In this document: positions 1 through 64,000 of the stretch, piece by piece | How the letters are laid out: each line of letters begins with the position of its first letter | Position numbering within the stretch: position 1 is the stretch's first letter | From: an uncultured Actinomycetota bacterium | GTDB taxonomy: Bacteria > Actinomycetota > Actinomycetes > JAFAQI01 | DNA: 64,000 bases | Assembly: GCA_963770565.1 (NCBI GenBank) | Contig: CAVYQE010000001.1 | Location: forward strand, 288,001-352,000 | Direction: 5' to 3' | The notes under the pieces: model-generated | Databases searched by the model: none | Told to the model about the DNA's origin: nothing | The model's input: the letters and a program-made list of their open reading frames with translations, nothing else | Translations under genes and position numbers: made by a program

Positions 1-680
1 ATAGCGGAGATAGGTCACTTCGCCGGCCTCGGCCAAACGTCGCTCGGCGCGGGCCACATTCTGTCGCCAGCGGGCTTTGCGGCCGGCCCAATACGCCTCC
101 CGGGATAGGAAGTCGCTGCAACGCCGCTCGGGGAAAGAGCGGCGGGCGCACGCGCGCATGCCTGAACGGCACGGAATTGCTCGGCGTCGCAGCTAGTTCG
201 ATTTGGGCCGCTTGGACCAGCGGCGCCGGCTTGGCGGAAAGGCCGGCGGCGCGGAGGGCTTGGCGCGTGCGGCCGGCGTCGATCCCGTCGGCATCGATCC
301 AGCGGAAGTCGGCAAGATCCCAGTCGCGCGTGCGTCGCGTTCAGATGTCGGAGCCCCGCCCAGAGCGTGGCCGTCGGATTCGGACCGATCGGGCCATAAA
401 AGGTTCCCCACCCGTCGAGCGGATAGGTCAACACGCGGATTGTCCCGAGCCGTGTTCGCTCGCGAATCACCGTGAGCGGCAGAATTCCGATCGGGCGATC
501 GTCCGCCGCGACGATCAGCACTCGCATCCGCTGCCGATCGCCATGGTGCCGCCAATAGGTTTCGAGCCACTCGAACGACTGAAAGAAGGTCGCCCCGCGC
601 GTCTGCGGCAGCAGGGCATTCCAGAGCAACCGGTAAGGGGCCAACTCCTCAAGGCAATGAATTTCGGTCACTCGAGTCAT
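1..680 (-). CDS. GNAT-family acetyltransferase (CelD/BcsL-like), frameshifted, probably running off the window edge
   Basis: N-terminus MTRVTEIHCLEELAPYRLLWNALL..TFFQSFEWLETYWRH..IGILPL is typical of Acetyltransf_6 proteins; the frame changes near 330 (alternate frame RDWDLADFRWID). Confidence 0.7.
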
Positions 681-1120
681 CGGCGGTCTCGGGCTGCTCC
701 GAGGAGGAATTCGCCGCTCGCTCGTTCGAGGCGGCGGCGGCGTGCGCTTGAGCTTCGTCGAAAAGATAACGCAAGCCGGCGTGGCAGGCTATCAACTGCA
801 AGTGGGATGCCCCTTTTGGAGGTTTTTTGTTGACTTTCGAAGGCAGAAGTTGTTTATTGTTAGCTGGCCGTGGTTTGCGGCACAAGCAGCGGCGGCCGGT
901 CGGGTTTTCCGGCCCGGCCGGTTGCGGCGAAAAGGCAACACGGTGTCGTTTGGGCAACGGCCCGGCAATGCGGGAGGCTGCGGAGTAGGCTTGCCAAGGA
1001 GAACTTCTCGGCGAGTCCACCGAAACATCCGGGGGCCTTGGGTGTTGAATATCGTAGCGGATTTCGCGAGAATTCCGTGATTCGGCCAGTTTGGGGGCAA
1101 TTCTCAGACGAGGAAGGGCC

Positions 1121-2931
1121 ATGATGTTGCGAACGATCCGCTGGGGCTTTCTGGGTTTCTCGGGCTTTCTGGGATCGGCGGCCGGTTTGGCATTGCTCTG
1201 CTGGCTCCCCACCGCGGCAAACGCCGCCGCAAATGCCGCAGTGAATGCCGCAGTGAATGCCCATCAAGCCGCGATCCGAACCGATCAATTGCTGGATACG
1301 GAGATGGCCGGCGCCGAATCGGCAAACACCGCGTCGGCAAACACGACCCCCCAGGGCACGACCCCCCCGGGCACCACATCGGCCAATGCTTCCTCGCCGA
1401 GCGCCGTAGCCGTTTCGAAATCGGCGCCGCAAGCCAATCGCCCCGCGAAGCTGGCCGATGACGAGACATTCCTCCGCCGCGCGTCGATGGACCTGATCGG
1501 CACGCCGCCGAGCCCGGCGAAATCACGCGGTTCGTGCTCGATCCATCCCCGAACAAGCGGGCCAAGCTGGTCGATCGCTTGCTGGCGAATCCGGAGTTCG
1601 GCGAAAACTGGGCCCGCTATTGGCGCGACGTGATCATGTATCGCCGGAGCGAAGATCGGGCCGTGTTGGCCGCGCCTGCCCTCACCCAGTATCTCGCCAA
1701 GGAGTTCAACAAGGACGTTCCTTGGGACAAGATCGCGCGGTCGTTCATCACGGCCACCGGCGATGTGCGCGAGAACGGCGCCACGGGGCTGATCGCGGCC
1801 CAATTCGGCGCAAGCTCCCGAGGTGACGGCCGAAGTGTCGCGAATTTTTCTGGGAATCGAGATTCAATGCGCCAATTGCCACGACCATCCCACCGACCGC
1901 TGGAAGCGCACGCAGTTTCACGAGTTGGCGGCCTTTTTTCCGCGACTGGCGATCAGGCGTGTCAAGAAGGGCAAGGGGGAAAGGCGTCGTTCGAGGTTCT
2001 CGGCAACGATCGGGCCCGGCGCGTCCGCCGGAAAAACGCCGCCGTGCCGCGCGGCGAGCCCGAGCATTACATGCCCGACCTGAAAAACCCGACGGCGAAG
2101 GGGACGCTCATGCAGCCGGTCTTCTTCCTCACCGGCCAGAAACTGCCCGAGGGAACCACCGACGCCGTGCGTCGCGCGACGATCGCCAAATGGATCACGT
2201 CCAAACAGGATGCCTGGTTCGCCAAGGCTTTCGTCAATCGGATCTGGGAGGAGTTGGTCGGCGAAGGCTTTTATGAGCCGGTCGACGACATGGGTCCCGA
2301 TCGCGATTGCACCGACCCCAAAACGCTCGACTATCTGGCCGCGCAATTCGCGGACCACGATTACGACGTCAAGTGGCTCTACCGCACGATCATGGCGACC
2401 GACGCCTATCAGCGCGAGAGCCGCTCGCGGCATTTGCCCGGCGAAACGGCGTTCGAAGCCAATTGCCCCCAACGCCTCCGCGGCGATGAATTGTTCACCT
2501 CGCTGATGTCGGCGATCGGCATTGCAAGACGAAAAACTGGCCGGCGCCGGCCGCAAAAAGGGCAAACGCTATCAACCGCGCAACGTGCGGGCCGTGTTCG
2601 ACGCCGTGTTCGGCTACGATCCGAGCGTCCGCCGCGACGACGTCACGGGATCGATTCCCCAAGCGCTGGTGCTGATGAATTCGCCGCTGTTGGCCAAGGC
2701 CATCGACGGGAAGCACAAATCGACCGCGCTGGGCGAGCTGCTCGCGACCACCAAGGACGACAAGGCGGTCGCCACCGAACTCTATCTCCGCTGCCTGGCC
2801 CGCGAGCCGAAGCCGACGAAATGAAGACCTGTTTCGATTACGTGCGGAAATCCAGCAAAAGCCGCGCCGAGGGCTTCGAGGATGTGCTCTGGGCGCTGGT
2901 GAACTCGACCGAGTTCTTGAATCGAAAATGA
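1121..2931 (+). CDS. DUF1549/DUF1553 domain protein, split by indels
   Basis: DDETFLRRASMDLIGTPP, FLGIEIQCANCHDHP, FAKAFVNRIW, SIPQALVLMN and EDVLWALVNSTEF motifs across successive frames; N-terminal signal peptide. Confidence 0.9.
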
Positions 2932-3069
2932 CAGAATCGAAAGTGAGCGGCGATCGGGGCCGTGCCGACATTATATCCAGTGGATTTCTCGATTCTCGAA
3001 ACCTTCCACGCTTGAATGTGAATTCCGGAGTTCGAAAACGTCCCGCCAATACTTACCCCCGGCCAGATC

Positions 3070-4412
3070 ATGAATCCCTCCCGCGATCCTTTCGCCCCCA
3101 ATCCCGCTTCGCTTCCCACCGCCTATCACCATTGCGTTCGTGTGGCGGTCGATCGTTCGCATGTGATCGGCCGGCGCGATTTCCTGCGGGGGATTTCGGC
3201 GCGCCGGATTGGCGGCCGGCGCCTTGAGTTGGACCGACCTGATGACGGCCCAAGCCGATCAACTGCGGAAACAGGGGAAGGCTTGCATTCTGCTGTGGAT
3301 GTCGGGCGGCCCGAGCCAGTTCGAGACGTTCAGCCCCAAGCCCGATCATCCCAATGGCGGCCCGACGAAAGCGATCGCGACGGCGGTGCCCGGCATCCAA
3401 ATCGCCGAGAATTTTCCGAAGATGGCAGCGGCGATGAACGACTTCGCCGTCATCCGCTCGATGACGAGCAAGGAGGGGAGCCATCCGCGCGGCACCTTCG
3501 TCATGCATACCGGCTATATCCCCAGCGCCAGCGTGAAGTATCCCAGCTTCGGCGCCGTGGTCGCCCACGAAATCGGCGATCCCAAGAGCGATCTGCCGTC
3601 GTTCGTTCGCGTCGGTGGGCGGGGGCGGGCCGGCACCAACGGCGGATTCCTCGGCGTGCAATACGATCCGTTCGACATCGCCAATCCGGCCAAACTGCCG
3701 ACCAATACGGTTCCGACCACCGGCGTCGATCGCTATCGCCGCCGCCTGTCGCTGTTGGGCAATCTCGAGCAGCGATTTCGCCGCCACGGCCCCCGAGGAA
3801 GTCGGCGATCATCGAAAGCAATACGCCAGCACGGCCAAAATGATCCTCAGCCCGCGGATGAAGGCCTTCGACCTCGCCCAAGAGCCCGACGCGATGCGCG
3901 ACGCCTACGGCCAGACGCAGTTCGGCAACAGTTGCCTGTTGGCCCGCCGCTTGATCGAGGCCGGCGTGACCTTTATCGAGATCGATCTGGGGGGCTGGGA
4001 CACCCACGCCGAGAATTTCCCCAGAACAAAGAAACTCGCCGGCGAACTCGATCAACCGTTCGCCCACTTGATCGCCGATCTCAAGCAACGCGGCCTGTTC
4101 GATTCGACCGTGATCATGTGGATGGGCGAATTCGGCCGCACTCCGAAGATCAACCCCCGCGCCGGCCGCGACCATTATCCGCGGGCTTTCAACACGCTCG
4201 TGGCGGGCGGCGGGCTGCGCGGCGGTCAGGTGATCGGCGCAACGGATAAATCCGGCTCGACCATCACCTCCGATCCGGTCACGATTCAGGATCTCTTTCA
4301 GACCGTTTGCCACAGCCTGAAGATCACCGCGGCCAAGGAAAACATGAGCCCCGTCGGCCGGCCGATCAAGGTCGTCGACGGCGGCAGCCCGGTGAAATCG
4401 TTGATCGGCTGA
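3070..4412 (+). CDS. DUF1501 domain protein, split by indels
   Basis: Tat-like RRDFL, CILLWMSGGPSQFETFSPKP, SCLLARRLIEAGVTF, GWDTH and GEFGRTPKIN..GRDH motifs; usual partner of the DUF1549 gene. Confidence 0.9.
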
Positions 4413-4630
4413 CGTAGAAATCCGGTCTGGTGACGCAGGGGTCGGCAAAAATCGCGCGGCGGATGTTCTCCGTCCGGCGCGGAGGGAATGGCGCCGGCGC
4501 CCTAGGCTGTGAAAAATACTCGATTTGTTGCGGCGCCGGGGTGGGGCGGTTGGGTTGGTTTTTGTTCCGCGCGCTGTGCGCTTCGGAATCAACTCGAGTC
4601 GTGGCCAAGCTGTCGGTCTCGCGTAGCCTC

Positions 4631-5053
4631 GGGCTAGGCTTCGCAGTTTGTGAGATGGGATCGTATCGACGTTGATGCTGTTTTTGTTCCGGGTTTTGGA
4701 AAGGACGGCAGGAGATCAAGGAACCCGGTAGGGTTCCCAGACATTAGCCGGTGGTTGAGGCCGTCAGGCCGATACCACCGGTCGTGAAATCGAATAATCC
4801 CTTTTGCACCCCGATAGGGGTGCCAGCGCTCTGCGACCCCTACCGGGGTCGAAGTAAGGTTTCGCGTTCCGATACCGGCGGTGTCGGCCTGCGGCCTCAA
4901 CCGCCGGCTAATGTCTGCCATCCCTATCGGGATGAATTCCATGCCACCTCAGAAGTCGGAATTGTGCGAGTACTCGGCGCAACAAAAACCGACCAAAACA
5001 CGAACTCGAATTCCAATTCGACCTGAAACGGTCACAAATTTCACAGCCTAGCC
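4631..5053. mobile_element. ~0.4-kb MITE-like dispersed element (copy 1)
   Basis: Highly similar to 39216-39620; imperfect terminal IR (ggctaggcttcgcagtttgtga ... tcacaaatttcacagcctagcc); internal REP-like hairpins (caccccgataggggtg). Confidence 0.7.
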
Positions 5054-5069
5054 CCGGCCCCCGCCTCAT

Positions 5070-5235
5070 ATGTAGCCTAGGCATTTATGCCTGGGACCGC
5101 GCCCTCCGTCCGGCGATTCCAGTCCCCTTCAAGGGACTTACCCATCGGGCCGGCTTTAGCCACTGCCGCGCCGGAGGTGCTCGACTCTCCTCGACAAACG
5201 GACGAAGGCTGAAGCCGCCGAAGCGAACCCCGCTA
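5070..5235. repeat. Dispersed palindromic repeat; inverted copy at 61075-61278
   Basis: ggcatttatgcctgggaccgcgccc...ggctttagcc...ctcctcgacaaacggac matches the reverse complement of ~61130-61270; 4502-4575 also matches the reverse complement of ~61358-61430. Confidence 0.75.
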
Positions 5236-5588
5236 AAGACTGCCGCGTTTTCCTCGATCCGCGAAAATCCGCGAAATCCGCGGCAAAAGAGCCTGTTTTT
5301 TGCCGCGGATTCTCGCGGATTTTCGAAATCGGCAATTCGAACAGCCGAACGACGCCAACTCGACGACCTTTTCCGACTCCCGAGAAGGGTGCCGTCGTTC
5401 TTTCCCTGCCGAATCTCCCCGCATAAATGCCGCGGCTACTTGAAAAAGCCGGCGGCAAATTTCGGTCTGTCGAAACAGCATCGCTCGACCACGCCGCGCG
5501 TGCGAGCGGAAGAAATCGAGGATAAACTTTCGAACACTCGCCGGGCTGATTTTTGACGCCCCGCCCGCGAGTTCATTCGTCGGGATAC

Positions 5589-6113
5589 TCATTCGTCGGA
5601 ATACTGGGGCGGGCTTTTTCCGACGCGCTTCGTGACCTTGGGAAACTTGCCCTTGGGCACCTTGTCGGCGATGGCGACGACATCGATCTGATGCCACCAA
5701 TCGTCGCCGAAGTCGAACCAATAACCGAAAGCGCGATCGACCGTCAGGCCGAGCGACTCGAGCGTCGTTCGATCGACATAGCCGGCAGCCTCCTTGTTTC
5801 CCCCCGGCCCCGACAATATGTCGTCATCCGGCATAACGTACCGCTGGCCGGCCGGGTCCATCGGCCCCTTGCCGAATTGAAACTCATACATATGCTCGTC
5901 CCAGCGATCGAAGGCTGTGAAGATCGCGTCGTGCAAATCGAGCAGCGTTTGGTCGCCGCGAATCTGGATTGTGCGGGAGATGACCGGATTCTTCTCGGCA
6001 AACCGTTCGTCGATCGGGCCGGCGATGACCGCCACGTCGAGGGTGTAAAGCCGGGCGGTGGCCGGTGTCGTTTTTGCGACGAGCGTGGCCGATGCCTTCT
6101 TCTTCCGCGCCAT
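5589..6113 (-). CDS. Plasmid pRiA4b ORF-3 / IS1096 passenger TnpR family protein
   Basis: SRTIQIRGDQTLLDLHDAIFTAFDRWDEHMYEF and FGYWFDFGDDWWHQI motifs. Confidence 0.85.
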   Translation of the reverse strand: MARKKKASATLVAKTTPATARLYTLDVAVIAGPIDERFAEKNPVISRTIQIRGDQTLLDLHDAIFTAFDRWDEHMYEFQFGKGPMDPAGQRYVMPDDDILSGPGGNKEAAGYVDRTTLESLGLTVDRAFGYWFDFGDDWWHQIDVVAIADKVPKGKFPKVTKRVGKSPPQYSDE

Positions 6114-6261
6114 CGCTGGTCCTTTCTGTTTTGTGTCGATCGACCTGGCGTTTTTCGGAACCTGCGCCGCACGGCCAGCTTAACAAATCGGCGGAAATCG
6201 GTGAAGTCGATTTTGTCGCCGCATTGCCGCATGTTGGCGGATCGAACCGGACGGGGCACTG

Positions 6262-6387
6262 GATCGTGCCACTGCCAGCCAACCGCCGCGGTTGTCGATG
6301 CGGCAAGCGTCGGCCTGTTCGGCGGTTGGCAAGCCGTGCGGCGCTCCGGTTGCCGCGAGCACTGCTTGGCGGCGGCCGCCGTGATTC
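6262..6387. repeat. ~125-bp direct repeat, copy 1 (copy 2 at 7236-7360)
   Basis: atcgtgccactg..gccaaccgccgcggttgtcg...gcgagcactgcttggcggc..gccgtgat is present on both sides of the Zn peptidase gene. Confidence 0.8.
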
Positions 6388-6515
6388 CCCGCGAGTCTTG
6401 GCCCAGGGGAGTGGCCGCCAAGCCGTGGCACGATTCATGGGGAGCCAAAAACGAGCCGCGCGCGTATAATCCAGGCGTCGCCGAGTTTCCATCGAGAGAA
6501 TCGAGGTCGATTACG

Positions 6516-7211
6516 ATGCCATCTCTGTTTTGGTGGGATTTGCGGTTGCTGCTGTGGATTTCGCCGGCCCTGATTCTGGGCCTGTGGGCGCAGTGGCGGA
6601 TCAGCATGACGTATAACGCGGCCCAGCGGCAGCCGGCCCCGTTGAGCGGCGCGGCCGCAGCGCGGCACATTCTCGATTCGGCCGGACTGCAAGATGTCGC
6701 GATCGAGGAAGTGCCGGGCCATCTGACGGATCATTACGACCCCACCCAGCGCGTGCTGCGGCTCAGCAGCGACGTCTATCGCAGCCAGACGTTGGCCGCG
6801 GTCGGAATCGCCGCGCACGAATCGGGGCACGCCCTGCAACATGCCCAGCAATACGCTCTGATGGGCATTCGCAACGCCGCCGTGCCGGTGGCCAGTTTCG
6901 GCAGCGGGGCGGGAATGCTGCTGCTGATTCTGGGAATGGTGCTGAATTTCAAGATGCTGTTTCTGCTCGGCGTCGTGGCCTTTGCCGGCGTGGTCTTCTT
7001 TCAAGTCGTCAATCTACCGGTCGAATACGACGCCAGCCATCGGGCCAAGCTCCAATTGGTCGAATTGGGAATCGTGCCGCAGGCGGAAATGGTCTACGTC
7101 AACCGCGTGCTCAACGCGGCGGCCCTGACCTACGTCGCCGCCACGCTCCAATCGATCCTGACGCTGCTCTACTATCTGTCGATGCTCTCGGGCAGCGATC
7201 GACGAAGCTGA
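6516..7211 (+). CDS. Putative neutral zinc metallopeptidase (YugP/Zn_peptidase_2 family), membrane protein
   Basis: [24 protein letters not shown] (HExxH), [11 protein letters not shown] and [12 protein letters not shown] motifs. Confidence 0.92.
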
Positions 7212-7235
7212 ACGGCGCTGCTGCCCGGGCGCCGA

Positions 7236-7360
7236 ATCGTGCCACTGCGAGCCAACCGCCGCGGTTGTCGGTGCGCCAAGCGTCGGCCTGGTCGGCGGTT
7301 GGCAAGCAGTGCGGCGCACCGGTTGCCGCGAGCACTGCTTGGCGGCTGCCGCCGTGATCT
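7236..7360. repeat. ~125-bp direct repeat, copy 2
   Basis: Near-identical to 6262-6387. Confidence 0.8.
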
Positions 7361-7631
7361 CTCGTGGTGCTTGGTCACCGGTGGCAGCCGCCAAGCAGTA
7401 GCACGATCGGGCGTGTTGATCGTTCTCGGGTTTCCGCGGTGTCGCCAAGAAGTCTTGCCACACCCTCCGGAATCTCCGAAATCCGGCGGGTTGACCGGGC
7501 GTTGCGGGGGATTTAGAGTGTAGGTTTGCCCGGTGCGTTGGCCGGGGCGGATGGCCGATGCGGTCTCGAAAGGCCGGCCATTTGCCTTCCCGGCGGCGCG
7601 GGTGGTCGTGAAATTCCCGGTGGTCGTGGAC

Positions 7632-8428
<797 letters not shown>

Positions 8429-8534
8429 GCGGCCCGGCAGGTCGCCTGCAAAGGAAGGCGGCAGACCGACAGGACATGTGTTTTCGCCGTGCTCGACTCC
8501 AGGGGTTGCGCCGGCATAGCTCATCCGATACGCC

Positions 8535-9707
8535 ATGAATCCTCATACCTCCAACACCGACGACAGCGCAACCGAGTTAACCGAAGACCGCTTCCTGTTG
8601 CAGCGTCAGGAATTGGAAATCGACAAATTGTTTCGCGCGCTGGTCAAGCTCGAAGGGAGCGATCTGCATCTCAAGGTCAGCCGGCCCCCTTATGTCCGCG
8701 TGCATGGCACCTTGCGGCCGATGAATCGCGGCCCGCTGGACGACGCCGAGGCCGTGCGGCTGATCATGCCGATGTTCAATGCTTATCGCCGCAAGATTCT
8801 CGACGAGACCGGCGGCGCCGATTTCGCCTATGTCGTCGACGTCGACGGCGAGCCGTGGCGATTCCGCGTGAACGTTTTGCAGCAGCAGGGCCATTTGGGC
8901 ATGGTCGCCCGCCGCGTGAGCCGATTCATTCCCGATTTCGCCAAGCTGAATCTCCCGCCGGTCATCGAGAAACTGTGCAAATTCGATCAGGGGATGGTCT
9001 TGTTGGCCGGGGTGACCGGGTCGGGCAAATCGACGACGATCGCCTCGATGCTCGACTTCATCAACCACAACTACCGCAAGCACATCCTGACGCTCGAAGA
9101 CCCGATCGAATTCACCTTCACCGAAGACAAATGCCTGATCAATCAGCGCGAGATCGGCATCGACGTGGTGGATTTCGAGTTGGGGATGAAGCACGCCGTC
9201 CGCGAGGATCCCGACGTGATGCTGGTCGGCGAAATGCGCGATCGCACCTCGTTTCACACGGCGATTCAGGCGGCCGAGACGGGGCATCTCGTGTTCGGCA
9301 CGATCCATGCCTCGACCGCCCCCTCGACGATCGGCCGTATTCTCAATCTGTTTCCGCAGGAGATGCATGCCGAATTGCGCAGCGCCATCGCCCAGAACAT
9401 GAAAGCGATCATCGCGCAAAAGCTGCTCCCTTCGATCAAGCCGGGGGTCGGGCGGGTGCCGACCGCCGAGATCATGATCTTCAATCCCACCGTGCGCAAG
9501 CTGATCCTCGAAGGCCGTGACGAAAAACTCGGCGATTTGATCCGGATGTCGATCAAGGAGGATATGCAAGATTTCACACACAGCTTGAAGAGTCTCGTCG
9601 ATCGGGAGTTGATCGACCGCGCGGTTGCGCTGGAGGTGGCGCCCAACGTGGAAGCGCTGAAGATGGCGCTCAAAGGCATCGACGTCTCGCAACCTGGAAT
9701 CCTTTGA
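8535..9707 (+). CDS. pilT: PilT/PilU family type IV pilus ATPase
   Basis: SDLHL, Walker [35 protein letters not shown] and [13 protein letters not shown]. Confidence 0.88.
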
Positions 9708-11500
9708 TGGCTCGCATTCGGAAGGCGTTTCTCGCCGCGGCGGTCCGGCTGACGACCGCGGGGGCCGTGGCCCTGTTGTTGCTGGCCGACGTGCAATCCG
9801 CGTGGGCCGATTCGACCGGCCCGTGGCCCAATATGGACGCCCCCTTTCACCGCGGGCCCGGCGGCTATCTCAGCATCACCAAGATCGTCCTCTGCTGGCT
9901 CTTGTTTCTGCTGTGGGTCAAGACGACCGATTTCGTCAGCCAGGATTGCCAGCGGATGCGGCTGAGCTACGTGCTCTGGAACTCGGTCGTGTTCTTCAGC
10001 TTCGTCGGGGCCTTTCTCTTGCTGTGGATGATTCCGCTGTTCGGGATCGGGTTTCTCCTGCTGCTGGTGGCCTATGCCGCGCCGTTGACGACGTACGTCA
10101 TGTTTCGCAACGCGACGGTCACCGCCGACAAGAAAATCCTCACCGCCGAGCATCTCAAGCATCTCTACGAAACCCGCATCAAGCAATTCGGCGTCAAGGT
10201 CGATCCGGAAAAGAAAAAGGCCAAGAAGGAAGGCCCCCCCGTCGCCTTCACCGGCCAAGGGGGCAAAACCGACCGCGAGAACACCGCCAATGCCCTGCTC
10301 GCCAAGCAGTCGCCCGGCTGGCCCGTCGCCCGCGAATTGATCGCCGACGCCATGAACCATCGGGCCGATGGCGTGATGCTCGACTACACCGAAACGGCCG
10401 TCGGCGTCCGCTATCAGATCGACGGCGTGTGGCACAATTTCGATCCTCGCGATCGGGCCTCGGGCGACGTGATGCTGGCCGTCTTCAAGACGGTGGCGGC
10501 GCTCAACGCCAACGAGCGGCGGGCGAAGCAAGACGGCGCGTTCGGCGTCGAGTTCAAGGGGGTCAAGCGGAATTGCCGCTTCGCCAGTCAAGGCGTGCAA
10601 ACCGGCGAGCGGGTGCTCATCCAGATGAGCGATCCGGTCGATCGGATGTGGACCTTCGAGGAACTCGGGATGCGGGGCAAGCTCGAGGAGCAATTACGCG
10701 AGGCGCTGGGCCGCCCTCAGGGGTTCGTACTGTTCTCGGCGTTGCCCGCCGGCGGATTGACTGCGACCCTCGATACGGCGGTCCGCTCGATCGATCGGTT
10801 CATGCGCGACGTGGCGGCGGTCGAAGACGCGGCCCACCACGAGCATGAGATTCAGAACGTTCAGGTGAGCGCTTTCGACGGCGCCGCCGGCGAAACGGCG
10901 CTGGCCTGCCTGACCAAGGCGGTGCGCAGCTATCCCAATGTGATCGTGCTCCGCGACCTGCCCGACGCCGACACCGTCGATTTCCTCTGCGATCAGGTCA
11001 AATCCGAGCGGCTGGTGATCGGCGGCATCCGGGCCAAGGAGAGCGCCGAGGCCTTGCTGCGGGTGCTGATGCTGAAGGTTCCGGCGAAGACCTTCGCCCC
11101 GGCCGTGACGGCGGTCGTGAATCAGCGGATGATTCGCAAGCTCTGCGAGAAGTGCAAGGAGGCCTACAATCCGCCGGCCGAGACGCTCAAGCAGCTTGGC
11201 GTGCCGGCGGGTCGGGTGCAGGCGCTGTATCGGCTGCCGTCGCCGCCGCCGCCGGGCGAAAAAGCGCCGCCCCCCTGCGACGAGTGCGGCGGCATGGGCT
11301 ACAAAGGGCGGACCGCCATTTTCGAATTGCTGATCGTCAACGACGCGCTGCGGCAAGTGCTTCGGACGACGCCCAAGCTCGATCTCGTTCGTGCCGCCGC
11401 CCGCAAGGCCGGGATGAAGACGATTCAAGAAGAAGGGATCGTGCTGGTGGTGAAAGGGACGACGTCGCTGCAAGAGTTGATGCGGGTGTTGAAGGGGTAG
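9707..11500 (+). CDS. GspE/PilB-like ATPase with N-terminal transmembrane segments and degenerate Walker motifs
   Basis: VRYQIDGV, QDGAF, NQRMIRKLCEKC, CDECGGMGYKGRTAIFELL and GTTSLQELMRV; Walker A appears as ALPAGGLTAT. Confidence 0.8.
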   Translation: MARIRKAFLAAAVRLTTAGAVALLLLADVQSAWADSTGPWPNMDAPFHRGPGGYLSITKIVLCWLLFLLWVKTTDFVSQDCQRMRLSYVLWNSVVFFSFVGAFLLLWMIPLFGIGFLLLLVAYAAPLTTYVMFRNATVTADKKILTAEHLKHLYETRIKQFGVKVDPEKKKAKKEGPPVAFTGQGGKTDRENTANALLAKQSPGWPVARELIADAMNHRADGVMLDYTETAVGVRYQIDGVWHNFDPRDRASGDVMLAVFKTVAALNANERRAKQDGAFGVEFKGVKRNCRFASQGVQTGERVLIQMSDPVDRMWTFEELGMRGKLEEQLREALGRPQGFVLFSALPAGGLTATLDTAVRSIDRFMRDVAAVEDAAHHEHEIQNVQVSAFDGAAGETALACLTKAVRSYPNVIVLRDLPDADTVDFLCDQVKSERLVIGGIRAKESAEALLRVLMLKVPAKTFAPAVTAVVNQRMIRKLCEKCKEAYNPPAETLKQLGVPAGRVQALYRLPSPPPPGEKAPPPCDECGGMGYKGRTAIFELLIVNDALRQVLRTTPKLDLVRAAARKAGMKTIQEEGIVLVVKGTTSLQELMRVLKG

Positions 11501-11619
11501 CGCGTCGGGAAGACGCCGCGGAGGAGGAAGAGTAGGATCAGGATCGGGAAGCGGATTGGGATCAAGAGGTGCGCTGCGCGGGAGCACTGCGTTTGGGGAA
11601 GGGCCAAGCGAGGTTTGTC

Positions 11620-12256
11620 ATGTATGTCGATTTGGTTTTGTTGGTGGTCTTTTTCGCCGTGGTGGCGATGTTGGTTCGCGAGGGGTTGTGGAGCAATGCC
11701 ATCTCGTTTTTCAACGTGATGACCGCGGCGATGCTGGCCTCGAACTATTTCGAGACGCTGGCCGATTGGCTCACCAAGAAATTCCCGTCTTACACCTATT
11801 TGCTCGATTTTCTCTCGCTGTGGGCGATCTTTTGCGCCGTGCTCATCGTATTGCGCTTGTTGACCGACAGGATTTCCCGCGTCAAAGTGCGGTTCAAGAT
11901 GCCGGTGGAATGGGCGGGAGGGATCTTTTTCGCGCTGTGGGTCGGCTGGATCATGGTCTGCTTCACGACATTCTCGCTGCACACCGCCCCGCTGGCCCGC
12001 AACAGCTTCGGGGGTGATTTTCAACCGACGCCGACGAGCGACATGTTTTTCGGCTTGGCCCCCGATCGGCAATGGCTCGCCTGGATGCATACGATGTCGC
12101 TGGACGGCGCGGCTCGCCCGCGGCCGCCCCGAGGGAAACAAAACCCTGAACGTGTTCGATCCCCATGCCGATTTCATCCTCCGCTACGCGGCCCGCCGCA
12201 AGGCCTTCGAAGATGCCAGCTCGCTGCGCGTCAGGCCGGGCGAAACAAAATACTGA
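11620..12256 (+). CDS. CvpA-like membrane protein, 3' frameshift
   Basis: Four hydrophobic segments; REGLWSNAISFFNVMTAAMLA pattern. Confidence 0.55.
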
Positions 12257-12267
12257 GTCGAACACGA

Positions 12268-12420
12268 GGGTCCTGTCCAAGAACCGGCCGCGGCGAGGCA
12301 ATGCTCGCCGCGAAAGGGGTCGGGAGTCGATTTCGCCCGCTGAACGACCCTCAGTGCCAACCGGCATCATGGCGAAATCGACTCCCGACCCTCTTTGGCA
12401 ACGGCGGCCGGAAGCCACCG
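12268..12420. mobile_element. MITE family copy (same family as 25043-25219), partial
   Basis: cctgtccaagaaccggc end plus internal IR ggggtcgggagtcgatttcgcc...ggcgaaatcgactcccgaccc. Confidence 0.7.
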
Positions 12421-12491
12421 CTACGCCCGCGCTGGCAATCGACTCGTCGCCCGATCGGATCGAAAAAACCTGTGATGGTCTGTAGGCCCTT

Positions 12492-13229
12492 ATGTCGCCG
12501 TCCGCGCACCACGATTCGTTGCCGGAGCATCCCGATCCCGATCTGACGGCGTATCGGCCCGTGAGCGGCTGGGGGGTGGCGGCGTTGTTGGTGGGGCTCG
12601 CGTCGGCTGTGGCCTTGGCCCATCCGCTGTTGTGGTCGGTGCCGCTGGTGGGCGTGGTCGTGGCCGTCATCGCACTCCGGCGGATTCGGCGATCGGAGAT
12701 CAAGCTGCTGGGGCGCAAAGCGGCGATCGTCGGCCTGGCGTTTTCCTTGATCTACGGCGTCGCCGCGCCGGCCCACCTGTTGAGCCGGAATCATTGGCTG
12801 GCGGCCAGGGCGCAACGGCTGGCCGACGAGTTTATCGAACTCGTCCGCACGCATCAGGTCGATCGCGCGTTTGCCTTGACGCTCAAGTCGGCCGAGACCT
12901 ACTCGCCGCGCCGCCGCCCGATGCCGGGCGAAAACCCCGAAACGGCGCCGAAGACCCAGGAAGAGGCGTTTCTGGCGGAGCCCCCCGTCTCGACGCTCGT
13001 CTCGCTGGGGACGAAGGCCCACATCACGCACCTCGAAACCGTGGTTTATATCGTCGAGGGGGGCCGGCAATCGGTCGGCGTGCTCTACGAAGTTCACTAC
13101 CAGGGGGAGCACACGCTCAACCCGCTCGAAGTGCTCGTCTACGTCGAGCAATCGTTCGACGCCAAAGGGCACGAGCGATGGTGGATCAGCAGCGTCTCGA
13201 CTCCCCCCTTGCCGCAGCTCTCGATGTAG
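12492..13229 (+). CDS. Hypothetical membrane protein (DUF4190-like N-terminus)
   Basis: YRPVSGWGVAALLVGL...ALRRIRRS..GRKAAIVGL hydrophobic pattern; host-like codon usage. Confidence 0.6.
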   Translation: MSPSAHHDSLPEHPDPDLTAYRPVSGWGVAALLVGLASAVALAHPLLWSVPLVGVVVAVIALRRIRRSEIKLLGRKAAIVGLAFSLIYGVAAPAHLLSRNHWLAARAQRLADEFIELVRTHQVDRAFALTLKSAETYSPRRRPMPGENPETAPKTQEEAFLAEPPVSTLVSLGTKAHITHLETVVYIVEGGRQSVGVLYEVHYQGEHTLNPLEVLVYVEQSFDAKGHERWWISSVSTPPLPQLSM

Positions 13230-13756
13230 CGGATCGCCAAGCGGGCCGCCCCTTGTCGCCTTTTGCTCCGCAAAAGAGCGCCCCGTCTCAAGAGCGCCCC
13301 GTGTTCGGCGGCCATGCGCCGCGAGCTGCGCTCAGCGGCCATCGCGCGAGCGGATGATGATCTGCCCGACCAGCGCCCAAATCGCCAGAAAGGCAACGCC
13401 GATCGTCGGGGGAATCAAGTCGGGAGGCATAACGGGCCTGGACGCTTTCGGAGCAGGGGAGCGGGGTGGGCTTCGCAGAAACGTGCGGTTTTCGGATCGC
13501 GGGCAATTGCCGACTTCTTCGCCCAGGGTTGAAACTCCGCGCGGCAGCGCGGCGTGCGTCGGATGTTTTCGGTCGGCCGACGCCCTGCACTCGACATGGA
13601 CGATTGCGGGCCGTAAGACCCGAGAAAGCGGCGAAGTTTCGCCAGTTCACCAGCCGCCGGCCGACGCCTGGGAAGTCGCCCGGTCGCTCGCGCAGATTAT
13701 GTACAAAACTGTGTACATAATCTTTCCTATTATTTCGCGGAAAAACCTTCGGCCCT

Positions 13757-13984
13757 TCAAGCACCGCGGCGGCTGATCCGGGCCATCTCGAGCTTGGCGC
13801 ACGACTGGGCGGCCCACCGCTCGAGGTGGGCCAGCCACAGGTCGGCCTTCTTGCCGTGAATCGAAAGCACCGTCTCCGGCTCGCTTCGCAGGATGCCGGC
13901 CATCTGCCGCAAATCTGCGGCAATATCGAGAATCCGCAAGGCCGTCTGGTCCAAGCGGTCGGCATCGTAGGGCGAGAGCGTCAT
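13757..13984 (-). CDS. Small hypothetical protein
   Basis: MTLSPYDADRLDQTALRILDIAADLRQMA; aggagg-like RBS upstream on the minus strand. Confidence 0.6.
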   Translation of the reverse strand: MTLSPYDADRLDQTALRILDIAADLRQMAGILRSEPETVLSIHGKKADLWLAHLERWAAQSCAKLEMARISRRGA

Positions 13985-14262
13985 GGGATCGGCCTCCTGA
14001 TCCGCGGGAATTCCCAATGCCGCGCGGGCGGCGCCGGCGGGCGGTTCGGCCGCGCCGCCGGCGATTCAGAGCGCGACGAAGGCCTCAGTATACGTGCCGG
14101 TGAAAATGTGTCAATAAATGTCCAAAATAACTCTTGCAAGTGGGCCGCGGTATTATGTACATAGGTACACTATAAGCCCAGCCGGCCGCGGCGCTCCGCC
14201 GCCCAGCGCCAGGCCGCTCGATCGTCACGCCGGGCATAACCGATTTTCCGGAGGAGTGCGTC

Positions 14263-14589
14263 ATGGTCCCTTCGTCTTTTCCCGCCGCCCCCAGCGATGC
14301 TCTCGATGATTCCCTCAACCGCCCGACGGCTCTGCGAGAACCGCCGCCCCCGGCCGGAGATCCCGGCGACCGGCCGGCCGCAGGGGACGACGAGCCGGAA
14401 TTTGCCGAACCGGACTTTGCCGGGCCGGATTTCGCCGAGCCGGATTTCGACGAGCCGGATTTCGACGATGCCGACGAGCCGGACGATTTCGACGGCAGCG
14501 AACCGGCCGATTTCGACTTCGAATTGGACGATGAGCCCGATCCCGAACCGGGCGATTTCTGGGGGGATCCGGATGACGACGACGAATAG
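14263..14589 (+). CDS. Highly acidic low-complexity protein with EPDF[AD] repeats
   Basis: ggaggag RBS; 15-bp tandem units at ~14390-14490. Confidence 0.5.
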   Translation: MVPSSFPAAPSDALDDSLNRPTALREPPPPAGDPGDRPAAGDDEPEFAEPDFAGPDFAEPDFDEPDFDDADEPDDFDGSEPADFDFELDDEPDPEPGDFWGDPDDDDE

Positions 14590-14606
14590 CACCAGGAGAT
14601 GCCGAC

Positions 14607-14935
14607 ATGCTCGCCGAACCGCTGGTCGAACGCGTGTTTCGAATGCTCTCGGAGGGACGCGTATCGCAACGCCGAATTGCGAGCTTCACCGGGGTCAGCC
14701 GGGGAACCGTCGGGGCGATCGCCCGCGGCCGGCGGCGGCTCGATCTGCGGCCGAAATGCGCCGACGCCGATCCACTGCGGCCGCTCGGTCCGCCGGCGCA
14801 GTTGCCGAGGTTGCGGCGGGATGGTGTATCACCCCTGCCGGCTCTGCCAGGTCCCGGCACGGGCAGGCGATCAACGCGCGCATCGCGAGGCTGGAGCGAT
14901 CGCTGGATTCGGCCGAAGATGCGGGCGAGGCATAG
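14607..14935 (+). CDS. Small HTH + CxxC..CxxC protein, frameshifted
   Basis: aggag RBS; SQRRIASFTGVSRGTVGAIARG helix-turn-helix, then CRGCGGMVYHPCRLC in another frame. Confidence 0.55.
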
Positions 14936-15007
14936 ATCGGTTTGGGTATTGCTGAATCGCCGCTGCGCAGGTTTGGGAAACTTTTTGCGCGGCATACCAA
15001 GCCAGGC

Positions 15008-15098
15008 GACGGCTCGGGAGAGCCGTGCCTACAGGGGAACGACGGCTCGGGAGAGCCGTGCTACGGGGGAACGACGGCTCGGGAGAGCCGTGCTACGG
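15008..15098. repeat. Three tandem ~32-bp palindromic units gacggctcgggagagccgtgctac
   Basis: Directly visible; same family at 25227-25251 and 41258-41311. Confidence 0.8.
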
Positions 15099-15209
15099 CG
15101 GCCGGGGATTGAAACTGCCCGCGCCGTCGCGCACATAACAGAGCCTACGGTTCGATCGAGCCGGCCTGCATTTTCCCACCTCCGCTTCGCCATCCCTTGA
15201 GTGACTTCC

Positions 15210-17551
15210 ATGATGACAACCGTCTCGCGGTGCTTCGTTGCCTTGTCGATCATCCTGCTGGCCGCGGCCGGGCTTTCCGCCGCCCGGCTTTCCGCCGCCG
15301 AATGGCAGCCGGCGCATGGCCCGCTGGCGACGCGGTGGGCGAAGGACGTTTCGCCGACCAATGCGCTGCCCGAATATCCGCGGCCGCAGATGGTGCGGAA
15401 GGAGTGGCAGAATCTCAACGGCCTGTGGGATTACGCGATTCGCCCGCAAGGCCGACGATCAGCCGGCAGAAATTCGAAGGGCAGATTCTCGTGCCGTATC
15501 CGATCGAGTCGGCGCTGTCGGGCGTGATGAAGCGCGTGAGCGAGATCGAGCGGCTCTGGTATCGCCGGACGTTCACGGTTCCGAAGGAGTGGGCCGGGAA
15601 GAATGTGCTGCTTGCATTTCGGGGCGGTCGAATTGGGAATCGACGGTTTGGGTGAATGGGAAGAAGCTCGGCGAGCATCGCGGCGGTTACGACGGCTTCA
15701 GCTCGACCTGACCGACGTCGCTCAAGCCGGAGGGCGAGCAAGAGATCGTCGTCTCGGCCTGGAATCCGATCGACTGCGGCACGCAGCCGCGCGGCAAGCA
15801 AGTTCGGCGGCCAGGCGGAATTTTCTACACGCCGACCACCGGCATCTGGCAGACCGTCTGGCTCGAACCGGTGCCGAAGGCGGCATCGATTCAGTCGAAA
15901 TCGTGCCAGACATCGATAAGAAAATCGTGCGAATCACGACTCGTGTGCATGAAGCCGGCGCGGGCCATCTTTGCCAGCGATGTGAAAGTCAAGGCGGTCG
16001 CACACGACGGCAACACGCAAATCGGCGAATCGGAAGTGAACGAGGAGCAGGTCATTGAATTGCCGATCAACGATATGAAATTGTGGTCGCCGGATACAGC
16101 CCATTTTGTACGGGCTCACGATTTCGATGACGGATAAATTGGGGAACCATGATTCCGTCGAAAGCTATTTCGGCATGCGCAAAATCTCGATCGCCAAAGA
16201 CGACAAGGGCGTCACGCGGATTTTCTTGAACAACAAGCCGCAGTTCATGGTCGGCCCGCTGGATCAGGGCTTCTGGCCCGACGGGATTTACACGGCGCCG
16301 ACCGACGAGGCGCTGCGGTACGACATCGAGATGACGCGCAAGCTGGGCTTCAACATGGCGCGCAAGCATGTCAAGGTCGAGCCGGATCGCTGGTATTATT
16401 GGTGCCGACAAGCTGGGCCTGTTGGTGTTGCAGGACATGCCGAGCGGCGACCGCGGGATCGGCGGGAATGCGCCCGATCTCACGCCTAGCCGCGAGTCGG
16501 CCGATGCAATTCAAGCTGGAACTCGGGCGGATGATCGACGGCCGCGAGAATCATCCCTCGATCGTGATGTGGGTCGTGTTCAACGAAGGCTGGGGGCAGC
16601 ACGACACGGCGGCTCTGACCAAATGGGTGAAGAAGCGCGACCCGTCGCGGCTGGTCGATTGCGCCAGCGGCTGGACCGACCGCAACGTGGGCGACGTGCA
16701 TGACATTCACGTCTATCCCGGCCCCGGCTCGCCGCAGCCGGAGGAGCATCGGGCGGCCGTGCTGGGCGAATTCGGCGGCCTGGGCCTGCCGATCGAAGGG
16801 CACACCTGGCAGGCGAAGAGCAACTGGGGCTATCGCAGCTTCACCGATCGCGGCCGCGCTGACCGACGCCTATCTCGGCGCTGATCCACCGCTTGCATCC
16901 GCTCGATCGGCGACCCCGGCCTTCGGCCGCCGTCTACACGCAAACGACCGACGTCGAGACGGAAGTGAACGGCCTGATGACCTACGACCGCGCGATCGTC
17001 AAGCCGGACCTGGAGCGGATGGCGGCGGCCAATCGCAGGGCTGTTCCTCCCGCCGCCGAAGATCAAGACGATCTCGCCGACCTCGGAGGCACGCGCCGCA
17101 CGACTGGCATTACACGCTCGCCAAACCGGCAGACGGTTGGGAAAAGCCCGATTTCGACGATACGGCCTGGAAGACCGGCCCGGCCGGCTTCGGCACCGAC
17201 GGCACGCCCGGCGCCGTGGTGCGGACCGAGTGGAAAACCTCCGACATCTGGCTGCGCCGCACGATCGACCTGGCCGACGACAAATTCAGCGAGCCCAAGC
17301 CTGCTGATGCACCACGACGACGACGCGGAGGTCTATATCAACGGCGTGCTCGCGGCGAAGGCCACTGGCTACACCGGCCGCTACGAGCCGTTCACGATCC
17401 GCGACGAAGCCCGCCGCACGCTGCACGCCGGCAAGAACACGATCGCCGTCCATTGCCATCAGAACTGCGGGCGGCCAATATATCGACGTGGGATTGGTGG
17501 ATTTGGAGGAGGGGAAGTACGGGGATTTCAGATTTCAAATTTGAGATTTGA
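15210..17551 (+). CDS. Glycoside hydrolase family 2 (beta-galactosidase-like), secreted, many indels
   Basis: [69 protein letters not shown] and [14 protein letters not shown]. Confidence 0.88.
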
Positions 17552-17599
17552 GATTGCCCGCGGAACTGGATTTCCATTCATCGACGATTGCTGCAAACC

Positions 17600-18300
17600 G
17601 ATGCGACTTTGCGAGTCACCGTTCTTAATGTCGCGAACCACGGAAAGTCGTTTCGCACCCCAATGAGATTCACACGGAGCAATCGTAGCAGCCTACGCGG
17701 CCAATATCGTCGCATAAAGATCGTTGGCCGCCCATACCCGATCCCATAAACCGAATCGTGGATCACATCATGCAGTTCGCCGCACTTGCTTTTCCAACGG
17801 CCATCGGAGAGGCGTTTGGCGGCATGCGTCCAGGCGCCATTGTTTCACGAGTCATACGCCGCGAAAGATCTCGCGCTGCGGGTGGATTCACGAGTCATCC
17901 GGCGGCGGAAAATCTTGCGGCCGTGCTGGCGCATCATGTCGTTGATTTTCTCTTTGAACGCCTCGGCTCGGCGTTCGGTCTCGAACAGAATGCCGGGAAA
18001 GGTGACGAGTTGCGAGTTTCAAATCCACTGGCAGGAGTAAAATCGCGATTCATCTCGGCTTGTTCAGTGCAGGCGATCGACCGCGGACGAGGCAGTGCAG
18101 GGATGCCTCCAGGGTTCGGTGAAACCGCAATGCCGGAGTTGCCGACGGCAAACGGGCTTGTCAATGTTGTATAGATTCCAGTGAGCGCGCCGTATGGATA
18201 AAGGCCGTCGGGGACGATGCGACAATCCCGAACTGATCGAAGAGCAGAACTGCTCCGCGCATCTCGATAATCGTAGGGAAGAAATGCTCCCTGGCGATGC
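17600..18300 (-). CDS. Hypothetical protein, fragmented; C-terminus WTHAAKRLSDGRWKSKCG..HD..YG..FMRR
   Basis: Motif read on the minus strand at ~17700-17850; boundaries approximate. Confidence 0.35.
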
Positions 18301-18350
18301 GCTCATATTCTCGCTGGCCACTGGAACGGGCTCTCTGGCGGGCGCGGTAC

Positions 18351-18998
18351 TCAAAGCGATGCCTCCATTTCTCCTGTGACAATCATCGAGTGATGTTTCG
18401 CATCGCTCCAATGCGCGATCGCATCGAGCAGATCGGCAACGTTGTCGGCGTCGCGATGATAGTTGAACGCGAACTGGAGAACTTCATCGGACGCGCCCTC
18501 CGCTTGCGAAGAAACCGTCGGTCCGATGGTCAGGTTCAAGCGGAAGCCAAGTTCATCTTTGCTGTAATACGTCGCCGAACTTCGCATCGGGACTGTCGAA
18601 AAGTTGTGCGCCGGGGCGTCCGGCCGGAAAAGGCGGACCGCGACACCACCGCAACAGTCTTTCCCTTCGTTGGCCGGTAATGCCAGGTGAAGTTCAAGCC
18701 AATCGCCCTGTAGGGTGTGTGAGGAAGCAATTCGATGAGCCGTCCGAGGCGCCCCGAGACCAGTTCTTGCTTTCGATCTTCCGGGCACCCTGGGGTGAAT
18801 CGCATTTGGATCTGGTTGGGAATCGCCAAGATGCAAACGACGGCGTCTCGAATTGCACCATTCCAGGGCTGAAAATAACCGGCCCGATAAACTCCTCCGT
18901 CGAACGATCTCGTTGTTGACCAACCAAATCTGTTGGATCAAGCTGACATTGAACATATTAGCCGTAACGACAACATTCTCGGTAAACAATTTCATCAT
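18351..18998 (-). CDS. Hypothetical protein (TIGR04255-like), frameshifted
   Basis: LIELLPHTPYRAIGLNF and LQFAFNYHRD motifs; lower GC than the flanks. Confidence 0.5.
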   Translation of the reverse strand: MMKLFTENVVVTANMFNVSLIQQIWLVNNEIVRRRSLSGRLFSALEWCNSRRRRLHLGDSQPDPNAIHPRVPGRSKARTGLGAPRTAHRIASSHTLQGDWLELHLALPANEGKDCCGGVAVRLFRPDAPAHNFSTVPMRSSATYYSKDELGFRLNLTIGPTVSSQAEGASDEVLQFAFNYHRDADNVADLLDAIAHWSDAKHHSMIVTGEMEASL

Positions 18999-19120
18999 AG
19001 GGCTCGCGAATACTCAACGAGGTGGTTTCTACCAAGCGATATCGTAGCAAGGCATGGACCAGCCTGCTGTATTCTACGCCAACTGCATGTTTCGCAATCC
19101 AATTCATTCGCGGTATTCCC

Positions 19121-20720
19121 TCACGCACCCTCCCCCGGCGCAATCGGTTGCGGGTGGGCCATCGTGCCGAGGATGTATTGCCGCCAGGTGTCGAGCTGCT
19201 CGACGGTGAGGCTGTTTTCGCGATTGATTTCGTGCTGCAGTTCGCTTGTCGAGTGCCGGCCACTTTCACTTCGATCGTCAAGCCGGCCGTTTTCGGCGTA
19301 GCGAAACTTCACTTCGATCGGCGTCTCGACCGGCAGAGTCGGCGGGCAGATCGCGGACGACGCATTTGCCGAGCTGCGAGCAATCTTCGGGCGAGGCGCT
19401 TTCTCCCTCGACGATCTGCACCAGGATCGAGCGCTGGTTCGCCTTTTGCGTCTTGAAGATCCGCTTGGCGGCGACCGGCAGCGCCGTGTTGCGCGGAATC
19501 AGGATGGCGTTGCGCGGGCGGCCCGTCTTGCCGTCGACCGCCACGACGCCCAGGCTGTGCGAATTGACGTTTTTGATCTTGAACGGCACGCGGTTGCCTT
19601 GCTTGCGGGCGGAGCAGGATTCCGGCGTGCAGCGCCGCGCCGTGGGCCACCGCTTCGTCGGCCGAGACCGAGGCGTCGGGCTCCTTGCCCGAGATGTCTT
19701 TGAGCATCGCGCGAACCATCGGCATCCGGGTCGAGCCGCCGACCAACAGCACGCGGTCGATCTGCTGCCCAGTCGCAGCCGGCGGCCTGCAGCGTCTGCC
19801 GGGTGGTGAAGCGGGTGCGGTCGAGCAGGTCGTGGGTGATTTCCTCGAACTTTTCGCGGGTGATTTCCAGGCGCACGGCCATCCCCTTGAAATCGTAGCT
19901 GACCGAGGCGCTTTGCCGCGGAGCGAGAGCGTGCGCTTGGCGTCTTCGCATTCGCGCCACAGCCGGCCGGCGGCGTTGGGGTCTTCGCGCGGGTCGAGCC
20001 GATGCTGGCGGATGAATTCCTCGGCCACGAAATCGACGAGCCGCTGGTCCCAGTCCTGGCCGCCCAGCTGCACGTCGCCGTCGGTGGCCAGGGCGGTGAA
20101 CTTCGTGCCCGTTGATCTCCATCACGGTCACGTCGAACGTGCCGCCGCCCAGGTCGTAGACGAGAATCTTCTGCGGCTTGGTCGCGCGCCGCCTTGGGCG
20201 TTCAGAAAGCCCTGCTGAAAGCCGAAGGCCACGGCGGCGGCGGTCGGCTCGTTGATGATGTCCAGCACCTCGAGGCCGGCCATGTAGCCGGCGTCTTGCG
20301 TCGCCTTGCGGCGGACTTCGTCGAAATAGGCGGGCACGGTGATGACCACGCGGGTGATCGGGCCGAGCTGCCGCTCGGCGTCGTGCTTGAGCTTGTTGAG
20401 CACCCAGGCCTGGATCGCCTCGGGCGGATAGCGATGCCCTTCGATCACGCGATGAAAGGCCCGCTCGCCCAGATCGCGCTTGGCGCAGCATCGGCCACGT
20501 GCTCGGCCTCGGAGACGATGGCCTTGATCGCCTCCTTGCCGACGACGGTCGTTTCGCCGTCGAACAGCACGACGCTGGGCGTGATCAAATCCCCTTCGGC
20601 GTTGACGATCGTGAGCGGCCGGCCCGTCTCGTCGAGATAAGCGACGACCGAATAGGTGGTGCCGAGATCGATTCCGACGGCGGGAGATTTTCGCAGGATC
20701 GAGGAGGGAGAATGGCTCAT
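19121..20720 (-). CDS. Hsp70 family protein (DnaK-like, short), split by indels
   Basis: [49 protein letters not shown] and DEAVAHGAA. Confidence 0.9.
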
Positions 20721-20865
20721 GCGAGGCCCCTGGGGGATAAGGACGAAAGGTCCGAGCGATTGCGAACCGATGGCGGAAAGGCGCCTCGCGGCCGACCGAT
20801 TTCGCGAATGTCGGCCGCGGTCCGGCGCCAGCCACCCCGGCGTTCAACAACCTCGGGGGCAAACA

Positions 20866-22134
20866 TTAGTTTACTTCCCCGCCATCGCCGCCGCCAGAAT
20901 GCGGCGACGTGCTTTCGCGCATGATTCGCGGATCGACTTGCCTGCCCTCCAGCAGCGTTTTGCGGACATCCTTGCCCGAGATGAAGACAGGTTTTTCGTC
21001 TTTGTGGTTTTCCATCAGATCCACGCGACCGGCCGAATCGTAGTAGGCGGCAAATCCGACTTTGACCGGCTGAATCTGCAGATCGCCCTGCAGCTTGCCG
21101 AAATTTCCTGAGCGTCGAAATCCCCCCAGATATGTGCGTGCCGTCGGCGATAGGGGGCGTCGGCGTGCTTGCGGCCGATCACGATGTCGGTGAAGCCGAA
21201 ATTCTGGCGATAGATCGCGTGCATGATCGCTTCCTTCGGGCCGCCGTAGAACATCTTGATGTCGAGCCCGAGCAGAATGACCCGATCGGGGACCGACTCG
21301 CCGCGCGGCCCCCACAGCGCGGGATCACTATCTCCTTGGCCGAGGCCGCGCTCGTCGATCAGCGCTTCGTAGGTGTGCATGCGGACGTCGGCGGGCACGT
21401 CGTCCCCCTTGGTTTCGCCGATCAGCGGATTGAGGCAGGCCCCGGCGTTGTAGCCGGCCTTGAGCAGCGTTTCCAGGCCGTAGACCAGGGCGTATTCATG
21501 GGCGCGATGCAGCGGATTGCGGGTTTGAAAGGCCACGACCCGATTCCAGCCTTTGCTCGCCAGCAGGCGGCGCACTTCGCGCGGCGAGAGCACGTATTTG
21601 CCGAATTTGGGGTTTTTCGGCTGCGGCAGCACGCGGATCGTGCCGCCCACGAGATGCGTCTTGTCGGCGTCGGCCTTAAGCACCATCTCGGCGCCGGGGT
21701 GGTCGGTGCGGTCGGTGAGATAGACGCTCTTGATGTATTTCGGCTTGTCCCAGGGAAAGATGTCGCTGATGTCGAGCATGGCGACGACCGTCCCGGCCGA
21801 ATTCACCACCGCGGCCCGCTGCCCGACTTTCAACTGCCCGGCGAGTTCCGCCGTTACGGGCAGGGCCAGCGGAATGGTCCAGGCATAGAGCTTCCCGTCC
21901 TGCTCGATGACCGCTTCGTCGAGCACCCGATTGTAGACGGCCGAGTTCATCGGTCCGGTCAAGCGGGCTCAGGGCCCCATCGCCGAAGCGATAGACCGCG
22001 GAGAGATCGGCGTCGGAGACGGGCAGCTTGGGGAGCTGGGCCGCCTCGGCTTGGAACGGCCCGATCTCGTCGGGAGCGACGGTCAAATTCAACGGTTCCT
22101 TCGAACCGCCATGCGGAGGGATCAGATCGGCCAT
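20866..22134 (-). CDS. sat: Sulfate adenylyltransferase, split by indels
   Basis: [58 protein letters not shown] and GRKHA. Confidence 0.93.
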
Positions 22135-22233
22135 AAGGAAAAAGCCTCTTCTTTCGAGCCACCGGTTGCCGGAGAAACGCTGCCAATTTCGCATCTGCGA
22201 AGGGCAACAGTATAGAGCAATGCCGCCCGCCGC

Positions 22234-22863
22234 TCAACCGCGGGTGAGCGAGCGGCGAGGAGGTGCCGGCGAGGAGGTGCCACTGGCAAGCGCAGTCTGC
22301 CAGTGGCGAATGGCGGGTGACGAGGGTGGCACTGGCAATTCTCCACGAGCCTCCCGTTCTCGAAGAAAGGAGAATATCCGGTCGACGGTCTCCTTGAAGC
22401 CAGGATTCGGGTGGCCGCTCATCTCCTCGAGGAGTTCGGCGCATTCTTGCGGTTCGACGAATTCCGCCCGGAGGAGCTGATCGAGGATGCGAGCGGCGCC
22501 GTTCCGGACATTCACTTCGGGGTCGTGAAGATAGCCGCGAACCCACGGCAGCACGCTCCTGTCGCCGAGATACGCGAGCAGGAACACGGCGTCGGCACGT
22601 CGTTCCCGTGCTTCGCTGGTATTGCGAGCGATCTCATGGCAATGGTGCATCGCCGACCAAGGATGGACCAACCAGAGGACCGAGCGGGCAAGTTCGGACC
22701 CCGGTTCGAGGTCGATGCAGTAATCGAGAGCAGCCGGCCATTCCGTTTCGGCGATGATCGCTTCAATCGCCTTTTGCGCCCTTTCCGAGCCTCCTTCCTC
22801 GCCATACTCCGTGAACGATCCAAGGTGGCTGGCCAATCGTTCCCAATCGATTGCAGGCGGCAC
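22234..22863 (-). CDS. HEAT-repeat hypothetical protein
   Basis: RRADAVFLLAYLGDRSVLPWVRGYLHDPEVNVRNGAARIL; the 3' end runs into a repeat. Confidence 0.55.
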   Translation of the reverse strand: MPPAIDWERLASHLGSFTEYGEEGGSERAQKAIEAIIAETEWPAALDYCIDLEPGSELARSVLWLVHPWSAMHHCHEIARNTSEARERRADAVFLLAYLGDRSVLPWVRGYLHDPEVNVRNGAARILDQLLRAEFVEPQECAELLEEMSGHPNPGFKETVDRIFSFLREREARGELPVPPSSPAIRHWQTALASGTSSPAPPRRSLTRG

Positions 22864-22901
22864 AGGCAGGTGATCTTCCCTAAATCCGATTTGATCGCGG
22901 C

Positions 22902-23401
22902 TTAAGCGGAAGAATCGTCCTTGACCGTGATATTGGCGGGCTTGGCATCGTAATAGTATATTCCGAACTGCCGGAGCGACGAAAGGAGAGCTTTGACTCT
23001 TGGCCAGCGATCTTCGAACCGCGATCTGCAATCCTCGAGCCACTCTTCGTAGCCGCCCTCCTCGAATTCCATCGGTCGATCGAGCCAAGCCTTGGCGAAG
23101 TCGAGGATGAAGGGCGGCGTCACGATTCGCATTTCGATCACGAAAAGACGCGGGTCGGTTCGGATCAGTTCCGGTACGGCAAATTCGCCGAGCTTTCCGA
23201 TGTTTGCCGACCTGAATCGTTCATAGCATTCGGCCTCCGTGAATAATTCTTTTCCAGCTTGAGGGCTTTGATCGCCGTCTTGTTGCTCGATTTCCACACG
23301 CACCCGTCGGTTCCGTGCCCTAATGGGCTTTGCAAATCGAGCGTCATTCCCCATAACGATGCATACTGATTCGCCCGCGAAATGAGGATGGAGTCGGACA
23401 T
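22902..23401 (-). CDS. Small protein-kinase-fold-like protein, one indel
   Basis: LGHGTDGCVWK (Gly loop), TAIK, E.ECY and YYDAKPANI (catalytic-loop-like) across two frames. Confidence 0.55.
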
Positions 23402-23638
23402 GGGTCAAAAATGGTTCGATGGCTACTCCGCGGACGTGGAAATCTACTTGCTGCACGACGGCAAGCGGTTCGACGTGGCGCAGATCGGCGGCGGCTCTCT
23501 CATTCTTCGTCGGCCGGCACGATCCCGGCGGCCACGCACGTCACCCTCGTCATCATAATCGACGGACATGAAGTCTCCGAAAAAGTGTGGCTGGCCGAGG
23601 CCGCAGACTGTGCCGACCGGCATGTGCCATTTATTTGA
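23400..23638 (+). CDS. Small hypothetical protein (MGQKWFDGYSADVEIYLL...), one indel
   Basis: ATG at 23400 preceded by ggag; protein-like in frame to ~23520, then IPAATHVTLVIIIDG in the next frame. Confidence 0.5.
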
Positions 23639-24025
23639 TTTTCCGGGAGCCTGCCCGAGAACTGCCCGTAAAGACCTGTCGGACGAGGTGTTGAAGGTCG
23701 TCCATAGACGGGTCCGTGGCACGACGGCTCGGGCGGATCGGGTTGTGCCAAGCCGGTTGCACCGGCTTCCGGCGAGGGGGGGCCGATTCGGTCGCGCCGA
23801 TTGGGCCGGTTGTGGCGCCGCGGGTTTCCGCAGTTTTTGCCGAGAGCGGCCAGAAAGCGGCCCTCGATTTGCCGTTGCGCCGCTGCAATCTAATCTTGCG
23901 AGTGCTTATGGGGCGCGCGATGGCAACGATCCGCGCCGTTTCAACAGAGTTTTCGAGTTTGCGCCGGTGCTCGGCCGGCGCGGCGTCGAGAGGGATGAAG
24001 CTTATGTCGCATCAGTCGATGTTTT

Positions 24026-25045
24026 ATGTCACGACGCCATCTGGCGCGCACCAAATCGGTGATCGTGTCGGAATTCGAGCGCTGCGAGCTTTCCGCAAGC
24101 GAGCCCTATCAAGGCGTGCTGGCGGCGCGGTTCGATCCGCGGAAATTCGAGCAGCTTTCCACGGCGCTCACGGCCGAATTGGCCCCCGACGACCTGCGGC
24201 AGACAAAATGTCGGATCGTCAGCGACACCGTGGTCCCCTCGCCGGCCGATCTGATGCAAACCCAGTCGCTCGACAACTTCCTGTCTTGGATTCGCAGCCA
24301 ATGGCTGTCGCATCTGATTCGCGAGCGGCGGCTGACCACCTGGTTTCAGCCGATCGTCGATTGCCACCTGCCGCACCGCGTGTTTGCCCATGAGTGCTTG
24401 CTCCGCGGAACCCAGCCCGACGGCGAGATGATCCCACCCGATCTGCTGTTTGCGGCGGCGCGGGCGACCAGTCAACTGGCAGTGCTCGATGCAGCGGCCA
24501 AGCGGGTCCACATCGAATCCGCGGCGGCTCACTCGCTCACCGGGCGCGTGTTCATCAATTTCAATCCGTCGGCGATCGAGCCATCCGACGATTGCCTCGA
24601 GGAAACTCTGGCGGCCGTGGCCGAAACGGGCTTGCCGGCCGAACGATTCATTTTCGAGGTCGTCGAGAGCGATCGAACGACCGACGCCCATGCCCTGGTG
24701 CGGATTCTGGACGTTTATCGCGAGCATGGCTTTCAAGTCGCGCTCGACGACATCGGCGCCGGCTACAACTCGCTCAATCTGCTCACCGAGATCAAGCCCG
24801 ACTTCATCAAGCTCGACATGCATCTGACGCGCAACGTGGATCGCGATCCGTACAAAGCCCGCGTCGCCTCGAAAGTCTTGGAGCTTGCTCAGGAACTCGA
24901 TATCGCCACCGTCGCCGAAGGAATCGAGACGCCGGGACAATGGCAATGGGCGGCCGATCACGGGGCCGATTATGCGCAGGGCTATCTGTTTGCCTTGCCG
25001 GCACCGATCCCACCGAAACCGCGCTTCCGCCCGGAATTGGTCTAG
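24026..25045 (+). CDS. EAL-domain c-di-GMP phosphodiesterase
   Basis: FQPIVD, HECLLR, FINFNP, FEVVES, ALDDIGAGYNSL, DFIKLD, VAEGIET and QGYLF. Confidence 0.92.
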   Translation: MSRRHLARTKSVIVSEFERCELSASEPYQGVLAARFDPRKFEQLSTALTAELAPDDLRQTKCRIVSDTVVPSPADLMQTQSLDNFLSWIRSQWLSHLIRERRLTTWFQPIVDCHLPHRVFAHECLLRGTQPDGEMIPPDLLFAAARATSQLAVLDAAAKRVHIESAAAHSLTGRVFINFNPSAIEPSDDCLEETLAAVAETGLPAERFIFEVVESDRTTDAHALVRILDVYREHGFQVALDDIGAGYNSLNLLTEIKPDFIKLDMHLTRNVDRDPYKARVASKVLELAQELDIATVAEGIETPGQWQWAADHGADYAQGYLFALPAPIPPKPRFRPELV

Positions 25046-25219
25046 GAGCCTGTTCGAGAACCGGCATGCCTTCCGGCGGGCGTTGCCAAAGGGGGTCGGG
25101 AGTCGATTTCGCCATGATGCCGGTTGACACTTCGGGTCGTTACGCGGGCGAAATCGACTCCCGACCCCTTTTGCGGCGGGCATCCGCTCGCCGCGGCCGG
25201 TTCTTGGACAGGCTCCTAG
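25043..25219. mobile_element. MITE with long terminal inverted repeats and CTAG at both ends
   Basis: ctaggagcctgttcgagaaccggc ... gccggttcttggacaggctcctag; related copies at 12268, 53383 and 59911. Confidence 0.8.
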
Positions 25220-25337
25220 CCCAGCCGTAGGACGGCTCTCCCGAGCCGTCCCACTTCGTCCTGCTTGCGGTCGTTTGCACTTTGCCGCTGCGCGGGTAGA
25301 CTGGCGGGGGATTCCATTTCAACCCCGCGCTGCGATC

Positions 25338-26561
25338 GTGGCTGCATCCTTGGCGATTGACGATTGCCGCTGGCTGGTGAGCGACGCAGCGACGCGGTGG
25401 CTCGAACTGGCTGCGGCAGGCGAAGGGTCCGCGCCGGCCCCGGCGCTGGCGGCCAAGCTGCGGAAAGACCTGACGCCGCGGCAGACGCATCTCGTGCTCG
25501 AGCAGGCGGCGCTGCGTCGCCGCGGAGCGGAAAAATTCGCCCTCGCCGAGCGGATGTTCTTTACGCCGATCGCGCTGGAGCAAGCGACCGACGAATGGAT
25601 CGCTCGGTACAAAGCGGCACGATTTCCTCCGGCCGCGGCGATGGCCGATTTGTGCTGCGGAATCGGCGGCGATCTGCTGGCTCTGGCGGCGCACGGCCCG
25701 ACGATCGGCGTCGATCGCGATCCGTCGATCGCGCTGTTCGCCGAGGCGAATCTGGCGTCGGCGCGGCGGCCCGCTCGGGGTGCGGAAAGTCGTCGGTTCG
25801 GGCCGCCGACGTGCGCCAGATCGACCTCGCTCCGCTGGCGGCTTGGCATCTCGATCCGGACCGCCGACCGGCCGGCCGCCGAACGAACGCGCACCGTGGC
25901 CCATGATCCGCCCCCCGAGGTCATCGAGGCATTGCTCGGGGCGTGTCCGGCCGGGGCGATCAAATTGGCCCCCGTCGCCGAATGGCCCGCCGACTGGGCG
26001 TGCCGCTGCGAATTGGAATGGATCAGCCGCAAACGGGAATGCCGGCAGCTCGTGGCCTGGTTCGGCGCGCTGACCGAGAGGGTCGGCAGCCGGCGGGCGA
26101 CGATTCTCGACGCCGAGGGAATTGTGCAGCGCGCCGTCCGGGGGGAGCCGAAGATGGCGCTGTCGCCGGCGACAAACGTCGGCCGCTATGTCTACGAGCC
26201 TGACGCGGCCGTGCTGGCGGCGCAACGTACCGAGGCGCTGGCCGGCGAGCGGGGCTTGGCGGAAATCACTCCCGGCATCGCCTACCTCACCGGCGACGAG
26301 CCGCTCGACGACGCGGCTCTGGCCGGCTTCAAGGTGCTCGATCTGCTGCCGCTGCGGGTGAAGACGGTGAAGCGCTGGTTGCAACAGCGGAGCGTCGGCC
26401 GCCTGGAGGTCAAAAAACGCGGCGTCGCGCTCGATCCGGCCCGATTCCGCCAAGAGCTGCAAGTGGCCGGAGATAACGACGCTACGCTGTTGATAACCCG
26501 CCGCGACGGCCGCCCAACCGTGATCGCCGCGCGGCGGCTTGGATGTGCCCTCCCTTGCTAG
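25338..26561 (+). CDS. Class I SAM-dependent methyltransferase (THUMP-like C-terminal domain)
   Basis: LEQAT, ADLCCGIGGD, IKLAP, YVYEPD.AV and LEVKKRG. Confidence 0.85.
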   Translation: MAASLAIDDCRWLVSDAATRWLELAAAGEGSAPAPALAAKLRKDLTPRQTHLVLEQAALRRRGAEKFALAERMFFTPIALEQATDEWIARYKAARFPPAAAMADLCCGIGGDLLALAAHGPTIGVDRDPSIALFAEANLASARRPARGAESRRFGPPTCARSTSLRWRLGISIRTADRPAAERTRTVAHDPPPEVIEALLGACPAGAIKLAPVAEWPADWACRCELEWISRKRECRQLVAWFGALTERVGSRRATILDAEGIVQRAVRGEPKMALSPATNVGRYVYEPDAAVLAAQRTEALAGERGLAEITPGIAYLTGDEPLDDAALAGFKVLDLLPLRVKTVKRWLQQRSVGRLEVKKRGVALDPARFRQELQVAGDNDATLLITRRDGRPTVIAARRLGCALPC

Positions 26562-26641
26562 CGCTTCGGGCTAGTGTGCGGCGATTTCCGACACGAGCCC
26601 GACGCGCCAGCGAGGGAGTCGTCGCGGCGCAGATCGCGCCG

Positions 26642-27931
26642 CTAATTGCGGCGAATGCCGTTCGGGCCGGCGGCGACGGCAGGGCCCTGGCTGTCGAAAA
26701 TCGTCCAGATCGGGTTTTCCTGCGCAGCTTCGTCAGATAGGCCTCGGATTTCTGCTTGTATCGCTCCTGCTTGAGCTGCTTGCGAATCGCGACTTGGGCT
26801 TCGAGAAACGGAGTGCGATAAGCATCTTTCCGCTCGATCACGCGCGACGATGTGATAGCCTTCGTCGTCTTCCAAGATTCGGCTCATTCGCATGACGGGC
26901 AAGCCGAAGAGCGCCGCGTCGAGGACGGTCGATTTCAGGCTTCCCTGAGTGGTCCAATCGCGCTGGCCGCCGCTGCTGGCCGTGGGGCCCTGCGAGTGGG
27001 CCTTGGCCACTTCGGCGAAGGGGACGCCCCGCAGCACGTCGTTTCCCATGTTGCACAGCGCCGCACGCGCCTCCGGCTTGCTCCCGAATTTGTCGAAATC
27101 GACCGTCAGCTCCTCCCATCGCGCGCGGGCCTGGTGGTCGAATTTCGTGCCGTTGTTTTGATAGTAGGCGAAGATGTCGGCATAGGGGATTTCCTCCTCT
27201 TTCACGTTTTGCTGGAGCCACATCTTGGCCACGTTGTTTTCGAAGAACACCCTGCGGCGGCGCTCGAGCGATGTTCCGACTTCGTGCAGCTTTGCATCGA
27301 GTTCCTCTTTCGTCTTGCACTTGGCCCGCTCCATCATCGCCGTGACTTGCGATTTGTAGAACTCGTCGTTGAGCTTCTTTTCGATGTCCTTGAGGCCTTC
27401 GGCGGGAATGGTCTTGGAGGCTTCGGCGAACAGGATTTTGCTGTCGGCCATTCCGCGGATTTCATCGAGCAATTCGGCCCGGACGGGGGCCAGCACCGAG
27501 TCCGGCGCTCCCTCGGCTTGGGCCTTGGCATAGGCGGCGTATTTTCCCAGAAAATCCGAGGCGAGAATCGTATCGGCGCCGACGCGGGCGACGATCAGGG
27601 CGCTATCCAAATTGCGAATCGGCCCGGCGCCGGCGATCGGGCGGCCCTGACCGTAGGGACTGTTTCCCGCCGGAGTCCGGCCGTCGGACGGGGCCGTCGG
27701 ATACCGCAACGGGATCGGCTGCATGGGCGCCTGGGGAATGTTCTCGAATTGCGCTCTCACGCGCGGATCGATCCCCGGATCGATCCCTTGCCCATACGCC
27801 GGATCGGGCGCTTGGGCCCGCACCTGATTCGCGAAATTCACCAATTCTTGCCCGAGGCCGGGGCGCAAGAGAATCGCTCCCAGCAGCACGAGCGTCGAGC
27901 AGAAGATCGTCGGGTAAAGCGAGCGTGGCAC
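26642..27931 (-). CDS. PpiC/SurA-type peptidyl-prolyl isomerase
   Basis: VARVG..TI, FAEVAKAHSQGPTASSGG.RDW, LDAALF.L and GYHIV. Confidence 0.8.
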   Translation of the reverse strand: MPRSLYPTIFCSTLVLLGAILLRPGLGQELVNFANQVRAQAPDPAYGQGIDPGIDPRVRAQFENIPQAPMQPIPLRYPTAPSDGRTPAGNSPYGQGRPIAGAGPIRNLDSALIVARVGADTILASDFLGKYAAYAKAQAEGAPDSVLAPVRAELLDEIRGMADSKILFAEASKTIPAEGLKDIEKKLNDEFYKSQVTAMMERAKCKTKEELDAKLHEVGTSLERRRRVFFENNVAKMWLQQNVKEEEIPYADIFAYYQNNGTKFDHQARARWEELTVDFDKFGSKPEARAALCNMGNDVLRGVPFAEVAKAHSQGPTASSGGQRDWTTQGSLKSTVLDAALFGLPVMRMSRILEDDEGYHIVARDRAERCLSHSVSRSPSRDSQAAQAGAIQAEIRGLSDEAAQENPIWTIFDSQGPAVAAGPNGIRRN

Positions 27932-28143
27932 GGCGGAGGTCAGGGGTCGGGGGTCGGGGGTCGGGGGTCGGGGTGGGTCGGGGGTCGGAGGTCGTCGCGG
28001 AAGCGCCGGGGCTCTCGCGACGGCGGCTCTTGGAAGCCACCGCTACGGGTCGATGGATCGGAATCAGGAGAAGCGATGTGTGACGAGCCGCAGTCGGCGC
28101 GGGCGGCGCGCACCTGTCACGGGGGCGGGATTATAGGCGCGGC

Positions 28144-31100
28144 TCACGAAGGCCGCAACAGCGATTTGATCGCTGCGGCCAGCCGCTCGAAATCGAGCAC
28201 CCCTTTTTCCAAAGGCTGATAAGCGCTGCGGTCGTCGACCAGCCGCAGCCGCCCCGGCTGGGATTTCGCCAATTCCTCGATCCGGCGGCGATTGCGGTAG
28301 TCGTACACCACAAATCCCTCTTCGCGGCGGATCGCGTCGATCTGCCAAAAGGCCGCCGCGATCCGCAACTCCGCTTGCTCGATGAGCCTGCCGACCGGTG
28401 GCGGCGGTGGACCGAAACGATCGAGCATTTCCGCCGTCAAATCGGCCAATTCCTCGGCCGCGGCCACCCGCGCCAATCGCCGATAAAGGTCGATCTTCAG
28501 CCGCATGTCGGGCACATAGGTCGGCGGAATGAAGGCCTCTCCCGGCAGATCGACATGCACGTCGAGCACCGCCTTGGGGGGCATCTGTTGCAGCTTCCGC
28601 ACCGCCTGCTCGAGCAATTCGCAATAGAGTTCGTAGCCGACGACCGCGATATGGCCGCTCTGCTGCGTACCGAGAATGTTGCCCGCCCCGCGGATTTCCA
28701 GATCGCGCATGGCGATGGCGAAGCCGGCCCCGATCGCGCTGAATTCCTCGATGGCCCGCAGACGGCGGACCGAATTGCCGGAGACGTATTTGTTCGGATC
28801 GAGCAGCAGATAGCAATAGGCCCGATGTTTGTAGCGCCCGACCCGGCCGCGCAATTGATGCAGATCGGCCAGTCCATAGCGATCGGCCTCGTCGATGAAG
28901 ATCGTGTTGGCGTTGGGAATGTCGAGGCCGCTTTCGACGATCGTGGTGGCCAGCAGAATGTCGAAATCGTGGGCCACGAAGCCGAGCATCACCTCTTCCA
29001 ATTCGCCCTCGGCCATTTGGCCGTGGCCGATGCGGAGCCGCGCCTCGGGCACGATCCGCCGCAGCTTGGCCGCGACGAGTTCGATGTCGTTGATCCGATT
29101 GTGGACGAAAAAGGCTTGCCCATCGCGATTGAGTTCGCGCAGCAGGGCCTGGCGGATCAGCTCTTCGTCGAACCGCGTGACGCGGGTCTCGACGGCCAGG
29201 CGGTCTTCGGGGGGCGTTTCCAGGTTCGAGATGTCGCGGAGGCCCAAGAGCGACATATGCAAAGTGCGCGGGATCGGCGTGGCGGTCATGGTGAGCACGT
29301 CGATCGTTTCCCGCAGCTTCTTGAGCCGCTCCTTGACCTCGACGCCGAACCGCTGCTCCTCGTCGATGATCACCAGGCCGAGATTGGCGAACGCGATGTC
29401 GGCCTGGGCGAGCCGATGGGTGCCGATCACGACGTCGATCGATCCGGCTTTCAGCCCCTTGAGGATCTTGGTTTGCTCGCGGCCGGTGCAAAACCGGCTC
29501 AGGGCCGCGATCTGAAAGGGGAATTCCGCCATTCGCTCGGTGAACGTCCGGCGATGTTGCTCGCAAAGGATCGTTGTCGGCACCAACAGGGCCACTTGAT
29601 AGCCGGCCTCGACCGCCTTGAACACGGCCCGCATCGCCACTTCCGTCTTGCCGAAGCCCACGTCGCCGCACAGCAGCCGATCCATCGGCCGCGCAGAGCT
29701 GCATGTCGTGTCTTGATCGCGGCAATGGCGCTCGAGCTGATCGGTCGTCTCGCGATAGGGAAAGGCCGCGTCGAATTCCTGCTGCCACGGCGTGTCGGCG
29801 GGAAAATGGATTCCCGGCCGCGACGAACGGTCGCTTGCATCCGCAGCATGTCGGCCGCCAGATCGGTGACGGCCTCGCGGGCGGCCTCTTTCTGCTTGTT
29901 CCACAGCCGGCCGCCGACGTGGGCCAGGCTCGGCCGCGATTTGCTCCCGCCCACGTATTTCTGCACGAGTTCGATATTGGCCGCGGGGACGAAGATTTTC
30001 GTCCCCCCGTGGAACTCGAGTTCCAGATGCTCCTCGATCTGATCGTCTTTCTCGAGCAGCTTGAGCCCGCGGTAGCGGCCGATGCCGTGCGCCAGATGAA
30101 CGATGAAATCCCCTTCGCGGAGATCGAGAAAGCTATCGACCACGCGGCTCAGGCGGCGCTGGCTGGGGCGATTGAGATCGCTGCGATGAAAAAGTTCATG
30201 GCCGCTGACCAGGATCAGCCGCCGCGCCACCAGGCGAAAGCCGGCGGCGAGCCGGCCGGCGACGAAGCCCAGGCTTCCCTGGGCGGCCAGCCGCGTCGTG
30301 CCGAAGATTTCCCGCAGCCGCTCGATCTCGGCCTCCGTCTGGCAGACGATGGTCACTTCATATCCGTCGGCGGCCGAATCGAGTTCCTCGCGCACTTTCG
30401 GCGATGTCGCCGGAAAATCGCTCGACGCTTTCGATCCGCAATTGGCAGGTCGCTTCGAGCGTGCCGCCGGAAATCGCCGCCGCCGTCACCGACGGGAAAC
30501 GATACGCATCGTTGAGCACTTCCGCCGTGGTGTGAAAATCCTGCGGCCGATCGACGCGGTTGAGATAATGCCGGGCCTCCTCTTGAATCTCTTCCGGCTC
30601 GATCGACAGAAACCAGCCCGCGGCGGAAGATAGCCGGTGAGGTGGTCGCGCTGCTCCGGCCTCGGCTTGAGGATCGTGATCTCCAGGGCTCTCGAGCGGC
30701 TGCAAGCTCCGCTGGCTGGCAACCTCGAAGCGGCCGGAGCGACTCGACCCGATCGCCGAAGAATTCGATCCGCACGGGATCGTCCCAATCGGGGGCGAAC
30801 ACGATCGACGATCCCCCCGCGCAGCGAGAATTCGCCCGGCAATTGCACGGCGGGCGTGTTTTCGAAAGACCGCTGGCCGCGATCCAGCGGAGCAGTTCAT
30901 CGACGTCGGTCTCCTGCGCCGACGCGAAGCCGCCGTGTCTGGGCGGCTAGCAGCGGCCGGCGAAGCGACCGGTTGCAACAGGCTTTGAATGCTGGTCACG
31001 AGCAATCGCGGCGGCTCGGCCGCGGGCCGGCCAGGCAGTTTGAGCACGCGGAGCCGGTCGCCATGAATTTGGTCGTCAACGGCCCGCTCGGCGGCAGTGG

Positions 31101-31396
31101 TTTCCCAAGCGGGGAACGCTTCGGCGGGCGTGGCGGTGAAGAGGGCCAAATCGTCGCAGAGCGCGTCGATATCGCCCGCCCGCGAGACAGACGATGACGA
31201 GCATGGCGGGGGCTCGGCTTCGATCGCGGCCGCGGCCAGCGCGCAGCTCGATCCCCAGATGCCGCCCAGCGTGGCCCCTTGGCCTGATTTCAGGCTGGCC
31301 ACGACTTCGGCGAAACCCGGCTCATCGTGCAGCACACCGGCCAGTTCGAGCAGCCGGCCGGCCACGTCGGTTTCCGTCGGATTCGTGACGCACCAT
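28144..31396 (-). CDS. mfd: Transcription-repair coupling factor Mfd, split by indels
   Basis: GEFSLRGGI.D, IVHLAHGIGRY, MDRLLCGDVGFGKTEVA, IIDEEQRFGV, TATPIPRTL, QLRGRVGR and RDLEIRGAGNILG. Confidence 0.96.
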
Positions 31397-31542
31397 GCTC
31401 CTTCACCAGAACGTCAATCGTCCATTGTAGCGCCGTGGCGGCGAGTGTCGTCAGCGGCGATTCTTTCGCGATGACCGCCGACGGAACAAGACGGGCGAAT
31501 GCCCCAGTTCGGTCAACCGTATCGAGCTTTGACAGACCGCCC

Positions 31543-32625
31543 CTACTCTTCCTCGGCCACGTCGAGCAGCGAATGGCCCTCGTGTTCCTCGACTTCGACC
31601 TCATGCATCACTTCAGCCACCTCGCGGCGGCTCGCCAGATAGTAGCAGACGCCGATCAGGGCCACGGCGAACGTCAGGATGCGAAACGCCAGCGAGACCA
31701 GGGCTCCGACGCCGTGCGCCGGCGGCAGCACACCCGCCCCTTGATCGCCTGCGGCACGTGGCGATACAGGACCTCGGCTGCCCCTTCGACAGCCCCAACC
31801 CCATCATCGGCAGCGGCACGATGCTGGCCACCGTGGCCAGCGGCACGATGACCATGTGGGCTCCCAGCGAGGGATGATTCTCGAGCAGGCCCGCCGAAAC
31901 CAAAAAAAACGACACCGCGAAAGCCCTTGCGCGACCAGCGTCGCCAACAGCGCCAGGCCCAGCACCCAGGTCTGCCGCCGATAGCGGCGCATCGCGGCAA
32001 TCAGCCGCTCGCAGACCGGCCCACCGCGGCAGCCGCGCCAGCCGCCGCTCGATCGCATGCCAAGCCGCGTCGGGCAGCAGCAGCAAGCCCGCGATGCTAG
32101 CCCGCCGACCGCCGTGCAAATCAACGTGGCCCGATAGAGCGCCGCGATCCAGGCGGCCGTTTCGGCATGCCAGGCCCCCGTCGAGACCAGAATGCGCGAT
32201 CGTCGCCAAGAGAAACATGCCGAACAGCCCGATCAGCCGGTCCACGACGACCGTGGCGACACGGCCTCGGCGCGGCGGCCTTGCAATTCGCGGGCGACGA
32301 AGATCGCCTTGAACAAATCCCCCCCGACGAATCCGAACAAGAGAAAATTCAGCAGGCAGCCGAGATATCCCAGCCGCAGCGCAATCGCGCAGCCCGACCG
32401 GCAAGTCCGAGCGCCAACATCAGCCAATGCCAGCGGACGATCGTCAGCGTGGTGCCGACCAACGTGAGGCCCAGCGCCGCGGCCAACAGATCCCAATGCT
32501 TGCGGTCGCTGAGCTTGGCGAAGCTGTCGTTCGACGACAAATAATAAATCAGGTACGCCAGGATCGCCGCCAAGCACGCCCCATTGCACAACGCGGACGG
32601 CAATTCTGGCGGCGGAGTTTTTCAA
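31543..32625 (-). CDS. Lysylphosphatidylglycerol synthase TM / UPF0104 flippase-like membrane protein, fragmented
   Basis: RWHWLM, LNFLLFGFVGGDLFKA, TVVVDRLIG and VPLPMMGLG motifs. Confidence 0.75.
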
Positions 32626-32957
32626 AGCGGCGCGGTCTCGTAGCGGTGGCTTTCCGTCGCCGCGCTCCGGAGCACGATGCTCACGCAACGACCGGCGGGA
32701 TCCCGATTCCCTGGTATGGCAAACCTCGGGAAGTCTGTCCGAGAACCCACCGGGCGGCGAGTTTCAAGTATAGGCGGAACGGCCATGCGACAATATATGG
32801 GAATGGCGCGCCTTCGGCGCGCCGCCGCCGGCCGCCAAAAAAACTCGCTCCGATTGCTCTGGAGTCGGTTCGGCCCGGAAGCTATTCTACTCCCCCAGCT
32901 TGCCGCAAATCGGCGATCGTTCTCGGATTGGCGGCGTTCAAGCCCAAGGAGGCGTTC

Positions 32958-33962
32958 GTGCGAAGGCTGCTGATTCTGTTGCTCGTGGCCGGCGCCGGCG
33001 GCTGGTTCTTCTTCCATAAGTATCGGATCGACGGGATCGACCGCATCACGTTGCGGCCGCGCTCTCCAGGCGGTGTTGCCGCGGCGGGCAATTCCGGCGG
33101 CAGCCCCGTCGCGACGCGGCAACGGCCGACGAATACGATCCGCATCGCTGCGTTCGATCTCGATCGATTCGATGCGGCGAAGCTCGGCAATCCCCCGGTC
33201 TTGAAAGCCCTGCTCGACGTGGCGCGGCAGTTCGACGTGATCGCCCTCGAAGGGATCACGACGCCGCGCGACGACTTGATGGCGGCGCTGATCGAGCAGC
33301 TTGATGCCGGTGGTCGGCATTTCGACTATGTGATCGGCCCCCGATTGGGACGCGACGCCACTCCGGAGCAGTTCGCCTTCGTGTTCGACGCCGCCAGCGT
33401 CGAGGTCGATCGGACCACGATGTACACGGTCAACGATCCGGGGCGACTGTTGCTGCGCGATCCGCTGGTGGCGACATTTCGCGTGCGCGGTCCGGCGGCG
33501 AAAGACGCTTTCACTTTCACGCTGGTCAACGTGCATCTCGATCCACAGCGCGCCCCCGGCGAACTCGACGCGCTGGCCGAAGTCTATCGCGCCGTGCGCG
33601 ACAATGGCCTGCACGAAGACGACATCATCCTGCTCGGCGATCTCGAGGCCGATGATCGGCGACTGGGCCTGTTGGGAGAACTGCCCAACATGACCACGGC
33701 CCTGGCGGGAGTGCCCACCAACACGCGCGGGACGAAGATGTACGACAACATCCTCTTCAATCGCGAGGCGACCAGCGAATTCACCGGTCGCGCCGGCGTG
33801 ATCGATCTGTTGCATGAATGCAGCCTGACAATGCCGCAGGCGCTCGCAGTTTCCGATCATCTGCCGATTTGGGCTGAGTTCAGCATCTATGAAGGGGGCC
33901 AGCCGGGACGGATGGCGGTGCCGGCAGGGGTCGGGGGTCGGGGGCCGGGGGTCGGGGAGTGA
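32958..33962 (+). CDS. Endonuclease/exonuclease/phosphatase (DNase I-like) family protein
   Basis: IRIAAF, FDVIALE, FTLVNVH, IILLGD, YDNI and SDHLPIWAEF. Confidence 0.88.
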   Translation: MRRLLILLLVAGAGGWFFFHKYRIDGIDRITLRPRSPGGVAAAGNSGGSPVATRQRPTNTIRIAAFDLDRFDAAKLGNPPVLKALLDVARQFDVIALEGITTPRDDLMAALIEQLDAGGRHFDYVIGPRLGRDATPEQFAFVFDAASVEVDRTTMYTVNDPGRLLLRDPLVATFRVRGPAAKDAFTFTLVNVHLDPQRAPGELDALAEVYRAVRDNGLHEDDIILLGDLEADDRRLGLLGELPNMTTALAGVPTNTRGTKMYDNILFNREATSEFTGRAGVIDLLHECSLTMPQALAVSDHLPIWAEFSIYEGGQPGRMAVPAGVGGRGPGVGE

Positions 33963-34045
33963 CGGGCGCCGCGGACGAAGTACGTTGACAACCGCGATTG
34001 GTTCTCAACCGATCCACTCACCGCTCGCCATTCGCTGCTTGGCGC

Positions 34046-34075
34046 TTGAAATTGTGCCACCTCTTCCGATATAGT
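34046..34075 (+). promoter_or_regulatory. Sigma70-like promoter for the left half of the phage-like cluster
   Basis: TTGAAA (34046-34051), 18-nt spacer, TATAGT (34070-34075). Confidence 0.6.
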
Positions 34076-34089
34076 CGCGTGAGTTGAGC

Positions 34090-34166
34090 GGTATCAGCGG
34101 AGCCTGACAAGAACCAGGTATCTCAAGAGCCCGCCGTCGGACGTTTGTCCGGCGGCGGGCTTTTTT
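34090..34166 (+). promoter_or_regulatory. Leader attenuator: twin GGTATC-N4-GAGCC boxes plus intrinsic terminator (copy 1)
   Basis: Boxes at 34090-34104 and 34117-34131; stem gcccgccgtcggac/gtccggcggcgggc followed by T6; same architecture at 45789-45867. Confidence 0.7.
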
Positions 34167-34211
34167 CGTTGTTCCGCGTCCCCTCGCGTTCTCATTCCCT
34201 CGGAGGTTGCA

Positions 34212-34412
34212 ATGAAATTGTTTCAATGGTTGCTGGCCAACCAAGACGCGTTGTTGGCGATCGTCGCGGAGTTGGAGACGATCTTCGGCGGCTCGTCTCC
34301 TACGCCCGCGCCCCAGACGATCGATCTGAGCGGCATCCAAGCGTTCATCGCCGCGGTGGAAAAGTGGCTCCCCGTGATCGAAGCGATTGTCGCCCAGTTC
34401 GCGGCCAATTGA
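34212..34412 (+). CDS. Small amphipathic hypothetical protein, first gene of the cluster
   Basis: ggagg RBS; 66 aa with two amphipathic helices. Confidence 0.6.
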   Translation: MKLFQWLLANQDALLAIVAELETIFGGSSPTPAPQTIDLSGIQAFIAAVEKWLPVIEAIVAQFAAN

Positions 34413-34419
34413 TTGTTCC

Positions 34420-34501
34420 CGTTGGAGTTCACGCTTTGGCGTGCCGCGGAACGCACGAGTGTGATTTCGAACAAACGCACGCCGAAGCGTGAACTCCAAC
34501 G
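34420..34501. repeat. Palindromic dispersed repeat gttggagttcacgct...agcgtgaactccaac
   Basis: Inverted repeat; related copy at 61557-61609. Confidence 0.7.
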
Positions 34502-34554
34502 GCTGAATTCCAACTTTGTTTCCAATGCGATCTTCAACATGGGACTCTCGAACG

Positions 34555-35322
34555 ATGATTCTTCATGGAAAACTCGGCAAGCTGCCGGCTCGGCATGATG
34601 TGCGCACGCTCCGCTTCGCCCGCTACGACCGCGCCTTGCCCGCGCCGCCGGCCACTTGCGATTATTCGATCAAAGTGCCCTCCTGGCCGATGCTCGGCAA
34701 CGATCGCTATGGCGATTGCACGTTTGCCGGGGCGGCTCATCTCAGTCAATGCTGGGTGGACAACGCCGGCTCGACGCCGGGCGGATTCCTGCCCGACGAT
34801 CGGGCCGTCGTCGCCGAATACCTCGCCTTCACCGGTGGAGAAGACACGGGCTGCGTCGAGTTGGACGTGCTCAAGACTTGGCGGGCCGACGGGATCGTCG
34901 GGCACAAGATCGGCGCCTTTGCCGCGCTGCGGGCGGGCGATCACGACGAGGCGCACGACGCCGTGTTTCTGTTCGGCGGCGCCTATTTGGGAGTCGCCAT
35001 GCCGCTCTCGGCCCAGAAGCAGCAGGTGTGGGACGTGCCGCGGCGCGGGCCGATCGGCCGCGGCTCGCCCGGCTCGTGGGGCGGCCATTGCGTGGTCGTC
35101 GTGGCCTATGACGCGCGGGGGCCGATCGTCGTCACCTGGGGGCAGCTCCAGCCGATGACCTGGGCCTTTTACGACGCCTATGTCAACGAAGCGTATGCGA
35201 TTCTCGCAGCCGACTTTTTCAACGGCGCGAGCGTCGCACCCAACGGCTTCGATCTCGCTGCGCTCACGGCCGATCTGGCGCTGGTCGGCCGAATGGAATC
35301 CCCCTCGCGTGCCACGGTTTGA
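34555..35322 (+). CDS. Papain-like (C1-related) cysteine peptidase of phage type; possible lysin
   Basis: MLGNDRYGDCTFAG (Cys), GGHCVVVVAYD (His), VTWG and YVNEAYAI. Confidence 0.65.
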   Translation: MILHGKLGKLPARHDVRTLRFARYDRALPAPPATCDYSIKVPSWPMLGNDRYGDCTFAGAAHLSQCWVDNAGSTPGGFLPDDRAVVAEYLAFTGGEDTGCVELDVLKTWRADGIVGHKIGAFAALRAGDHDEAHDAVFLFGGAYLGVAMPLSAQKQQVWDVPRRGPIGRGSPGSWGGHCVVVVAYDARGPIVVTWGQLQPMTWAFYDAYVNEAYAILAADFFNGASVAPNGFDLAALTADLALVGRMESPSRATV

Positions 35323-35516
35323 CGATCGCCGCGATCGACTTCGACCTTCGGAACAAACTCGACCGGCGTCCGTCAAGCCGTGCGACCCCGAGAGTTCGCC
35401 GCAGCCCGCACGGCTTGATCGGCGCCGGCAACGATCGTGCTCGACGCGGCGACCTGTTCGGCGTCGATCAAACAGTGGCACGAGCATCCCCCAACAAACA
35501 CACTTTATCTTCCTCC

Positions 35517-36996
35517 ATGCCGCGTCTTGCTCTACTTATCGCCGTCGTCCTGCCGCTGGGCGGTTCGCTTCGTGCGCAGTCGCCCACAAGCGAGTTGCGC
35601 GCCGCGGTGGCCGACATCGAGCGGCTGCCGGCGGAAGTGCGGCCGGGAGTGCGGTATCTATCGCTCTACGCGATTCCGGCCCGGCGCTGCGCGGAGACCG
35701 CGCGCGTCGTGAGCTACACGCTCAATGCCCTGAGCCGAACGCGGACGATCACGCCGCCGACCGCCGTATCGCCGACGCTGCTGCGGTTTTCGATCACCAA
35801 CTACATCGCCGACCGGGCGGAATTCGACGCCTGGGCGGCCGCCTGGGAACAGCTTGTCAAGGCCGATCCCTATTGGCATTTGCAGACGGAGATTCTCGCG
35901 GCGAGCGCCGCGAACCCCGCGTCGAAATCGGCTGCATTACACGCGACGCATCGCGCTCAAACGACCACCGTCACCGTCGATGGCGGCTGGCTCGATCTCG
36001 CCCTCGCCGCCAAGCTGTGCGCCGATTCCGGCAGTGCCGGAGCGCTGTTGCGGGCCGACGACTTCATCGCCCACGCCACGGCCGCGCCGCATTATTACGC
36101 GCTGGCCGGCATTCCGCCGACCGAGGCCGAGTTCGTCAAATCGCTGGGAGTCGATGCGGCGACGATCGAGCGGTTGCGAGCCGACGCCGGGGCGAATCTG
36201 CTGATTTCCGGAGTGACGCAAAAGCCGCGGCGAATCATCTGGTCGCAGGGGCCGCTCGGCGGCGTCTACGAAACGCTCGATGTCAAGCAAGTCGATGCCC
36301 GCCGCGATCCGATTCGCCGGCCGATCTCCGTCGGCAAGGTGAAACTGAAATACGACGCGGGGGAATGGTTTGCCGTCTGCGCCCAACGGTTTGTGGCGCG
36401 TCGCCCTGTACGATGCGGCCGGCAAGTTGCAACAGTCGGTCCCCGACAAAATCGCCAAAGACACCAGCGATCCCCGCGGCGACGGGATCGTCACGCCGCT
36501 GATCTCGTGCATCCGCTGCCACACCGAAAGCGGCTTGCGGCCGTTTCGCGACGATCAATCGCGATTGCTCGCCTCAGGCCGCGTCGATTTCGAAAGCGGC
36601 GATCCGGCGATCGTCCGCCGCGCGGCCGAATTCTATGACGAGCCCCGCTTGCAGCGGCAAATGGAGTTCGATCGCGAAACCTATGCCCAGGCCGTCGCGC
36701 GGGCGGCCGGCATGAAGCCCGAGGAATTGGCGGCCGCGTTGGCCCGCACGGTCCGCGAATTCGCCTATTTGCCTGTCACGCGCGCGCAGGCGGCCCGCGA
36801 ACTCGGCGTGCCGGAAGCGGAATTCGCCGCCGCGCTCCGTTCATCGCACGACCCGATCGTGCTGACGCTCATCGAAGGCCGCCCGGTGCTGCGCGGGCAA
36901 TGGGAGAGCAGCTTCGCCGAAGCGGCGGGGGGAGTCAGGGGTCGGGGGTCGGGGGTCGGGGGTCAGGGGTCGGGGGTCAGGGGTCGCGGGGAGTGA
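35517..36996 (+). CDS. Exported CxxCH (c-type heme motif) protein, one indel
   Basis: Signal peptide MPRLALLIAVVLPL; DAGEW; SCIRCH near 36505. Confidence 0.6.
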
Positions 36997-37099
36997 CGCG
37001 TGGCGCGTGTGGCACTGGCAAGCGCAGTCTGCCAGTGCCGTGTGGGTCGTGACGAGTGGCGAGTGGCGAGTCACAACAAACAACTGACAGAGGTTTTCC

Positions 37100-37674
37100 A
37101 TGAAAGTCGAACGCTTCACAATCTTTGCGCTCATGACGTTTGCCGCACTCTGGATGGTTGCCGGTTTTTGGGCTCCGAATGCGCTATCCGCCGCCTGCCG
37201 CGTGCAGACGGCGGTCGTGGCGGCCAATGTCGTGGCCGTGCCGGTCGCCCTGTCGATCGGAGTGCCGGTGGCCGACGCAGCGCCGTATCGATACAGCTAT
37301 CGAGCCTTCGCACCGCCGCCCCCCGAGCCGATCGGCGAAGCCGAGATCGAAGCGATTGCCGCGCGCGTGGCCGAGAAGCTACGGCCGGCGAACGGGAATT
37401 CATCGGCAAACGCAATTCCCGCTTCGCCACGACCGCCGCCAAGTCGGCCGCCGGCCGCCACGTCGCTCGTCGCGCAAAGTGTGCGCGATGTCACGGCGGA
37501 GCCGCGCCGAGAGCGAATCTCTCGTTCGAAAACCTCAACCGACTCGATTGCCGCACGCGCTTGGCGGCCGTTCGAGCCGTGCTCGACGAGTCGATGCCGA
37601 AAGACGGCCCGAGGCTCACCCCCGAAGAGGCCGGCCAAGTGCTCGAAGAATTGACGGATGAAAGGGGCAAGTGA
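37100..37674 (+). CDS. Exported small cytochrome c-like protein, one indel
   Basis: Signal peptide; KCARCHGG ... MPK distal Met in the downstream frame. Confidence 0.55.
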
Positions 37675-37843
37675 CGAGGGTGTGCCACTGGCAGGCAGTC
37701 TGCCAGTGCCCGTGGCGCGTGACGACTGGCAAGGGTGTGTCACTGGCAAGCACCGCCCAGTGCGGCGTGGTGACGGGCGATGTGTGCTTCCAGGCAGAGC
37801 AAAGAACAAGATTATCGGTTCCCTTTTTCTCGGAGGTGTTGTA

Positions 37844-38197
37844 ATGAAGAAGAGTATGACGAGTCTGTTGGTCGTGACGGTTTCGATCTTCGCGGCCGCC
37901 GTCGGTTCGGCATCGGCTTGCCCGGTGGCGATCGGCCCTGCGGCACCTGTCGCGTTTGCAGTTCAAGCCGTCGCGGCGCCGGTCGTCGTGTCGGCGGCGC
38001 CGATTGTCGTGCCGACCGCGCCGATTGTCGTGCAGTACACTCCGGCCGTCTATCTTACTGCACCAGTGTTGACGGCGCCGGTGTTGGCCGCGCCGACCGT
38101 GTCGCTGTCGGCAGTTCCGCTGGTGATCGAGCACGTGGTGAGGATCAAGTCGCGGCGGGCGTGTCGCACGCCGCTGCGCCGCCGGCTGTTTCGCTAA
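37844..38197 (+). CDS. Ala/Val/Pro-rich exported hypothetical protein
   Basis: ggagg RBS, signal peptide, AP(I/V)VV repeats, basic C-terminus. Confidence 0.55.
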   Translation: MKKSMTSLLVVTVSIFAAAVGSASACPVAIGPAAPVAFAVQAVAAPVVVSAAPIVVPTAPIVVQYTPAVYLTAPVLTAPVLAAPTVSLSAVPLVIEHVVRIKSRRACRTPLRRRLFR

Positions 38198-38295
38198 CGC
38201 AGCGCCCTTGCGATTTGTGGAACGGTCGGCTGATTCCGCTCCGGCGCCGCCTTGGCGTGCGTCCGGAGCTTGTTCCGACAGAGAGGTCACGATCC

Positions 38296-38523
38296 ATGAC
38301 GAATTCGGCTGGAAATCGCGTCAGCCTGACGCCCGGCGATTGGCTCAAGGTGGTGATGTTTCTCGTCGTGCAATCGGCGGCTTTGATCGGGGTCGGCGTC
38401 GATATGCGCGAGCGGCTGGTGATCGTCGAGACCCGGCTCCAGGCGCACGACGACAGCTTCGCCGACCTCCGCGGTGACGTGGCCGAGATGCGCAAGGAAA
38501 TCGCCGAGCTGAGGACGAAATAA
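38296..38523 (+). CDS. Small single-TM coiled-coil protein (holin/spanin-like architecture)
   Basis: gagg RBS; WLKVVMFLVVQSAALIGVGV TM then heptad coil; stop overlaps the next ATG. Confidence 0.5.
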   Translation: MTNSAGNRVSLTPGDWLKVVMFLVVQSAALIGVGVDMRERLVIVETRLQAHDDSFADLRGDVAEMRKEIAELRTK

Positions 38524-39076
38524 TGAACATCCGCGATCGAATCAAGGAATTGCGGCGCGTGAGGGCGGCGAGCTGCGCCCCAATCCGCGCAACTGGCGCA
38601 CGCATTCCGCCGCCCAGCGCGACGCTCTGCAAGGCATCCTGGCCGAGGTCGGCTACGCCGGCGCGCTCTTGGCCCGCGAGTTGCCCGACGGCTCGCTCGA
38701 ATTGATCGACGGCCATTTGCGGGCCGAGACGACCCCCGAGATGTCTGTGCCCGTGCTGGTGCTCGACGTGAACGAAGCGGAGGCGAACAAAATTCTCGCC
38801 ACGCATGATCCGCTCGGCAATCTGGCGGGCTGCGACGCCGCGGCGCTCGAATCGCTCGTAGCCGACGTGCAGACCGACAACGCCGCGCTGCAAAAGCTAT
38901 TGGACGACATGCTGCAAACGCCGGCAGGTTCCGAGCCGGATGAATTCCCGCGGTCCGAAACGAGCATCCCGCATTTGTTCCAAATCGTCGTCGAATGCCG
39001 CGACGAGGCCGAGCAGCAGTCGGTGTACGAGCGGCTGATCGAAGACGGATTGAAATGCCGGTTGATGATGTTGTGA
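38523..39076 (+). CDS. ParB-like N-terminal domain protein (phage type), one indel
   Basis: PNPRNWRTH, ELIDGHLRAE, VPVLVLDVNEAEA..LAT.DPL and IVVECRDEAEQ. Confidence 0.8.
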
Positions 39077-39215
39077 GCCTCGTTCCCAGGCTCTGCCTGG
39101 GAACGCCCTGCACTTGAGGCTCCGCCTCAACGTCAGCAGCGGATCGAGCCGACTTCGCCGACAAACGACGAGGCAGAGCCTCGCAGGCAGTGCGTTCCCA
39201 GGCTCTGCCTGGCAG

Positions 39216-39620
39216 CGCAGTTTGTGAGATGGAATCGTATCGACGTTTATGCTGTTTTTGTTCGGGGCTTTGGAAAGGACGGCAGGAGATCAAGGAACCC
39301 GGTAGGGTTCCCAGACATGAGCCGGTGGTTGACGCCGTCAGGCCGATACCACCGGTCGTGAAATCGAACAATCCCTTTTGCACCCCGATAGGGGTGCCAG
39401 CGCTCTGCGACCCCTACCGGGGTCGAAGAAAAGTTTTCGCGTTCCGATGCCGGCGGTGTCGGCCTGCGGCCTCAACCGCCGGCTAATGTCTGCCATCCCT
39501 ATCGGGATGAATTTCATGCCACCTCGGAGTCGGGAATTGTGCGAGTACGTGGGCGGAACAAAAACCGACCAAAACACGAACTCGAATTCCACTTCGAAAC
39601 TCCACAGATTGCACAGCCCA
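39216..39620. mobile_element. ~0.4-kb MITE-like element (copy 2), nested in a cgttcccaggctctgcctgggaacg repeat (39080-39725)
   Basis: High similarity to 4642-5047; flanked by two halves of another palindromic repeat. Confidence 0.7.
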
Positions 39621-39769
39621 GGCTCCGCCTCGTCATCACGACCCGCCACCAATCGCCACGCAACGAGCCGTGCCGCGCGGCAGAGCCGTGCCCGCAGTGC
39701 GTTCCCAGGCAGAGCCTGGGAACGAGATGCGAACAGCCGACAACCGACAACCGACCAAGGACCAATCCG

Positions 39770-40905
39770 ATGCTCGAAATCATCAACTCCTGTCCGCTGC
39801 ACGATTCGTTTCGCGTCCAACAGGTCGCCGGGATGTTCGATGTGCCGCTGGCCGAGAAGCTCAGCGAGCGTTTTACGGTCGAGATGCCGGCGCTCGACGG
39901 TGATTGGCGGATCGGGCTGATCGTCGGCCCGTCGGGCAGCGGCAAAACGACGCTCGCCCGGCGGCTCTTCGGCGATGCGCTGGTCGAGCGGACCGAGTGG
40001 CCGGCGAATCGGGCCGTCGTCGATTGTTTCGGCGACCTGCCGATCGGAGAAATCGTCGGGTTGCTCATCGCTGTCGGATTCAGCTCGCCCCCGTCGTGGA
40101 TCAAGCCCTACGCCGTGCTCAGCGGCGGCGAACGCTTCCGCTGCGATCTGGCGCGGGCGTTGAGCGGAGGGCAGAGAGCAAAGAGCGGAGCGCCGGACAC
40201 TTCTCCGCTCTCTGCTCCCTGCTCTTCGCTCGCACCGCTTGTGGCCTTCGACGAATTCACCAGCGTCGTCGATCGCACCGTGGCGAAGTTCGGCTCGGCG
40301 GCGGTGGCGAAGGGAATTCGCAACGGGCGAATCGACTGTCGATTCGTCGCGATGACTTGTCATTACGACGTGATCGAGTGGCTCGCGCCCGATTGGGTGC
40401 TCGATATGGCCAGCCGCGAATTCCAATGGAGGTCGCTTCGGCGACCGCCAATCGAGCTGGACATCTTTCGTTGCCGGAGTCGTGCATGGGCCTTGTTTGC
40501 GAAGCATCACTATTTGAACGGCCGCTTGAACCGCTCGGCCCGCTGCTTTATGGCATTGTGGGACGGGCGCCGGCGGCGTTTTGCGCGACGTTGCCGGTCA
40601 TCGGCCGCGCGCGGCGATGGCGGATCACGCGGCTGGTGACGCTCCCGGATTTTCAGGGCATCGGCATCGGCTTGCGCCTGGCGGAGGCGGTCGGCGATCG
40701 GCATCGTGCCCAGGGAGAACGCTATAGCATCACCGCCAGCCATCCGGCCGTGATCGGCCATTGCCGAAATTCGCCGCGCTGGCGGGCGACGCAAGTGATG
40801 AAGACCGGCTCGCGGCCTACTCTCGGGATTCCGAGCTATCGCGGCTCGTGCGGTCGCGCCGTCGTGTCGTTCGAATACGTTTCAGCTTCGGAACCTCGAC
40901 CGTGA
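39770..40905 (+). CDS. ABC-type ATPase fused to GNAT acetyltransferase (phage DNA-modification type), one indel
   Basis: [34 protein letters not shown] and [14 protein letters not shown]. Confidence 0.82.
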
Positions 40906-41209
40906 ACAAACCCATATTGCCCGTGACGGGAAACGGCTCGATCGCCTGGGCGTCGGCCAGCTCCCACGCATATTTATCGGCAGAACCCTCGAAGCCAGCC
41001 CCCGCGGCATCGCTCGGCAGAAAACGGCGAACATCAATGAGATTCACCACGCCGACGGCCACGCCGACCGGATCATCGCCGTGCGGCCGTTTGGTGGCGC
41101 AAATCAACAACGGCCCGCGATGCGACGTGGCCCACGAGCGGACCTCGATGGTCTTCTTCCCCGCGGCAATCAGCGAGGCCCAAGGTTGATGGACGGAGAG
41201 CGCTTTCAT
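40817..41209 (-). CDS. ASCH domain protein
   Basis: MKALSVHQPWASLIAAGKKTIEVRSW..RGPLLICA and YAWEL..P.PV.G.MGLF. Confidence 0.85.
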   Translation of the reverse strand: MKALSVHQPWASLIAAGKKTIEVRSWATSHRGPLLICATKRPHGDDPVGVAVGVVNLIDVRRFLPSDAAGAGFEGSADKYAWELADAQAIEPFPVTGNMGLFTVEVPKLKRIRTTRRRDRTSRDSSESRE

Positions 41210-41354
41210 GGAGATGAAGATAGCGGCTGGCTTGCGAGAATCAAGGCGACGATGCACGTAGGACGGCTCTCCCGAGCCGTCGTACCAGACGGCTCGGGAG
41301 AGCCGTCCTACGGGATCCGCCACCCGTCAACCCGAGGCCATTCGAATCGCACCC

Positions 41355-41819
41355 GTGAAATCCAGCCGCTATAAACTCGACGAAACCAAGCAGCGCGAGA
41401 TCTGCGCGATTCTCGCCGTCGGCGGCACTCGGCTGATGGCCGCCGCGTATGTCGGCTGCTGTGTGGCGACGATCCGCCGCGCGGCGCTGCGCGAAGCGGC
41501 GTTCGCCGCGCAGCTTCGCAAAGCGGAGAGCAGCGCCGAGATCACGTTCCTCAAGAGCATCCACGCCGCCGCGAGCGACGTCAAGCAGTGGCGGGCCGCG
41601 GCCTGGGCCCTCGAGCGGCTGTTCCCCGAGCGCTACGCCCGCCGCCTGCCCGACTCGATCACCGTCGAGCAAATGACCGAAATCATCAAGGCCCTGGGAG
41701 CGATCATCGTCGGCGAAGTGCCGGTCAAGCGATATCGCCAGCGCGTGCTGGCTCGCTTGGCGGACTTGCTGGCGGAGCAGCCGCCGAACAAGAAGGTAAA
41801 GGCATCCCGTGGAAAGTAA
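41355..41819 (+). CDS. Terminase small subunit-like HTH protein
   Basis: AAAYVGCCVATI HTH and WRAAAWALERLFPERY; overlaps the terminase large subunit start. Confidence 0.65.
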   Translation: MKSSRYKLDETKQREICAILAVGGTRLMAAAYVGCCVATIRRAALREAAFAAQLRKAESSAEITFLKSIHAAASDVKQWRAAAWALERLFPERYARRLPDSITVEQMTEIIKALGAIIVGEVPVKRYRQRVLARLADLLAEQPPNKKVKASRGK

Positions 41820-43426
41820 TCTGATCTTCGGCTGGCGCGGGCTCGACGCGGCGAACCGTTCGCTCCGCATCCTGCACGAGTCGATCGAGAATGAGGGGAA
41901 CGTCGATCGCCGCCCGGCCGCAATCGCCCGGCAATGGAGCTTGCTCGATTGGGGCCGCGCTTATTTGCCCGATCATTTCCGCGTCGCCCCGTCGCGGATG
42001 CACGTCTGGCTGGCCGAACAGTTCGACGAAATGAAAAACCATCGCGGCCGAAAGCTCAATGTGCTCGGCCCGCGCGGCGGGGCAAAGTCGACGATCGCTA
42101 CGCTGGCGTTCGTGCTCCGCTCGGCCCTCGAAGGCCGCGAGCCGTATATCTGGATCATCTCCGACACCAAGCATCAGGCCATCGCGCATCTGGAAAACGT
42201 CAAGGCCGAGTTGCGCGACAATCCGCTGATCGCCGCCGATTATCCCGAGGCGGCCGCGGCGGGGCGACGCTGGCGCGAGAATCTCATCGGGCTGGCGAAT
42301 GGCGTCACGATCGAAGCCTTCGGCACGGGGCAGCGGATCCGCGGCCGCCGCAGCCGCGAGCATCGGCCGACGCTCATCGTGTGCGACGATTTGCAGGACG
42401 ATCGGCATATCGAATCGCGCCTGGCCGCGCGAACATTCGGCCCGTTGGTTTCACGGAAAGTTGCTGAAGGCGGGAACGAAGCGAACGAACGTGGTGAATC
42501 TGGCCACCGCCCTGCATCGCGAGGCGCTGGCCCTGGTTCTCGACGAGACGCCCGGCTGGATTTCGCGGCGGTTCGCGGCCATCGAGCGCTGGCCCGACAA
42601 TATGCCGCTGTGGGCCGAGTGGGAGCAGATCTATGCCGACGTTGAACGACCGGATAGCCGCGAAGCCGCGCGGGCGTTCTTCGAAGCGCATCGCGCGGCG
42701 ATGGAGGCCGGCGCCGAGTTGCTCTGGCCCGAGGAAGAGGACTTGTACACGCTGATGGCGATGCGCGTCGAGGAGGGGCGGACGGCGTTCGAGCGCGAGA
42801 AGCAGAATGTGCCGATCAATCCGGAAGCGTGCGAATGGCCCGAGGAGTATTTCGGCGATGGGCTGTGGTTCGACGATTGGCCGGCCGACGTGCAGGTGAA
42901 AACGCTGGCCCTCGATCCGAGCAAGGGGCACGACGCCGGCCGCGGCGACTATTCGGCCTTCGTCATGCTGGCCGTGGATCGCCGCGGGCTGCTCTATCTC
43001 GAAGCCGATCTGGCCCGACGGCCGACGCCGCAGATCGTCAGCGACGGGGTGGAACTCTGCCGGCGATTCAAGCCCGACGTGTTCGGAATCGAGGCGAATC
43101 AGTTCCAGGAATTGCTCGCCGGCGAGTTTGCCGCGGAACTCGCGCGGCAGCGCGTCTACAACGTCGCCCCGTGGGGAATCGAAAACCGGATGAATAAGCA
43201 GACGCGAATCCGCCGCCTCGGGCCGTTCTTGTCGTGCAAGCGGTTGAAGTTCAAGTCCCACTCGCCCGCCACGCGATTATTAGTGGAGCAGTTGAAAGAA
43301 TTCCCCGTCGCCGATCACGACGATGGCCCGGACGCCGCGGAGATGGCGATTCGCCTGGCGGCCGAATGGCTGGAAGGCCGGAAACCCTCGGATGGCTTGG
43401 GAGATCGATTTCGCTTGAGCGTCTAA
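41809..43426 (+). CDS. Phage terminase large subunit, one indel
   Basis: GPRGGAKST, GQRIRGRR..RPTLIVCDD, FEREKQN.P, ALDPS..GDYSA, GIEANQFQ and HDDGPDA. Confidence 0.92.
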
Positions 43427-43467
43427 TGTCGCCTTTCGCTCCGCGAAAGAGCGTTTTCCCGCCGAGT

Positions 43468-43735
43468 TGTGGTCCGGTCTCGCGCGAGTTGTGGTCCGGT
43501 CTCCCGACCGGACCACTGTTGCCGACCGAAGGTCTCCGGCGCTTGGGAGACCTTCGGTCGGCTTGCGTGGCATGGTCGGGAGACCATGCCACAACCTGGA
43601 AACGATGTCGGCACTAACGCGGTCTGGCACCCCTATCGGGGTGCAAGGAGTTTTCTCGTTATCGAACCGGTGGTATCGGCCTTCGGCCTCAACCACCGGC
43701 TACCGTCTGCGAACCCTGCCGGGTTCGACTCGGAG
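43468..43735. repeat. Composite dispersed repeats (tgtgg..cggtctcccgacc family plus REP-like hairpins)
   Basis: Same units at 46398-46775 and 47968-48315; caccccta/tcggggtg hairpin shared with the 4642 element. Confidence 0.7.
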
Positions 43736-43772
43736 TGTGTCTGCTACATTACCTTAACCCCGAGTTCAAAAT

Positions 43773-45149
43773 ATGACCACCAACACCACACCTCTCTCCC
43801 GTCTCGAAAACCGTCTTCAGGAAGCCTACGAACAATTCTGCTCCACCATCGTCAACCCGCTCGATGCGCTGTTCGACGGCGATGGCGCTGCCTGGTTGCC
43901 GCTCGGCGGCGGGCTCGATGCGACCGGCCTCGGCGGCTGCGGGCCGACCACCGAAACGCAGCTTCGCGAAATCCGCCATCAATGCCGGCTGCTCGCCCTG
44001 ACCAACGAAATCGCCATCAACGGCCATGAGAATCGGGTGAGCTTCATCGTCGGCGCGGGGCACACCTATCGGGCGGCCGTGAAGAAGGGGCAGCCGGCGG
44101 CGCCCGATTGGGCCGCGGCCGTGCAGAGCGTGCTCGACGAATTCATCAAGCTCAACTCCTGGCAGCGACGGCAGCAGGAGATCGTGCTCCGCCGCGATCG
44201 CGACGGCGAAGTTTTCCTGCGCCTGTTCGCAGCCCCCGACGGCACGACCCGCGTTCGCTTCGTCGAGCCGGGGCAAGTCGCCACGCCCGCGAATCGCGCG
44301 GCCGATCCGTCGGCCCAATTGGGCATCCTCACCGATCGCGACGACGTCGAAACCGTGCTCGCCTATTGCGTCGATGGCCAGCTCGTCGACGCCGGCGAGA
44401 TTCAGCATCGCAAGGCCAATGTCGATGGCAATGTGCGCCGCGGGCTGCCGCTGTTCTTTCCCGTGCGGAAAAATCTGCGCCGGGCGGAAAAGCTGCTCCG
44501 CAATATGAGCGTCGTGGCCGAGATCCAATCGGCGATCGCCCTGATCCGCAAACATCATCGCAGCAATCGCAGCGCCGTCGAGCAATTCGCCGCCGCCGGG
44601 GCCGATGCCCGCGTGACGAATACGCTGAGCGGGCAAACGACGAACGTTCGCCGCTACGGTCCCGGCACGATTCTCGATACGCATGCCGACATCGACTACG
44701 ACTTTCCCGCCGCCGCGATCGACGCCGGCAGCTTCATCGCCGTGCTGCAGGCCGAATTGCGGGCGATTGCCAGCCGGCTGGTCATGCCCGAGTTCATGCT
44801 GACTTCCGACGCCTCGAACGCGAACTACGCCTCGACGATGGTGGCCGAAGGGCCGGCGATGCGGATGTTCGCCCGGCTGCAAGCGGAGCAAGTGGCCGAC
44901 GACGTTGAGTTGATGACCCGCGTGGTGGCGAACGCCGTGGCGGCCGGCCGACTGCCGCGCGAGGTGCTTTCCGCGATCGAGATCATCGGCATCGCCCCGA
45001 CGCTCACTGTGCGCGATCAGATGCAAGAGGCCCAGCGGTTCCAGATCGAGCACGCCAACGGCATCCTCTCGCCGCAAACCTGGAGCCAACGGCTGGGACT
45101 CGATTACGAGCAAGAGCAAGCGAATTTCGCAACGCATGCCGGCCGGTAA
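43773..45149 (+). CDS. Phage portal protein
   Basis: RRDRDGEVFLR, IQHRKANVD..RRGLP and PEFMLTSDASNANYAS; directly follows TerL. Confidence 0.88.
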   Translation: MTTNTTPLSRLENRLQEAYEQFCSTIVNPLDALFDGDGAAWLPLGGGLDATGLGGCGPTTETQLREIRHQCRLLALTNEIAINGHENRVSFIVGAGHTYRAAVKKGQPAAPDWAAAVQSVLDEFIKLNSWQRRQQEIVLRRDRDGEVFLRLFAAPDGTTRVRFVEPGQVATPANRAADPSAQLGILTDRDDVETVLAYCVDGQLVDAGEIQHRKANVDGNVRRGLPLFFPVRKNLRRAEKLLRNMSVVAEIQSAIALIRKHHRSNRSAVEQFAAAGADARVTNTLSGQTTNVRRYGPGTILDTHADIDYDFPAAAIDAGSFIAVLQAELRAIASRLVMPEFMLTSDASNANYASTMVAEGPAMRMFARLQAEQVADDVELMTRVVANAVAAGRLPREVLSAIEIIGIAPTLTVRDQMQEAQRFQIEHANGILSPQTWSQRLGLDYEQEQANFATHAGR

Positions 45150-45495
45150 AGTCGCGGAGCGACGACCGGCGAATAGCCGGGGGTGGAGCGTAGCGGAGCC
45201 CCGAATGCAGTCGCGGAGCGACGACCGGTGAATAGCCGGGGGCGGAGCGCAGCGGAGCCCCCGGTTTCGAATATCGGGATTTTCCCGCAGCCGCGTAGCG
45301 GCGAAACATCCCGCCGCGCCCTCATGTTTCGCCGCTACGCGGCTGGCGGTTCATATTGCCCGGCGACCGGGGGTTGCGCTGCGCTTCACCCCCGGCTATT
45401 CGAAGGTCGTCGCTCCGCGACTGCAAGATGTGATCGCTCCGCGACTGCAAGATGTGATCGCTCCGCGACTGCAAGATGTGATTGTTCCGCGACGG
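45150..45495. repeat. REP-like palindromes and 23-bp tandem units (cgctccgcgactgcaagatgtga)
   Basis: gtcgcggagcgacga..aatagccggggg twice, an inverted copy, and three tandem 23-mers at ~45410-45485. Confidence 0.75.
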
Positions 45496-45560
45496 CGTTG
45501 GCGCCGGGCCGTTTCGAGCATCAAGACCACAGATTGTTTTTGAATGGCACAAAAATGTCG

Positions 45561-45589
45561 TTGAACCGAAACGTGAACATATGTATAAT
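45561..45589 (+). promoter_or_regulatory. Near-consensus sigma70 promoter; probable leaderless transcript
   Basis: TTGAAC (45561-45566), 17 nt, TATAAT (45584-45589); ATG at 45596. Confidence 0.75.
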
Positions 45590-45595
45590 ACACCC

Positions 45596-45778
45596 ATGCT
45601 GACGCTACGAACCACGACCGCGAATCAAACGAAAGTGAGCCAGTTGGAAACCGCCTTGGCGGAACTGCTGGCCGAATCGCTCCGCCGCGGCTTTCACGGC
45701 AAAGCGGCCATCGAGCTGGCCATCCAAGATGGCACGATCCAGCATATCCGCCGCGTGGTCGAGCGGATCGAGAAATAG
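45596..45778 (+). CDS. 60-aa DUF2292/YezD-like small protein; candidate antiterminator
   Basis: RRGFHGKAAIELAIQDGTIQHIRRVVERIEK resembles the DUF2292 pattern (G.v.i.i.dG.i.qi...ek); sits directly upstream of the twin-box terminator. Confidence 0.65.
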   Translation: MLTLRTTTANQTKVSQLETALAELLAESLRRGFHGKAAIELAIQDGTIQHIRRVVERIEK

Positions 45779-45788
45779 GAAATCCATC

Positions 45789-45867
45789 GGTATCGCGTCG
45801 AGCCCGCTCCGGCGGGCATCTGCGTGAGCCCACGGCGGTTCTGCAAAGTGCCGCACGTGGGTTTTTT
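45789..45867 (+). promoter_or_regulatory. Twin GGYATC-N5-GAGCC boxes plus intrinsic terminator (copy 2)
   Basis: Boxes at 45789-45804 and 45815-45830; stem cccacggcgg...ccgcacgtggg followed by T6. Confidence 0.7.
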
Positions 45868-45895
45868 GTTGCGCCAAACAATGGAGAAAATCAGC

Positions 45896-47159
45896 ATGAA
45901 CGAAACGCTCTTGGAATACTGCAACTCGCGGGGAGTGCCGATCCGTGTCGATCGCACGGCCGGCGTGATCCGCGGCGTGAAAATTCTCGGCCTCCGCTCG
46001 CGCAACGGCCGCGAGTATCTGCCCGAGGCGCTCGGCCGGGCCGCCGCCCTCTATGAAGGGGCCAAGGTCAATGTAAATCATCCCAAGGGGAGCCCCGCCG
46101 CCCCGCGCGATTATCAAGATCGGATCGGCACCGTGCGCGGCGTCGCCGCCCGAGCGGGCGAGGGCCTGTTCGGCGATCTCCATTTCAATCCCAAGCACGC
46201 CCTGGCCGAGCAGCTCATCTGGGACGCCGAGCATGCTCCCGAGAACGTCGGCTTCTCGCACAACGTGCAAGCCCGCACCGCGCGGCGCGACGATTTGCTC
46301 GTCGTCGAGGAGATCACCCGCGTCGAGAGCGTCGATCTGGTGGCTGATCCGGCGACGACCCGCGGGCTGTATGAAGCGGAAGGACAGGGGTCGGAGAACG
46401 TTGTGCCTCGGTCTCCCGACCATGACCAAGTTGTGTCTCGGTCTCCCGACCACGTTGTGTCTCGGTCTCCCGACCACGTTGTGTCTCGGTCTCCCGACCG
46501 TGACTATGTTGTGTCTCGGTCCAATGTTGTGTCTCGGTCTCCCGACCATGTTGTGTCTCGGTCTCCCGACCGTGACACCCGCGCGACCAATGTTGTGTCT
46601 CGGTCCAATGTTGTGTCTCGGTCTCCCGACCATGTTGTGTCTCGGTCTCCTGACCGTGACACCCGCGCGACCGAAGGTCCACTGCGCGCCGGAGACCTAC
46701 GGTCGGATTCTGTGGCACGGTCGGGAGACCGAGCCATAACCGGCGTGGCACGGTCGGGAGACCGAGCCACAACTGCGGCCGAAGGTTCGAACGAGGGGTC
46801 AGGGGTCGGGGGCCGGGGGTCGGAAGGGCAAGCGGAACTCGCCGAGTTGGCGGAGCTTCGCAGCCGGTTGCTGCGGCCTCGAAGCCGAACATGCGGCCGT
46901 GCTGTTGGAGCAATCCATTTCCGACGAGCTGCTGGCCGCCCAAGTCGCGCCGCCGCTGGTCAGCGAACTCTTTCGCCAGCAGCTTCGCGCGGCGGGCAGT
47001 CCCGAAGCGCGCCGGCAGTTGATCGTCGAACGGTTGCAAATCGCCCGCGCGGCCGCCGCCGCCCGGCCGGCGAGCAAAGACCAGTATTTGGCCGAATCGA
47101 CCGCTCCGAGCCGATTGCCGACCGATCCCAAAAGCTTTGCCGATTCGATCACGGCCTGA
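45896..47159 (+). CDS. Prohead protease/scaffold protein with an in-frame repeat insertion, 3' indel
   Basis: SRNGREY, VNVNHP, VGFSH and SVDLVADPATTRGLYE; located between portal and capsid genes. Confidence 0.75.
46398..46775. repeat. Tandem gttgtgtctcggtctcccgacc units inside the CDS
   Basis: About nine 18-30-bp units encoding VVSRS(PDH/N), followed by inverted units. Confidence 0.85.
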
Positions 47160-47262
47160 TGGCGCCGCAGCGGAATTCGCAAGAATTCCGAGAGCCGACC
47201 ACAACGACCGCGTCTGAATTCTTGCGAATTCAGCTACGACCCCCAACCCAAGGAACTCCTCC

Positions 47263-47953
47263 ATGACCAAGCTCATCGACTTGCTCGATCAACTCAAGCA
47301 TCGCCGCACGTTCGGCTTTCTCGACGATTTCGATTGGTATCTCAGCCCGCACCGCTGGACCAGCGTGTTCAGTCATAGCGGCACGGTGACGATCGCCGAC
47401 GCCGCGGGCGGGATCGCGACGATCGCGGCCAGCGGCGGATCGGTCGCCGCGAACGACGAAAGCTACGTGCATACCAGCCACGCCGTGTTCGAATTCGCCG
47501 GCGACAAGCCGATCCTGTTCGAGGCGGCCGTGCAGTTCAGCGAGGCCAACGTCGATCAAGCGAATATCCTCGTCGGCCTGATGGACTCGGTAGCCGCCGG
47601 AATGCTGGCCGACGACAACGCCGGACCGAAAGCATCGTACAGCGGCATGGTCTTCTTCAAGGCCGGGGAAGCAACGTCTGGAGCTGCCAATCGTCGGTCG
47701 GCTCGGCGAAAACGACGACCGTCACCTCGACTCCTGCCGGCGGCGCCGCCTATCAAACGCTCACCGGCCAATGGCAGCCGATCAACGCGACTCAAGCCGA
47801 AGCGGCGTTCTTCATCGACGGGCTGCTCGTGGCCCGGCAACTCTTCACGTTCACCGGCGGCGTGGCGATGCAACTTTGCGTCGGCGTGAAAAACGGCAGC
47901 GCCACGCTCGAAACGTTGAACGTCGATTACTCGGCCGGCTATCAACTGCGATG
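47263..47953 (+). CDS. Hypothetical virion protein (possible head decoration), one indel
   Basis: Beta-rich sequence FLDDFD..W and FFIDG; between scaffold and capsid genes. Confidence 0.5.
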
Positions 47954-47967
47954 AATGGCAGTTGTCC

Positions 47968-48315
47968 TGTTGTGGCTCGGTCACTGTTGTGGCTCGGTCT
48001 CACTGTTGTGGCTCGGTCTCCCGACCGTGCCACATGCCGCGACCGCAGGTCTCCCATGCATTGCGAGCCGTGTGGTGATTCGGGAGACCTTCGGTCGGAT
48101 CCGTGGCATGGTCGGGAGACCATGCCACAACACAGTGGCTCGGTCACTGTTGTGGCTCGGTCTCACTGCTGTGTGGCTCGGTCTCCCGACCGAGCCACAT
48201 GCCGCGACCGCAGGTCTCCCTGCCTCGCGGGCCGTGTGGTGATTCAGGAGACCTTCGGTCGGATCCGTGGCATGGTCGGGAGACCATGCCACAACACGGG
48301 AGACCATGGCCACAA
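47968..48315. repeat. Duplicated palindromic repeat block (tgtggctcggtctcccgacc...ggtcgggagaccatgccaca)
   Basis: Two tandem ~165-bp copies visible. Confidence 0.8.
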
Positions 48316-48401
48316 CACCGGCGGACAAAGCACAACGGACAACGGACAACGGACAACTCTCGATTTCCAATCACTCTCAACCTATTCGGAGACGCTTGAT
48401 T

Positions 48402-49580
48402 ATGACCAAAGCCGTCAACTATCGCGAACTGAAACGCCTGTACGAAACGATGGGCTCCCAGCAGGTCTGCCGCCATTTGCGCGAGTCGCTCGGCGACGGG
48501 CATCTCCGCCCCGAGGATTTCTCGCTCCGCGATCTGGCCGAAGCGACGATCCCCGACGGCCGCGAGTTCGTCCGGCTGCTCGATCCGCGCTCGAAGGCCG
48601 GCGGGATCGATCTGCTCGAAGCGGCCGACGCCGTCGATACGGCCACGTTCAGCAATATCACCGGCCAGATCGTTTTCGCGAAGATCATGGAGGGCTTCTC
48701 GTCGGAGGCCTTCGTCGCCGGCCGAATGGTCGAGACGATTCCCACCCGCTTCAGCGGCGAGAAAATCCCCGGCATCGGCCCAATGGGCGACGCGGCCGAG
48801 GCGATCGACGAAGGGCGGCCCTACCCGCACGTCGGCCTCTCCGAGGATTACATCGAAACGCCCGCCACCACCAAGCGCGGCATGATCGTCCCCGTCACCA
48901 AGGAAGCGATCTTCTTCGATCGCACGCATCTCGTGCTCCAGCGGGCCGGCGAGGTCGGCGAGTTTCTCGGCCTCAACAAGGAGAAGCGGATTCTCGATTG
49001 CCTCATCGATGCCAACAGCACCGATCATCGCTACAAGTGGCGCGGGACGAGCTACGCGACCTATCAGACGTCCGACCCTTGGATCAACATCAAGGCGACC
49101 AATCCGCTGGTGGATTGGACCGACGTCGATGCGGCCGAGCAGCTTCTGGCCGACATCACCGATCCGAATACGGGCGAGCCGGTGCTGATCATGGCCGACA
49201 CGATCCTGGTGTGCCCCGAATTGCTGCACGCCGCGCGGCGGATCGTCGATGCCACCGAGATCGAACAGGTTGACAACCAGGCCGCCGCCAAGACGGTCCG
49301 CACTCTGGCCCCCAATCCGATGGCCGGCAGCTACCGCATCCTGTCGAGCCGGCTGCTGCGGTCGCGGCTCACGGCGGCCGGCCAGGCCACGAGCAATTGG
49401 TATCTCGGCAATTTCCGCAAGGCCTTCGCCTACATGGAGAATTGGCCGATCACCGTCACCCAGGCCCCGCAAAACAGCGAAGCCGAATTCACCCAAGACA
49501 TCATGATCCGCTTCAAGGCCAGCGAGCGCGGCGCGGCGGCCACGCTCGAACCCCGCTACGTCGTCAAGAACACGGCCTGA
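48402..49580 (+). CDS. Major capsid protein (HK97 fold, Mu gpT-like)
   Basis: 392 aa; IDEGRPYP..GLSE, TKRG.IV.VTKEAI.FDRT and RFKASERGAAATLEPRY; canonical position. Confidence 0.8.
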   Translation: MTKAVNYRELKRLYETMGSQQVCRHLRESLGDGHLRPEDFSLRDLAEATIPDGREFVRLLDPRSKAGGIDLLEAADAVDTATFSNITGQIVFAKIMEGFSSEAFVAGRMVETIPTRFSGEKIPGIGPMGDAAEAIDEGRPYPHVGLSEDYIETPATTKRGMIVPVTKEAIFFDRTHLVLQRAGEVGEFLGLNKEKRILDCLIDANSTDHRYKWRGTSYATYQTSDPWINIKATNPLVDWTDVDAAEQLLADITDPNTGEPVLIMADTILVCPELLHAARRIVDATEIEQVDNQAAAKTVRTLAPNPMAGSYRILSSRLLRSRLTAAGQATSNWYLGNFRKAFAYMENWPITVTQAPQNSEAEFTQDIMIRFKASERGAAATLEPRYVVKNTA

Positions 49581-49582
49581 GC

Positions 49583-49925
49583 ACTCATCATGCTCCGCCC
49601 TGTACTCATCACGCTCCGCGTGATGACACGTTCGCCGTGATGACCGTTCTGAATACTCATCACGACGGAGCGTGACGACGACGGTTCATCACGACGGAGC
49701 GTGATGACCACAATTGTACTCATCACGCTCCGCGTGATGATCGCTCCGCCGTGATGACCACGTCGTCATGCTCACGGCTCAGCCCGATTCGCACGCCAAG
49801 CTTCGTCACGACGGAGCGTGATGACGACGGTTCATCACGACGGAGCGTGATGAGTACATTAAATATTCATCACGACGGAGCGTGATGAGTACATTTGTAC
49901 TCATCACGCTCCGCGTGATGATCAC
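49583..49925. repeat. Cluster of tcatcacgctccgcgtgatga / cacgacggagcgtgatga palindromes
   Basis: About ten units; same family at 60105-60292. Confidence 0.8.
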
Positions 49926-49978
49926 GCTTACCGCTGCCCTCACAAATCTCCCGGAAAACCCAGAAACGCGGCTCAGCC

Positions 49979-50194
49979 ATGTTGACCGACTGCCAAACGA
50001 TTGCGGCCATCCGCAGCCAAGCCCTCGCGCAATTGCTCGATCTGCGGGCGAATCCCAAGCCGACTTACACGATCGACGGGCAAAGCGTCTCGTGGGAGAG
50101 CTACGCCCGGTCGCTGCAAGAAACGATCGATTGGTGCGACTTGAAGTCGATCGGATTGGCGCCGTTCGAAATCCGCTCGCGAGGAGTCACCTGA
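49979..50194 (+). CDS. Head completion / head-tail joining protein (gpW-like)
   Basis: PKPTYTIDGQSVSW; 71 aa directly after the capsid gene. Confidence 0.6.
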   Translation: MLTDCQTIAAIRSQALAQLLDLRANPKPTYTIDGQSVSWESYARSLQETIDWCDLKSIGLAPFEIRSRGVT

Positions 50195-50838
50195 TGGCCG
50201 CGGCATTCGACGTGCAAGCCGATTTCGCGCAAGTGGCCGACCAGCTCGAGGCGGTGACGCTCGAGCGGGCCGACGGCGCCGAGTCATCGCCGCTCGCCGG
50301 CGCGCTGCGGCGTGCGATCGGCACGCGCGAAGCGGCCGCGAGCGGCGGCAAGTACACGGCCGCGGATGTCCGCTGGCATCTCGCGGCCGCCGTGTTGGCC
50401 GCGGCGCCGCGGCTCGGCGATCGGATCATCGACGCCGCGGGTGAGGCTTGGACGATTTTGGAAACGCGGCTGGCCACTTGCGGTTCGCGCTACGAATGCG
50501 CGAGCCGCAATCTGGCGATCGCCGCCGGGCTCGACACTTCGATCACGATCCGCCGCGAGCAGATCGCGAAGAGCGCCAGCGGGGCCGTCGAACGCTGCTG
50601 GACGGATTATCGCATCAATGTCCGGGCGCGGATTCAAGAGCAATCGGCCCGCCGCGGCGAGCAGCACGGCCGCCAATCGGGAATCGTGACGGCCAAGATT
50701 TATTTGGCTGAGCAGATCGCGATCGACAACGGTTTTCGAATCGTAGCCGCCGACGGCACGCTCTATGAAGTGATCGGCTGCGCCAACCCCGACTCGATTA
50801 CCGGCCTATTCACAATCACCGCCGAACGTAGGTTGTAA
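50194..50838 (+). CDS. Head closure / head-tail adaptor protein
   Basis: Stop/start overlap; ITIRRE..KSASGA..W..VRARIQ and RIV..DG.LYEV. Confidence 0.55.
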   Translation: MAAAFDVQADFAQVADQLEAVTLERADGAESSPLAGALRRAIGTREAAASGGKYTAADVRWHLAAAVLAAAPRLGDRIIDAAGEAWTILETRLATCGSRYECASRNLAIAAGLDTSITIRREQIAKSASGAVERCWTDYRINVRARIQEQSARRGEQHGRQSGIVTAKIYLAEQIAIDNGFRIVAADGTLYEVIGCANPDSITGLFTITAERRL

Positions 50839-50982
50839 CGAACGCGAGGCAATGTCGCCTTTCGCTCCGCGAAAGTCGCGCTCTCTTTCGCGGGAGCGAA
50901 AGGCGACATCGAACTCCTCCCCGACCCCAATCCCTGCCCCCTCCTCCCCGACCCCCGACCCCCGACGCCCGACCCCTGCCCA

Positions 50983-51414
50983 GTGACCATCGAACGCGCA
51001 ATCCACGAGCATTGGAGCGGCTGGCGCCCGCTGACGGCGCTGGTGCCGCCCGAGCGGATATACACCGGCTTGCCGCCGATCTGCGACGCCGCGGGAGAAA
51101 CGCTGACGTTTCCCTACGTGTCGATCGCCGCCGAGCAACAGGACCGGCAGACGCGCACCTCGAGCGGCACAACATTGGCCGTCGAGCGGATCCGCTTTTC
51201 GATTTACGGCCAAAGTTACGACGCGGCGCGGCGGATCGACCGCGCGATTTGCGAGTATTTCGACCGCCGCGATTTCGCCTGGTCGGAGGGCCGAGTGCTC
51301 GACATGCAGCCCGCCGGCCGCACCGAGAGCGAAAGCCCCGACGACGGCGTGTGGCTCGTCGCCCGCGATTTTCTCGTTCGCTTTTCCGACACGTTTGGGA
51401 GCCAACTTCGATGA
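50983..51414 (+). CDS. Tail terminator/completion protein (DUF3168-like)
   Basis: LTALVPPERIY, FPYV and RFSIYGQSYDAA. Confidence 0.6.
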   Translation: MTIERAIHEHWSGWRPLTALVPPERIYTGLPPICDAAGETLTFPYVSIAAEQQDRQTRTSSGTTLAVERIRFSIYGQSYDAARRIDRAICEYFDRRDFAWSEGRVLDMQPAGRTESESPDDGVWLVARDFLVRFSDTFGSQLR

Positions 51415-51923
51415 CCACGCTTGCCAGTGAAATCCGCGTTTCGATGCAGTGGCTATTCCAGGAGCCGCTGGCCTTGACCACGGTCGGCGACGCTTCGCAA
51501 CTCGCTTACGACGAAACGCTCGCCAGCGGCACAGCGGCCGACCAGGCCGACCGCATCTGGTCGGACCAACGCACGCTGGCGGCCGGGGCGGATGACGACC
51601 TCGATCTGACGGCGCTTACGCAATCGCTGTTCGGCTCGACGGTGACGATCGACTTCGCCCGCGTGAAGGCGATCTTGATCGTTCACACCTCGACCACGGC
51701 CGGGGAAAAGCTGTCGCTCGACTCCTCGGTGACCAACGGTTTCACCGGCCCGTTCGCCGGCTCCGCCACGAGCAAGCTGGAGATCGGCGCCGATAGCGCC
51801 GCCCTGTTGGCCAGCAAGAAAGACGGCTGGGCCACGGCCTCGGGCAATAAAGTGCTGCGAATCCACAACGGCGGCTCGGCCACGGCGATTTACAACGTCG
51901 TCGTGCTCGGGACGAGCGCGTGA
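51411..51923 (+). CDS. Hypothetical virion protein
   Basis: ATGA overlap; DDLDLTAL..FG..IDFARVKAILI. Confidence 0.55.
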   Translation: MTTLASEIRVSMQWLFQEPLALTTVGDASQLAYDETLASGTAADQADRIWSDQRTLAAGADDDLDLTALTQSLFGSTVTIDFARVKAILIVHTSTTAGEKLSLDSSVTNGFTGPFAGSATSKLEIGADSAALLASKKDGWATASGNKVLRIHNGGSATAIYNVVVLGTSA

Positions 51924-52076
51924 AGCTGAAGGATGAAGGCTGAAGGCTGAAGGATGAAGGATGAACGCGGCGGTCCAATGCAATCGCGATGATTGCACTG
52001 CGCTGCACGGGCAACTGACGACTGACAACTGACAACTGACAACCGGCAACCGGCAACTGACAACCAACCGCCAATC

Positions 52077-52460
52077 ATGTCCCAACCTATCTCCGGCAAA
52101 AGTGGCTTCGTCAAGATCGGCGACGATGCGGTCGCCGAAGTGACGCGCTGGTCGTTCGCCAAACAGGCCCACTCGAGCCGGTATGCTTCGAGCAGTACGG
52201 GCGGATTTACGCGGAGCATTCCGGGAGTGAAATCGGGCAGCGGCGAAATCGAATTCGCGTTCGACATCGCCGCCGCCGGCCCGCTGGTCGAAGGCGCCGC
52301 CGTGACGCTCCAGCTCTACCTCGACGCGACCCACTTTTACTCCGTTCCCGCGATCGTCACCGGATTGGAAGTCGAAGTCGATATCGACAGCGGCGCGGTG
52401 ATCGCGGGCACAGCCCGCTTCGACACCGACGGCGCCTGGACGGAGCCGGACTTGGGATAG
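52077..52460 (+). CDS. Tail tube protein (short siphophage/GTA type)
   Basis: ISGKSG.VKI..AEVTRWSF, GGFTRSIPGVKSGSG and AIVT..VEVD; 127 aa. Confidence 0.7.
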   Translation: MSQPISGKSGFVKIGDDAVAEVTRWSFAKQAHSSRYASSSTGGFTRSIPGVKSGSGEIEFAFDIAAAGPLVEGAAVTLQLYLDATHFYSVPAIVTGLEVEVDIDSGAVIAGTARFDTDGAWTEPDLG

Positions 52461-52555
52461 GAGCAGGGAGCGGGTAGCAGGGAGTAGGGAGTAGGGGGGG
52501 AGCAGGGAGCGGGGAGCGAAGGGTCGGGAGCAACTTTTTCCGCAAGGCGATTTTC

Positions 52556-53269
52556 ATGGATAAGCATCATGCCATGGCCGGCGTCGGGGGGACGATCCGC
52601 ATCGGCGCGATCGACTTTCGCCTCCGGCCGCTGACGCTCGGTGATCTGGCCGAACTCAAGGCCCACGTCGTCGCCCGGCGCGAGCCCGCTCGAAACGCTC
52701 GCCCGCGATCTCGAGCGCATCGATCCGCGGCAACATGCCGAGCGGATTCGCGATGCTTGGGCGCTGCGCGGATCGGGCGCGGCGCGACGGCCGAAGAAAT
52801 CGACGATTATCTGCAATCGTTTCGCGGCACGGCGCATTTGTTCTGGCTCATGGCCCGCGAGGATTGCCCCGCGCTCGATTCGTTGGCGGCGGCCCGCTCG
52901 TGCCTGGCGGAATATGCCGAGGGCCGGCTGCTGGAACTTCACGGCCGTCTCGATCAAGCGACCGGTTTTCTTTCGGACACGGCCAATTTGGCCAACGCGC
53001 CGAGCGCCGGGACCGCCGGTTTTCATTGGGCGCGGCTCTATCGTCATTTGAGCCTGACCTATGGTTGGACCCCGGCCGAGATCAACCGCCTGACTCCGTT
53101 TCAAGCGACGATGTACGCGAATCCGCAACTCTCGGAAAACGGCACGATCCGCATGAAACTCAGCGATGCAGTCGGGGCCGGAGCGCGCCGTGCGCCGCGG
53201 CGGCCACGCGGCGAACCTTCCGACGCCGGCAATATCGGCCGCGGCAGCACCGGTGCGCGATTCAGATAG
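52556..53269 (+). CDS. Tail assembly chaperone-like protein
   Basis: FRLRPLTLGDL N-terminus and YGWTPAEINRLT C-terminus; follows the tube gene. Confidence 0.55.
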   Translation: MDKHHAMAGVGGTIRIGAIDFRLRPLTLGDLAELKAHVVARREPARNARPRSRAHRSAATCRADSRCLGAARIGRGATAEEIDDYLQSFRGTAHLFWLMAREDCPALDSLAAARSCLAEYAEGRLLELHGRLDQATGFLSDTANLANAPSAGTAGFHWARLYRHLSLTYGWTPAEINRLTPFQATMYANPQLSENGTIRMKLSDAVGAGARRAPRRPRGEPSDAGNIGRGSTGARFR

Positions 53270-53382
53270 CCTATTTCAGAGTGCGGGCCGAATCGGGGCT
53301 GCGCAAAACCCGCAGTGTCGATGCCATCTGCCGTTGGCGCTTTCCCTATTGTTTTTGTTTCGGCGGATTCATCCTGCGCCGC

Positions 53383-53510
53383 AGAAAGGGGTCGGGAGTC
53401 GATTTCGCCCGCTGAACGACCCGTAGTGCCGGCATCATGGCGAAATCGACTCCCGACCCCCTTTGGCAACGCCCGCCGGAAGATATGCCGGTTCTCAAAC
53501 AGGTTCCTAG
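53383..53510. mobile_element. MITE family copy (as 25043-25219), partial
   Basis: Internal IR plus right end gccggttctcaaacaggttcctag. Confidence 0.7.
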
Positions 53511-53564
53511 GCCGCCGGCTGGAAGCCACCGCTACGAGATCTCAACCCCCAACCCGTCGCGCAC

Positions 53565-54431
53565 ATGTCCATCGCCTTTCAAGAACTCGCCGGCTCGCCG
53601 CGATTGCGGATTCTCGAATCGGGGCTGATCGTCGGCGAGCGCGATTTTCAAGTCGCCTGGGACGATTGGGTTCCGCTCGTCAACGCGCTGCGAGGGCTTT
53701 ATTTCTCGGCCGGCTCGCAGGGGGCGGCGCTGATCAGCCCCGCTTATTTTCCCGGCAATCCGGCGCTGCGCGTCGTCGCGATCGCGATGACGCCATTCGA
53801 CGAGCAATCGCCCGACGGCGACGCGGCGCTGGCCGATCTCTCGACGGGGCTGAACAGCTATGCAGGGGGCGCGCGGCTGCATGTGGAATATGGCCTGGTC
53901 GAGGCGGCGGCCGACAAGCGCAAGCCGCCGCATCCGGCCGGCACGTTTCTGCGTTGGGAGCGCGACGTGGGGGTCGATATGCTCTCGATCCCCGCCCGCT
54001 ATTGGAAATGGTCCGGCGGCCCGAACACGATTCTCGAAGACGACTTGCCGATCGGAGTTCGGGTGCCGACGGCGACGCACACGCTCATTTGGAGCAACGT
54101 CGCCCGGCCCCCTTACGACACGATCCAAGCCACGCGCGGCACGGTCAATTCCTCTGCGATTCTCGGCGCGCCTGCCGGCTGCCTGCTGTTCGTCGGGGCG
54201 AAGATCACCGAGATCTATCAGCTCGACGGCACGCTTCGTTATACCTTGCGGTACATTTTCGCCGAGAAGACCGTCCCCTTGATCGCGGATCCCGACACCG
54301 TGGTCGGCCACAACTACTTTTATTACGGCCCCGGCTCGAGCGGCGAGAATTGGTTCGAGGTCGTCTCGGTCGCCGGCGGGCACGCGGTCTACCCGGCGAC
54401 CGAGTTCGGGCCGTTGTTTCAATACGAGTAA
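53565..54431 (+). CDS. Hypothetical tail-region protein
   Basis: Intact 288-aa ORF with host-like codon usage; GTVNS..GAPAGCLLFVGA. Confidence 0.6.
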   Translation: MSIAFQELAGSPRLRILESGLIVGERDFQVAWDDWVPLVNALRGLYFSAGSQGAALISPAYFPGNPALRVVAIAMTPFDEQSPDGDAALADLSTGLNSYAGGARLHVEYGLVEAAADKRKPPHPAGTFLRWERDVGVDMLSIPARYWKWSGGPNTILEDDLPIGVRVPTATHTLIWSNVARPPYDTIQATRGTVNSSAILGAPAGCLLFVGAKITEIYQLDGTLRYTLRYIFAEKTVPLIADPDTVVGHNYFYYGPGSSGENWFEVVSVAGGHAVYPATEFGPLFQYE

Positions 54432-54453
54432 GCCAGAGGCTCACCGGATGTCG

Positions 54454-57395
54454 AACCGCCAAGGACGCCAAGGACGCCAAGAAGCTATTCGATAATCTCA
54501 TTTCAAGTCTTGGCGTCCTTGGCGTCTTGGCGGTTCAATGCGACAATCCGCATGACACAGACGCAGAAACGTGTTTTTCGACAACTCCTTCGGACCTCAG
54601 GGAATGGAGTCGACTGAAATCGACCAAAGCTGGTTTTAGGAACACTAATCGGCGCTAATTAGCGCTAATCAGCGATGATTAGTTTTCCCAATCTGTCATG
54701 CCGCCGTTCTTTCTCGCTCTCGGTTTTTCCGTGACCTCGTGTAAAAACTTGGTTGCGGCGTGACGCCCGCGCTATGCAATCTGTGGATAAAAATATCTCT
54801 GATTTCTTGGCGTCCTTGGCGTCTTGGCGGTTCAATGCGACAATCCGCATGACACAGACGCAGAAACGTGTTTTTCGACAACTCCTTCGGACCTCAGGGA
54901 ATGGAGTCGACTGAAATCGACCAAAGCTGGTTTTAGGAACACTAATCGGCGCTAATCAGCGCTAATCAGCGATGATTAGTTTTCCCAATCTGTCATGCCG
55001 CCGTTCTTTCTCGCTCTCGGTTTTTCCGTGACCTCGTGTAAAAACTTGGTTGCGGCGTGACGCCCGCGCTATGCAATCTGTGGATAAAAATATCTCTGAT
55101 TTCTTGGCGTCCTTGGCGTCTTGGCGGTTCAATGCGACAATCCGCATGACACAGACGCAGAAACGTGTTTTTCGACAACTCCTTCGGACCTCAGGGAATG
55201 GAGTCAACTGAAATCGACCAAAGCTGGTTTTAGGAACACTAATCGGCGCTAATCCGCGCTAATCAGCGATGATTAGTTTTCCCGATCTGTCATGCCGCCG
55301 TTCTTTCTCGCTCTCGGTTTTTCCGTGACCTCGTGTAAAAACTTGGTAGCGGCGTGACGGCCGCGCTATGCAATCCGTGGATAAAAATATCTCTGATTTC
55401 TTGGCGTCCTTGGCGTCTTGGCGGTTCAATGCGACAATCCGCATGACACAGACGCAGAAACGTGTGTCTCGACAACTCCTTCGGACCTCAGGGACTGGAG
55501 TCGACTGAAATCGACCAAAGCTGGTTTTAGGAACACTAATCGGCGCTAATCAGCGCTAATCAGCGAAGATTAGTGTTCCCGATCTGTCATGCCGCCGTGC
55601 TTTCTCGCTCTCGGTGTTTCCCTGACTCGTGTAAAAACTTGGTAGCGGCGTGACGGCCGCGCTATGCAATCCGTGGATAAAAAGATCTCTGATTTCTTGG
55701 CGTCCTTGGCGTCTTGGCGGTTCAATGCGACAGTCTGCATGACACAGACGCAGAAACGTGTTTTTCGACAACTCCTTCGAATCTCAGAGAAATGGAGTCG
55801 ACCGAAATCGACCAAAGCTGGTTTTAGGAACACTAATCGGCGCGTAATCAGCGCTAATCAGCGATGATTAGTGTTCCTGATCTGTCATGCCACCGTGCTT
55901 TTTCGCTCTCGGTTGTTCCGTGACCTCGTGTAAACACTTGGTTGCGGCGTGACGGCCGCGTTATGCAATCTGTGGATGAAAACATTTCTGCCCTCTCGGC
56001 GTCCTTGGCGTCTTGGCGGTTCAATGCAGGGCGATTGCATCATGTTGCATACGATGTGGAAGTTTGCGGTATCGCCGACACGGCCCAGTTCATCTTGACG
56101 TAACCGACCAATTATGCCGCGGAGGCTGAAGCTGCTGCTCGCATACTCGATCTCGCCATTTCGAATCAATACCGAATGTTGGTTGCCCAATCCCCGCCAT
56201 CATTGCCAGTGTGGTGCAATCGCCCTGCGGTTCAATGCGACAGTCTGCATGACAAAGACGCAGAAACGTGATTTTCGACAACTCCTTCGGACCTCAGGGA
56301 ATGGAGTTAACTGAAATCGACCAAAGCTGGTTTTAGGAACACTAATCGGCGCTAATTAGCGCTAATCAGCGATGATTAGTTTTCCCAATCTGTCATGCCG
56401 CCGTTCTTTCTCGCTCTCGGTTTTTCCGTGACCTCGTGTAAAAACTTGGTTGCGGCGTGACGCCCGCGCTATGCAATCTGTGGATAAAAATATCTCTGAT
56501 TTCTTGGCGTCCTTGGCGTCTTGGCGGTTCAATGCGACAATCCGCATGACACAGACGCAGAAACGTGTTTTTCGACAACTCCTTCGGACCTCAGGGAATG
56601 GAGTCAACTGAAATCGACCAAAGCTGGTTTTAGGAACACTAATCGGCGCTAATTCGCGCTAATCAGCGATGATTAGTTTTCCCAATCTGTCATGCCGCCG
56701 TTCTTTCTCGCTCTCGGTTTTTCCGTGACCTCGTGTAAAAACTTGGTTGCGGCGTGACGCCCGCGCTATGCAATCTGTGGATAAAAATATCTCTGATTTC
56801 TTGGCGTCCTTGGCGTCTTGGCGGTTCAATGCGACAATCCGCATGACACAGACGCAGAAACGTGTGTCTCGACAACTCCTTCGGACCTCAGGGACTGGAG
56901 TCAACTGAAATCGACCAAAGCTGGTTTTAGGAACACTAATCGGCGCTAATCAGCGCTAATCAGCGAAGATTAGTGTTCCCGATCTGTCATGCCGCCGTGC
57001 TTTCTCGCTCTCGGTGTTTCCCTGACTCGTGTAAAAACGTGGTAGCGGCGTGACGGCCGCGCTATGCAATCCGTGGATAAAAAGATCTCTGATTTCTTGG
57101 CGTCCTTGGCGTCTTGGCGGTTCAATGCGACAATCCGCATGACACAGATGCAGAAACGTGATTTTCGACAACTCCTTCGAACCTCAGAGAAATGGAGTCG
57201 ACTGAAATCGACCAGAGCTGGTTTTAGGAACACTAATCGGCGCTAATCAGCGCTAATCAGCGATGATTAGTGTTCCCGATCTGTCATGCCGCCGTGCTTT
57301 TTCGCTCTCGATTGTTCCGTGACTCGTGTAAACACTTGGTTGCGGCCTGACGGCTTTCTGCTTTCTTGGCGTCCTTGGCGCCTTGGCGGTTCAAT
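54454..57395. repeat. Tandem array of about nine 297-bp units plus a terminal partial unit
   Basis: Unit starts (tcttggcgtccttggcgtcttggcggttcaatg) at about 54508, 54805, 55102, 55399, 55695, 55994, 56502, 56799, 57095 and 57364. Confidence 0.95.
56027..56227. mobile_element. 201-bp MITE with ISAs1-like ends
   Basis: 13-bp perfect TIR cagggcgattgca/tgcaatcgccctg; 10-bp direct repeat cggttcaatg at 56017-56026 and 56228-56237. Confidence 0.85.
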
Positions 57396-57408
57396 CGGAG
57401 ACTGACCG

Positions 57409-58218
57409 ATGAGCAATCTTGGAAAGGTCGCCCCCGGCGAGCCGATCACGGCCGAGTGGGCCAATGCGCTGGTCGAGGCCGTGGTCTCGCTGGGGCGGAT
57501 CGTCGGCGTCGCGCCGGTGCTAGTCCAATATAGCGACGTCGGAATTCAGATCAGCCTGCCCACGCTGCCGCGGTTCGATCTCGTCGAACTCAAAGACACG
57601 ATCGAGGCCCGCGACACCGACAAGCAAGCCGCGCGATTCTCCTTCGATCCCGCCGCCACCGACAAATGGATCGACGCCGCTCAAACGCTCGACCACACGG
57701 CCGACGCCCAGCAGGGACTCGCTCTCGCCGGCGAACGGCATCTGACGTTCTTTCATCCGGCGGCCGGCCAACGGATTCCGTTGCCGGGCGTGCAATACCA
57801 TTTCGGCAAGTTGAGCGCGGCGCTCGCGGCCGGCGGCTCGGCGGCCTGCGCGGTTTGGAAAGTCGCCGGCGGCAGCCCGGCCGATTCGACCTATAGTGTG
57901 ACCGTCTACGACTGGCTCTTGCCGCCCGGCGGGCAACTCGCGTCCGGAACGCCCGTCATGCTGCTCTTTCACTTGCAGTCGAAACGATTCTATGTCGCCG
58001 CTTCGAATTCCATCGGCCTGGTGATCGGAAAATCGTCCGGCCCGATCGACAAAGGGGCCAGCGGCACGGTCGCTGTTTATAACGGCGCGGCCGGCAGCGA
58101 AACGGACTCGGGAAGCACGATCGCAGCCTACAACCCCTTCGCCGACGTGGCCGACGGCAAGTGGGTCGCGGCCGGAGAGATCAACGGGCAATGGTATCTG
58201 CTGGCCGCAGAGTGTTAA
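57409..58218 (+). CDS. Hypothetical tail/fibre-like protein
   Basis: KVAPGEPITAEWANAL N-terminus; internally repeated beta modules; ends WYLLAAEC. Confidence 0.55.
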   Translation: MSNLGKVAPGEPITAEWANALVEAVVSLGRIVGVAPVLVQYSDVGIQISLPTLPRFDLVELKDTIEARDTDKQAARFSFDPAATDKWIDAAQTLDHTADAQQGLALAGERHLTFFHPAAGQRIPLPGVQYHFGKLSAALAAGGSAACAVWKVAGGSPADSTYSVTVYDWLLPPGGQLASGTPVMLLFHLQSKRFYVAASNSIGLVIGKSSGPIDKGASGTVAVYNGAAGSETDSGSTIAAYNPFADVADGKWVAAGEINGQWYLLAAEC

Positions 58219-58369
58219 GCGGCGGGAAGAAGAAAACGCGACAGAGTATGAGGATGACGATCTCGCGATCCTAATCCTTCTCGTACTCCTGCTCGCAGTC
58301 CAATTCCCAATCTTAATCCTTATCCTACTCCTGCTCCGCTCCCCGTTCACCCTTCAGCCTTTCCCAACC

Positions 58370-59007
58370 ATGGGCTTTAAACTCTTCGGCTGCGGATGCT
58401 GCGGCGGCCGGGATTGCTCCCCCTGTTGCTCGGCGAGCCCGGCGACGGCGACGATCGATTGGCCCGGCGGTTTGACCGCCTTGGCCGATTGCGACGGCTG
58501 CGACAAGATTCCCGTCGGCGATTATGTCGTCGCGGCCGAGACCGATTACGCGCCGTTCGGCGAAGCCTGTTATTGGATCATCGAGCTGGGCGCGGCGACG
58601 TTTATCCCGATTGCGACGCGGGGTTGATCTTCGGGACCGATCCCGCCGCGCCGGGCCCGGAGGCGACCTTTCTGGCCGCTCTGGTGTACGATCTCGTCAG
58701 CGGCCAGTGCTATCTGGCCGTGACCGTGTCGGTCGCGATCACGAGCGCCGCGAGTGGAGGCGGAAACACGGTCAACTTCCTGGCCGGAGCGCTGTATGTG
58801 AGCGAGCCATCCGACGAGGCCGATCGTTTTTGCAGCGGTACGTTCACATTGAACCTCGTCTCAGCCGATCCGGGCTACCACGATGCGGCGGGCAATTTGC
58901 TCTGGACCGAGCCGAATTTCGGCGACCCATTCACGACGACCGATTTCACGCCGTACAGCGGCGGCTGCGCCGGCTCGCTGCCGAGTTCGTTGACCGTGAC
59001 ATTTTGA
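58370..59007 (+). CDS. Cys-rich N-terminal hypothetical protein, one indel
   Basis: GCGCCGG..C..CC start; continues in the next frame to SLPSSLTVTF. Confidence 0.45.
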
Positions 59008-59080
59008 GGTTTAAGGCCGCGGACCGCGCGGATTGAAGAAGAGAATCCACGAGAATCCGCGAATATCCGCGGCAAAAACA

Positions 59081-59498
59081 ATGCCCGAATGCGTTTTCGA
59101 ATTGATCGGCGAGCAAGGCGCGGCGTTCCTGCATCGCTGCCGCCATTGCGGCCGGCCACACACGTCGCGGCGTCGCCGATCCGAGCGCGATCCATCGCGC
59201 GTGCCGCGTCTCTTCGCCCTCCGCTCTTCGCTCTTTGCTCCTCCCTTCGCTTGCCCGCCGCGCCCTGAATTTCGCCCGCAGCTTGCCGCCGCATCTCTTG
59301 GCCGGGGCGCCGCTGGCAACTCAAGAGCAAATCGACGCTCGGCTGGCGATCTGTCGAAGCTGCCCGCACTTCACCGGCACGCGTTGCGGGCACTGCGGCT
59401 GCCAATGCCACGGCCGCCGCGTGTTTCTCAATGCCCTGGCCTGGGCCGACAAGGCTTGCCCGATCGGACGCTGGGGGCGGCTCGATCGGCCCGGTTGA
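59081..59498 (+). CDS. Small Cys-rich (zinc-binding) protein, fragmented
   Basis: RLAICRSCPHF...CGHCGC...ACPIGRW. Confidence 0.55.
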
Positions 59499-59522
59499 CA
59501 AGGACATAAACGTATGTATACT
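59495..59522 (+). promoter_or_regulatory. Sigma70-like promoter
   Basis: TTGACA (59495-59500), 16 nt, TATACT (59517-59522). Confidence 0.65.
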
Positions 59523-59580
59523 ATTCGGCGGCAGGAAAAACTGTCGAATTCGCGAATTGGCCGAATCGGGAGCGACCACC

Positions 59581-59913
59581 ATGACAACCGCGCGGGCGAA
59601 GACCTGGCCTCTGTTTCGCGTTTGGATCACGCGGTTCGAGCGTTGGCAGCCGCGGGCGTGGGACGAACTCCCGCCGCGGGCGACCGCCGTCGAGCCGGCG
59701 GAGCCGATGGCCCTGTCGGCCCGCGAGGCGATCCGCTTTCTCGAAGGCTTCAACCGCACGATGCTCGCCCGGCTGCTGCCGATCTGGGCCGTGGCCGTGC
59801 CCGTGACGATTCATTATGAAGGCGATTTGCGGGAGGGCGCGATCATCACGCGGCGGGTGAAATTGCTCGATTGCCGGCGGCCGGTGGCCGAGGAGCCGGC
59901 GGCGGTCGGTTAG
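59581..59913 (+). CDS. Hypothetical protein
   Basis: ggag RBS; FLEGFNRTML..WAVAVPVTIHYEGD. Confidence 0.55.
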   Translation: MTTARAKTWPLFRVWITRFERWQPRAWDELPPRATAVEPAEPMALSAREAIRFLEGFNRTMLARLLPIWAVAVPVTIHYEGDLREGAIITRRVKLLDCRRPVAEEPAAVG

Positions 59914-60088
59914 GAGCCTGTCCGTGAAACGGCCGCGGCGAGGGGATGCTCGCCGCGAAAGGGGTCGGGAGTCGATTTCGCCGACTGAACGATTCGTAGT
60001 GCGAACCGACATCATGGCGAAATCGACTCCCGACCCCCTTTTGGCAACGCCCGCCGGACGATAAGCCGGTTCTTGGACAGCCTCCTAG
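59911..60088. mobile_element. MITE family copy (as 25043-25219)
   Basis: taggagcctgtccg ... cttggacagcctcctag termini and the same internal IR. Confidence 0.75.
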
Positions 60089-60104
60089 TGAGTGGCGAGG
60101 GGTT

Positions 60105-60292
60105 GTACTCGTCACGCTCCGCCGTGACGAATATTGTAGTCGTCACGCTCCGCCGTGACGAAAGGGGTGACGAAAGGTCATCACGACGGAGCGTGATGAC
60201 TACGTCATCACGACGGAGCGTGATGAGTACAGCGCTATCACGACGGAGCGTGATGAGTACAGTGCCCATCACGACGGAGCGTGATGAGTACA
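60105..60292. repeat. cacgacggagcgtgatga palindrome cluster
   Basis: Same units as 49583-49925. Confidence 0.8.
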
Positions 60293-60478
60293 GAGATACC
60301 TTCCAGACAGTCAACTTTCGGTTCCCCCTCCGCACCGCGCTTTCCGCCGCGCGACTATCCGCGCCAAGGCTTGCAAGCAGCTTGGCTCCCCGCAGCGGCG
60401 TGGGACGATAAGGGGACTGTCTGGAATGGCACTGCGACCATCGGGATCGACTTGGCGTGGTAGATTGCAGGGCGCCTG

Positions 60479-60823
60479 CTATTCGCTTAGCGTTAGGTTG
60501 AAATAAGGCATCGACTCGAGGTGTCGATCGTCCCTGCGGTCCCACTCGAAGGCGCGCACATAGTCTGCCGCAGCGGCGTTTGTGCGCTCAACGAATTGCT
60601 CCCAGTCCTCCCCGTCATGTTGCCGTGTTTCGAATGTATAGATAAACGGTGTCGGTATTCTCGGGCCCGGAGTTGACGGAAGCCAGATTTCCCCGCCCAG
60701 TACGGCTATGTGCGACGCAGACGCCAGATCAATCACTTTCAACGCTTCGTGTCGCGGCCATCCCGGCTCGCCGTCGAACGAGAAAAACGCAGTTGACAGC
60801 AAGTCATCGGGAATCTGCAGCAT
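60479..60823 (-). CDS. Hypothetical protein, Imm40-like immunity protein
   Basis: GEPGWPRHEALKVI...AVLGGEIW...AADYV..F pattern; lower GC. Confidence 0.45.
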   Translation of the reverse strand: MLQIPDDLLSTAFFSFDGEPGWPRHEALKVIDLASASHIAVLGGEIWLPSTPGPRIPTPFIYTFETRQHDGEDWEQFVERTNAAAADYVRAFEWDRRDDRHLESMPYFNLTLSE

Positions 60824-61074
60824 CGTTACACCGTTCGCTCTCGGGCGGATAGATCGGTGATCCTGATAACAACCGAGTCTCGAGAATCCAAGTTTCATCC
60901 AGGAGCAGCAAATGTCTGGCGCGTATGAAACGAAGAATTCATTCCAGGCTCTCACCTATTTGAGCGTAGCATCGGCAATTAGGCAAGTTGCTGTTACTCG
61001 TTGGTTCCCTCTTTCGTCCGCCAATCTCCAGCGGCCGACAGGATTGACGACCGTGCGTCGCCGCCAGCCTTTTC

Positions 61075-61430
61075 ATGTAGCCCCAGCACTTATGCCGGGG
61101 GATTCGGCTTCAGCGGGCCTCAATTTGGCGGCTTCAGCCATGGTCCGTTTGTCGAGGAGAATCGAGCACCTCCGGTGGCGCCGATGGCTAAAGCCGGCCC
61201 GATGGGTAAGTCCCCTGAAGGGGACTGGAATCGCCGGGGGCAGGGCGCGGTCCCAGGCATAAATGCCTGGGCAACGTATAAGGCGCGGCCCGAGTTTACG
61301 CGAGACCAACGGCTCGGGCACGACTCGCGTTGATTCCGAAGCACCTGCCGCAATCGCCCGCGCGGAACAAAAGATCAACGAAACCGCCCCTCCCCGCGCC
61401 GCAACGAATCGAGCATTTTCCACAGCCTAG
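61075..61430. repeat. Composite dispersed repeat, inverted relative to parts of 4502-5235
   Basis: Reverse-complement matches to 5070-5235 and 4502-4575. Confidence 0.7.
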
Positions 61431-61619
61431 AGCAGGGGTCGGAGAGCAGGGAGCCGGTTCCTGATTCTTCTCGTACTCGTAGTCCCACTCCTAATCTTAA
61501 TCGTACTCCTCATCCTTCTCGACGCGACCGACTGCGGTGGCCATCGCAAGACCGCCGTTGGAGTTCACGCTTCAGCGTGTAGGCGGCACGCTAAAGCGTG
61601 AACTCCAGCGAACTCGTCG

Positions 61620-64000
61620 CTATTCATAGCGCAGGGCTTCGATCGGATCGAGGCGCGAGGCTTTCCAGGCCGGGTAGAAGCCGAACACCAGGCCCACCGT
61701 CAGCGAGACGGCCACCGCCGCGATCACCGCCGGCAGCGAGAATTGGGTGGGCAAATGCCCGACCCGTCGCGCGACGACCGAAATGATCCGCGCGATGGTG
61801 ATCCCGATCGCCCCGCCGAGCAAGCAGATAATGACCGCCTCGGTGATGAACTGGCGGAGGATGTCCTTGGGCCGGGCGCCGACGGCCATCCGCAGCCCGA
61901 TTTCGCGGGTCCGTTCGGTCACCGAGACGAGCATGATGTTCATGATCCCCACGCCGCCGACCAACAGCGAAATGCCGGCCACCACCAACAGGAAGATCGT
62001 CATCGTGCCGACGACCTTGAACAGGGCATGGCTGATTTCGGTCATGTCGCGGATGCTGAAATCGTTGGGATTGCCCGGCTTGATGCGGTGCCGCTCGTGC
62101 AACAGATCGGTGATCTGCGCGATGGCGGCGGGCACCTCCTCGGCCGAGCGGCCTTGGACGAGGATTTGGTCGACCGAAGTGAAGCGGATCGGCTGCGGCC
62201 GATCGGCGGCCTCGGTCGCCGAAAGGGCCGGATAGAGCGAGGTCACGACGCTCGGATAAAGCTGGTTGAGCGTGTTGACCGCGGTGCTCGTGCTGCCGTT
62301 GGCCGCGCTGGCCGAGGAACTCTGATTCACGTTGCCCAGCGACGAGCCGCTCACGCGATACTTGATCGTGGTCCAGGGAGCGAGCACGAAATCGTCTTGA
62401 TCCATGCCGAAAGTGTTTGCCCCTTTGACGCTCAGCAGGCCGACCACGCGGAACGTGACGTTCTGCATCCGCACGTCCTTGCCGATGGGCGATTCGTCGC
62501 CGAAGAGATTCTTCGCCACTGTTTGGCCGAGCACGCAGACGGCCGCGCTGTTGCGGACGTCGCGATTGGTGAATACCGCCCCGGCCGCCAGATTCTCCCA
62601 ATCGCGGATCTTGAGAAAATCGGGCGTGCTGCCGTAGATGCTCATCGGCACCCAATTGCGGCTGCCGTGGACGATCTGGCAGCGGGCCCGCACCACCGGC
62701 GCGACGGCCGTGACGGCCGGGCATTCGCGGGCAATCGCTTCGGCGTCTTGGGGCGTGAGCGTCATCACGCTGCCGCTGCCGAAGCTCACTCCGCCGCTGG
62801 AGGCCGTTCCCGGCATCACCTGCAACAGATTGGCCCCCATGCTGGCCATCGTCTTCTTCATGGCGGCCGACGAGCCTTGGCCGATCTCGATCACCGAGAT
62901 CACCGCGGCAATCCCGATGATGATCCCCAGGGCGGTCAGGATCGAGCGAAAGATATTCCGCTTGAGGGCGATCAGCGCCGTGCTGATGGTTCGCGGCATC
63001 AAGCGCACCGCCGGCATCCGCAGCGGGACGGCCCTGGCGCGGCGGGCGGCGATCGATTCGATGACCGGCTCCGCCACCGCCGGCGCGGTTGCCGATGCCG
63101 CCGCCGGCTCGGCTACCGCGACGGCCGCCGTGGCCGCGTGGATCGGCGCGACGCCGGCCTGCGTGTCGTCGCCGCCGCCGCCTGCCGTCGCCACCGCAAC
63201 CGCCTCGGGTGCCCGTGCCTCGATCCGGCCGTTCCCCGACGCGAAACCGTTCCCGCCCGACCCATTTCCGTTCGACCCATTTCCGCCCAACCCATTTCCG
63301 CCCGCCCCGTTTCCGTTCGACCCGTTTCCGCTTGGACCATGACTGCCCGCGGCGCGGTCGTGATCGACCGACCCATTGCCGTGGTGCGAATTGGCTGATC
63401 CGTTTGCCCCGCCGGGACCGGCGGGCGCGACATCGAGCGAACTCTCCATCCCGGCGGGGTCGCCGATCAGGCCGTCTTTGATGAAGATGATGCGATCGGC
63501 ATGACGGGCGACGTTCATATCGTGCGTCACCAAGATCACGGTGATGCCTTGCTCGCGATTGAGCCGCCGAAACATTTCGAGGATTTCGACGCTTGTTTTG
63601 GAATCCAGATTTCCGGTTGGCTCGTCGGCCAGCAGGATCGGCGGATGATTGACCAACGACCGCGAGATGGCGACGCGCTGCTGCTGGCCGCCGGAAAGCT
63701 GCGACGGCTCGTGGTAGACGCGATCGCCGAGGCCCACCTCGGTGAGCAGCGCGGTAGCCCGCTCGAGTTCGTGGCGATTCGACCAGGGCTTCAAGGCATA
63801 GCTCAGCGGCATCCGCACGTTGTCGATGGCGGTGGTGCGGGCGAGCAGATTGAAGCTTTGAAAGACGAACCCGATATTGCGGTTGCGAACTCTGGCCCGT
63901 TTGTCGGCGGAGAGTTGCGACACCTCCTCGCCATTGAGCCAGAATTGCCCCGAGGTCGGGCGATCGAGCAGCCCGAGGATGTTCATCAGCGTCGATTTGC
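61620..64000 (-). CDS. MacB-like ABC transporter, fused ATPase + permease (5' end outside the window)
   Basis: KSTLMNILGLLD, LSGGQQQRV, LLADEPTGNLD, GGVGIMNIMLVSVTERTREIG and LDPIEALRYE; Gly/Asn-rich linker. Confidence 0.93.
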   Translation of the reverse strand, partial: KSTLMNILGLLDRPTSGQFWLNGEEVSQLSADKRARVRNRNIGFVFQSFNLLARTTAIDNVRMPLSYALKPWSNRHELERATALLTEVGLGDRVYHEPSQLSGGQQQRVAISRSLVNHPPILLADEPTGNLDSKTSVEILEMFRRLNREQGITVILVTHDMNVARHADRIIFIKDGLIGDPAGMESSLDVAPAGPGGANGSANSHHGNGSVDHDRAAGSHGPSGNGSNGNGAGGNGLGGNGSNGNGSGGNGFASGNGRIEARAPEAVAVATAGGGGDDTQAGVAPIHAATAAVAVAEPAAASATAPAVAEPVIESIAARRARAVPLRMPAVRLMPRTISTALIALKRNIFRSILTALGIIIGIAAVISVIEIGQGSSAAMKKTMASMGANLLQVMPGTASSGGVSFGSGSVMTLTPQDAEAIARECPAVTAVAPVVRARCQIVHGSRNWVPMSIYGSTPDFLKIRDWENLAAGAVFTNRDVRNSAAVCVLGQTVAKNLFGDESPIGKDVRMQNVTFRVVGLLSVKGANTFGMDQDDFVLAPWTTIKYRVSGSSLGNVNQSSSASAANGSTSTAVNTLNQLYPSVVTSLYPALSATEAADRPQPIRFTSVDQILVQGRSAEEVPAAIAQITDLLHERHRIKPGNPNDFSIRDMTEISHALFKVVGTMTIFLLVVAGISLLVGGVGIMNIMLVSVTERTREIGLRMAVGARPKDILRQFITEAVIICLLGGAIGITIARIISVVARRVGHLPTQFSLPAVIAAVAVSLTVGLVFGFYPAWKASRLDPIEALRYE

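Follow-up and report, generated by a model that had tools for sequence, protein, structure and literature searches.

A pseudo-symmetric RNA hairpin ahead of two phage late operons, a candidate protein-dependent antitermination switch

Closest described systems

In the CAT-RAT systems of BglG, SacY and LicT, transcription terminates by default, and a small dimeric RNA-binding module probably stabilises the RAT hairpin, which is imperfect and quasi-symmetric and whose 3' strand coincides with part of the 5' arm of an intrinsic terminator. The element described here occurs twice in the window, that is, the whole stretch of 64,000 nucleotides that was analysed, and here too the 3' strand of the hairpin is common to the terminator 5' arm (in 36 of 39 minimum free energy (MFE) folds), which is a likeness of design and not of homology. 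It differs from CAT-RAT in several respects: the candidate factor is a protein of just 60 amino acids with no CAT_RBD or PRD domain (Pfam, E≤10) and with a predicted fold of a helix plus a beta-hairpin, neither the RNA sequence nor its bulged-A helices are related to RAT, and the setting is phage late operons, whereas CAT-RAT belongs to sugar operons.

The N-nut complexes of lambda and P22 alter the polymerase and take effect at remote terminators. A small phage protein (here a candidate), a short conserved hairpin and several sites per genome are reminiscent of N/boxB, as is the A-rich pentaloop of the single-box form of the element. However, every copy here abuts and overlaps its own terminator, and the conserved part is the stem with its bulged A rather than the loop. 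The Q protein loads on DNA and the paused polymerase and acts processively. The lambdoid promoter PR' is reported to be always active and immediately terminated, yielding a short by-product RNA (PMC7547250). In both PR'-tR'/Q and the present loci a strong promoter and then a terminator stand ahead of morphogenesis genes, so that turning these genes on would call for a phage antiterminator, but what is conserved here is an RNA hairpin with a local overlap at each terminator. Furthermore, Pfam scans of the approximately 45 window ORFs that passed a size and GC3 filter found no antiterminator of the Q or N family.

ANTAR targets consist of two separate hairpins with conserved loop positions. A protein-dependent antiterminator (again a candidate here), a 3' part that overlaps the terminator and a 'twin' look are common to both, but in the present element the two boxes pair into one covarying hairpin instead of two hexaloop hairpins, and Pfam finds no ANTAR domain in the 60-amino acid protein. 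The coat protein dimer of MS2 and PP7 recognises a short operator hairpin via a bulged adenine in the stem, which resembles the predicted dimer and the bulged-A hairpin found here; the coat proteins, however, repress translation without antitermination, and no sequence or fold similarity between them and the 60-amino acid protein was found.

Rfam 15 gave 0 matches in the window at the gathering threshold. At E≤1 it had no match at the element in four twin loci, and in eight single-box loci it returned tRNAs only, none of them at the element. No description was found in the literature either, which agrees with the preliminary description, where the motif was not recognised as a described element.

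Twin boxes at the starts of two operons

The window has four matches to the pattern GGYATC-N4/5-GAGCC, which form two pairs, 34090-34131 and 45789-45830, with a strong terminator after each pair. The N4 form has 2 matches compared to 0.12 expected and the N5 form 2 compared to 0.10 expected. A genome-wide count (4.43 Mb) gives 23 single boxes (12 for a reversed control), and a covariance model of the twin arrangement matches at these two places only. Since these are the only two copies, both in the prophage, and no further box-plus-terminator arrangement was found in the host genome, no host regulon is visible.

Features of the first locus:
34046..34075, + strand: sigma-70-like promoter of leader copy 1, TTGAAA-18-TATAGT
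34090..34131, + strand: candidate antiterminator hairpin copy 1, R1 score 49.8 bits; boxes GGTATC-AGCG-GAGCC (34090-34104) and GGTATC-TCAA-GAGCC (34117-34131)
34090-34095 paired with 34127-34131, + strand: helix P1 of copy 1
34100-34104 paired with 34117-34122, + strand: helix P2 of copy 1
34093 and 34120, + strand: bulged A's of copy 1
34127..34166, + strand: intrinsic terminator 1, whose 5' arm begins with the box 2 GAGCC; stem from about 34125 to 34164, T6/U6 run at 34161-34166
34212..34412, + strand: first ORF (66 aa) of the copy 1 operon
38669-39076, + strand: ParB-like gene, copy 1 operon
39539-40639, + strand: ATPase, copy 1 operon
41355-41819, + strand: TerS, copy 1 operon
41809-43426, + strand: TerL, split over two frames, copy 1 operon
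43773-45149, + strand: portal, copy 1 operon

Features of the second locus:
45410..45493, no strand: 3.5 tandem copies of a 24-bp unit, some 70 bp 5' of promoter 2
45561..45589, + strand: sigma-70-like promoter of the small ORF, TTGAAC-17-TATAAT
45596..45778, + strand: 60-aa ORF, candidate RNA-binding antiterminator
45789..45830, + strand: candidate antiterminator hairpin copy 2, R1 score 52.9 bits; boxes GGTATC-GCGTC-GAGCC (45789-45804) and GGCATC-TGCGT-GAGCC (45815-45830)
45789-45794 paired with 45826-45830, + strand: helix P1 of copy 2
45800-45804 paired with 45815-45820, + strand: helix P2 of copy 2
45792 and 45818, + strand: bulged A's of copy 2
45826..45867, + strand: intrinsic terminator 2, whose 5' arm begins with the box 2 GAGCC; U6 (T6) at 45862-45867
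45896..47266, + strand: first gene after copy 2, head/tail operon
48267-49580, + strand: capsid, head/tail operon
49882-50838, + strand: head-completion gene, head/tail operon
52077-52460, + strand: major tail protein (weak match), head/tail operon

The preliminary description had reported the twin boxes with their terminators, the overlap of box 2 with the terminator 5' arm, the two promoters and the 60-amino acid ORF, and all of these are borne out, the overlap at both copies. Its 'peptidase' label for the first half was not, as no peptidase family matched among the ORFs scanned. One promoter and element precede the TerS/TerL/portal block, and a second element precedes the capsid/tail block, where the N-terminal ~160 amino acids of the first gene product are 60-79% identical across all related loci.

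The two promoters are the sole 10-of-12 sigma-70 matches within 31-50 kb. An extended promoter 1 motif, TTGAAATTGTGCCAC, is kept in homologous leaders, being exact in the window, L206, L172 and L199 and present as near variants in L184 and L201. At the second locus the ATG of the small ORF lies 6 nt past the -10 hexamer, which is a leaderless geometry, and the promoter-ATG geometry is similar in most of the homologues compared. A near-consensus promoter for an antiterminator within a prophage calls for extra control, and none was identified. The tandem repeat may be a putative regulator binding site.

The boxes are two strands of one hairpin

In the preliminary description the boxes were taken for separate sites flanking a short hairpin. 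Their conservation stands, but the boxes pair with each other: box 1 GAGCC with box 2 GGYAUC, and box 1 GGUAUC with box 2 GAGCC. The twin boxes are therefore two strands of two helices in a single pseudo-symmetric RNA hairpin, in which each GGYAUC/GAGCC helix has 5 bp and one bulged A, the two helices are separated by an internal loop of 4-6 nt (AGCG/UCAA in copy 1, with a variable apical part) and a variable stem-loop forms the cap.

Box conservation and stem covariation were found across 41 homologous copies, in line with what had been anticipated for homologous loci. In these model-aligned copies 99.2% of cells are paired, compared to 26.7-51.8% in slid controls, in an alignment that had been fitted to the model's own structure. 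Compensatory changes on both sides were found at 8 of 13 pairs, and the observed values were reached in 0 of 500 shuffles. Within the boxes the changes include GCGCC/GGUAGC, AAGCC/GGUAUU, GAGGU/ACUAUC, GGUAUU/AAGCC, GAGCU/AGUAUC and GAGUU/AAUAUC. Neither bulged A varies among the aligned copies, and conserved G.U pairs are present in 40/41 and 37/41 of them, which makes the fold specific to the sense strand.

It is scarcely credible that a transcription factor uses the boxes as operators on the DNA. Direct repeats do occur near the promoter in copy 1, but the box spacing ranges from 21 to 37 bp with a spacer that is always a covarying stem, on the opposite strand the conserved G.U pairs would turn into A.C mismatches, and copy 2 lies ~190 nt downstream of promoter 2. 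It is very unlikely that the element works without a dedicated protein, be it as a riboswitch for a small molecule or as an attenuator of a purely kinetic or translation-coupled kind. A ligand might fit into the pseudo-symmetric internal loop; however, this loop is variable, conservation being confined to the helices and their bulged A's, and there is no Rfam riboswitch match. In some loci the ORF stop falls 10-21 nt before box 1, where a terminating ribosome could mask the box, but the stop-to-box distance extends from 10 to 223 nt across loci, and there are leader copies without any ORF.

Competition with the terminator

The box 2 GAGCC is the base of the terminator 5' arm, and in essentially all copies this conserved strand belongs to both structures, so that the hairpin and the terminator base are mutually exclusive. 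In the same 36 of 39 copies the MFE structure places box 2 GAGCC inside the terminator, and forcing P1+P2 costs a median of 10.1 kcal/mol over the MFE (39 copies), 11.2 kcal/mol for copy 1 and 4.4 kcal/mol for copy 2. A promoter followed by a close terminator is also present in five homologous leaders. The next start codon lies 29-46 nt past the U-run at both copies, and there is no other comparable promoter in 31-50 kb, which argues that the late genes need read-through.

The same layout could be explained if the small ORF were a 'moron'-type autonomous cassette and copy 1 a short non-coding RNA, with the hairpin serving stability or processing. Copy 2 does have a promoter-gene-terminator layout between structural genes, the copy 1 RNA would be ~85 nt, and there is an analogy with the lambdoid PR' short RNA (PMC7547250). 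Nevertheless, a GAGCC common to the hairpin and the terminator base is a hallmark of alternative pairing and not of a 3' stabiliser, the need for read-through would remain, and the ORF-less copies with the same conserved hairpin would be left unexplained; this explanation is quite improbable.

The 60-amino acid protein

Among the 18 RNA-found loci, 17 have an ORF homologue just upstream of the element. Conversely, the element follows the ORF in 33 of 37 protein-found loci (32 by model and L200 by eye), and the ORF is kept without a downstream element in the other four (L182, L190, L191 and L205, with L190 and L191 identical over the stretch compared). L172 has a leader copy and no ORF homologue within the 12.6 kb examined. 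Because synteny is conserved, this co-occurrence within the twin family reflects shared ancestry in large part.

Outside the twin family, a single GGUAUC/GAGCC hairpin and a terminator stand 7-35 nt after distant ORF relatives in non-syntenic phage contigs, in which the window's portal, terminase and capsid genes have no homologue. In the metagenome loci (407 kb), all 8 distinct HMM matches are upstream of an element on the same strand; seven of them sit 7-35 nt before a single hairpin, and in L283 the ORF lies ~95 nt before the apparent first box of a twin-type element. By our own reading, the ORF directly 5' of the hairpin occupies varied gene-order positions, before a TerS-like, portal-like or scaffold-like gene. 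Several records carry one ORF-linked copy and further ORF-less copies. An ORF is detectable directly upstream in only ~7-9 of 63 unique metagenome single-box elements, and 8 of 10 further single-box records have no ORF homologue at E≤1, one of the eight being rated 100% complete.

The protein is predicted to fold into a helix (residues 8-28) and a beta-hairpin (35-57) and to form a symmetric homodimer, which would match the pseudo-symmetric RNA. The homodimer score is 0.67 compared to 0.13 for the best control. Among proteins of solved structure, this mark was reached by 20 of 30 same-chain pairs and 1 of 23 single chains. Contact agreement between runs was at least 94%, and partner pLDDT was at least 79. 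A count from the sequence shows a slight excess of basic residues at most, and no RNA-binding domain was recognised. Neither the ORF nor four homologues match Pfam at E≤10, all 120 listed relatives are without a precomputed Pfam domain, and there is no PHROG match.

DUF2292 (PF10055, YezD-like) proteins are of similar size, have a helix and then a beta-hairpin by our own reading of the sequences, and share an [FY]G...QDG motif with the 60-amino acid protein. Membership in DUF2292 was not supported by Pfam (cut-off 22 bits): hmmscan of eight relatives from the family of the 60-amino acid protein had no match at E≤10, and a six-frame genome search with PF10055 did not match the ORF at E≤10. An hhalign comparison of A2 with seven DUF2292 sequences from five genomes of the phylum (E 0.003, probability 10.5%, 32 columns) and the nearest ESM Atlas cluster with a family (DUF2292 in 38% of members, score 0.78) are weak leads. 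Seven bacterial DUF2292 genes have, by eye, no GGUAUC box in the 140 nt downstream, and among the titles listed for DUF2292 and YezD none describes a function.

The switch might be real and yet worked by another factor, such as a host protein, RNA polymerase or another phage protein, with the ORF a linked cassette member of unrelated role. The ORF-less single-box records (8 of 10, including the complete one) and most of the 63 metagenome elements speak for this, as do the 4 of 37 loci with an ORF and no element, and a protein devoid of any known RNA-binding domain. Against it stand the presence of just the two prophage copies in the genome with no visible host regulon, the position of the ORF directly 5' of the hairpin in non-syntenic phages at differing places in the gene order, and the lack of an N, Q, ANTAR, CAT or NusG-type domain in the scanned ORFs. 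Overall, another factor seems unlikely.

A protein-dependent switch for late operons

The preferred reading, to which we assign a probability of roughly 0.6, is that of a candidate protein-dependent antiterminator switch for late operons with the small protein as its factor. As first proposed, an antitermination switch at both operon starts acting via the adjacent small protein fits all comparative evidence (covarying RNA, terminator exclusion, ORF linkage and predicted dimer), while the 'DUF2292-like' membership and the linear boxes of that proposal did not hold. Termination, read-through, protein-RNA binding and timing are each inferred.

Each locus would attenuate transcription of one set of phage morphogenesis genes, with the packaging operon under copy 1 and the head/tail operon under copy 2. 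The nascent RNA could adopt two folds, a long pseudo-two-fold-symmetric hairpin or an intrinsic terminator whose lowest 5-6 base pairs would use the 3'-most GAGCC. By default the terminator would win, and transcription would stop after ~85 nt at copy 1 or just past the small ORF at copy 2. A sequence-specific factor may clamp the bulged-A helices and keep GAGCC in helix P1, in which case the terminator stem would not reach the U-run and RNA polymerase would continue. The likeliest factor is the conserved 60-amino acid protein encoded just 5' of copy 2. Translated from the short terminated RNA that its own promoter would drive, it would have two targets, its own terminator (in cis) and copy 1 (in trans). 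As the protein would be made on a terminated transcript, its accumulation would turn on the structural genes. On the best reading, the loci represent a new RNA motif and a new protein family of a mechanistic kind that is already known.

The two leaders and their genes

Exactly four matches to GGYATC-N4/5-GAGCC are found in the window, arranged as two plus-strand pairs, while about 0.1 match per pattern would be expected by chance. Each pair is directly followed on its 3' side by a GC-rich stem and a T6 run, and the two promoter-like sites noticed at first reading are the sole 10-of-12 sigma-70 matches in 31-50 kb. The small ORF encoding the candidate antiterminator has its ATG 6 nt past the -10 hexamer, and boxes, T6 runs, promoters and ORF all lie where the preliminary description had placed them.

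Features of the two leaders and the genes around them
34090-34104 with 34117-34131, + strand: box pair of copy 1 (pattern match)
34161-34166: T6 run of copy 1
45596-45778, + strand: small ORF of 60 aa
45789-45804 with 45815-45830, + strand: box pair of copy 2 (pattern match)
45862-45867: T6 run of copy 2
Downstream of copy 1: 66-aa ORF and several unknowns
Downstream of copy 1: ParB-like protein, ATPase, TerS
Downstream of copy 1: TerL in two frames, split near 42420
Downstream of copy 1: lambda-family portal
Downstream of copy 2: conserved 456-aa protein, capsid protein
Downstream of copy 2: head-completion or head-closure protein, weak major-tail-protein match
Upstream of about 30 kb: cellular genes (ATP sulfurylase, EAL protein, PPIase, Mfd-like helicase)

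A single box is about 2-fold enriched in the 4.43 Mb genome (23 versus 12 for the reversed control), and the covariance model of the twin arrangement (R1, built like alignment A1 on 19 copies) matches the genome twice, at the two window copies and nowhere else. The search by covariance model that had been proposed earlier thus returns copies 1 and 2 alone from the genome, and homologous loci share the design. The gene order is also kept in related loci, and runs portal, promoter, small ORF, element, 456-aa homologue and capsid.

Six leaders are of the copy 1 type (window, L206, L172, L184, L199 and L201), and all carry a conserved extended -35 region, at 34046-34060 in the window, which is also present in the small-ORF promoters of L159, L160, L170 and L171. 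The conserved sequences of both promoter kinds are TTGAAATTGTGCCAC and TTGAAnnnGGCCAC, and the former is exact in four of the six leaders, with close variants in L184 and L201. The common extension hints at a shared activator, repressor or sigma specificity.

The boxes form one hairpin

Folding shows that the GGUAUC of box 1 pairs with the GAGCC of box 2 (helix P1), and that the GAGCC of box 1 pairs with the GG-Y-(A)-UC of box 2 (helix P2), with the A of GGYAUC bulged in both. The result is a single hairpin, with P1 at the base, then an internal loop that has 4-6 nt on each side, then P2, and a variable stem-loop at the apex; a pseudo-dyad relates P1 to P2. The twin boxes had been described as conserved, which they are, and as separate sites, a view that folding and covariation replace with one hairpin in which they pair together.

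In an alignment of 41 copies (A3), made by the model and therefore favouring structure, standard pairs occupy 99.2% of 523 cells, compared with 26.7-51.8% for control structures shifted by 1-3 columns, and the observed pairing values were reached by none of 500 shuffles. Both sides have changed in 8 of the 13 pairs (33 cells), and stem covariation is accordingly present in homologous loci. The decisive cases of covariation are changes within the otherwise conserved boxes.

Compensatory changes within the boxes of related loci
L184:127, GCGCC with GGUAGC
L201:617, AAGCC with GGUAUU
L199:1630, GAGGU with ACUAUC
L185, GGUAUU with AAGCC
L206 and L207, GAGCU with AGUAUC
L200, GAGUU with AAUAUC

Both bulged A's are invariant in the same alignment (41/41 rows), and the internal-loop letters show no conservation over these 41 rows. 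Two G.U pairs are conserved in 40/41 and 37/41 rows, and the structure therefore exists on the sense strand only, which speaks for an RNA element and against a site in DNA.

Competition between the hairpin and the terminator

All copies continue after the 3' GAGCC with a C and a long stem, and the 3' arm of the terminator ends in GGGCUC or GGGCUU ahead of the U-run; GAGCC therefore has two partners, GGUAUC in P1 or the terminator 3' arm. At least 4 of the 5 GAGCC bases lie within the terminator in the minimum free energy (MFE) folds of 36 of 39 evaluated copies, and forcing P1 and P2 costs a median of 10.1 kcal/mol in these 39, a set that leaves out L183 and L179, with no U4 run by regular expression, and includes L163 and L207, whose values are artefacts of a cut at an internal U-run. 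Window copy 1 requires 11.2 kcal/mol and copy 2 requires 4.4, and the single MFE fold with a complete P1 is a truncation artefact. The folds and the cost of the alternative structure therefore make termination the predicted default.

Loss of the lowest 5-6 stem pairs beside the U-run is known to abolish intrinsic termination. If P1 were held, exactly these terminator pairs would be lost and termination would be abolished. We estimate the probability that this RNA hairpin/terminator switch is real and conserved at roughly 0.85.

Distribution of the element and the small ORF

A pattern scan of viral sequences yielded 17 loci, comprising 14 with the full design, one variant (L174) and two false matches, L162 and L167, rejected as tandem or coding repeats that lack a terminator. 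Among the matches listed for bacterial and MAG contigs, the full design occurs only in L070 (Thermoguttaceae), L094 (Planctomycetaceae) and L100, and most other listed matches are due to chance; L009 and L113 have the full pattern without a terminator and were likewise rejected. L100 belongs to a bin labelled Candidatus Nealsonbacteria and holds the full cassette of the planctomycete phages, with small ORF (63% identity), twin-box, 456-aa homologue and capsid gene; most likely a phage contig was placed in the wrong bin.

A homologue of the small ORF is present in 17 of 18 loci found through the RNA, the exception being L172, where none lies within the 12.6 kb examined. Conversely, a protein-first scan gave 37 viral loci, and in 32 of these R1 detects, at E<=0.064, an element on the downstream side of the ORF, including L208 with a single-box form, while a divergent element was seen by eye in L200. 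The anticipated co-occurrence of element and ORF thus holds in both directions (17/18 and 33/37), and 20 of the 24 newly found loci carry the element. No element was found downstream of the ORF in the remaining 4 of the 37 (L182, L190, L191 and L205), which counts against the link to the protein. The small ORFs of L182, L190/L191 and L205 have 45-62% identity, with no twin-box or terminator before the next gene, and a strong hairpin without a U-run stands in place of the element in L190 and L191.

Across 401 genomes of the phylum, the loose pattern GAGCC-N6-22-GGYATC-N4-5-GAGCC matched about as often as its reversed control, and this result was not used. R1 gave no match in 150 other genomes of the class, where stricter filters let 39 of several thousand candidates per genome be scored, which is weak evidence of rarity.

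The small protein and its relation to DUF2292

Most small-ORF homologues inspected have, by eye, a TTGAAx -35 and a TAnnnT-like -10 ending 6-8 nt before the start, and no Shine-Dalgarno sequence; the more distant L208 relative has AAGGAG. The family comprises 1530 clusters at E<=0.001 among 2355 candidates, and the 120 listed of these are all 59-78 aa long, none with a Pfam domain; the few named members among them are hypothetical proteins of Pirellulales or Thermoguttaceae MAGs. Searches of Pfam (at E<=10) and PHROGs return nothing for the protein and NCBIfam nothing meaningful; it also has no PDB relative by profile or fold (Foldseek) and no BFVD match below E 0.04. Foldseek searches of PDB and BFVD return only MADS/HU-like topologies, which are non-significant, and tblastn with three family members found no relative in 50,697 GenBank phage records.

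AlphaFold2 predicts a helix (8-28) followed by a beta-hairpin (35-44, 47-57), with a mean pLDDT of 84.9. The homodimer prediction scores 0.67 versus 0.13 for the best control, a mark that 20 of 30 proteins solved as same-chain pairs reach, versus 1 of 23 single-chain structures. Agreement between runs is at least 94% of contacts and partner pLDDT at least 79, and the predicted interface is symmetric, consisting of strand 35-44 and one helix face. The modelling supports a dimer, and a symmetric dimer would suit the pseudo-dyad of the RNA.

The protein had been called DUF2292-like, and membership of that family does not hold, as the DUF2292 Pfam model does not match the ORF, be it in hmmscan or in a six-frame genome search at E<=10. 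Seven true DUF2292 sequences from five genomes of the phylum, a set that leaves out one further match from an unpublished genome, have in common with the small protein an [FY]G..V....QDG motif and a helix-like stretch before it. Alignment with DUF2292 by hhalign gives E 0.003 at a probability of 10.5%, and a DUF2292-bearing viral cluster in the ESM Atlas (0.78) serves as a lead only. The small protein is possibly a far relative of DUF2292.

A wider family of single hairpins

Scanning for GGTATC-N6-12-GAGCCC with a terminator identified 19 viral loci, four of which are of the twin type, and the others have a single hairpin, GGUAUC-NN-loop-NN-GAGCC, that overlaps the terminator directly. The fixed N9 form was found in 71 metagenome loci, representing 63 unique elements, and both extension pairs are canonical in 39 of these versus an estimated 9 or so for random letters. 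The extension pairs covary (GA/UC 13, GG/CC 10, AA/UU 9, CG/CG 3), and the loop is mostly 5 nt with A first. The single-box loci have no portal, terminase, capsid or 456-aa homologue in common with the window; the ParB-like gene is present in one.

In L210/L208, L212, L213, L227, L228, L249, L239, L268, L276 and L267, the single hairpin is preceded at 7-35 nt by the end of a distant small-ORF relative. These relatives have the motif R.F[YWFH]G ... [QE][DNG]G.[ILV], with HMM E-values from 1e-10 to 0.05, and hhalign gives E 0.003 and 0.0055 for L212 and L213. Over the 71 metagenome loci (407,346 bases), all eight distinct HMM matches at E<=0.1 lie upstream of a same-strand element, seven of them within 7-35 nt of a single hairpin and one (L283) about 95 nt before the apparent first box of a twin-type element. 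Iterating the HMM on upstream ORFs with a stricter terminator filter returned 6 ORFs and missed known ones, hence these are not totals, and a related-locus search with the single L212 protein recovered its own two records only. The genes that follow differ: on N-terminal reading by eye, the one in L228 resembles TerS, the one in L213 a portal gene and the one in L212 a scaffold gene.

In L227, located in record G538, a clear small-ORF relative (E 1e-10) is followed by a variant hairpin, GGUGUC...GGGCC, with a bulged G for A; G538 also holds a canonical GGUAUC copy elsewhere (L220).

The small protein as candidate effector

One ORF-linked copy together with at least one ORF-less copy is found in the window, L206, L184, L199, L201, G538, G541 and L276, a pattern to be expected if a single regulator acted on several targets. 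Translation-coupled attenuation was considered as well and set aside, since the distance from stop codon to box spans 10 to 223 nt and the ORF is absent from leader copies.

Several misses count against action of the 60-aa protein on the switch. A detectable ORF lies directly upstream of only 7-9 of the 63 unique metagenome elements, and 8 of 10 further single-box records, one of them rated 100% complete, have no homologue at E<=1. Such misses do not settle the question, since proteins this short and divergent easily escape detection and the contigs are mostly fragmentary. On balance, the 60-aa protein is somewhat favoured as the effector of the hairpin/terminator switch.

Surroundings of the element in the phage-like cluster

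The phage-like cluster extends over about 30300-61500 between cellular flanks, namely the Mfd-like helicase (28144-29904) and a MacB-type ABC transporter (61620-63986). The scanned ORFs include no integrase, repressor or replication gene, and no tRNA was found; a defective prophage is one possible reading of the cluster, a GTA-like element another. The large terminase (41809-43426) spans two reading frames with a break near 42419-42423, residues 53-224 of the L171 homologue matching one frame up to 42423 and residues 223-552 another from 42419. The gene is single-frame in L171 and L172, and the break is a frameshift, owing to prophage decay or to an assembly error.

The cluster contains several repeats. 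A tandem array of a 297-bp unit (54508-57352; 5.1 and 3.8 copies at 94-95% identity) lies between unknown ORFs and an ORF that stops at 54658 and is itself downstream of the tail-like gene; the GC content of the array is about 50% versus 63% for the window, and it has no ORF of at least 150 aa and resembles none of 14 related phage loci. Two tandem repeats, of 24 bp (45410-45493, x3.5) and 59 bp (45150-45261, x1.9), separate the portal gene from the small-ORF promoter and may be regulator sites controlling the promoter of the putative antiterminator. Further tandem repeats are located inside the 456-aa gene (24/84 bp, 46398-46672) and just upstream of the capsid gene (164 bp, 47967-48297). Runs of 7-nt units fill the intergenic spaces of this phage family, and are found at 33927-33957, 36930-36990, 50946-50976 and 52012-52064 in the window and between small ORF and element in L184, L185, L200, L201, L163, L164, L168 and L182. 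Many units hold stop codons (units include CTAACAG, CTGACGA, TAGGGAT and GGGGTCG), and in several loci (e.g. L184, L185, L200 and L201) a run is followed by its own inverted complement.

Relation to known systems and implications

The element resembles the CAT/RAT systems, in which a dimer stabilises a quasi-symmetric hairpin, in that an antiterminator hairpin overlaps a terminator, and it occupies the same place as PR'-tR' in lambdoid phages with Q. It is a member of none of the CAT/RAT, Q, ANTAR and N/nut families, as their defining domains and RNA features were looked for and not found. No Rfam 15 family matches the element, and nothing on the motif or on the function of the protein was found in the literature consulted, although motif catalogues in supplements could hold the motif; to this extent the initial impression of an undescribed motif is borne out. 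We regard both the RNA motif and the protein family as new, and the mechanism as one of a known kind.

How late genes are controlled is understood for a handful of model phages that use Q, N or DNA-binding activators, and to our knowledge nothing is known of it for phages of Planctomycetota and most uncultivated lineages. We give even odds to a widespread, undescribed phage antitermination system. Its protein, about 40-60 aa long, built of a helix and a beta-hairpin and possibly a far DUF2292 relative, would as a dimer clamp a bulged-A helix (GGUAUC/GAGCC) and so keep the lowest part of an intrinsic terminator from forming. A single regulator gene would serve several terminator-leaders per genome as a master switch of morphogenesis in many uncultivated phages, and the twin form would be a duplicated, dyad-symmetric operator of planctomycete prophages.

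The system offers a compact pair with clear predictions, in which the RNA has 42 nt (20 nt in the case of the single hairpin) and the protein 60 aa, and if confirmed it would provide a small orthogonal antitermination part for synthetic circuits. The protein family is new and without annotation, with at least 1530 clusters at 90% identity, and if the DUF2292 link holds, an RNA-binding role would be suggested for an orphan bacterial family. With the covariance model, metagenomic phage contigs can be searched for the points where late operons begin, and confirmation would establish a new mode of RNA-protein recognition, in which a bulged-A helix is read by a small dimer.

Follow-up and report, generated by a model that had tools for sequence, protein, structure and literature searches.

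The stretch of DNA analysed here, a window of 64,000 nucleotides, contains a gene cluster that is probably one representative of a particle system derived from phages, anciently acquired by the Pirellulales, inherited vertically and kept under selection, and that we consider an independent candidate gene transfer agent (GTA), i.e. a viriform. In line with the original prediction of a long-resident GTA-like element rather than a recent prophage, this interpretation is supported by the distribution of the element, by a portal tree that tracks that of the host, by purifying selection and by the lack of a homologue among GenBank phages.

The window falls inside a Pirellulales segment of ~395 kb that is fused to an assembly of higher GC content. 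The Mfd encoded in the window is 83% identical to that of the Pirellulales MAG G440, and 66-75% identical to those of 27 further portal carriers. Because of this location and the identity of Mfd, the true host is, judged by sequence, a relative of G440. Likewise, the composition of the cluster is host-like, as its GC content (0.62-0.66) resembles that of the encompassing 395 kb (0.624-0.635) and differs from that of the remaining assembly (0.67-0.70).

Collinearity with the closest relative, the 38-kb contig c49, in which the element is flanked by host genes (S41 peptidase, leuA and hemDE), places the cluster, which is contiguous in the window, at ~32313 to 59913. Of the bounds proposed earlier, 34046 and 59913, the right end stands, and the left edge moves to ~32313. 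In the following, genes lie on the + strand unless indicated otherwise, and identities refer to c49. The leftmost gene common to the relatives (F19, 32313-33959; 56% identity to 2731-3678; 15 loci) encodes an EEP-family (endonuclease/exonuclease/phosphatase) protein (PF03372, 2.4e-11 on relative L071). The region from 34046 to 41355 comprises accessory genes, not TerS and TerL: a phrog_19005 protein (34516-35319; 4.8e-27), the family of which occurs in only two loci and is absent from the closest relative; the conserved protein F16 (35490-36960; 60% and 75% identity to 5885-7345; 17 loci), present in two frames here and 527 aa long in c49; F25 (37088-37659; homologue at 8262-8813) with a weak cytochrome-c-like domain (PF13442, 9.7e-5, below cut-off); a ParB-like nuclease-domain protein (38513-39073; phrog_620 and phrog_723, stronger on c49), homologues of which are found in 48-53 of 80 genome loci; and a P-loop NTPase plus GNAT protein (39539-40902; phrog_11143). 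The latter changes frame near 40540-40560, the two ORFs covering profile positions 9-242 and 238-352, and is a single 478-aa ORF in c49. In addition, an ASCH-domain gene on the - strand (40820-41323; PF04266, 1.7e-10; phrog_3193, 1.8e-33; family in one locus) represents a window-specific insertion. Due to these accessory genes the cluster, though it does carry the head, packaging and tail genes, is not strictly structural-only as had been proposed.

The predicted co-directional series of TerS, TerL, portal, protease, capsid, head-tail and tail-like genes was recovered with Pfam (114 ORFs of at least 100 aa overlapping 32000-62000) and PHROGs (50 of these), the protease by its fold; TerS, TerL, portal, capsid, head completion, tail completion, phrog_22694 and major-tail-like genes all lie on the + strand. 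These phage-like head, packaging and tail genes reside in a cellular chromosome. The small terminase subunit TerS (41355-41816; 61% identity) aligns to positions 13-128 of the 166 positions of phrog_4102 (6.9e-13). The large terminase TerL (41809-43423; phrog_38, Terminase_6C), a single 543-aa ORF in c49, changes frame near 42426, and the overlapping frames 41809-42642 and 42299-43423 match phrog_38 with 2.6e-28 and 2.8e-37, respectively. The portal of the lambda family (43773-45146; PF05136, 4.2e-17) is intact and present in a single copy in the assembly. It is followed by F7, a small conserved ORF of ~60-98 aa (45596-45775; 73% identity to 15788-15967; 50 loci; dN/dS 0.09), and by F3 (45824-47156; 82% identity), a prohead protease with a C-terminal helical scaffold-like part. 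The protease assignment is confirmed by fold, since the AF2 model of the c49 protein (pLDDT 76) matches T4 gp21 (5jbl; prob 1.00, E 1e-3) as well as herpes assemblins. The linker of F3 contains 24/84-bp repeats at 46397-46782, where the frame changes. F57 (47263-47951; 63-68% identity to 17294-17983; frame change near 47675) stands where relatives carry the head-decoration gene (Phage_cement_2), and the major capsid gene (48267-49577; PF25209, 5.6e-14; 82% identity) is intact.

Further downstream, F10 (49882-50835) corresponds to a head-tail attachment and head completion protein (Phage_HCP, 2.1e-4 here, below the Pfam cut-off; Phage_HCP, 1.3e-12, plus Phage_attach on relative L117) and F20 (50983-51411; phrog_347) to a tail completion or tail terminator protein (PF11367, 6.9e-4 here, below cut-off, and 1.1e-10 on a relative). 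F18 (51417-51920; phrog_22694, 2.8e-27; 67% identity) is a probable tail tube-region protein, F29 (52041-52457, also given from 52077; phrog_1407, 4.1e-4; 71% identity) is major-tail-protein-like, and F43 (52478-53266) is tail-assembly-chaperone-like by position, with one frame here and two parts in different frames in c49 (22123-22584 and 22581-22817). F17 (53565-54428; 73% identity; AF2 pLDDT 75.7) is a probable distal-tail or tail-tip protein, as residues 1-115 show weak structural matches (Z 6-7) to the tail-tip proteins of Mu, lambda (gpM), 80alpha and T5 (Dit); its counterpart in c49 contains an in-frame stop. The tail-end protein F33 (57409-58215; 67% identity to 24281-24868) has no PDB or family match, and the ORF at 58396-59004 remains without assignment, having neither a family match nor a c49 homologue. 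The last gene in common with the closest relative (59431-59913; 60% identity to 25322-25690), next to which host leuA is located there, marks the right end of the element.

As noted before, the portal and capsid ORFs are uninterrupted; TerL, the P-loop/GNAT gene, F16, the protease-scaffold gene and the gene at 47263-47951 change frame, as do the host genes encoding DnaK, Mfd, HisF, DUF1501 and ATP-sulfurylase. Since host and phage genes are affected alike, the intactness of the cluster is not judgeable from this assembly, and the equally frequent frame shifts in housekeeping genes of the window (DnaK, Mfd and HisF) point to assembly errors. The poor sequence quality of the window copy makes the picture less tidy. 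BLAST analysis revealed 18 intervals in or adjoining the cluster with counterparts elsewhere. Of 663 HSPs (self-hits counted), 654 are located inside C1:0-400 kb, in agreement with the host repeat families described for the gaps. A dispersed host repeat of 423 bp (39207-39629), found at 26 further sites beyond the window with 92-95% identity, lies in the gap between the ParB-like and P-loop genes, which comprises only 174 bp in c49. Similarly, a 297-bp tandem array (54508-57352; 5.1 + 3.8 copies; GC 0.53-0.55) is inserted between F17 and F33, which are spaced by ~150 bp in c49. Except for the one in the disordered linker of the protease-scaffold gene, the repeats are intergenic. The invasion by host repeats of gaps that are short in c49 fits a long residence.

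The cluster had been described as devoid of integrase, repressor, replication and tRNA genes and of att sites. Correspondingly, the 64-kb window contains no tRNA or tmRNA gene, and none of the 224 window ORFs scanned matches an integrase, recombinase, repressor or replication family. Moreover, the 36 ORFs of c49 include no mobility genes, and in five of five genomes no tyrosine or serine recombinase family was matched within 30 kb of the element. As far as Pfam and PHROGs recognise such families, and with several accessory genes bearing no functional assignment, the element has no module for integration, replication or lysogeny. A single direct repeat of at least 14 bases flanks the cluster, a hairpin repeat with 18-base arms (34419-34502, second copy 61555-61611; four arm matches in the window vs 0 expected). 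It was rejected as att site, given a third partial copy elsewhere, its absence from c49 and the other loci, and the position of the left copy inside the conserved element. An intact temperate prophage was dismissed for want of integrase, att sites, tRNA, repressor and replication genes. Elements of the cf-PICI type consist of an integrase, a replication module and capsid genes without tail genes, and their distribution is patchy and mobile; this class was likewise discarded, as the cluster has no integrase, contains tail completion and tail-tip-like genes and descends vertically across the order. One untidy point is that tape-measure, lysis and regulator genes were not recognised by Pfam or PHROGs in the window or c49.

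In a collection with one genome per species, tblastn confirmed 228 portal relatives, and 79 of the best 80 of these are labelled as Planctomycetota lineages. Among 151 genomes sampled from the order of G440, the Pirellulales, 109 carry the portal (E<=1e-20), ~102 of them at 47-88% identity and seven at only 31-37%, and 42 show no match. The portal is nearly always single copy, with only two genomes containing two high-identity copies. The distribution across the order is broad rather than patchy. Tandem partial portal copies at certain loci of long-read MAGs look like decay. The tail side is less tidy: at least three alternative tail arrangements follow the head genes across lineages, and tail genes of the window type (F17) were seen in no more than 16 sources out of 147 (145 loci, the window and c49), many of these loci being incomplete. 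Such module mosaicism is typical of phages. In IMG/VR, 65 contigs contain the portal; terminal repeats were found in none of the 47 that were covered in full, the gene order of these 47 agrees with that of the genomic loci, and more distant contigs (39-45% portal identity) bear other phage genes, e.g. Mu F. Portal and capsid have no match among 50,697 GenBank phage records, and hence no closest homologue in a free phage there, which is weak evidence because few planctomycete phages have been isolated.

Next to its distribution, the descent of the element indicates vertical inheritance with the host lineage, on one host marker. For 26 genomes, picked as portal carriers and with Mfd as the single host marker, the portal and Mfd trees have 14 of 23 splits in common (2000 label shuffles: mean 0.28, maximum 3), and the p-distances of both proteins correlate with a Mantel r of 0.87 (n=26). 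Thus, the portal phylogeny follows that of the host. TerL (C-terminal half, r 0.65, n=20) and capsid (r 0.50, n=13) correlate less strongly with Mfd. Selection on the structural genes is purifying and not relaxed, with an overall dN/dS of 0.05-0.36 in four genome pairs (portal 0.11-0.19, TerL 0.09-0.21, protease 0.22, P-loop/GNAT 0.15-0.18); the capsid reaches 0.055 in the pair L080/L083 and F16 0.09 in the pair L071/L063. The values for portal, TerL, capsid, protease and P-loop/GNAT lie inside the range of flanking host genes (0.02-0.25).

In several genomes the genes of the element are distributed over two or three loci. All five genomes with a portal locus lacking the capsid contain one capsid homologue elsewhere, open in four and in two pieces in G447; this second locus comprises F7, protease, decoration and capsid genes and, in two genomes, connectors and tail genes as well. 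Correspondingly, all four genomes with an isolated portal encode a TerL without internal stops elsewhere, continuous in three and in two pieces in G448. TerL and portal are ~41 kb apart in G448 and ~385 kb apart in G455, where both share a contig. In these nine genomes the element could not package itself as a unit, and an excising prophage could not bear the dispersal of still-open genes over two or three loci.

Neutral decay of a functionless prophage remnant in this genome would explain the frame changes in at least five genes (TerL, P-loop/GNAT, F16, protease-scaffold and F57), the inserted repeats, including the 2.8-kb array, and the stop in F17 of the closest relative. However, the frame shifts in DnaK, Mfd and HisF are as frequent and indicate assembly errors, the repeats spare all coding regions but a disordered linker, and dN/dS is far under 1 family-wide, so that we regard decay as highly improbable. 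A strictly host-specific family of temperate phages that co-diverged with the Pirellulales, the window copy being a prophage, perhaps a defective one, is still improbable. Such a family would account for the IMG/VR contigs, the PHROGs matches of several families, the mosaic tail modules and the phage genes like Mu F on distant contigs, but hardly for a single copy in ~100 genomes, the missing recombinase nearby in five of five genomes, the host genes adjoining the element in c49, the lack of terminal repeats and of GenBank phage matches, and a capsid or TerL at distant loci in nine of nine genomes, mostly open (two pieces in G447 and G448).

A host-maintained domesticated element could also serve purposes other than transfer, as a PBSX-like killer particle whose packaged DNA is not delivered, as a device for DNA release or storage, or as a set of capsid genes that depends on another element for tails or other help. 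All comparative evidence of host maintenance fits this equally well, and the variable tail side, the lack of a recognisable tape measure and the host genes (GH2) right after the head genes in some lineages speak in its favour. Nevertheless we consider it rather unlikely, as a complete packaging set of TerS, TerL and portal is kept under purifying selection, whereas a pure killer would not obviously need packaging, and as the window type has tail completion and tail-tip-like genes.

The candidate GTA shares several features with RcGTA of Rhodobacter capsulatus (Alphaproteobacteria), namely a compact head-tail cluster of ~16-23 kb without integration and replication genes, vertical descent across an order-level group, purifying selection, genes that some genomes carry at two or more loci, and a short tail module in which small proteins follow the chaperone. 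At the level of protein families, the Pirellulales components (lambda-family portal PF05136, capsid PF25209, gpD-like decoration protein) show no homology to those of RcGTA, which belong to HK97-type families. Membership in the RcGTA-like family, defined by homology of portal, capsid and tail genes to RcGTA g3, g5 and g12-g15, was rejected, since Pfam yielded PF05136 and PF25209 and no GTA-specific family. Further differences are the phylum, the upstream accessory module (EEP, serine peptidases or F16, ParB-like, P-loop/GNAT) and the putative nature of the function of the Pirellulales element. With lambda-like siphophages it has the usual order of lambda-family portal, cement protein, capsid, head-tail attachment and completion, and tail completion in common; it differs by the absence of integrase, repressor, replication, lysis module and tape measure and by a protease whose fold is of the T4 gp21/assemblin type and to which a helical tail is fused. 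The defective prophage PBSX of Bacillus subtilis forms killer particles with a contractile tail, whereas no sheath gene was found in the Pirellulales cluster. As described in PMC12946183, PBSX is, like the element here, phage-like and chromosomally fixed; it packages DNA and cannot self-propagate. According to the same paper, FpGTA of Faecalibacterium prausnitzii is likewise a GTA-like element outside the Alphaproteobacteria, near-ubiquitous in its clade and built on a packaging-plus-head operon core, with genes in two operons ~125 kb apart (PMC12946183). It is podovirus-like and, unlike the Pirellulales element, has been validated on purified particles, by proteomics and by sequencing the DNA that they package (PMC12946183). 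PMC11841831 lists a small terminase without DNA-binding domain as a GTA criterion.

If the cluster encodes a GTA, we infer that a fraction of cells would express it under host control. A packaging module (ParB-like nuclease, P-loop/GNAT protein, TerS, TerL and portal) and a head-tail module (prohead protease/scaffold, decoration protein, lambda-type capsid, connectors and a short non-contractile tail) would assemble into particles, and the terminase would fill small heads with DNA. By definition, a GTA particle holds random host DNA, below the amount that encodes the particle. The element itself would not have to be part of the packaged DNA, given that its genes lie 39 to ~400 kb from one another, or on separate contigs, in several genomes. 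After their release, the particles may carry DNA into related cells. It is possible, although we propose this only tentatively, that the element represents a further, independently evolved GTA of the Pirellulales, which would offer planctomycetes a natural way of exchanging DNA. It would be an order-wide viriform with lambda-like head and packaging proteins that tolerates distribution over two or three loci and has accessory genes of its own. The latter comprise the EEP protein, serine peptidases, the ParB-like nuclease and the P-loop/GNAT protein.

The original prediction had assigned the cluster to a planctomycete host. This assignment stands, with the correction that the planctomycete DNA sits inside a foreign assembly. 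In the 4.43-Mb assembly, the GC content is 0.624-0.635 in the initial four 100-kb bins of contig C1, as compared to 0.671-0.704 in the 46 other bins, and the GC step lies near 394-396 kb. In the families of repeats that fill gaps of the cluster, 654 of 663 HSPs (self-hits included) fall within C1:0-400 kb. Moreover, second copies of the window's Mfd, DnaK and HisF, 50-57% identical, are present on other contigs, the window encodes the planctomycete-typical families PSCyt2, PSD1 and DUF1501, and its Mfd is 83% identical to that of a Pirellulales MAG (G440). On these grounds, the assembly includes about 395 kb from a Pirellulales genome, either joined to the DNA of another organism or binned with it; the probable cause, for C1:1 to about 395000, is a chimeric join or an error in binning. 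Two comparison sets were therefore rejected as irrelevant to the element, namely the assembly's own relatives, where the portal gene was found in 0 of 40 genomes and the bulk of the assembly represents the other organism, and the assembly's phylum, where Mfd reached at most 54% identity in 400 genomes. At the DNA level, synteny with four genomes of the same genus was limited to 66-68% matches in conserved genes.

The segment also contains broken housekeeping genes. DnaK is in three pieces, and Mfd, HisF, DUF1501 and ATP-sulfurylase are in two, all in overlapping frames (DUF1501, 3209-4409; hisF, 7533-8535; dnaK, 19312-20862; ATP-sulfurylase, 20869-21962; mfd, 28147-30395), which suggests indel errors of a long-read assembly. 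Since these genes are frame-broken as well, the frame changes within the element, which affect TerL, the P-loop/GNAT gene, the conserved family F16, the protease-scaffold gene and the gene at 47263-47951, are most simply explained as assembly errors.

Scanning the ORFs at 32-62 kb of the window against Pfam and PHROGs confirmed the co-directional set of packaging, head and tail genes. All of the following are on the + strand: TerS (41355-41816), TerL (41809-43423, two overlapping frames), a lambda-family portal (43773-45146), the capsid protein PF25209 (48267-49577), a head-tail attachment/head completion protein (49882-50835), a tail completion protein (50983-51411), phrog_22694 (51417-51920), a major-tail-like protein (52041-52457) and additional conserved genes up to 59913. 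The limits of 34046-59913 proposed originally had to be corrected to 32313-59913. Upstream of TerS, the interval given originally contains no terminase genes; this part holds accessory genes instead, encoding phrog_19005, F16 (a conserved unknown of 527 aa), a weak cytochrome-c-like protein, a ParB-like nuclease-domain protein and a P-loop NTPase-GNAT fusion (phrog_11143), together with an ASCH-domain gene on the opposite strand. Judging by structural modelling, the gene between portal and capsid encodes a prohead protease: the AlphaFold model of its homologue from contig 49 of G440 (pLDDT 76) matched T4 gp21 with a probability of 1.00 as well as herpesvirus assemblins, and the protease domain is followed by a long helical C-terminal part. 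The lack of mobility and replication functions noted originally was borne out, as no integrase, repressor, replication or recombinase family was found among the 224 ORFs scanned and the 64 kb contain 0 tRNA or tmRNA genes. No Rfam family reached the gathering score in window 30000-64000, no lysis gene or regulator was recognised in the element, and the remainder of the 400-kb segment holds no further copies of its genes. Genes could not be called from GC3 frame plots because of their noise; two ORF-scoring schemes were used, and some wrong-strand calls remain.

The closest relative, contig 49 of G440 (38,420 bp), is collinear with window 32964-59874 at a protein identity of 40% to 82%. Here, an EEP-family gene and a small gene at 25394-25726 form the two ends of the element. 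Its neighbours are an S41 peptidase gene at one end and leuA, hemD-hemE and glycosyltransferase genes at the other; there is no recombinase on this contig. Compared to it, the window shows several gains. A 423-bp dispersed repeat lies between the ParB-like gene and the P-loop/GNAT gene, 24/84-bp repeats occupy the part of the protease-scaffold gene that encodes its disordered linker, a pair of 164-bp repeats is found 5′ of the capsid gene, and a 2.8-kb array has entered between two tail-side genes that are ~150 bp apart in contig 49. This array (54508-57352) comprises about nine tandem copies of a 297-bp unit with a GC content of 0.53-0.55. All of the repeat insertions but one are intergenic. 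The earlier observation that host repeats occupy the gaps of the cluster holds, and it argues for long residence in the lineage.

Several features of these repeats were recorded in passing. The 297-bp array has no long ORF on the + strand and no Rfam match, and relatives of its unit are scattered over the 400-kb segment (>100 BLAST hits outside the window). The ~420-bp dispersed repeat (39207-39629 and 4642-5059) is MITE-like judging by its size and copy number, with at least 26 additional copies, 92-95% identical, in the segment. Short repeats that share a ~20-base motif occupy three gaps of the element (43466-43607, 46397-46782 and 47966-48317) and one site 71 kb upstream of the window (C1:217103-217851); they might act as regulatory sites of the element.

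In line with the absence of att repeats noted originally, the search for direct repeats that bracket the cluster yielded only a hairpin family with 18-base arms (34419-34502 and 61555-61611). This pair was rejected as an att site, since a third partial copy, the sole further one in 400 kb, lies 250 kb away, the hairpin is absent from the relatives, and the left copy is located to the right of the first conserved gene, hence inside the conserved limits. One hairpin follows a small ORF and the other the stop codon of a MacB-type transporter gene, a terminator-like placement.

A scan with one genome per species yielded 228 confirmed portal relatives. The best 80 of these share 58-77% identity, and 79 of the 80 are labelled as Planctomycetota, mostly Pirellulales. 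We then sampled the order of G440 evenly (151 genomes, completeness of at least 90% requested). A portal match at E<=1e-20 was present in 109 genomes, seven of which are only 31-37% identical and represent another portal type. This leaves about 102 carriers at 47-88% identity, with two high-identity copies in two genomes only; the distribution is broad. At the protein level, 2255 of 8000 scored clusters matched at E<=1e-30; the names on them are 'phage portal protein' of Pirellulales, Planctomycetia or Planctomycetota MAGs, and the best 120 matches are all MAG or metagenome proteins.

The element might alternatively be a prophage with close kin among free phages. Tblastn searches of 50,697 GenBank phage records with portal and capsid gave no match at E<=1e-5, a weak blank because few planctomycete phages have been isolated. 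The portal does occur on 65 IMG/VR contigs, with the gene order of the genomic loci where they are long enough to read, and none of the 47 examined over their full length, all fragments of 16.7 kb or less, has terminal repeats. Using Mfd as the sole host marker, quick-search trees and 25 genomes chosen as carriers plus the window, we found that portal distances follow Mfd distances with a Mantel r of 0.87, the C-terminal half of TerL with 0.65 (n=20) and the capsid with 0.50 (n=13). The maximum-likelihood trees of Mfd and portal have 14 of 23 splits in common, including a seven-genome clade and the pair of the window and G440, as compared to a mean of 0.28 and a maximum of 3 in 2000 label shuffles. 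Relaxed selection, which would likewise be at odds with a host-maintained gene set, was not seen either. In four pairs of related loci, Nei-Gojobori dN/dS (rough in the more distant pairs, where dS exceeds 1) was 0.11-0.19 for portal, 0.09-0.21 for TerL, 0.17-0.18 for TerS, 0.15-0.18 for P-loop/GNAT, 0.22 for the protease, 0.14 for the decoration protein, 0.055 for the capsid, 0.07 for the upstream subtilase and 0.09 for F16. These values are within the range of the host genes flanking the same loci (0.02 to 0.25), and ORFs with ratios above 1 are probably artefacts of wrong-strand gene calls.

Clustering the ORFs of 147 loci into families revealed a recurrent order, in which the EEP gene is followed by an accessory set (either an HD-domain protein, F12, the trypsin-like peptidase F11 and F15, or a subtilase, F16 and the cytochrome-c-like protein) and then by ParB-like, P-loop/GNAT, TerS, TerL, portal, small F7, protease, decoration and capsid genes. 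In many genomes this series ends after the portal. All five such genomes tested have one capsid homologue elsewhere, with 59-64% identity. In four of them it is matched in one open stretch; in G447 the match is broken into two adjacent pieces, and this genome has the two parts of the element on a single contig, 39 kb from each other and on opposite strands. The distant capsid regions carry F7, protease, decoration and capsid, and those of G445 and G461 additionally connectors and window-type tail genes. Correspondingly, in 4 of 4 genomes with an isolated portal TerL is found elsewhere, and none of its matches contains an internal stop codon. The distance is about 385 kb on the same contig (G455), over 400 kb (G444) or about 41 kb (G448); G448 has TerL matched as two pieces, with the capsid on a different contig again. 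Because the split genomes are spread over different clades of the Mfd tree, the splits were probably independent. Tyrosine or serine recombinase families gave no hit within 30 kb of the element in 5 of 5 genomes, the nearest being 36 kb from the portal in G441. A split arrangement cannot support prophage excision or self-packaging, and genes that appear open and under selection while dispersed must, on this reading of the genomes, work for the cell.

The variable tail side is the main feature of the element that looks phage-like rather than fixed. Downstream of the capsid we observed one of at least three differing arrangements (147 loci). The window type consists of the tail completion protein, two small tube-region proteins, a chaperone-like gene, F17, F33 and one or two small genes; other lineages have a Phage_tube_2 module, or host genes (GH2 hydrolase) directly after the head genes. 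In contig 49 the chaperone-like gene runs on in a second frame, a frame change as in programmed-frameshift chaperones. Residues 1-115 of F17 weakly resemble tail-tip/distal-tail proteins (Z 6-7, within the tool's range for unmatched models), Foldseek with F17 returned nothing at E<=1e-3, F33 gave only weak leads in the Atlas, and profile searches of F17, F33 and the protease-scaffold family F3 against PDB sequences gave nothing useful. At the tape-measure position nothing is conserved between the window and contig 49. Exchange of modules with phages might account for this variability, as might separate tail loci. At a guess, the EEP protein and the conserved serine peptidases may have a role in release or entry.

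Taken together, distribution, co-divergence, selection and dispersal without a nearby recombinase support the original reading of a long-resident, GTA-like cluster. We consider it very probable that the gene set is vertically inherited, host-maintained and phage-derived. That it specifies a GTA-like particle system as described is the reading we favour by some way, and actual gene transfer is a tentative proposition to which we give rather less than even chances. By its features the element would behave like a gene transfer agent. Judged by protein families, it lies outside the RcGTA family: portal, capsid and decoration protein are all of lambda type, and the RcGTA proteins are of HK97-type families. 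In architecture, the nearest published parallel is the Faecalibacterium agent FpGTA. PMC11841831 and PMC12946183 place most of the handful of known GTA lineages in Alphaproteobacteria, the former, a 2024 review, listing Rhodobacter-type, Bartonella, Brachyspira, Desulfovibrio and Methanococcus agents, and neither text mentions planctomycetes. We found no planctomycete GTA described in the full-text literature, where supplementary survey tables might cover other phyla; the one paper to speak both of GTA-like elements and of Planctomycetota concerns alphaproteobacterial islands. A candidate in this phylum would add an independent domestication of a different phage type. For planctomycetes, whose cell biology is unusual and whose genetic tools are few, it would also suggest a mechanism of gene flow that can be tested. 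Moreover, >200 species would form a natural series, with the tamed virus in one piece, in two or in three, useful for asking how regulation, not linkage, keeps such systems together. Some carriers appear to have closed genomes, so that the prediction is testable at the bench.

Individual loci showed further peculiarities. The F17 homologue of contig 49 (L169:3268-4131) contains one in-frame stop codon in a short-read assembly. In a sub-group of loci (L080, L083, L091 and L077) a GH2 glycoside hydrolase gene and the same reverse-strand gene directly follow the head genes, a conserved chromosomal context over several species; a GH2 gene is also located 17 kb upstream of the window's cluster (about 15600-17500). 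In long-read MAGs (L026, L030, L031, L039 and L100) one to four partial copies of the portal come after the portal gene itself, alternating with genes for leucine-rich-repeat proteins, and some such loci have no other element genes nearby. Finally, at L028, L042, L045, L067, L084, L109 and others an HD_4-domain protein adjoins the EEP gene and the trypsin-like peptidase; HD_4 is a domain of RelA/SpoT-type hydrolases, which raises the question of alarmone signalling for this upstream variant.
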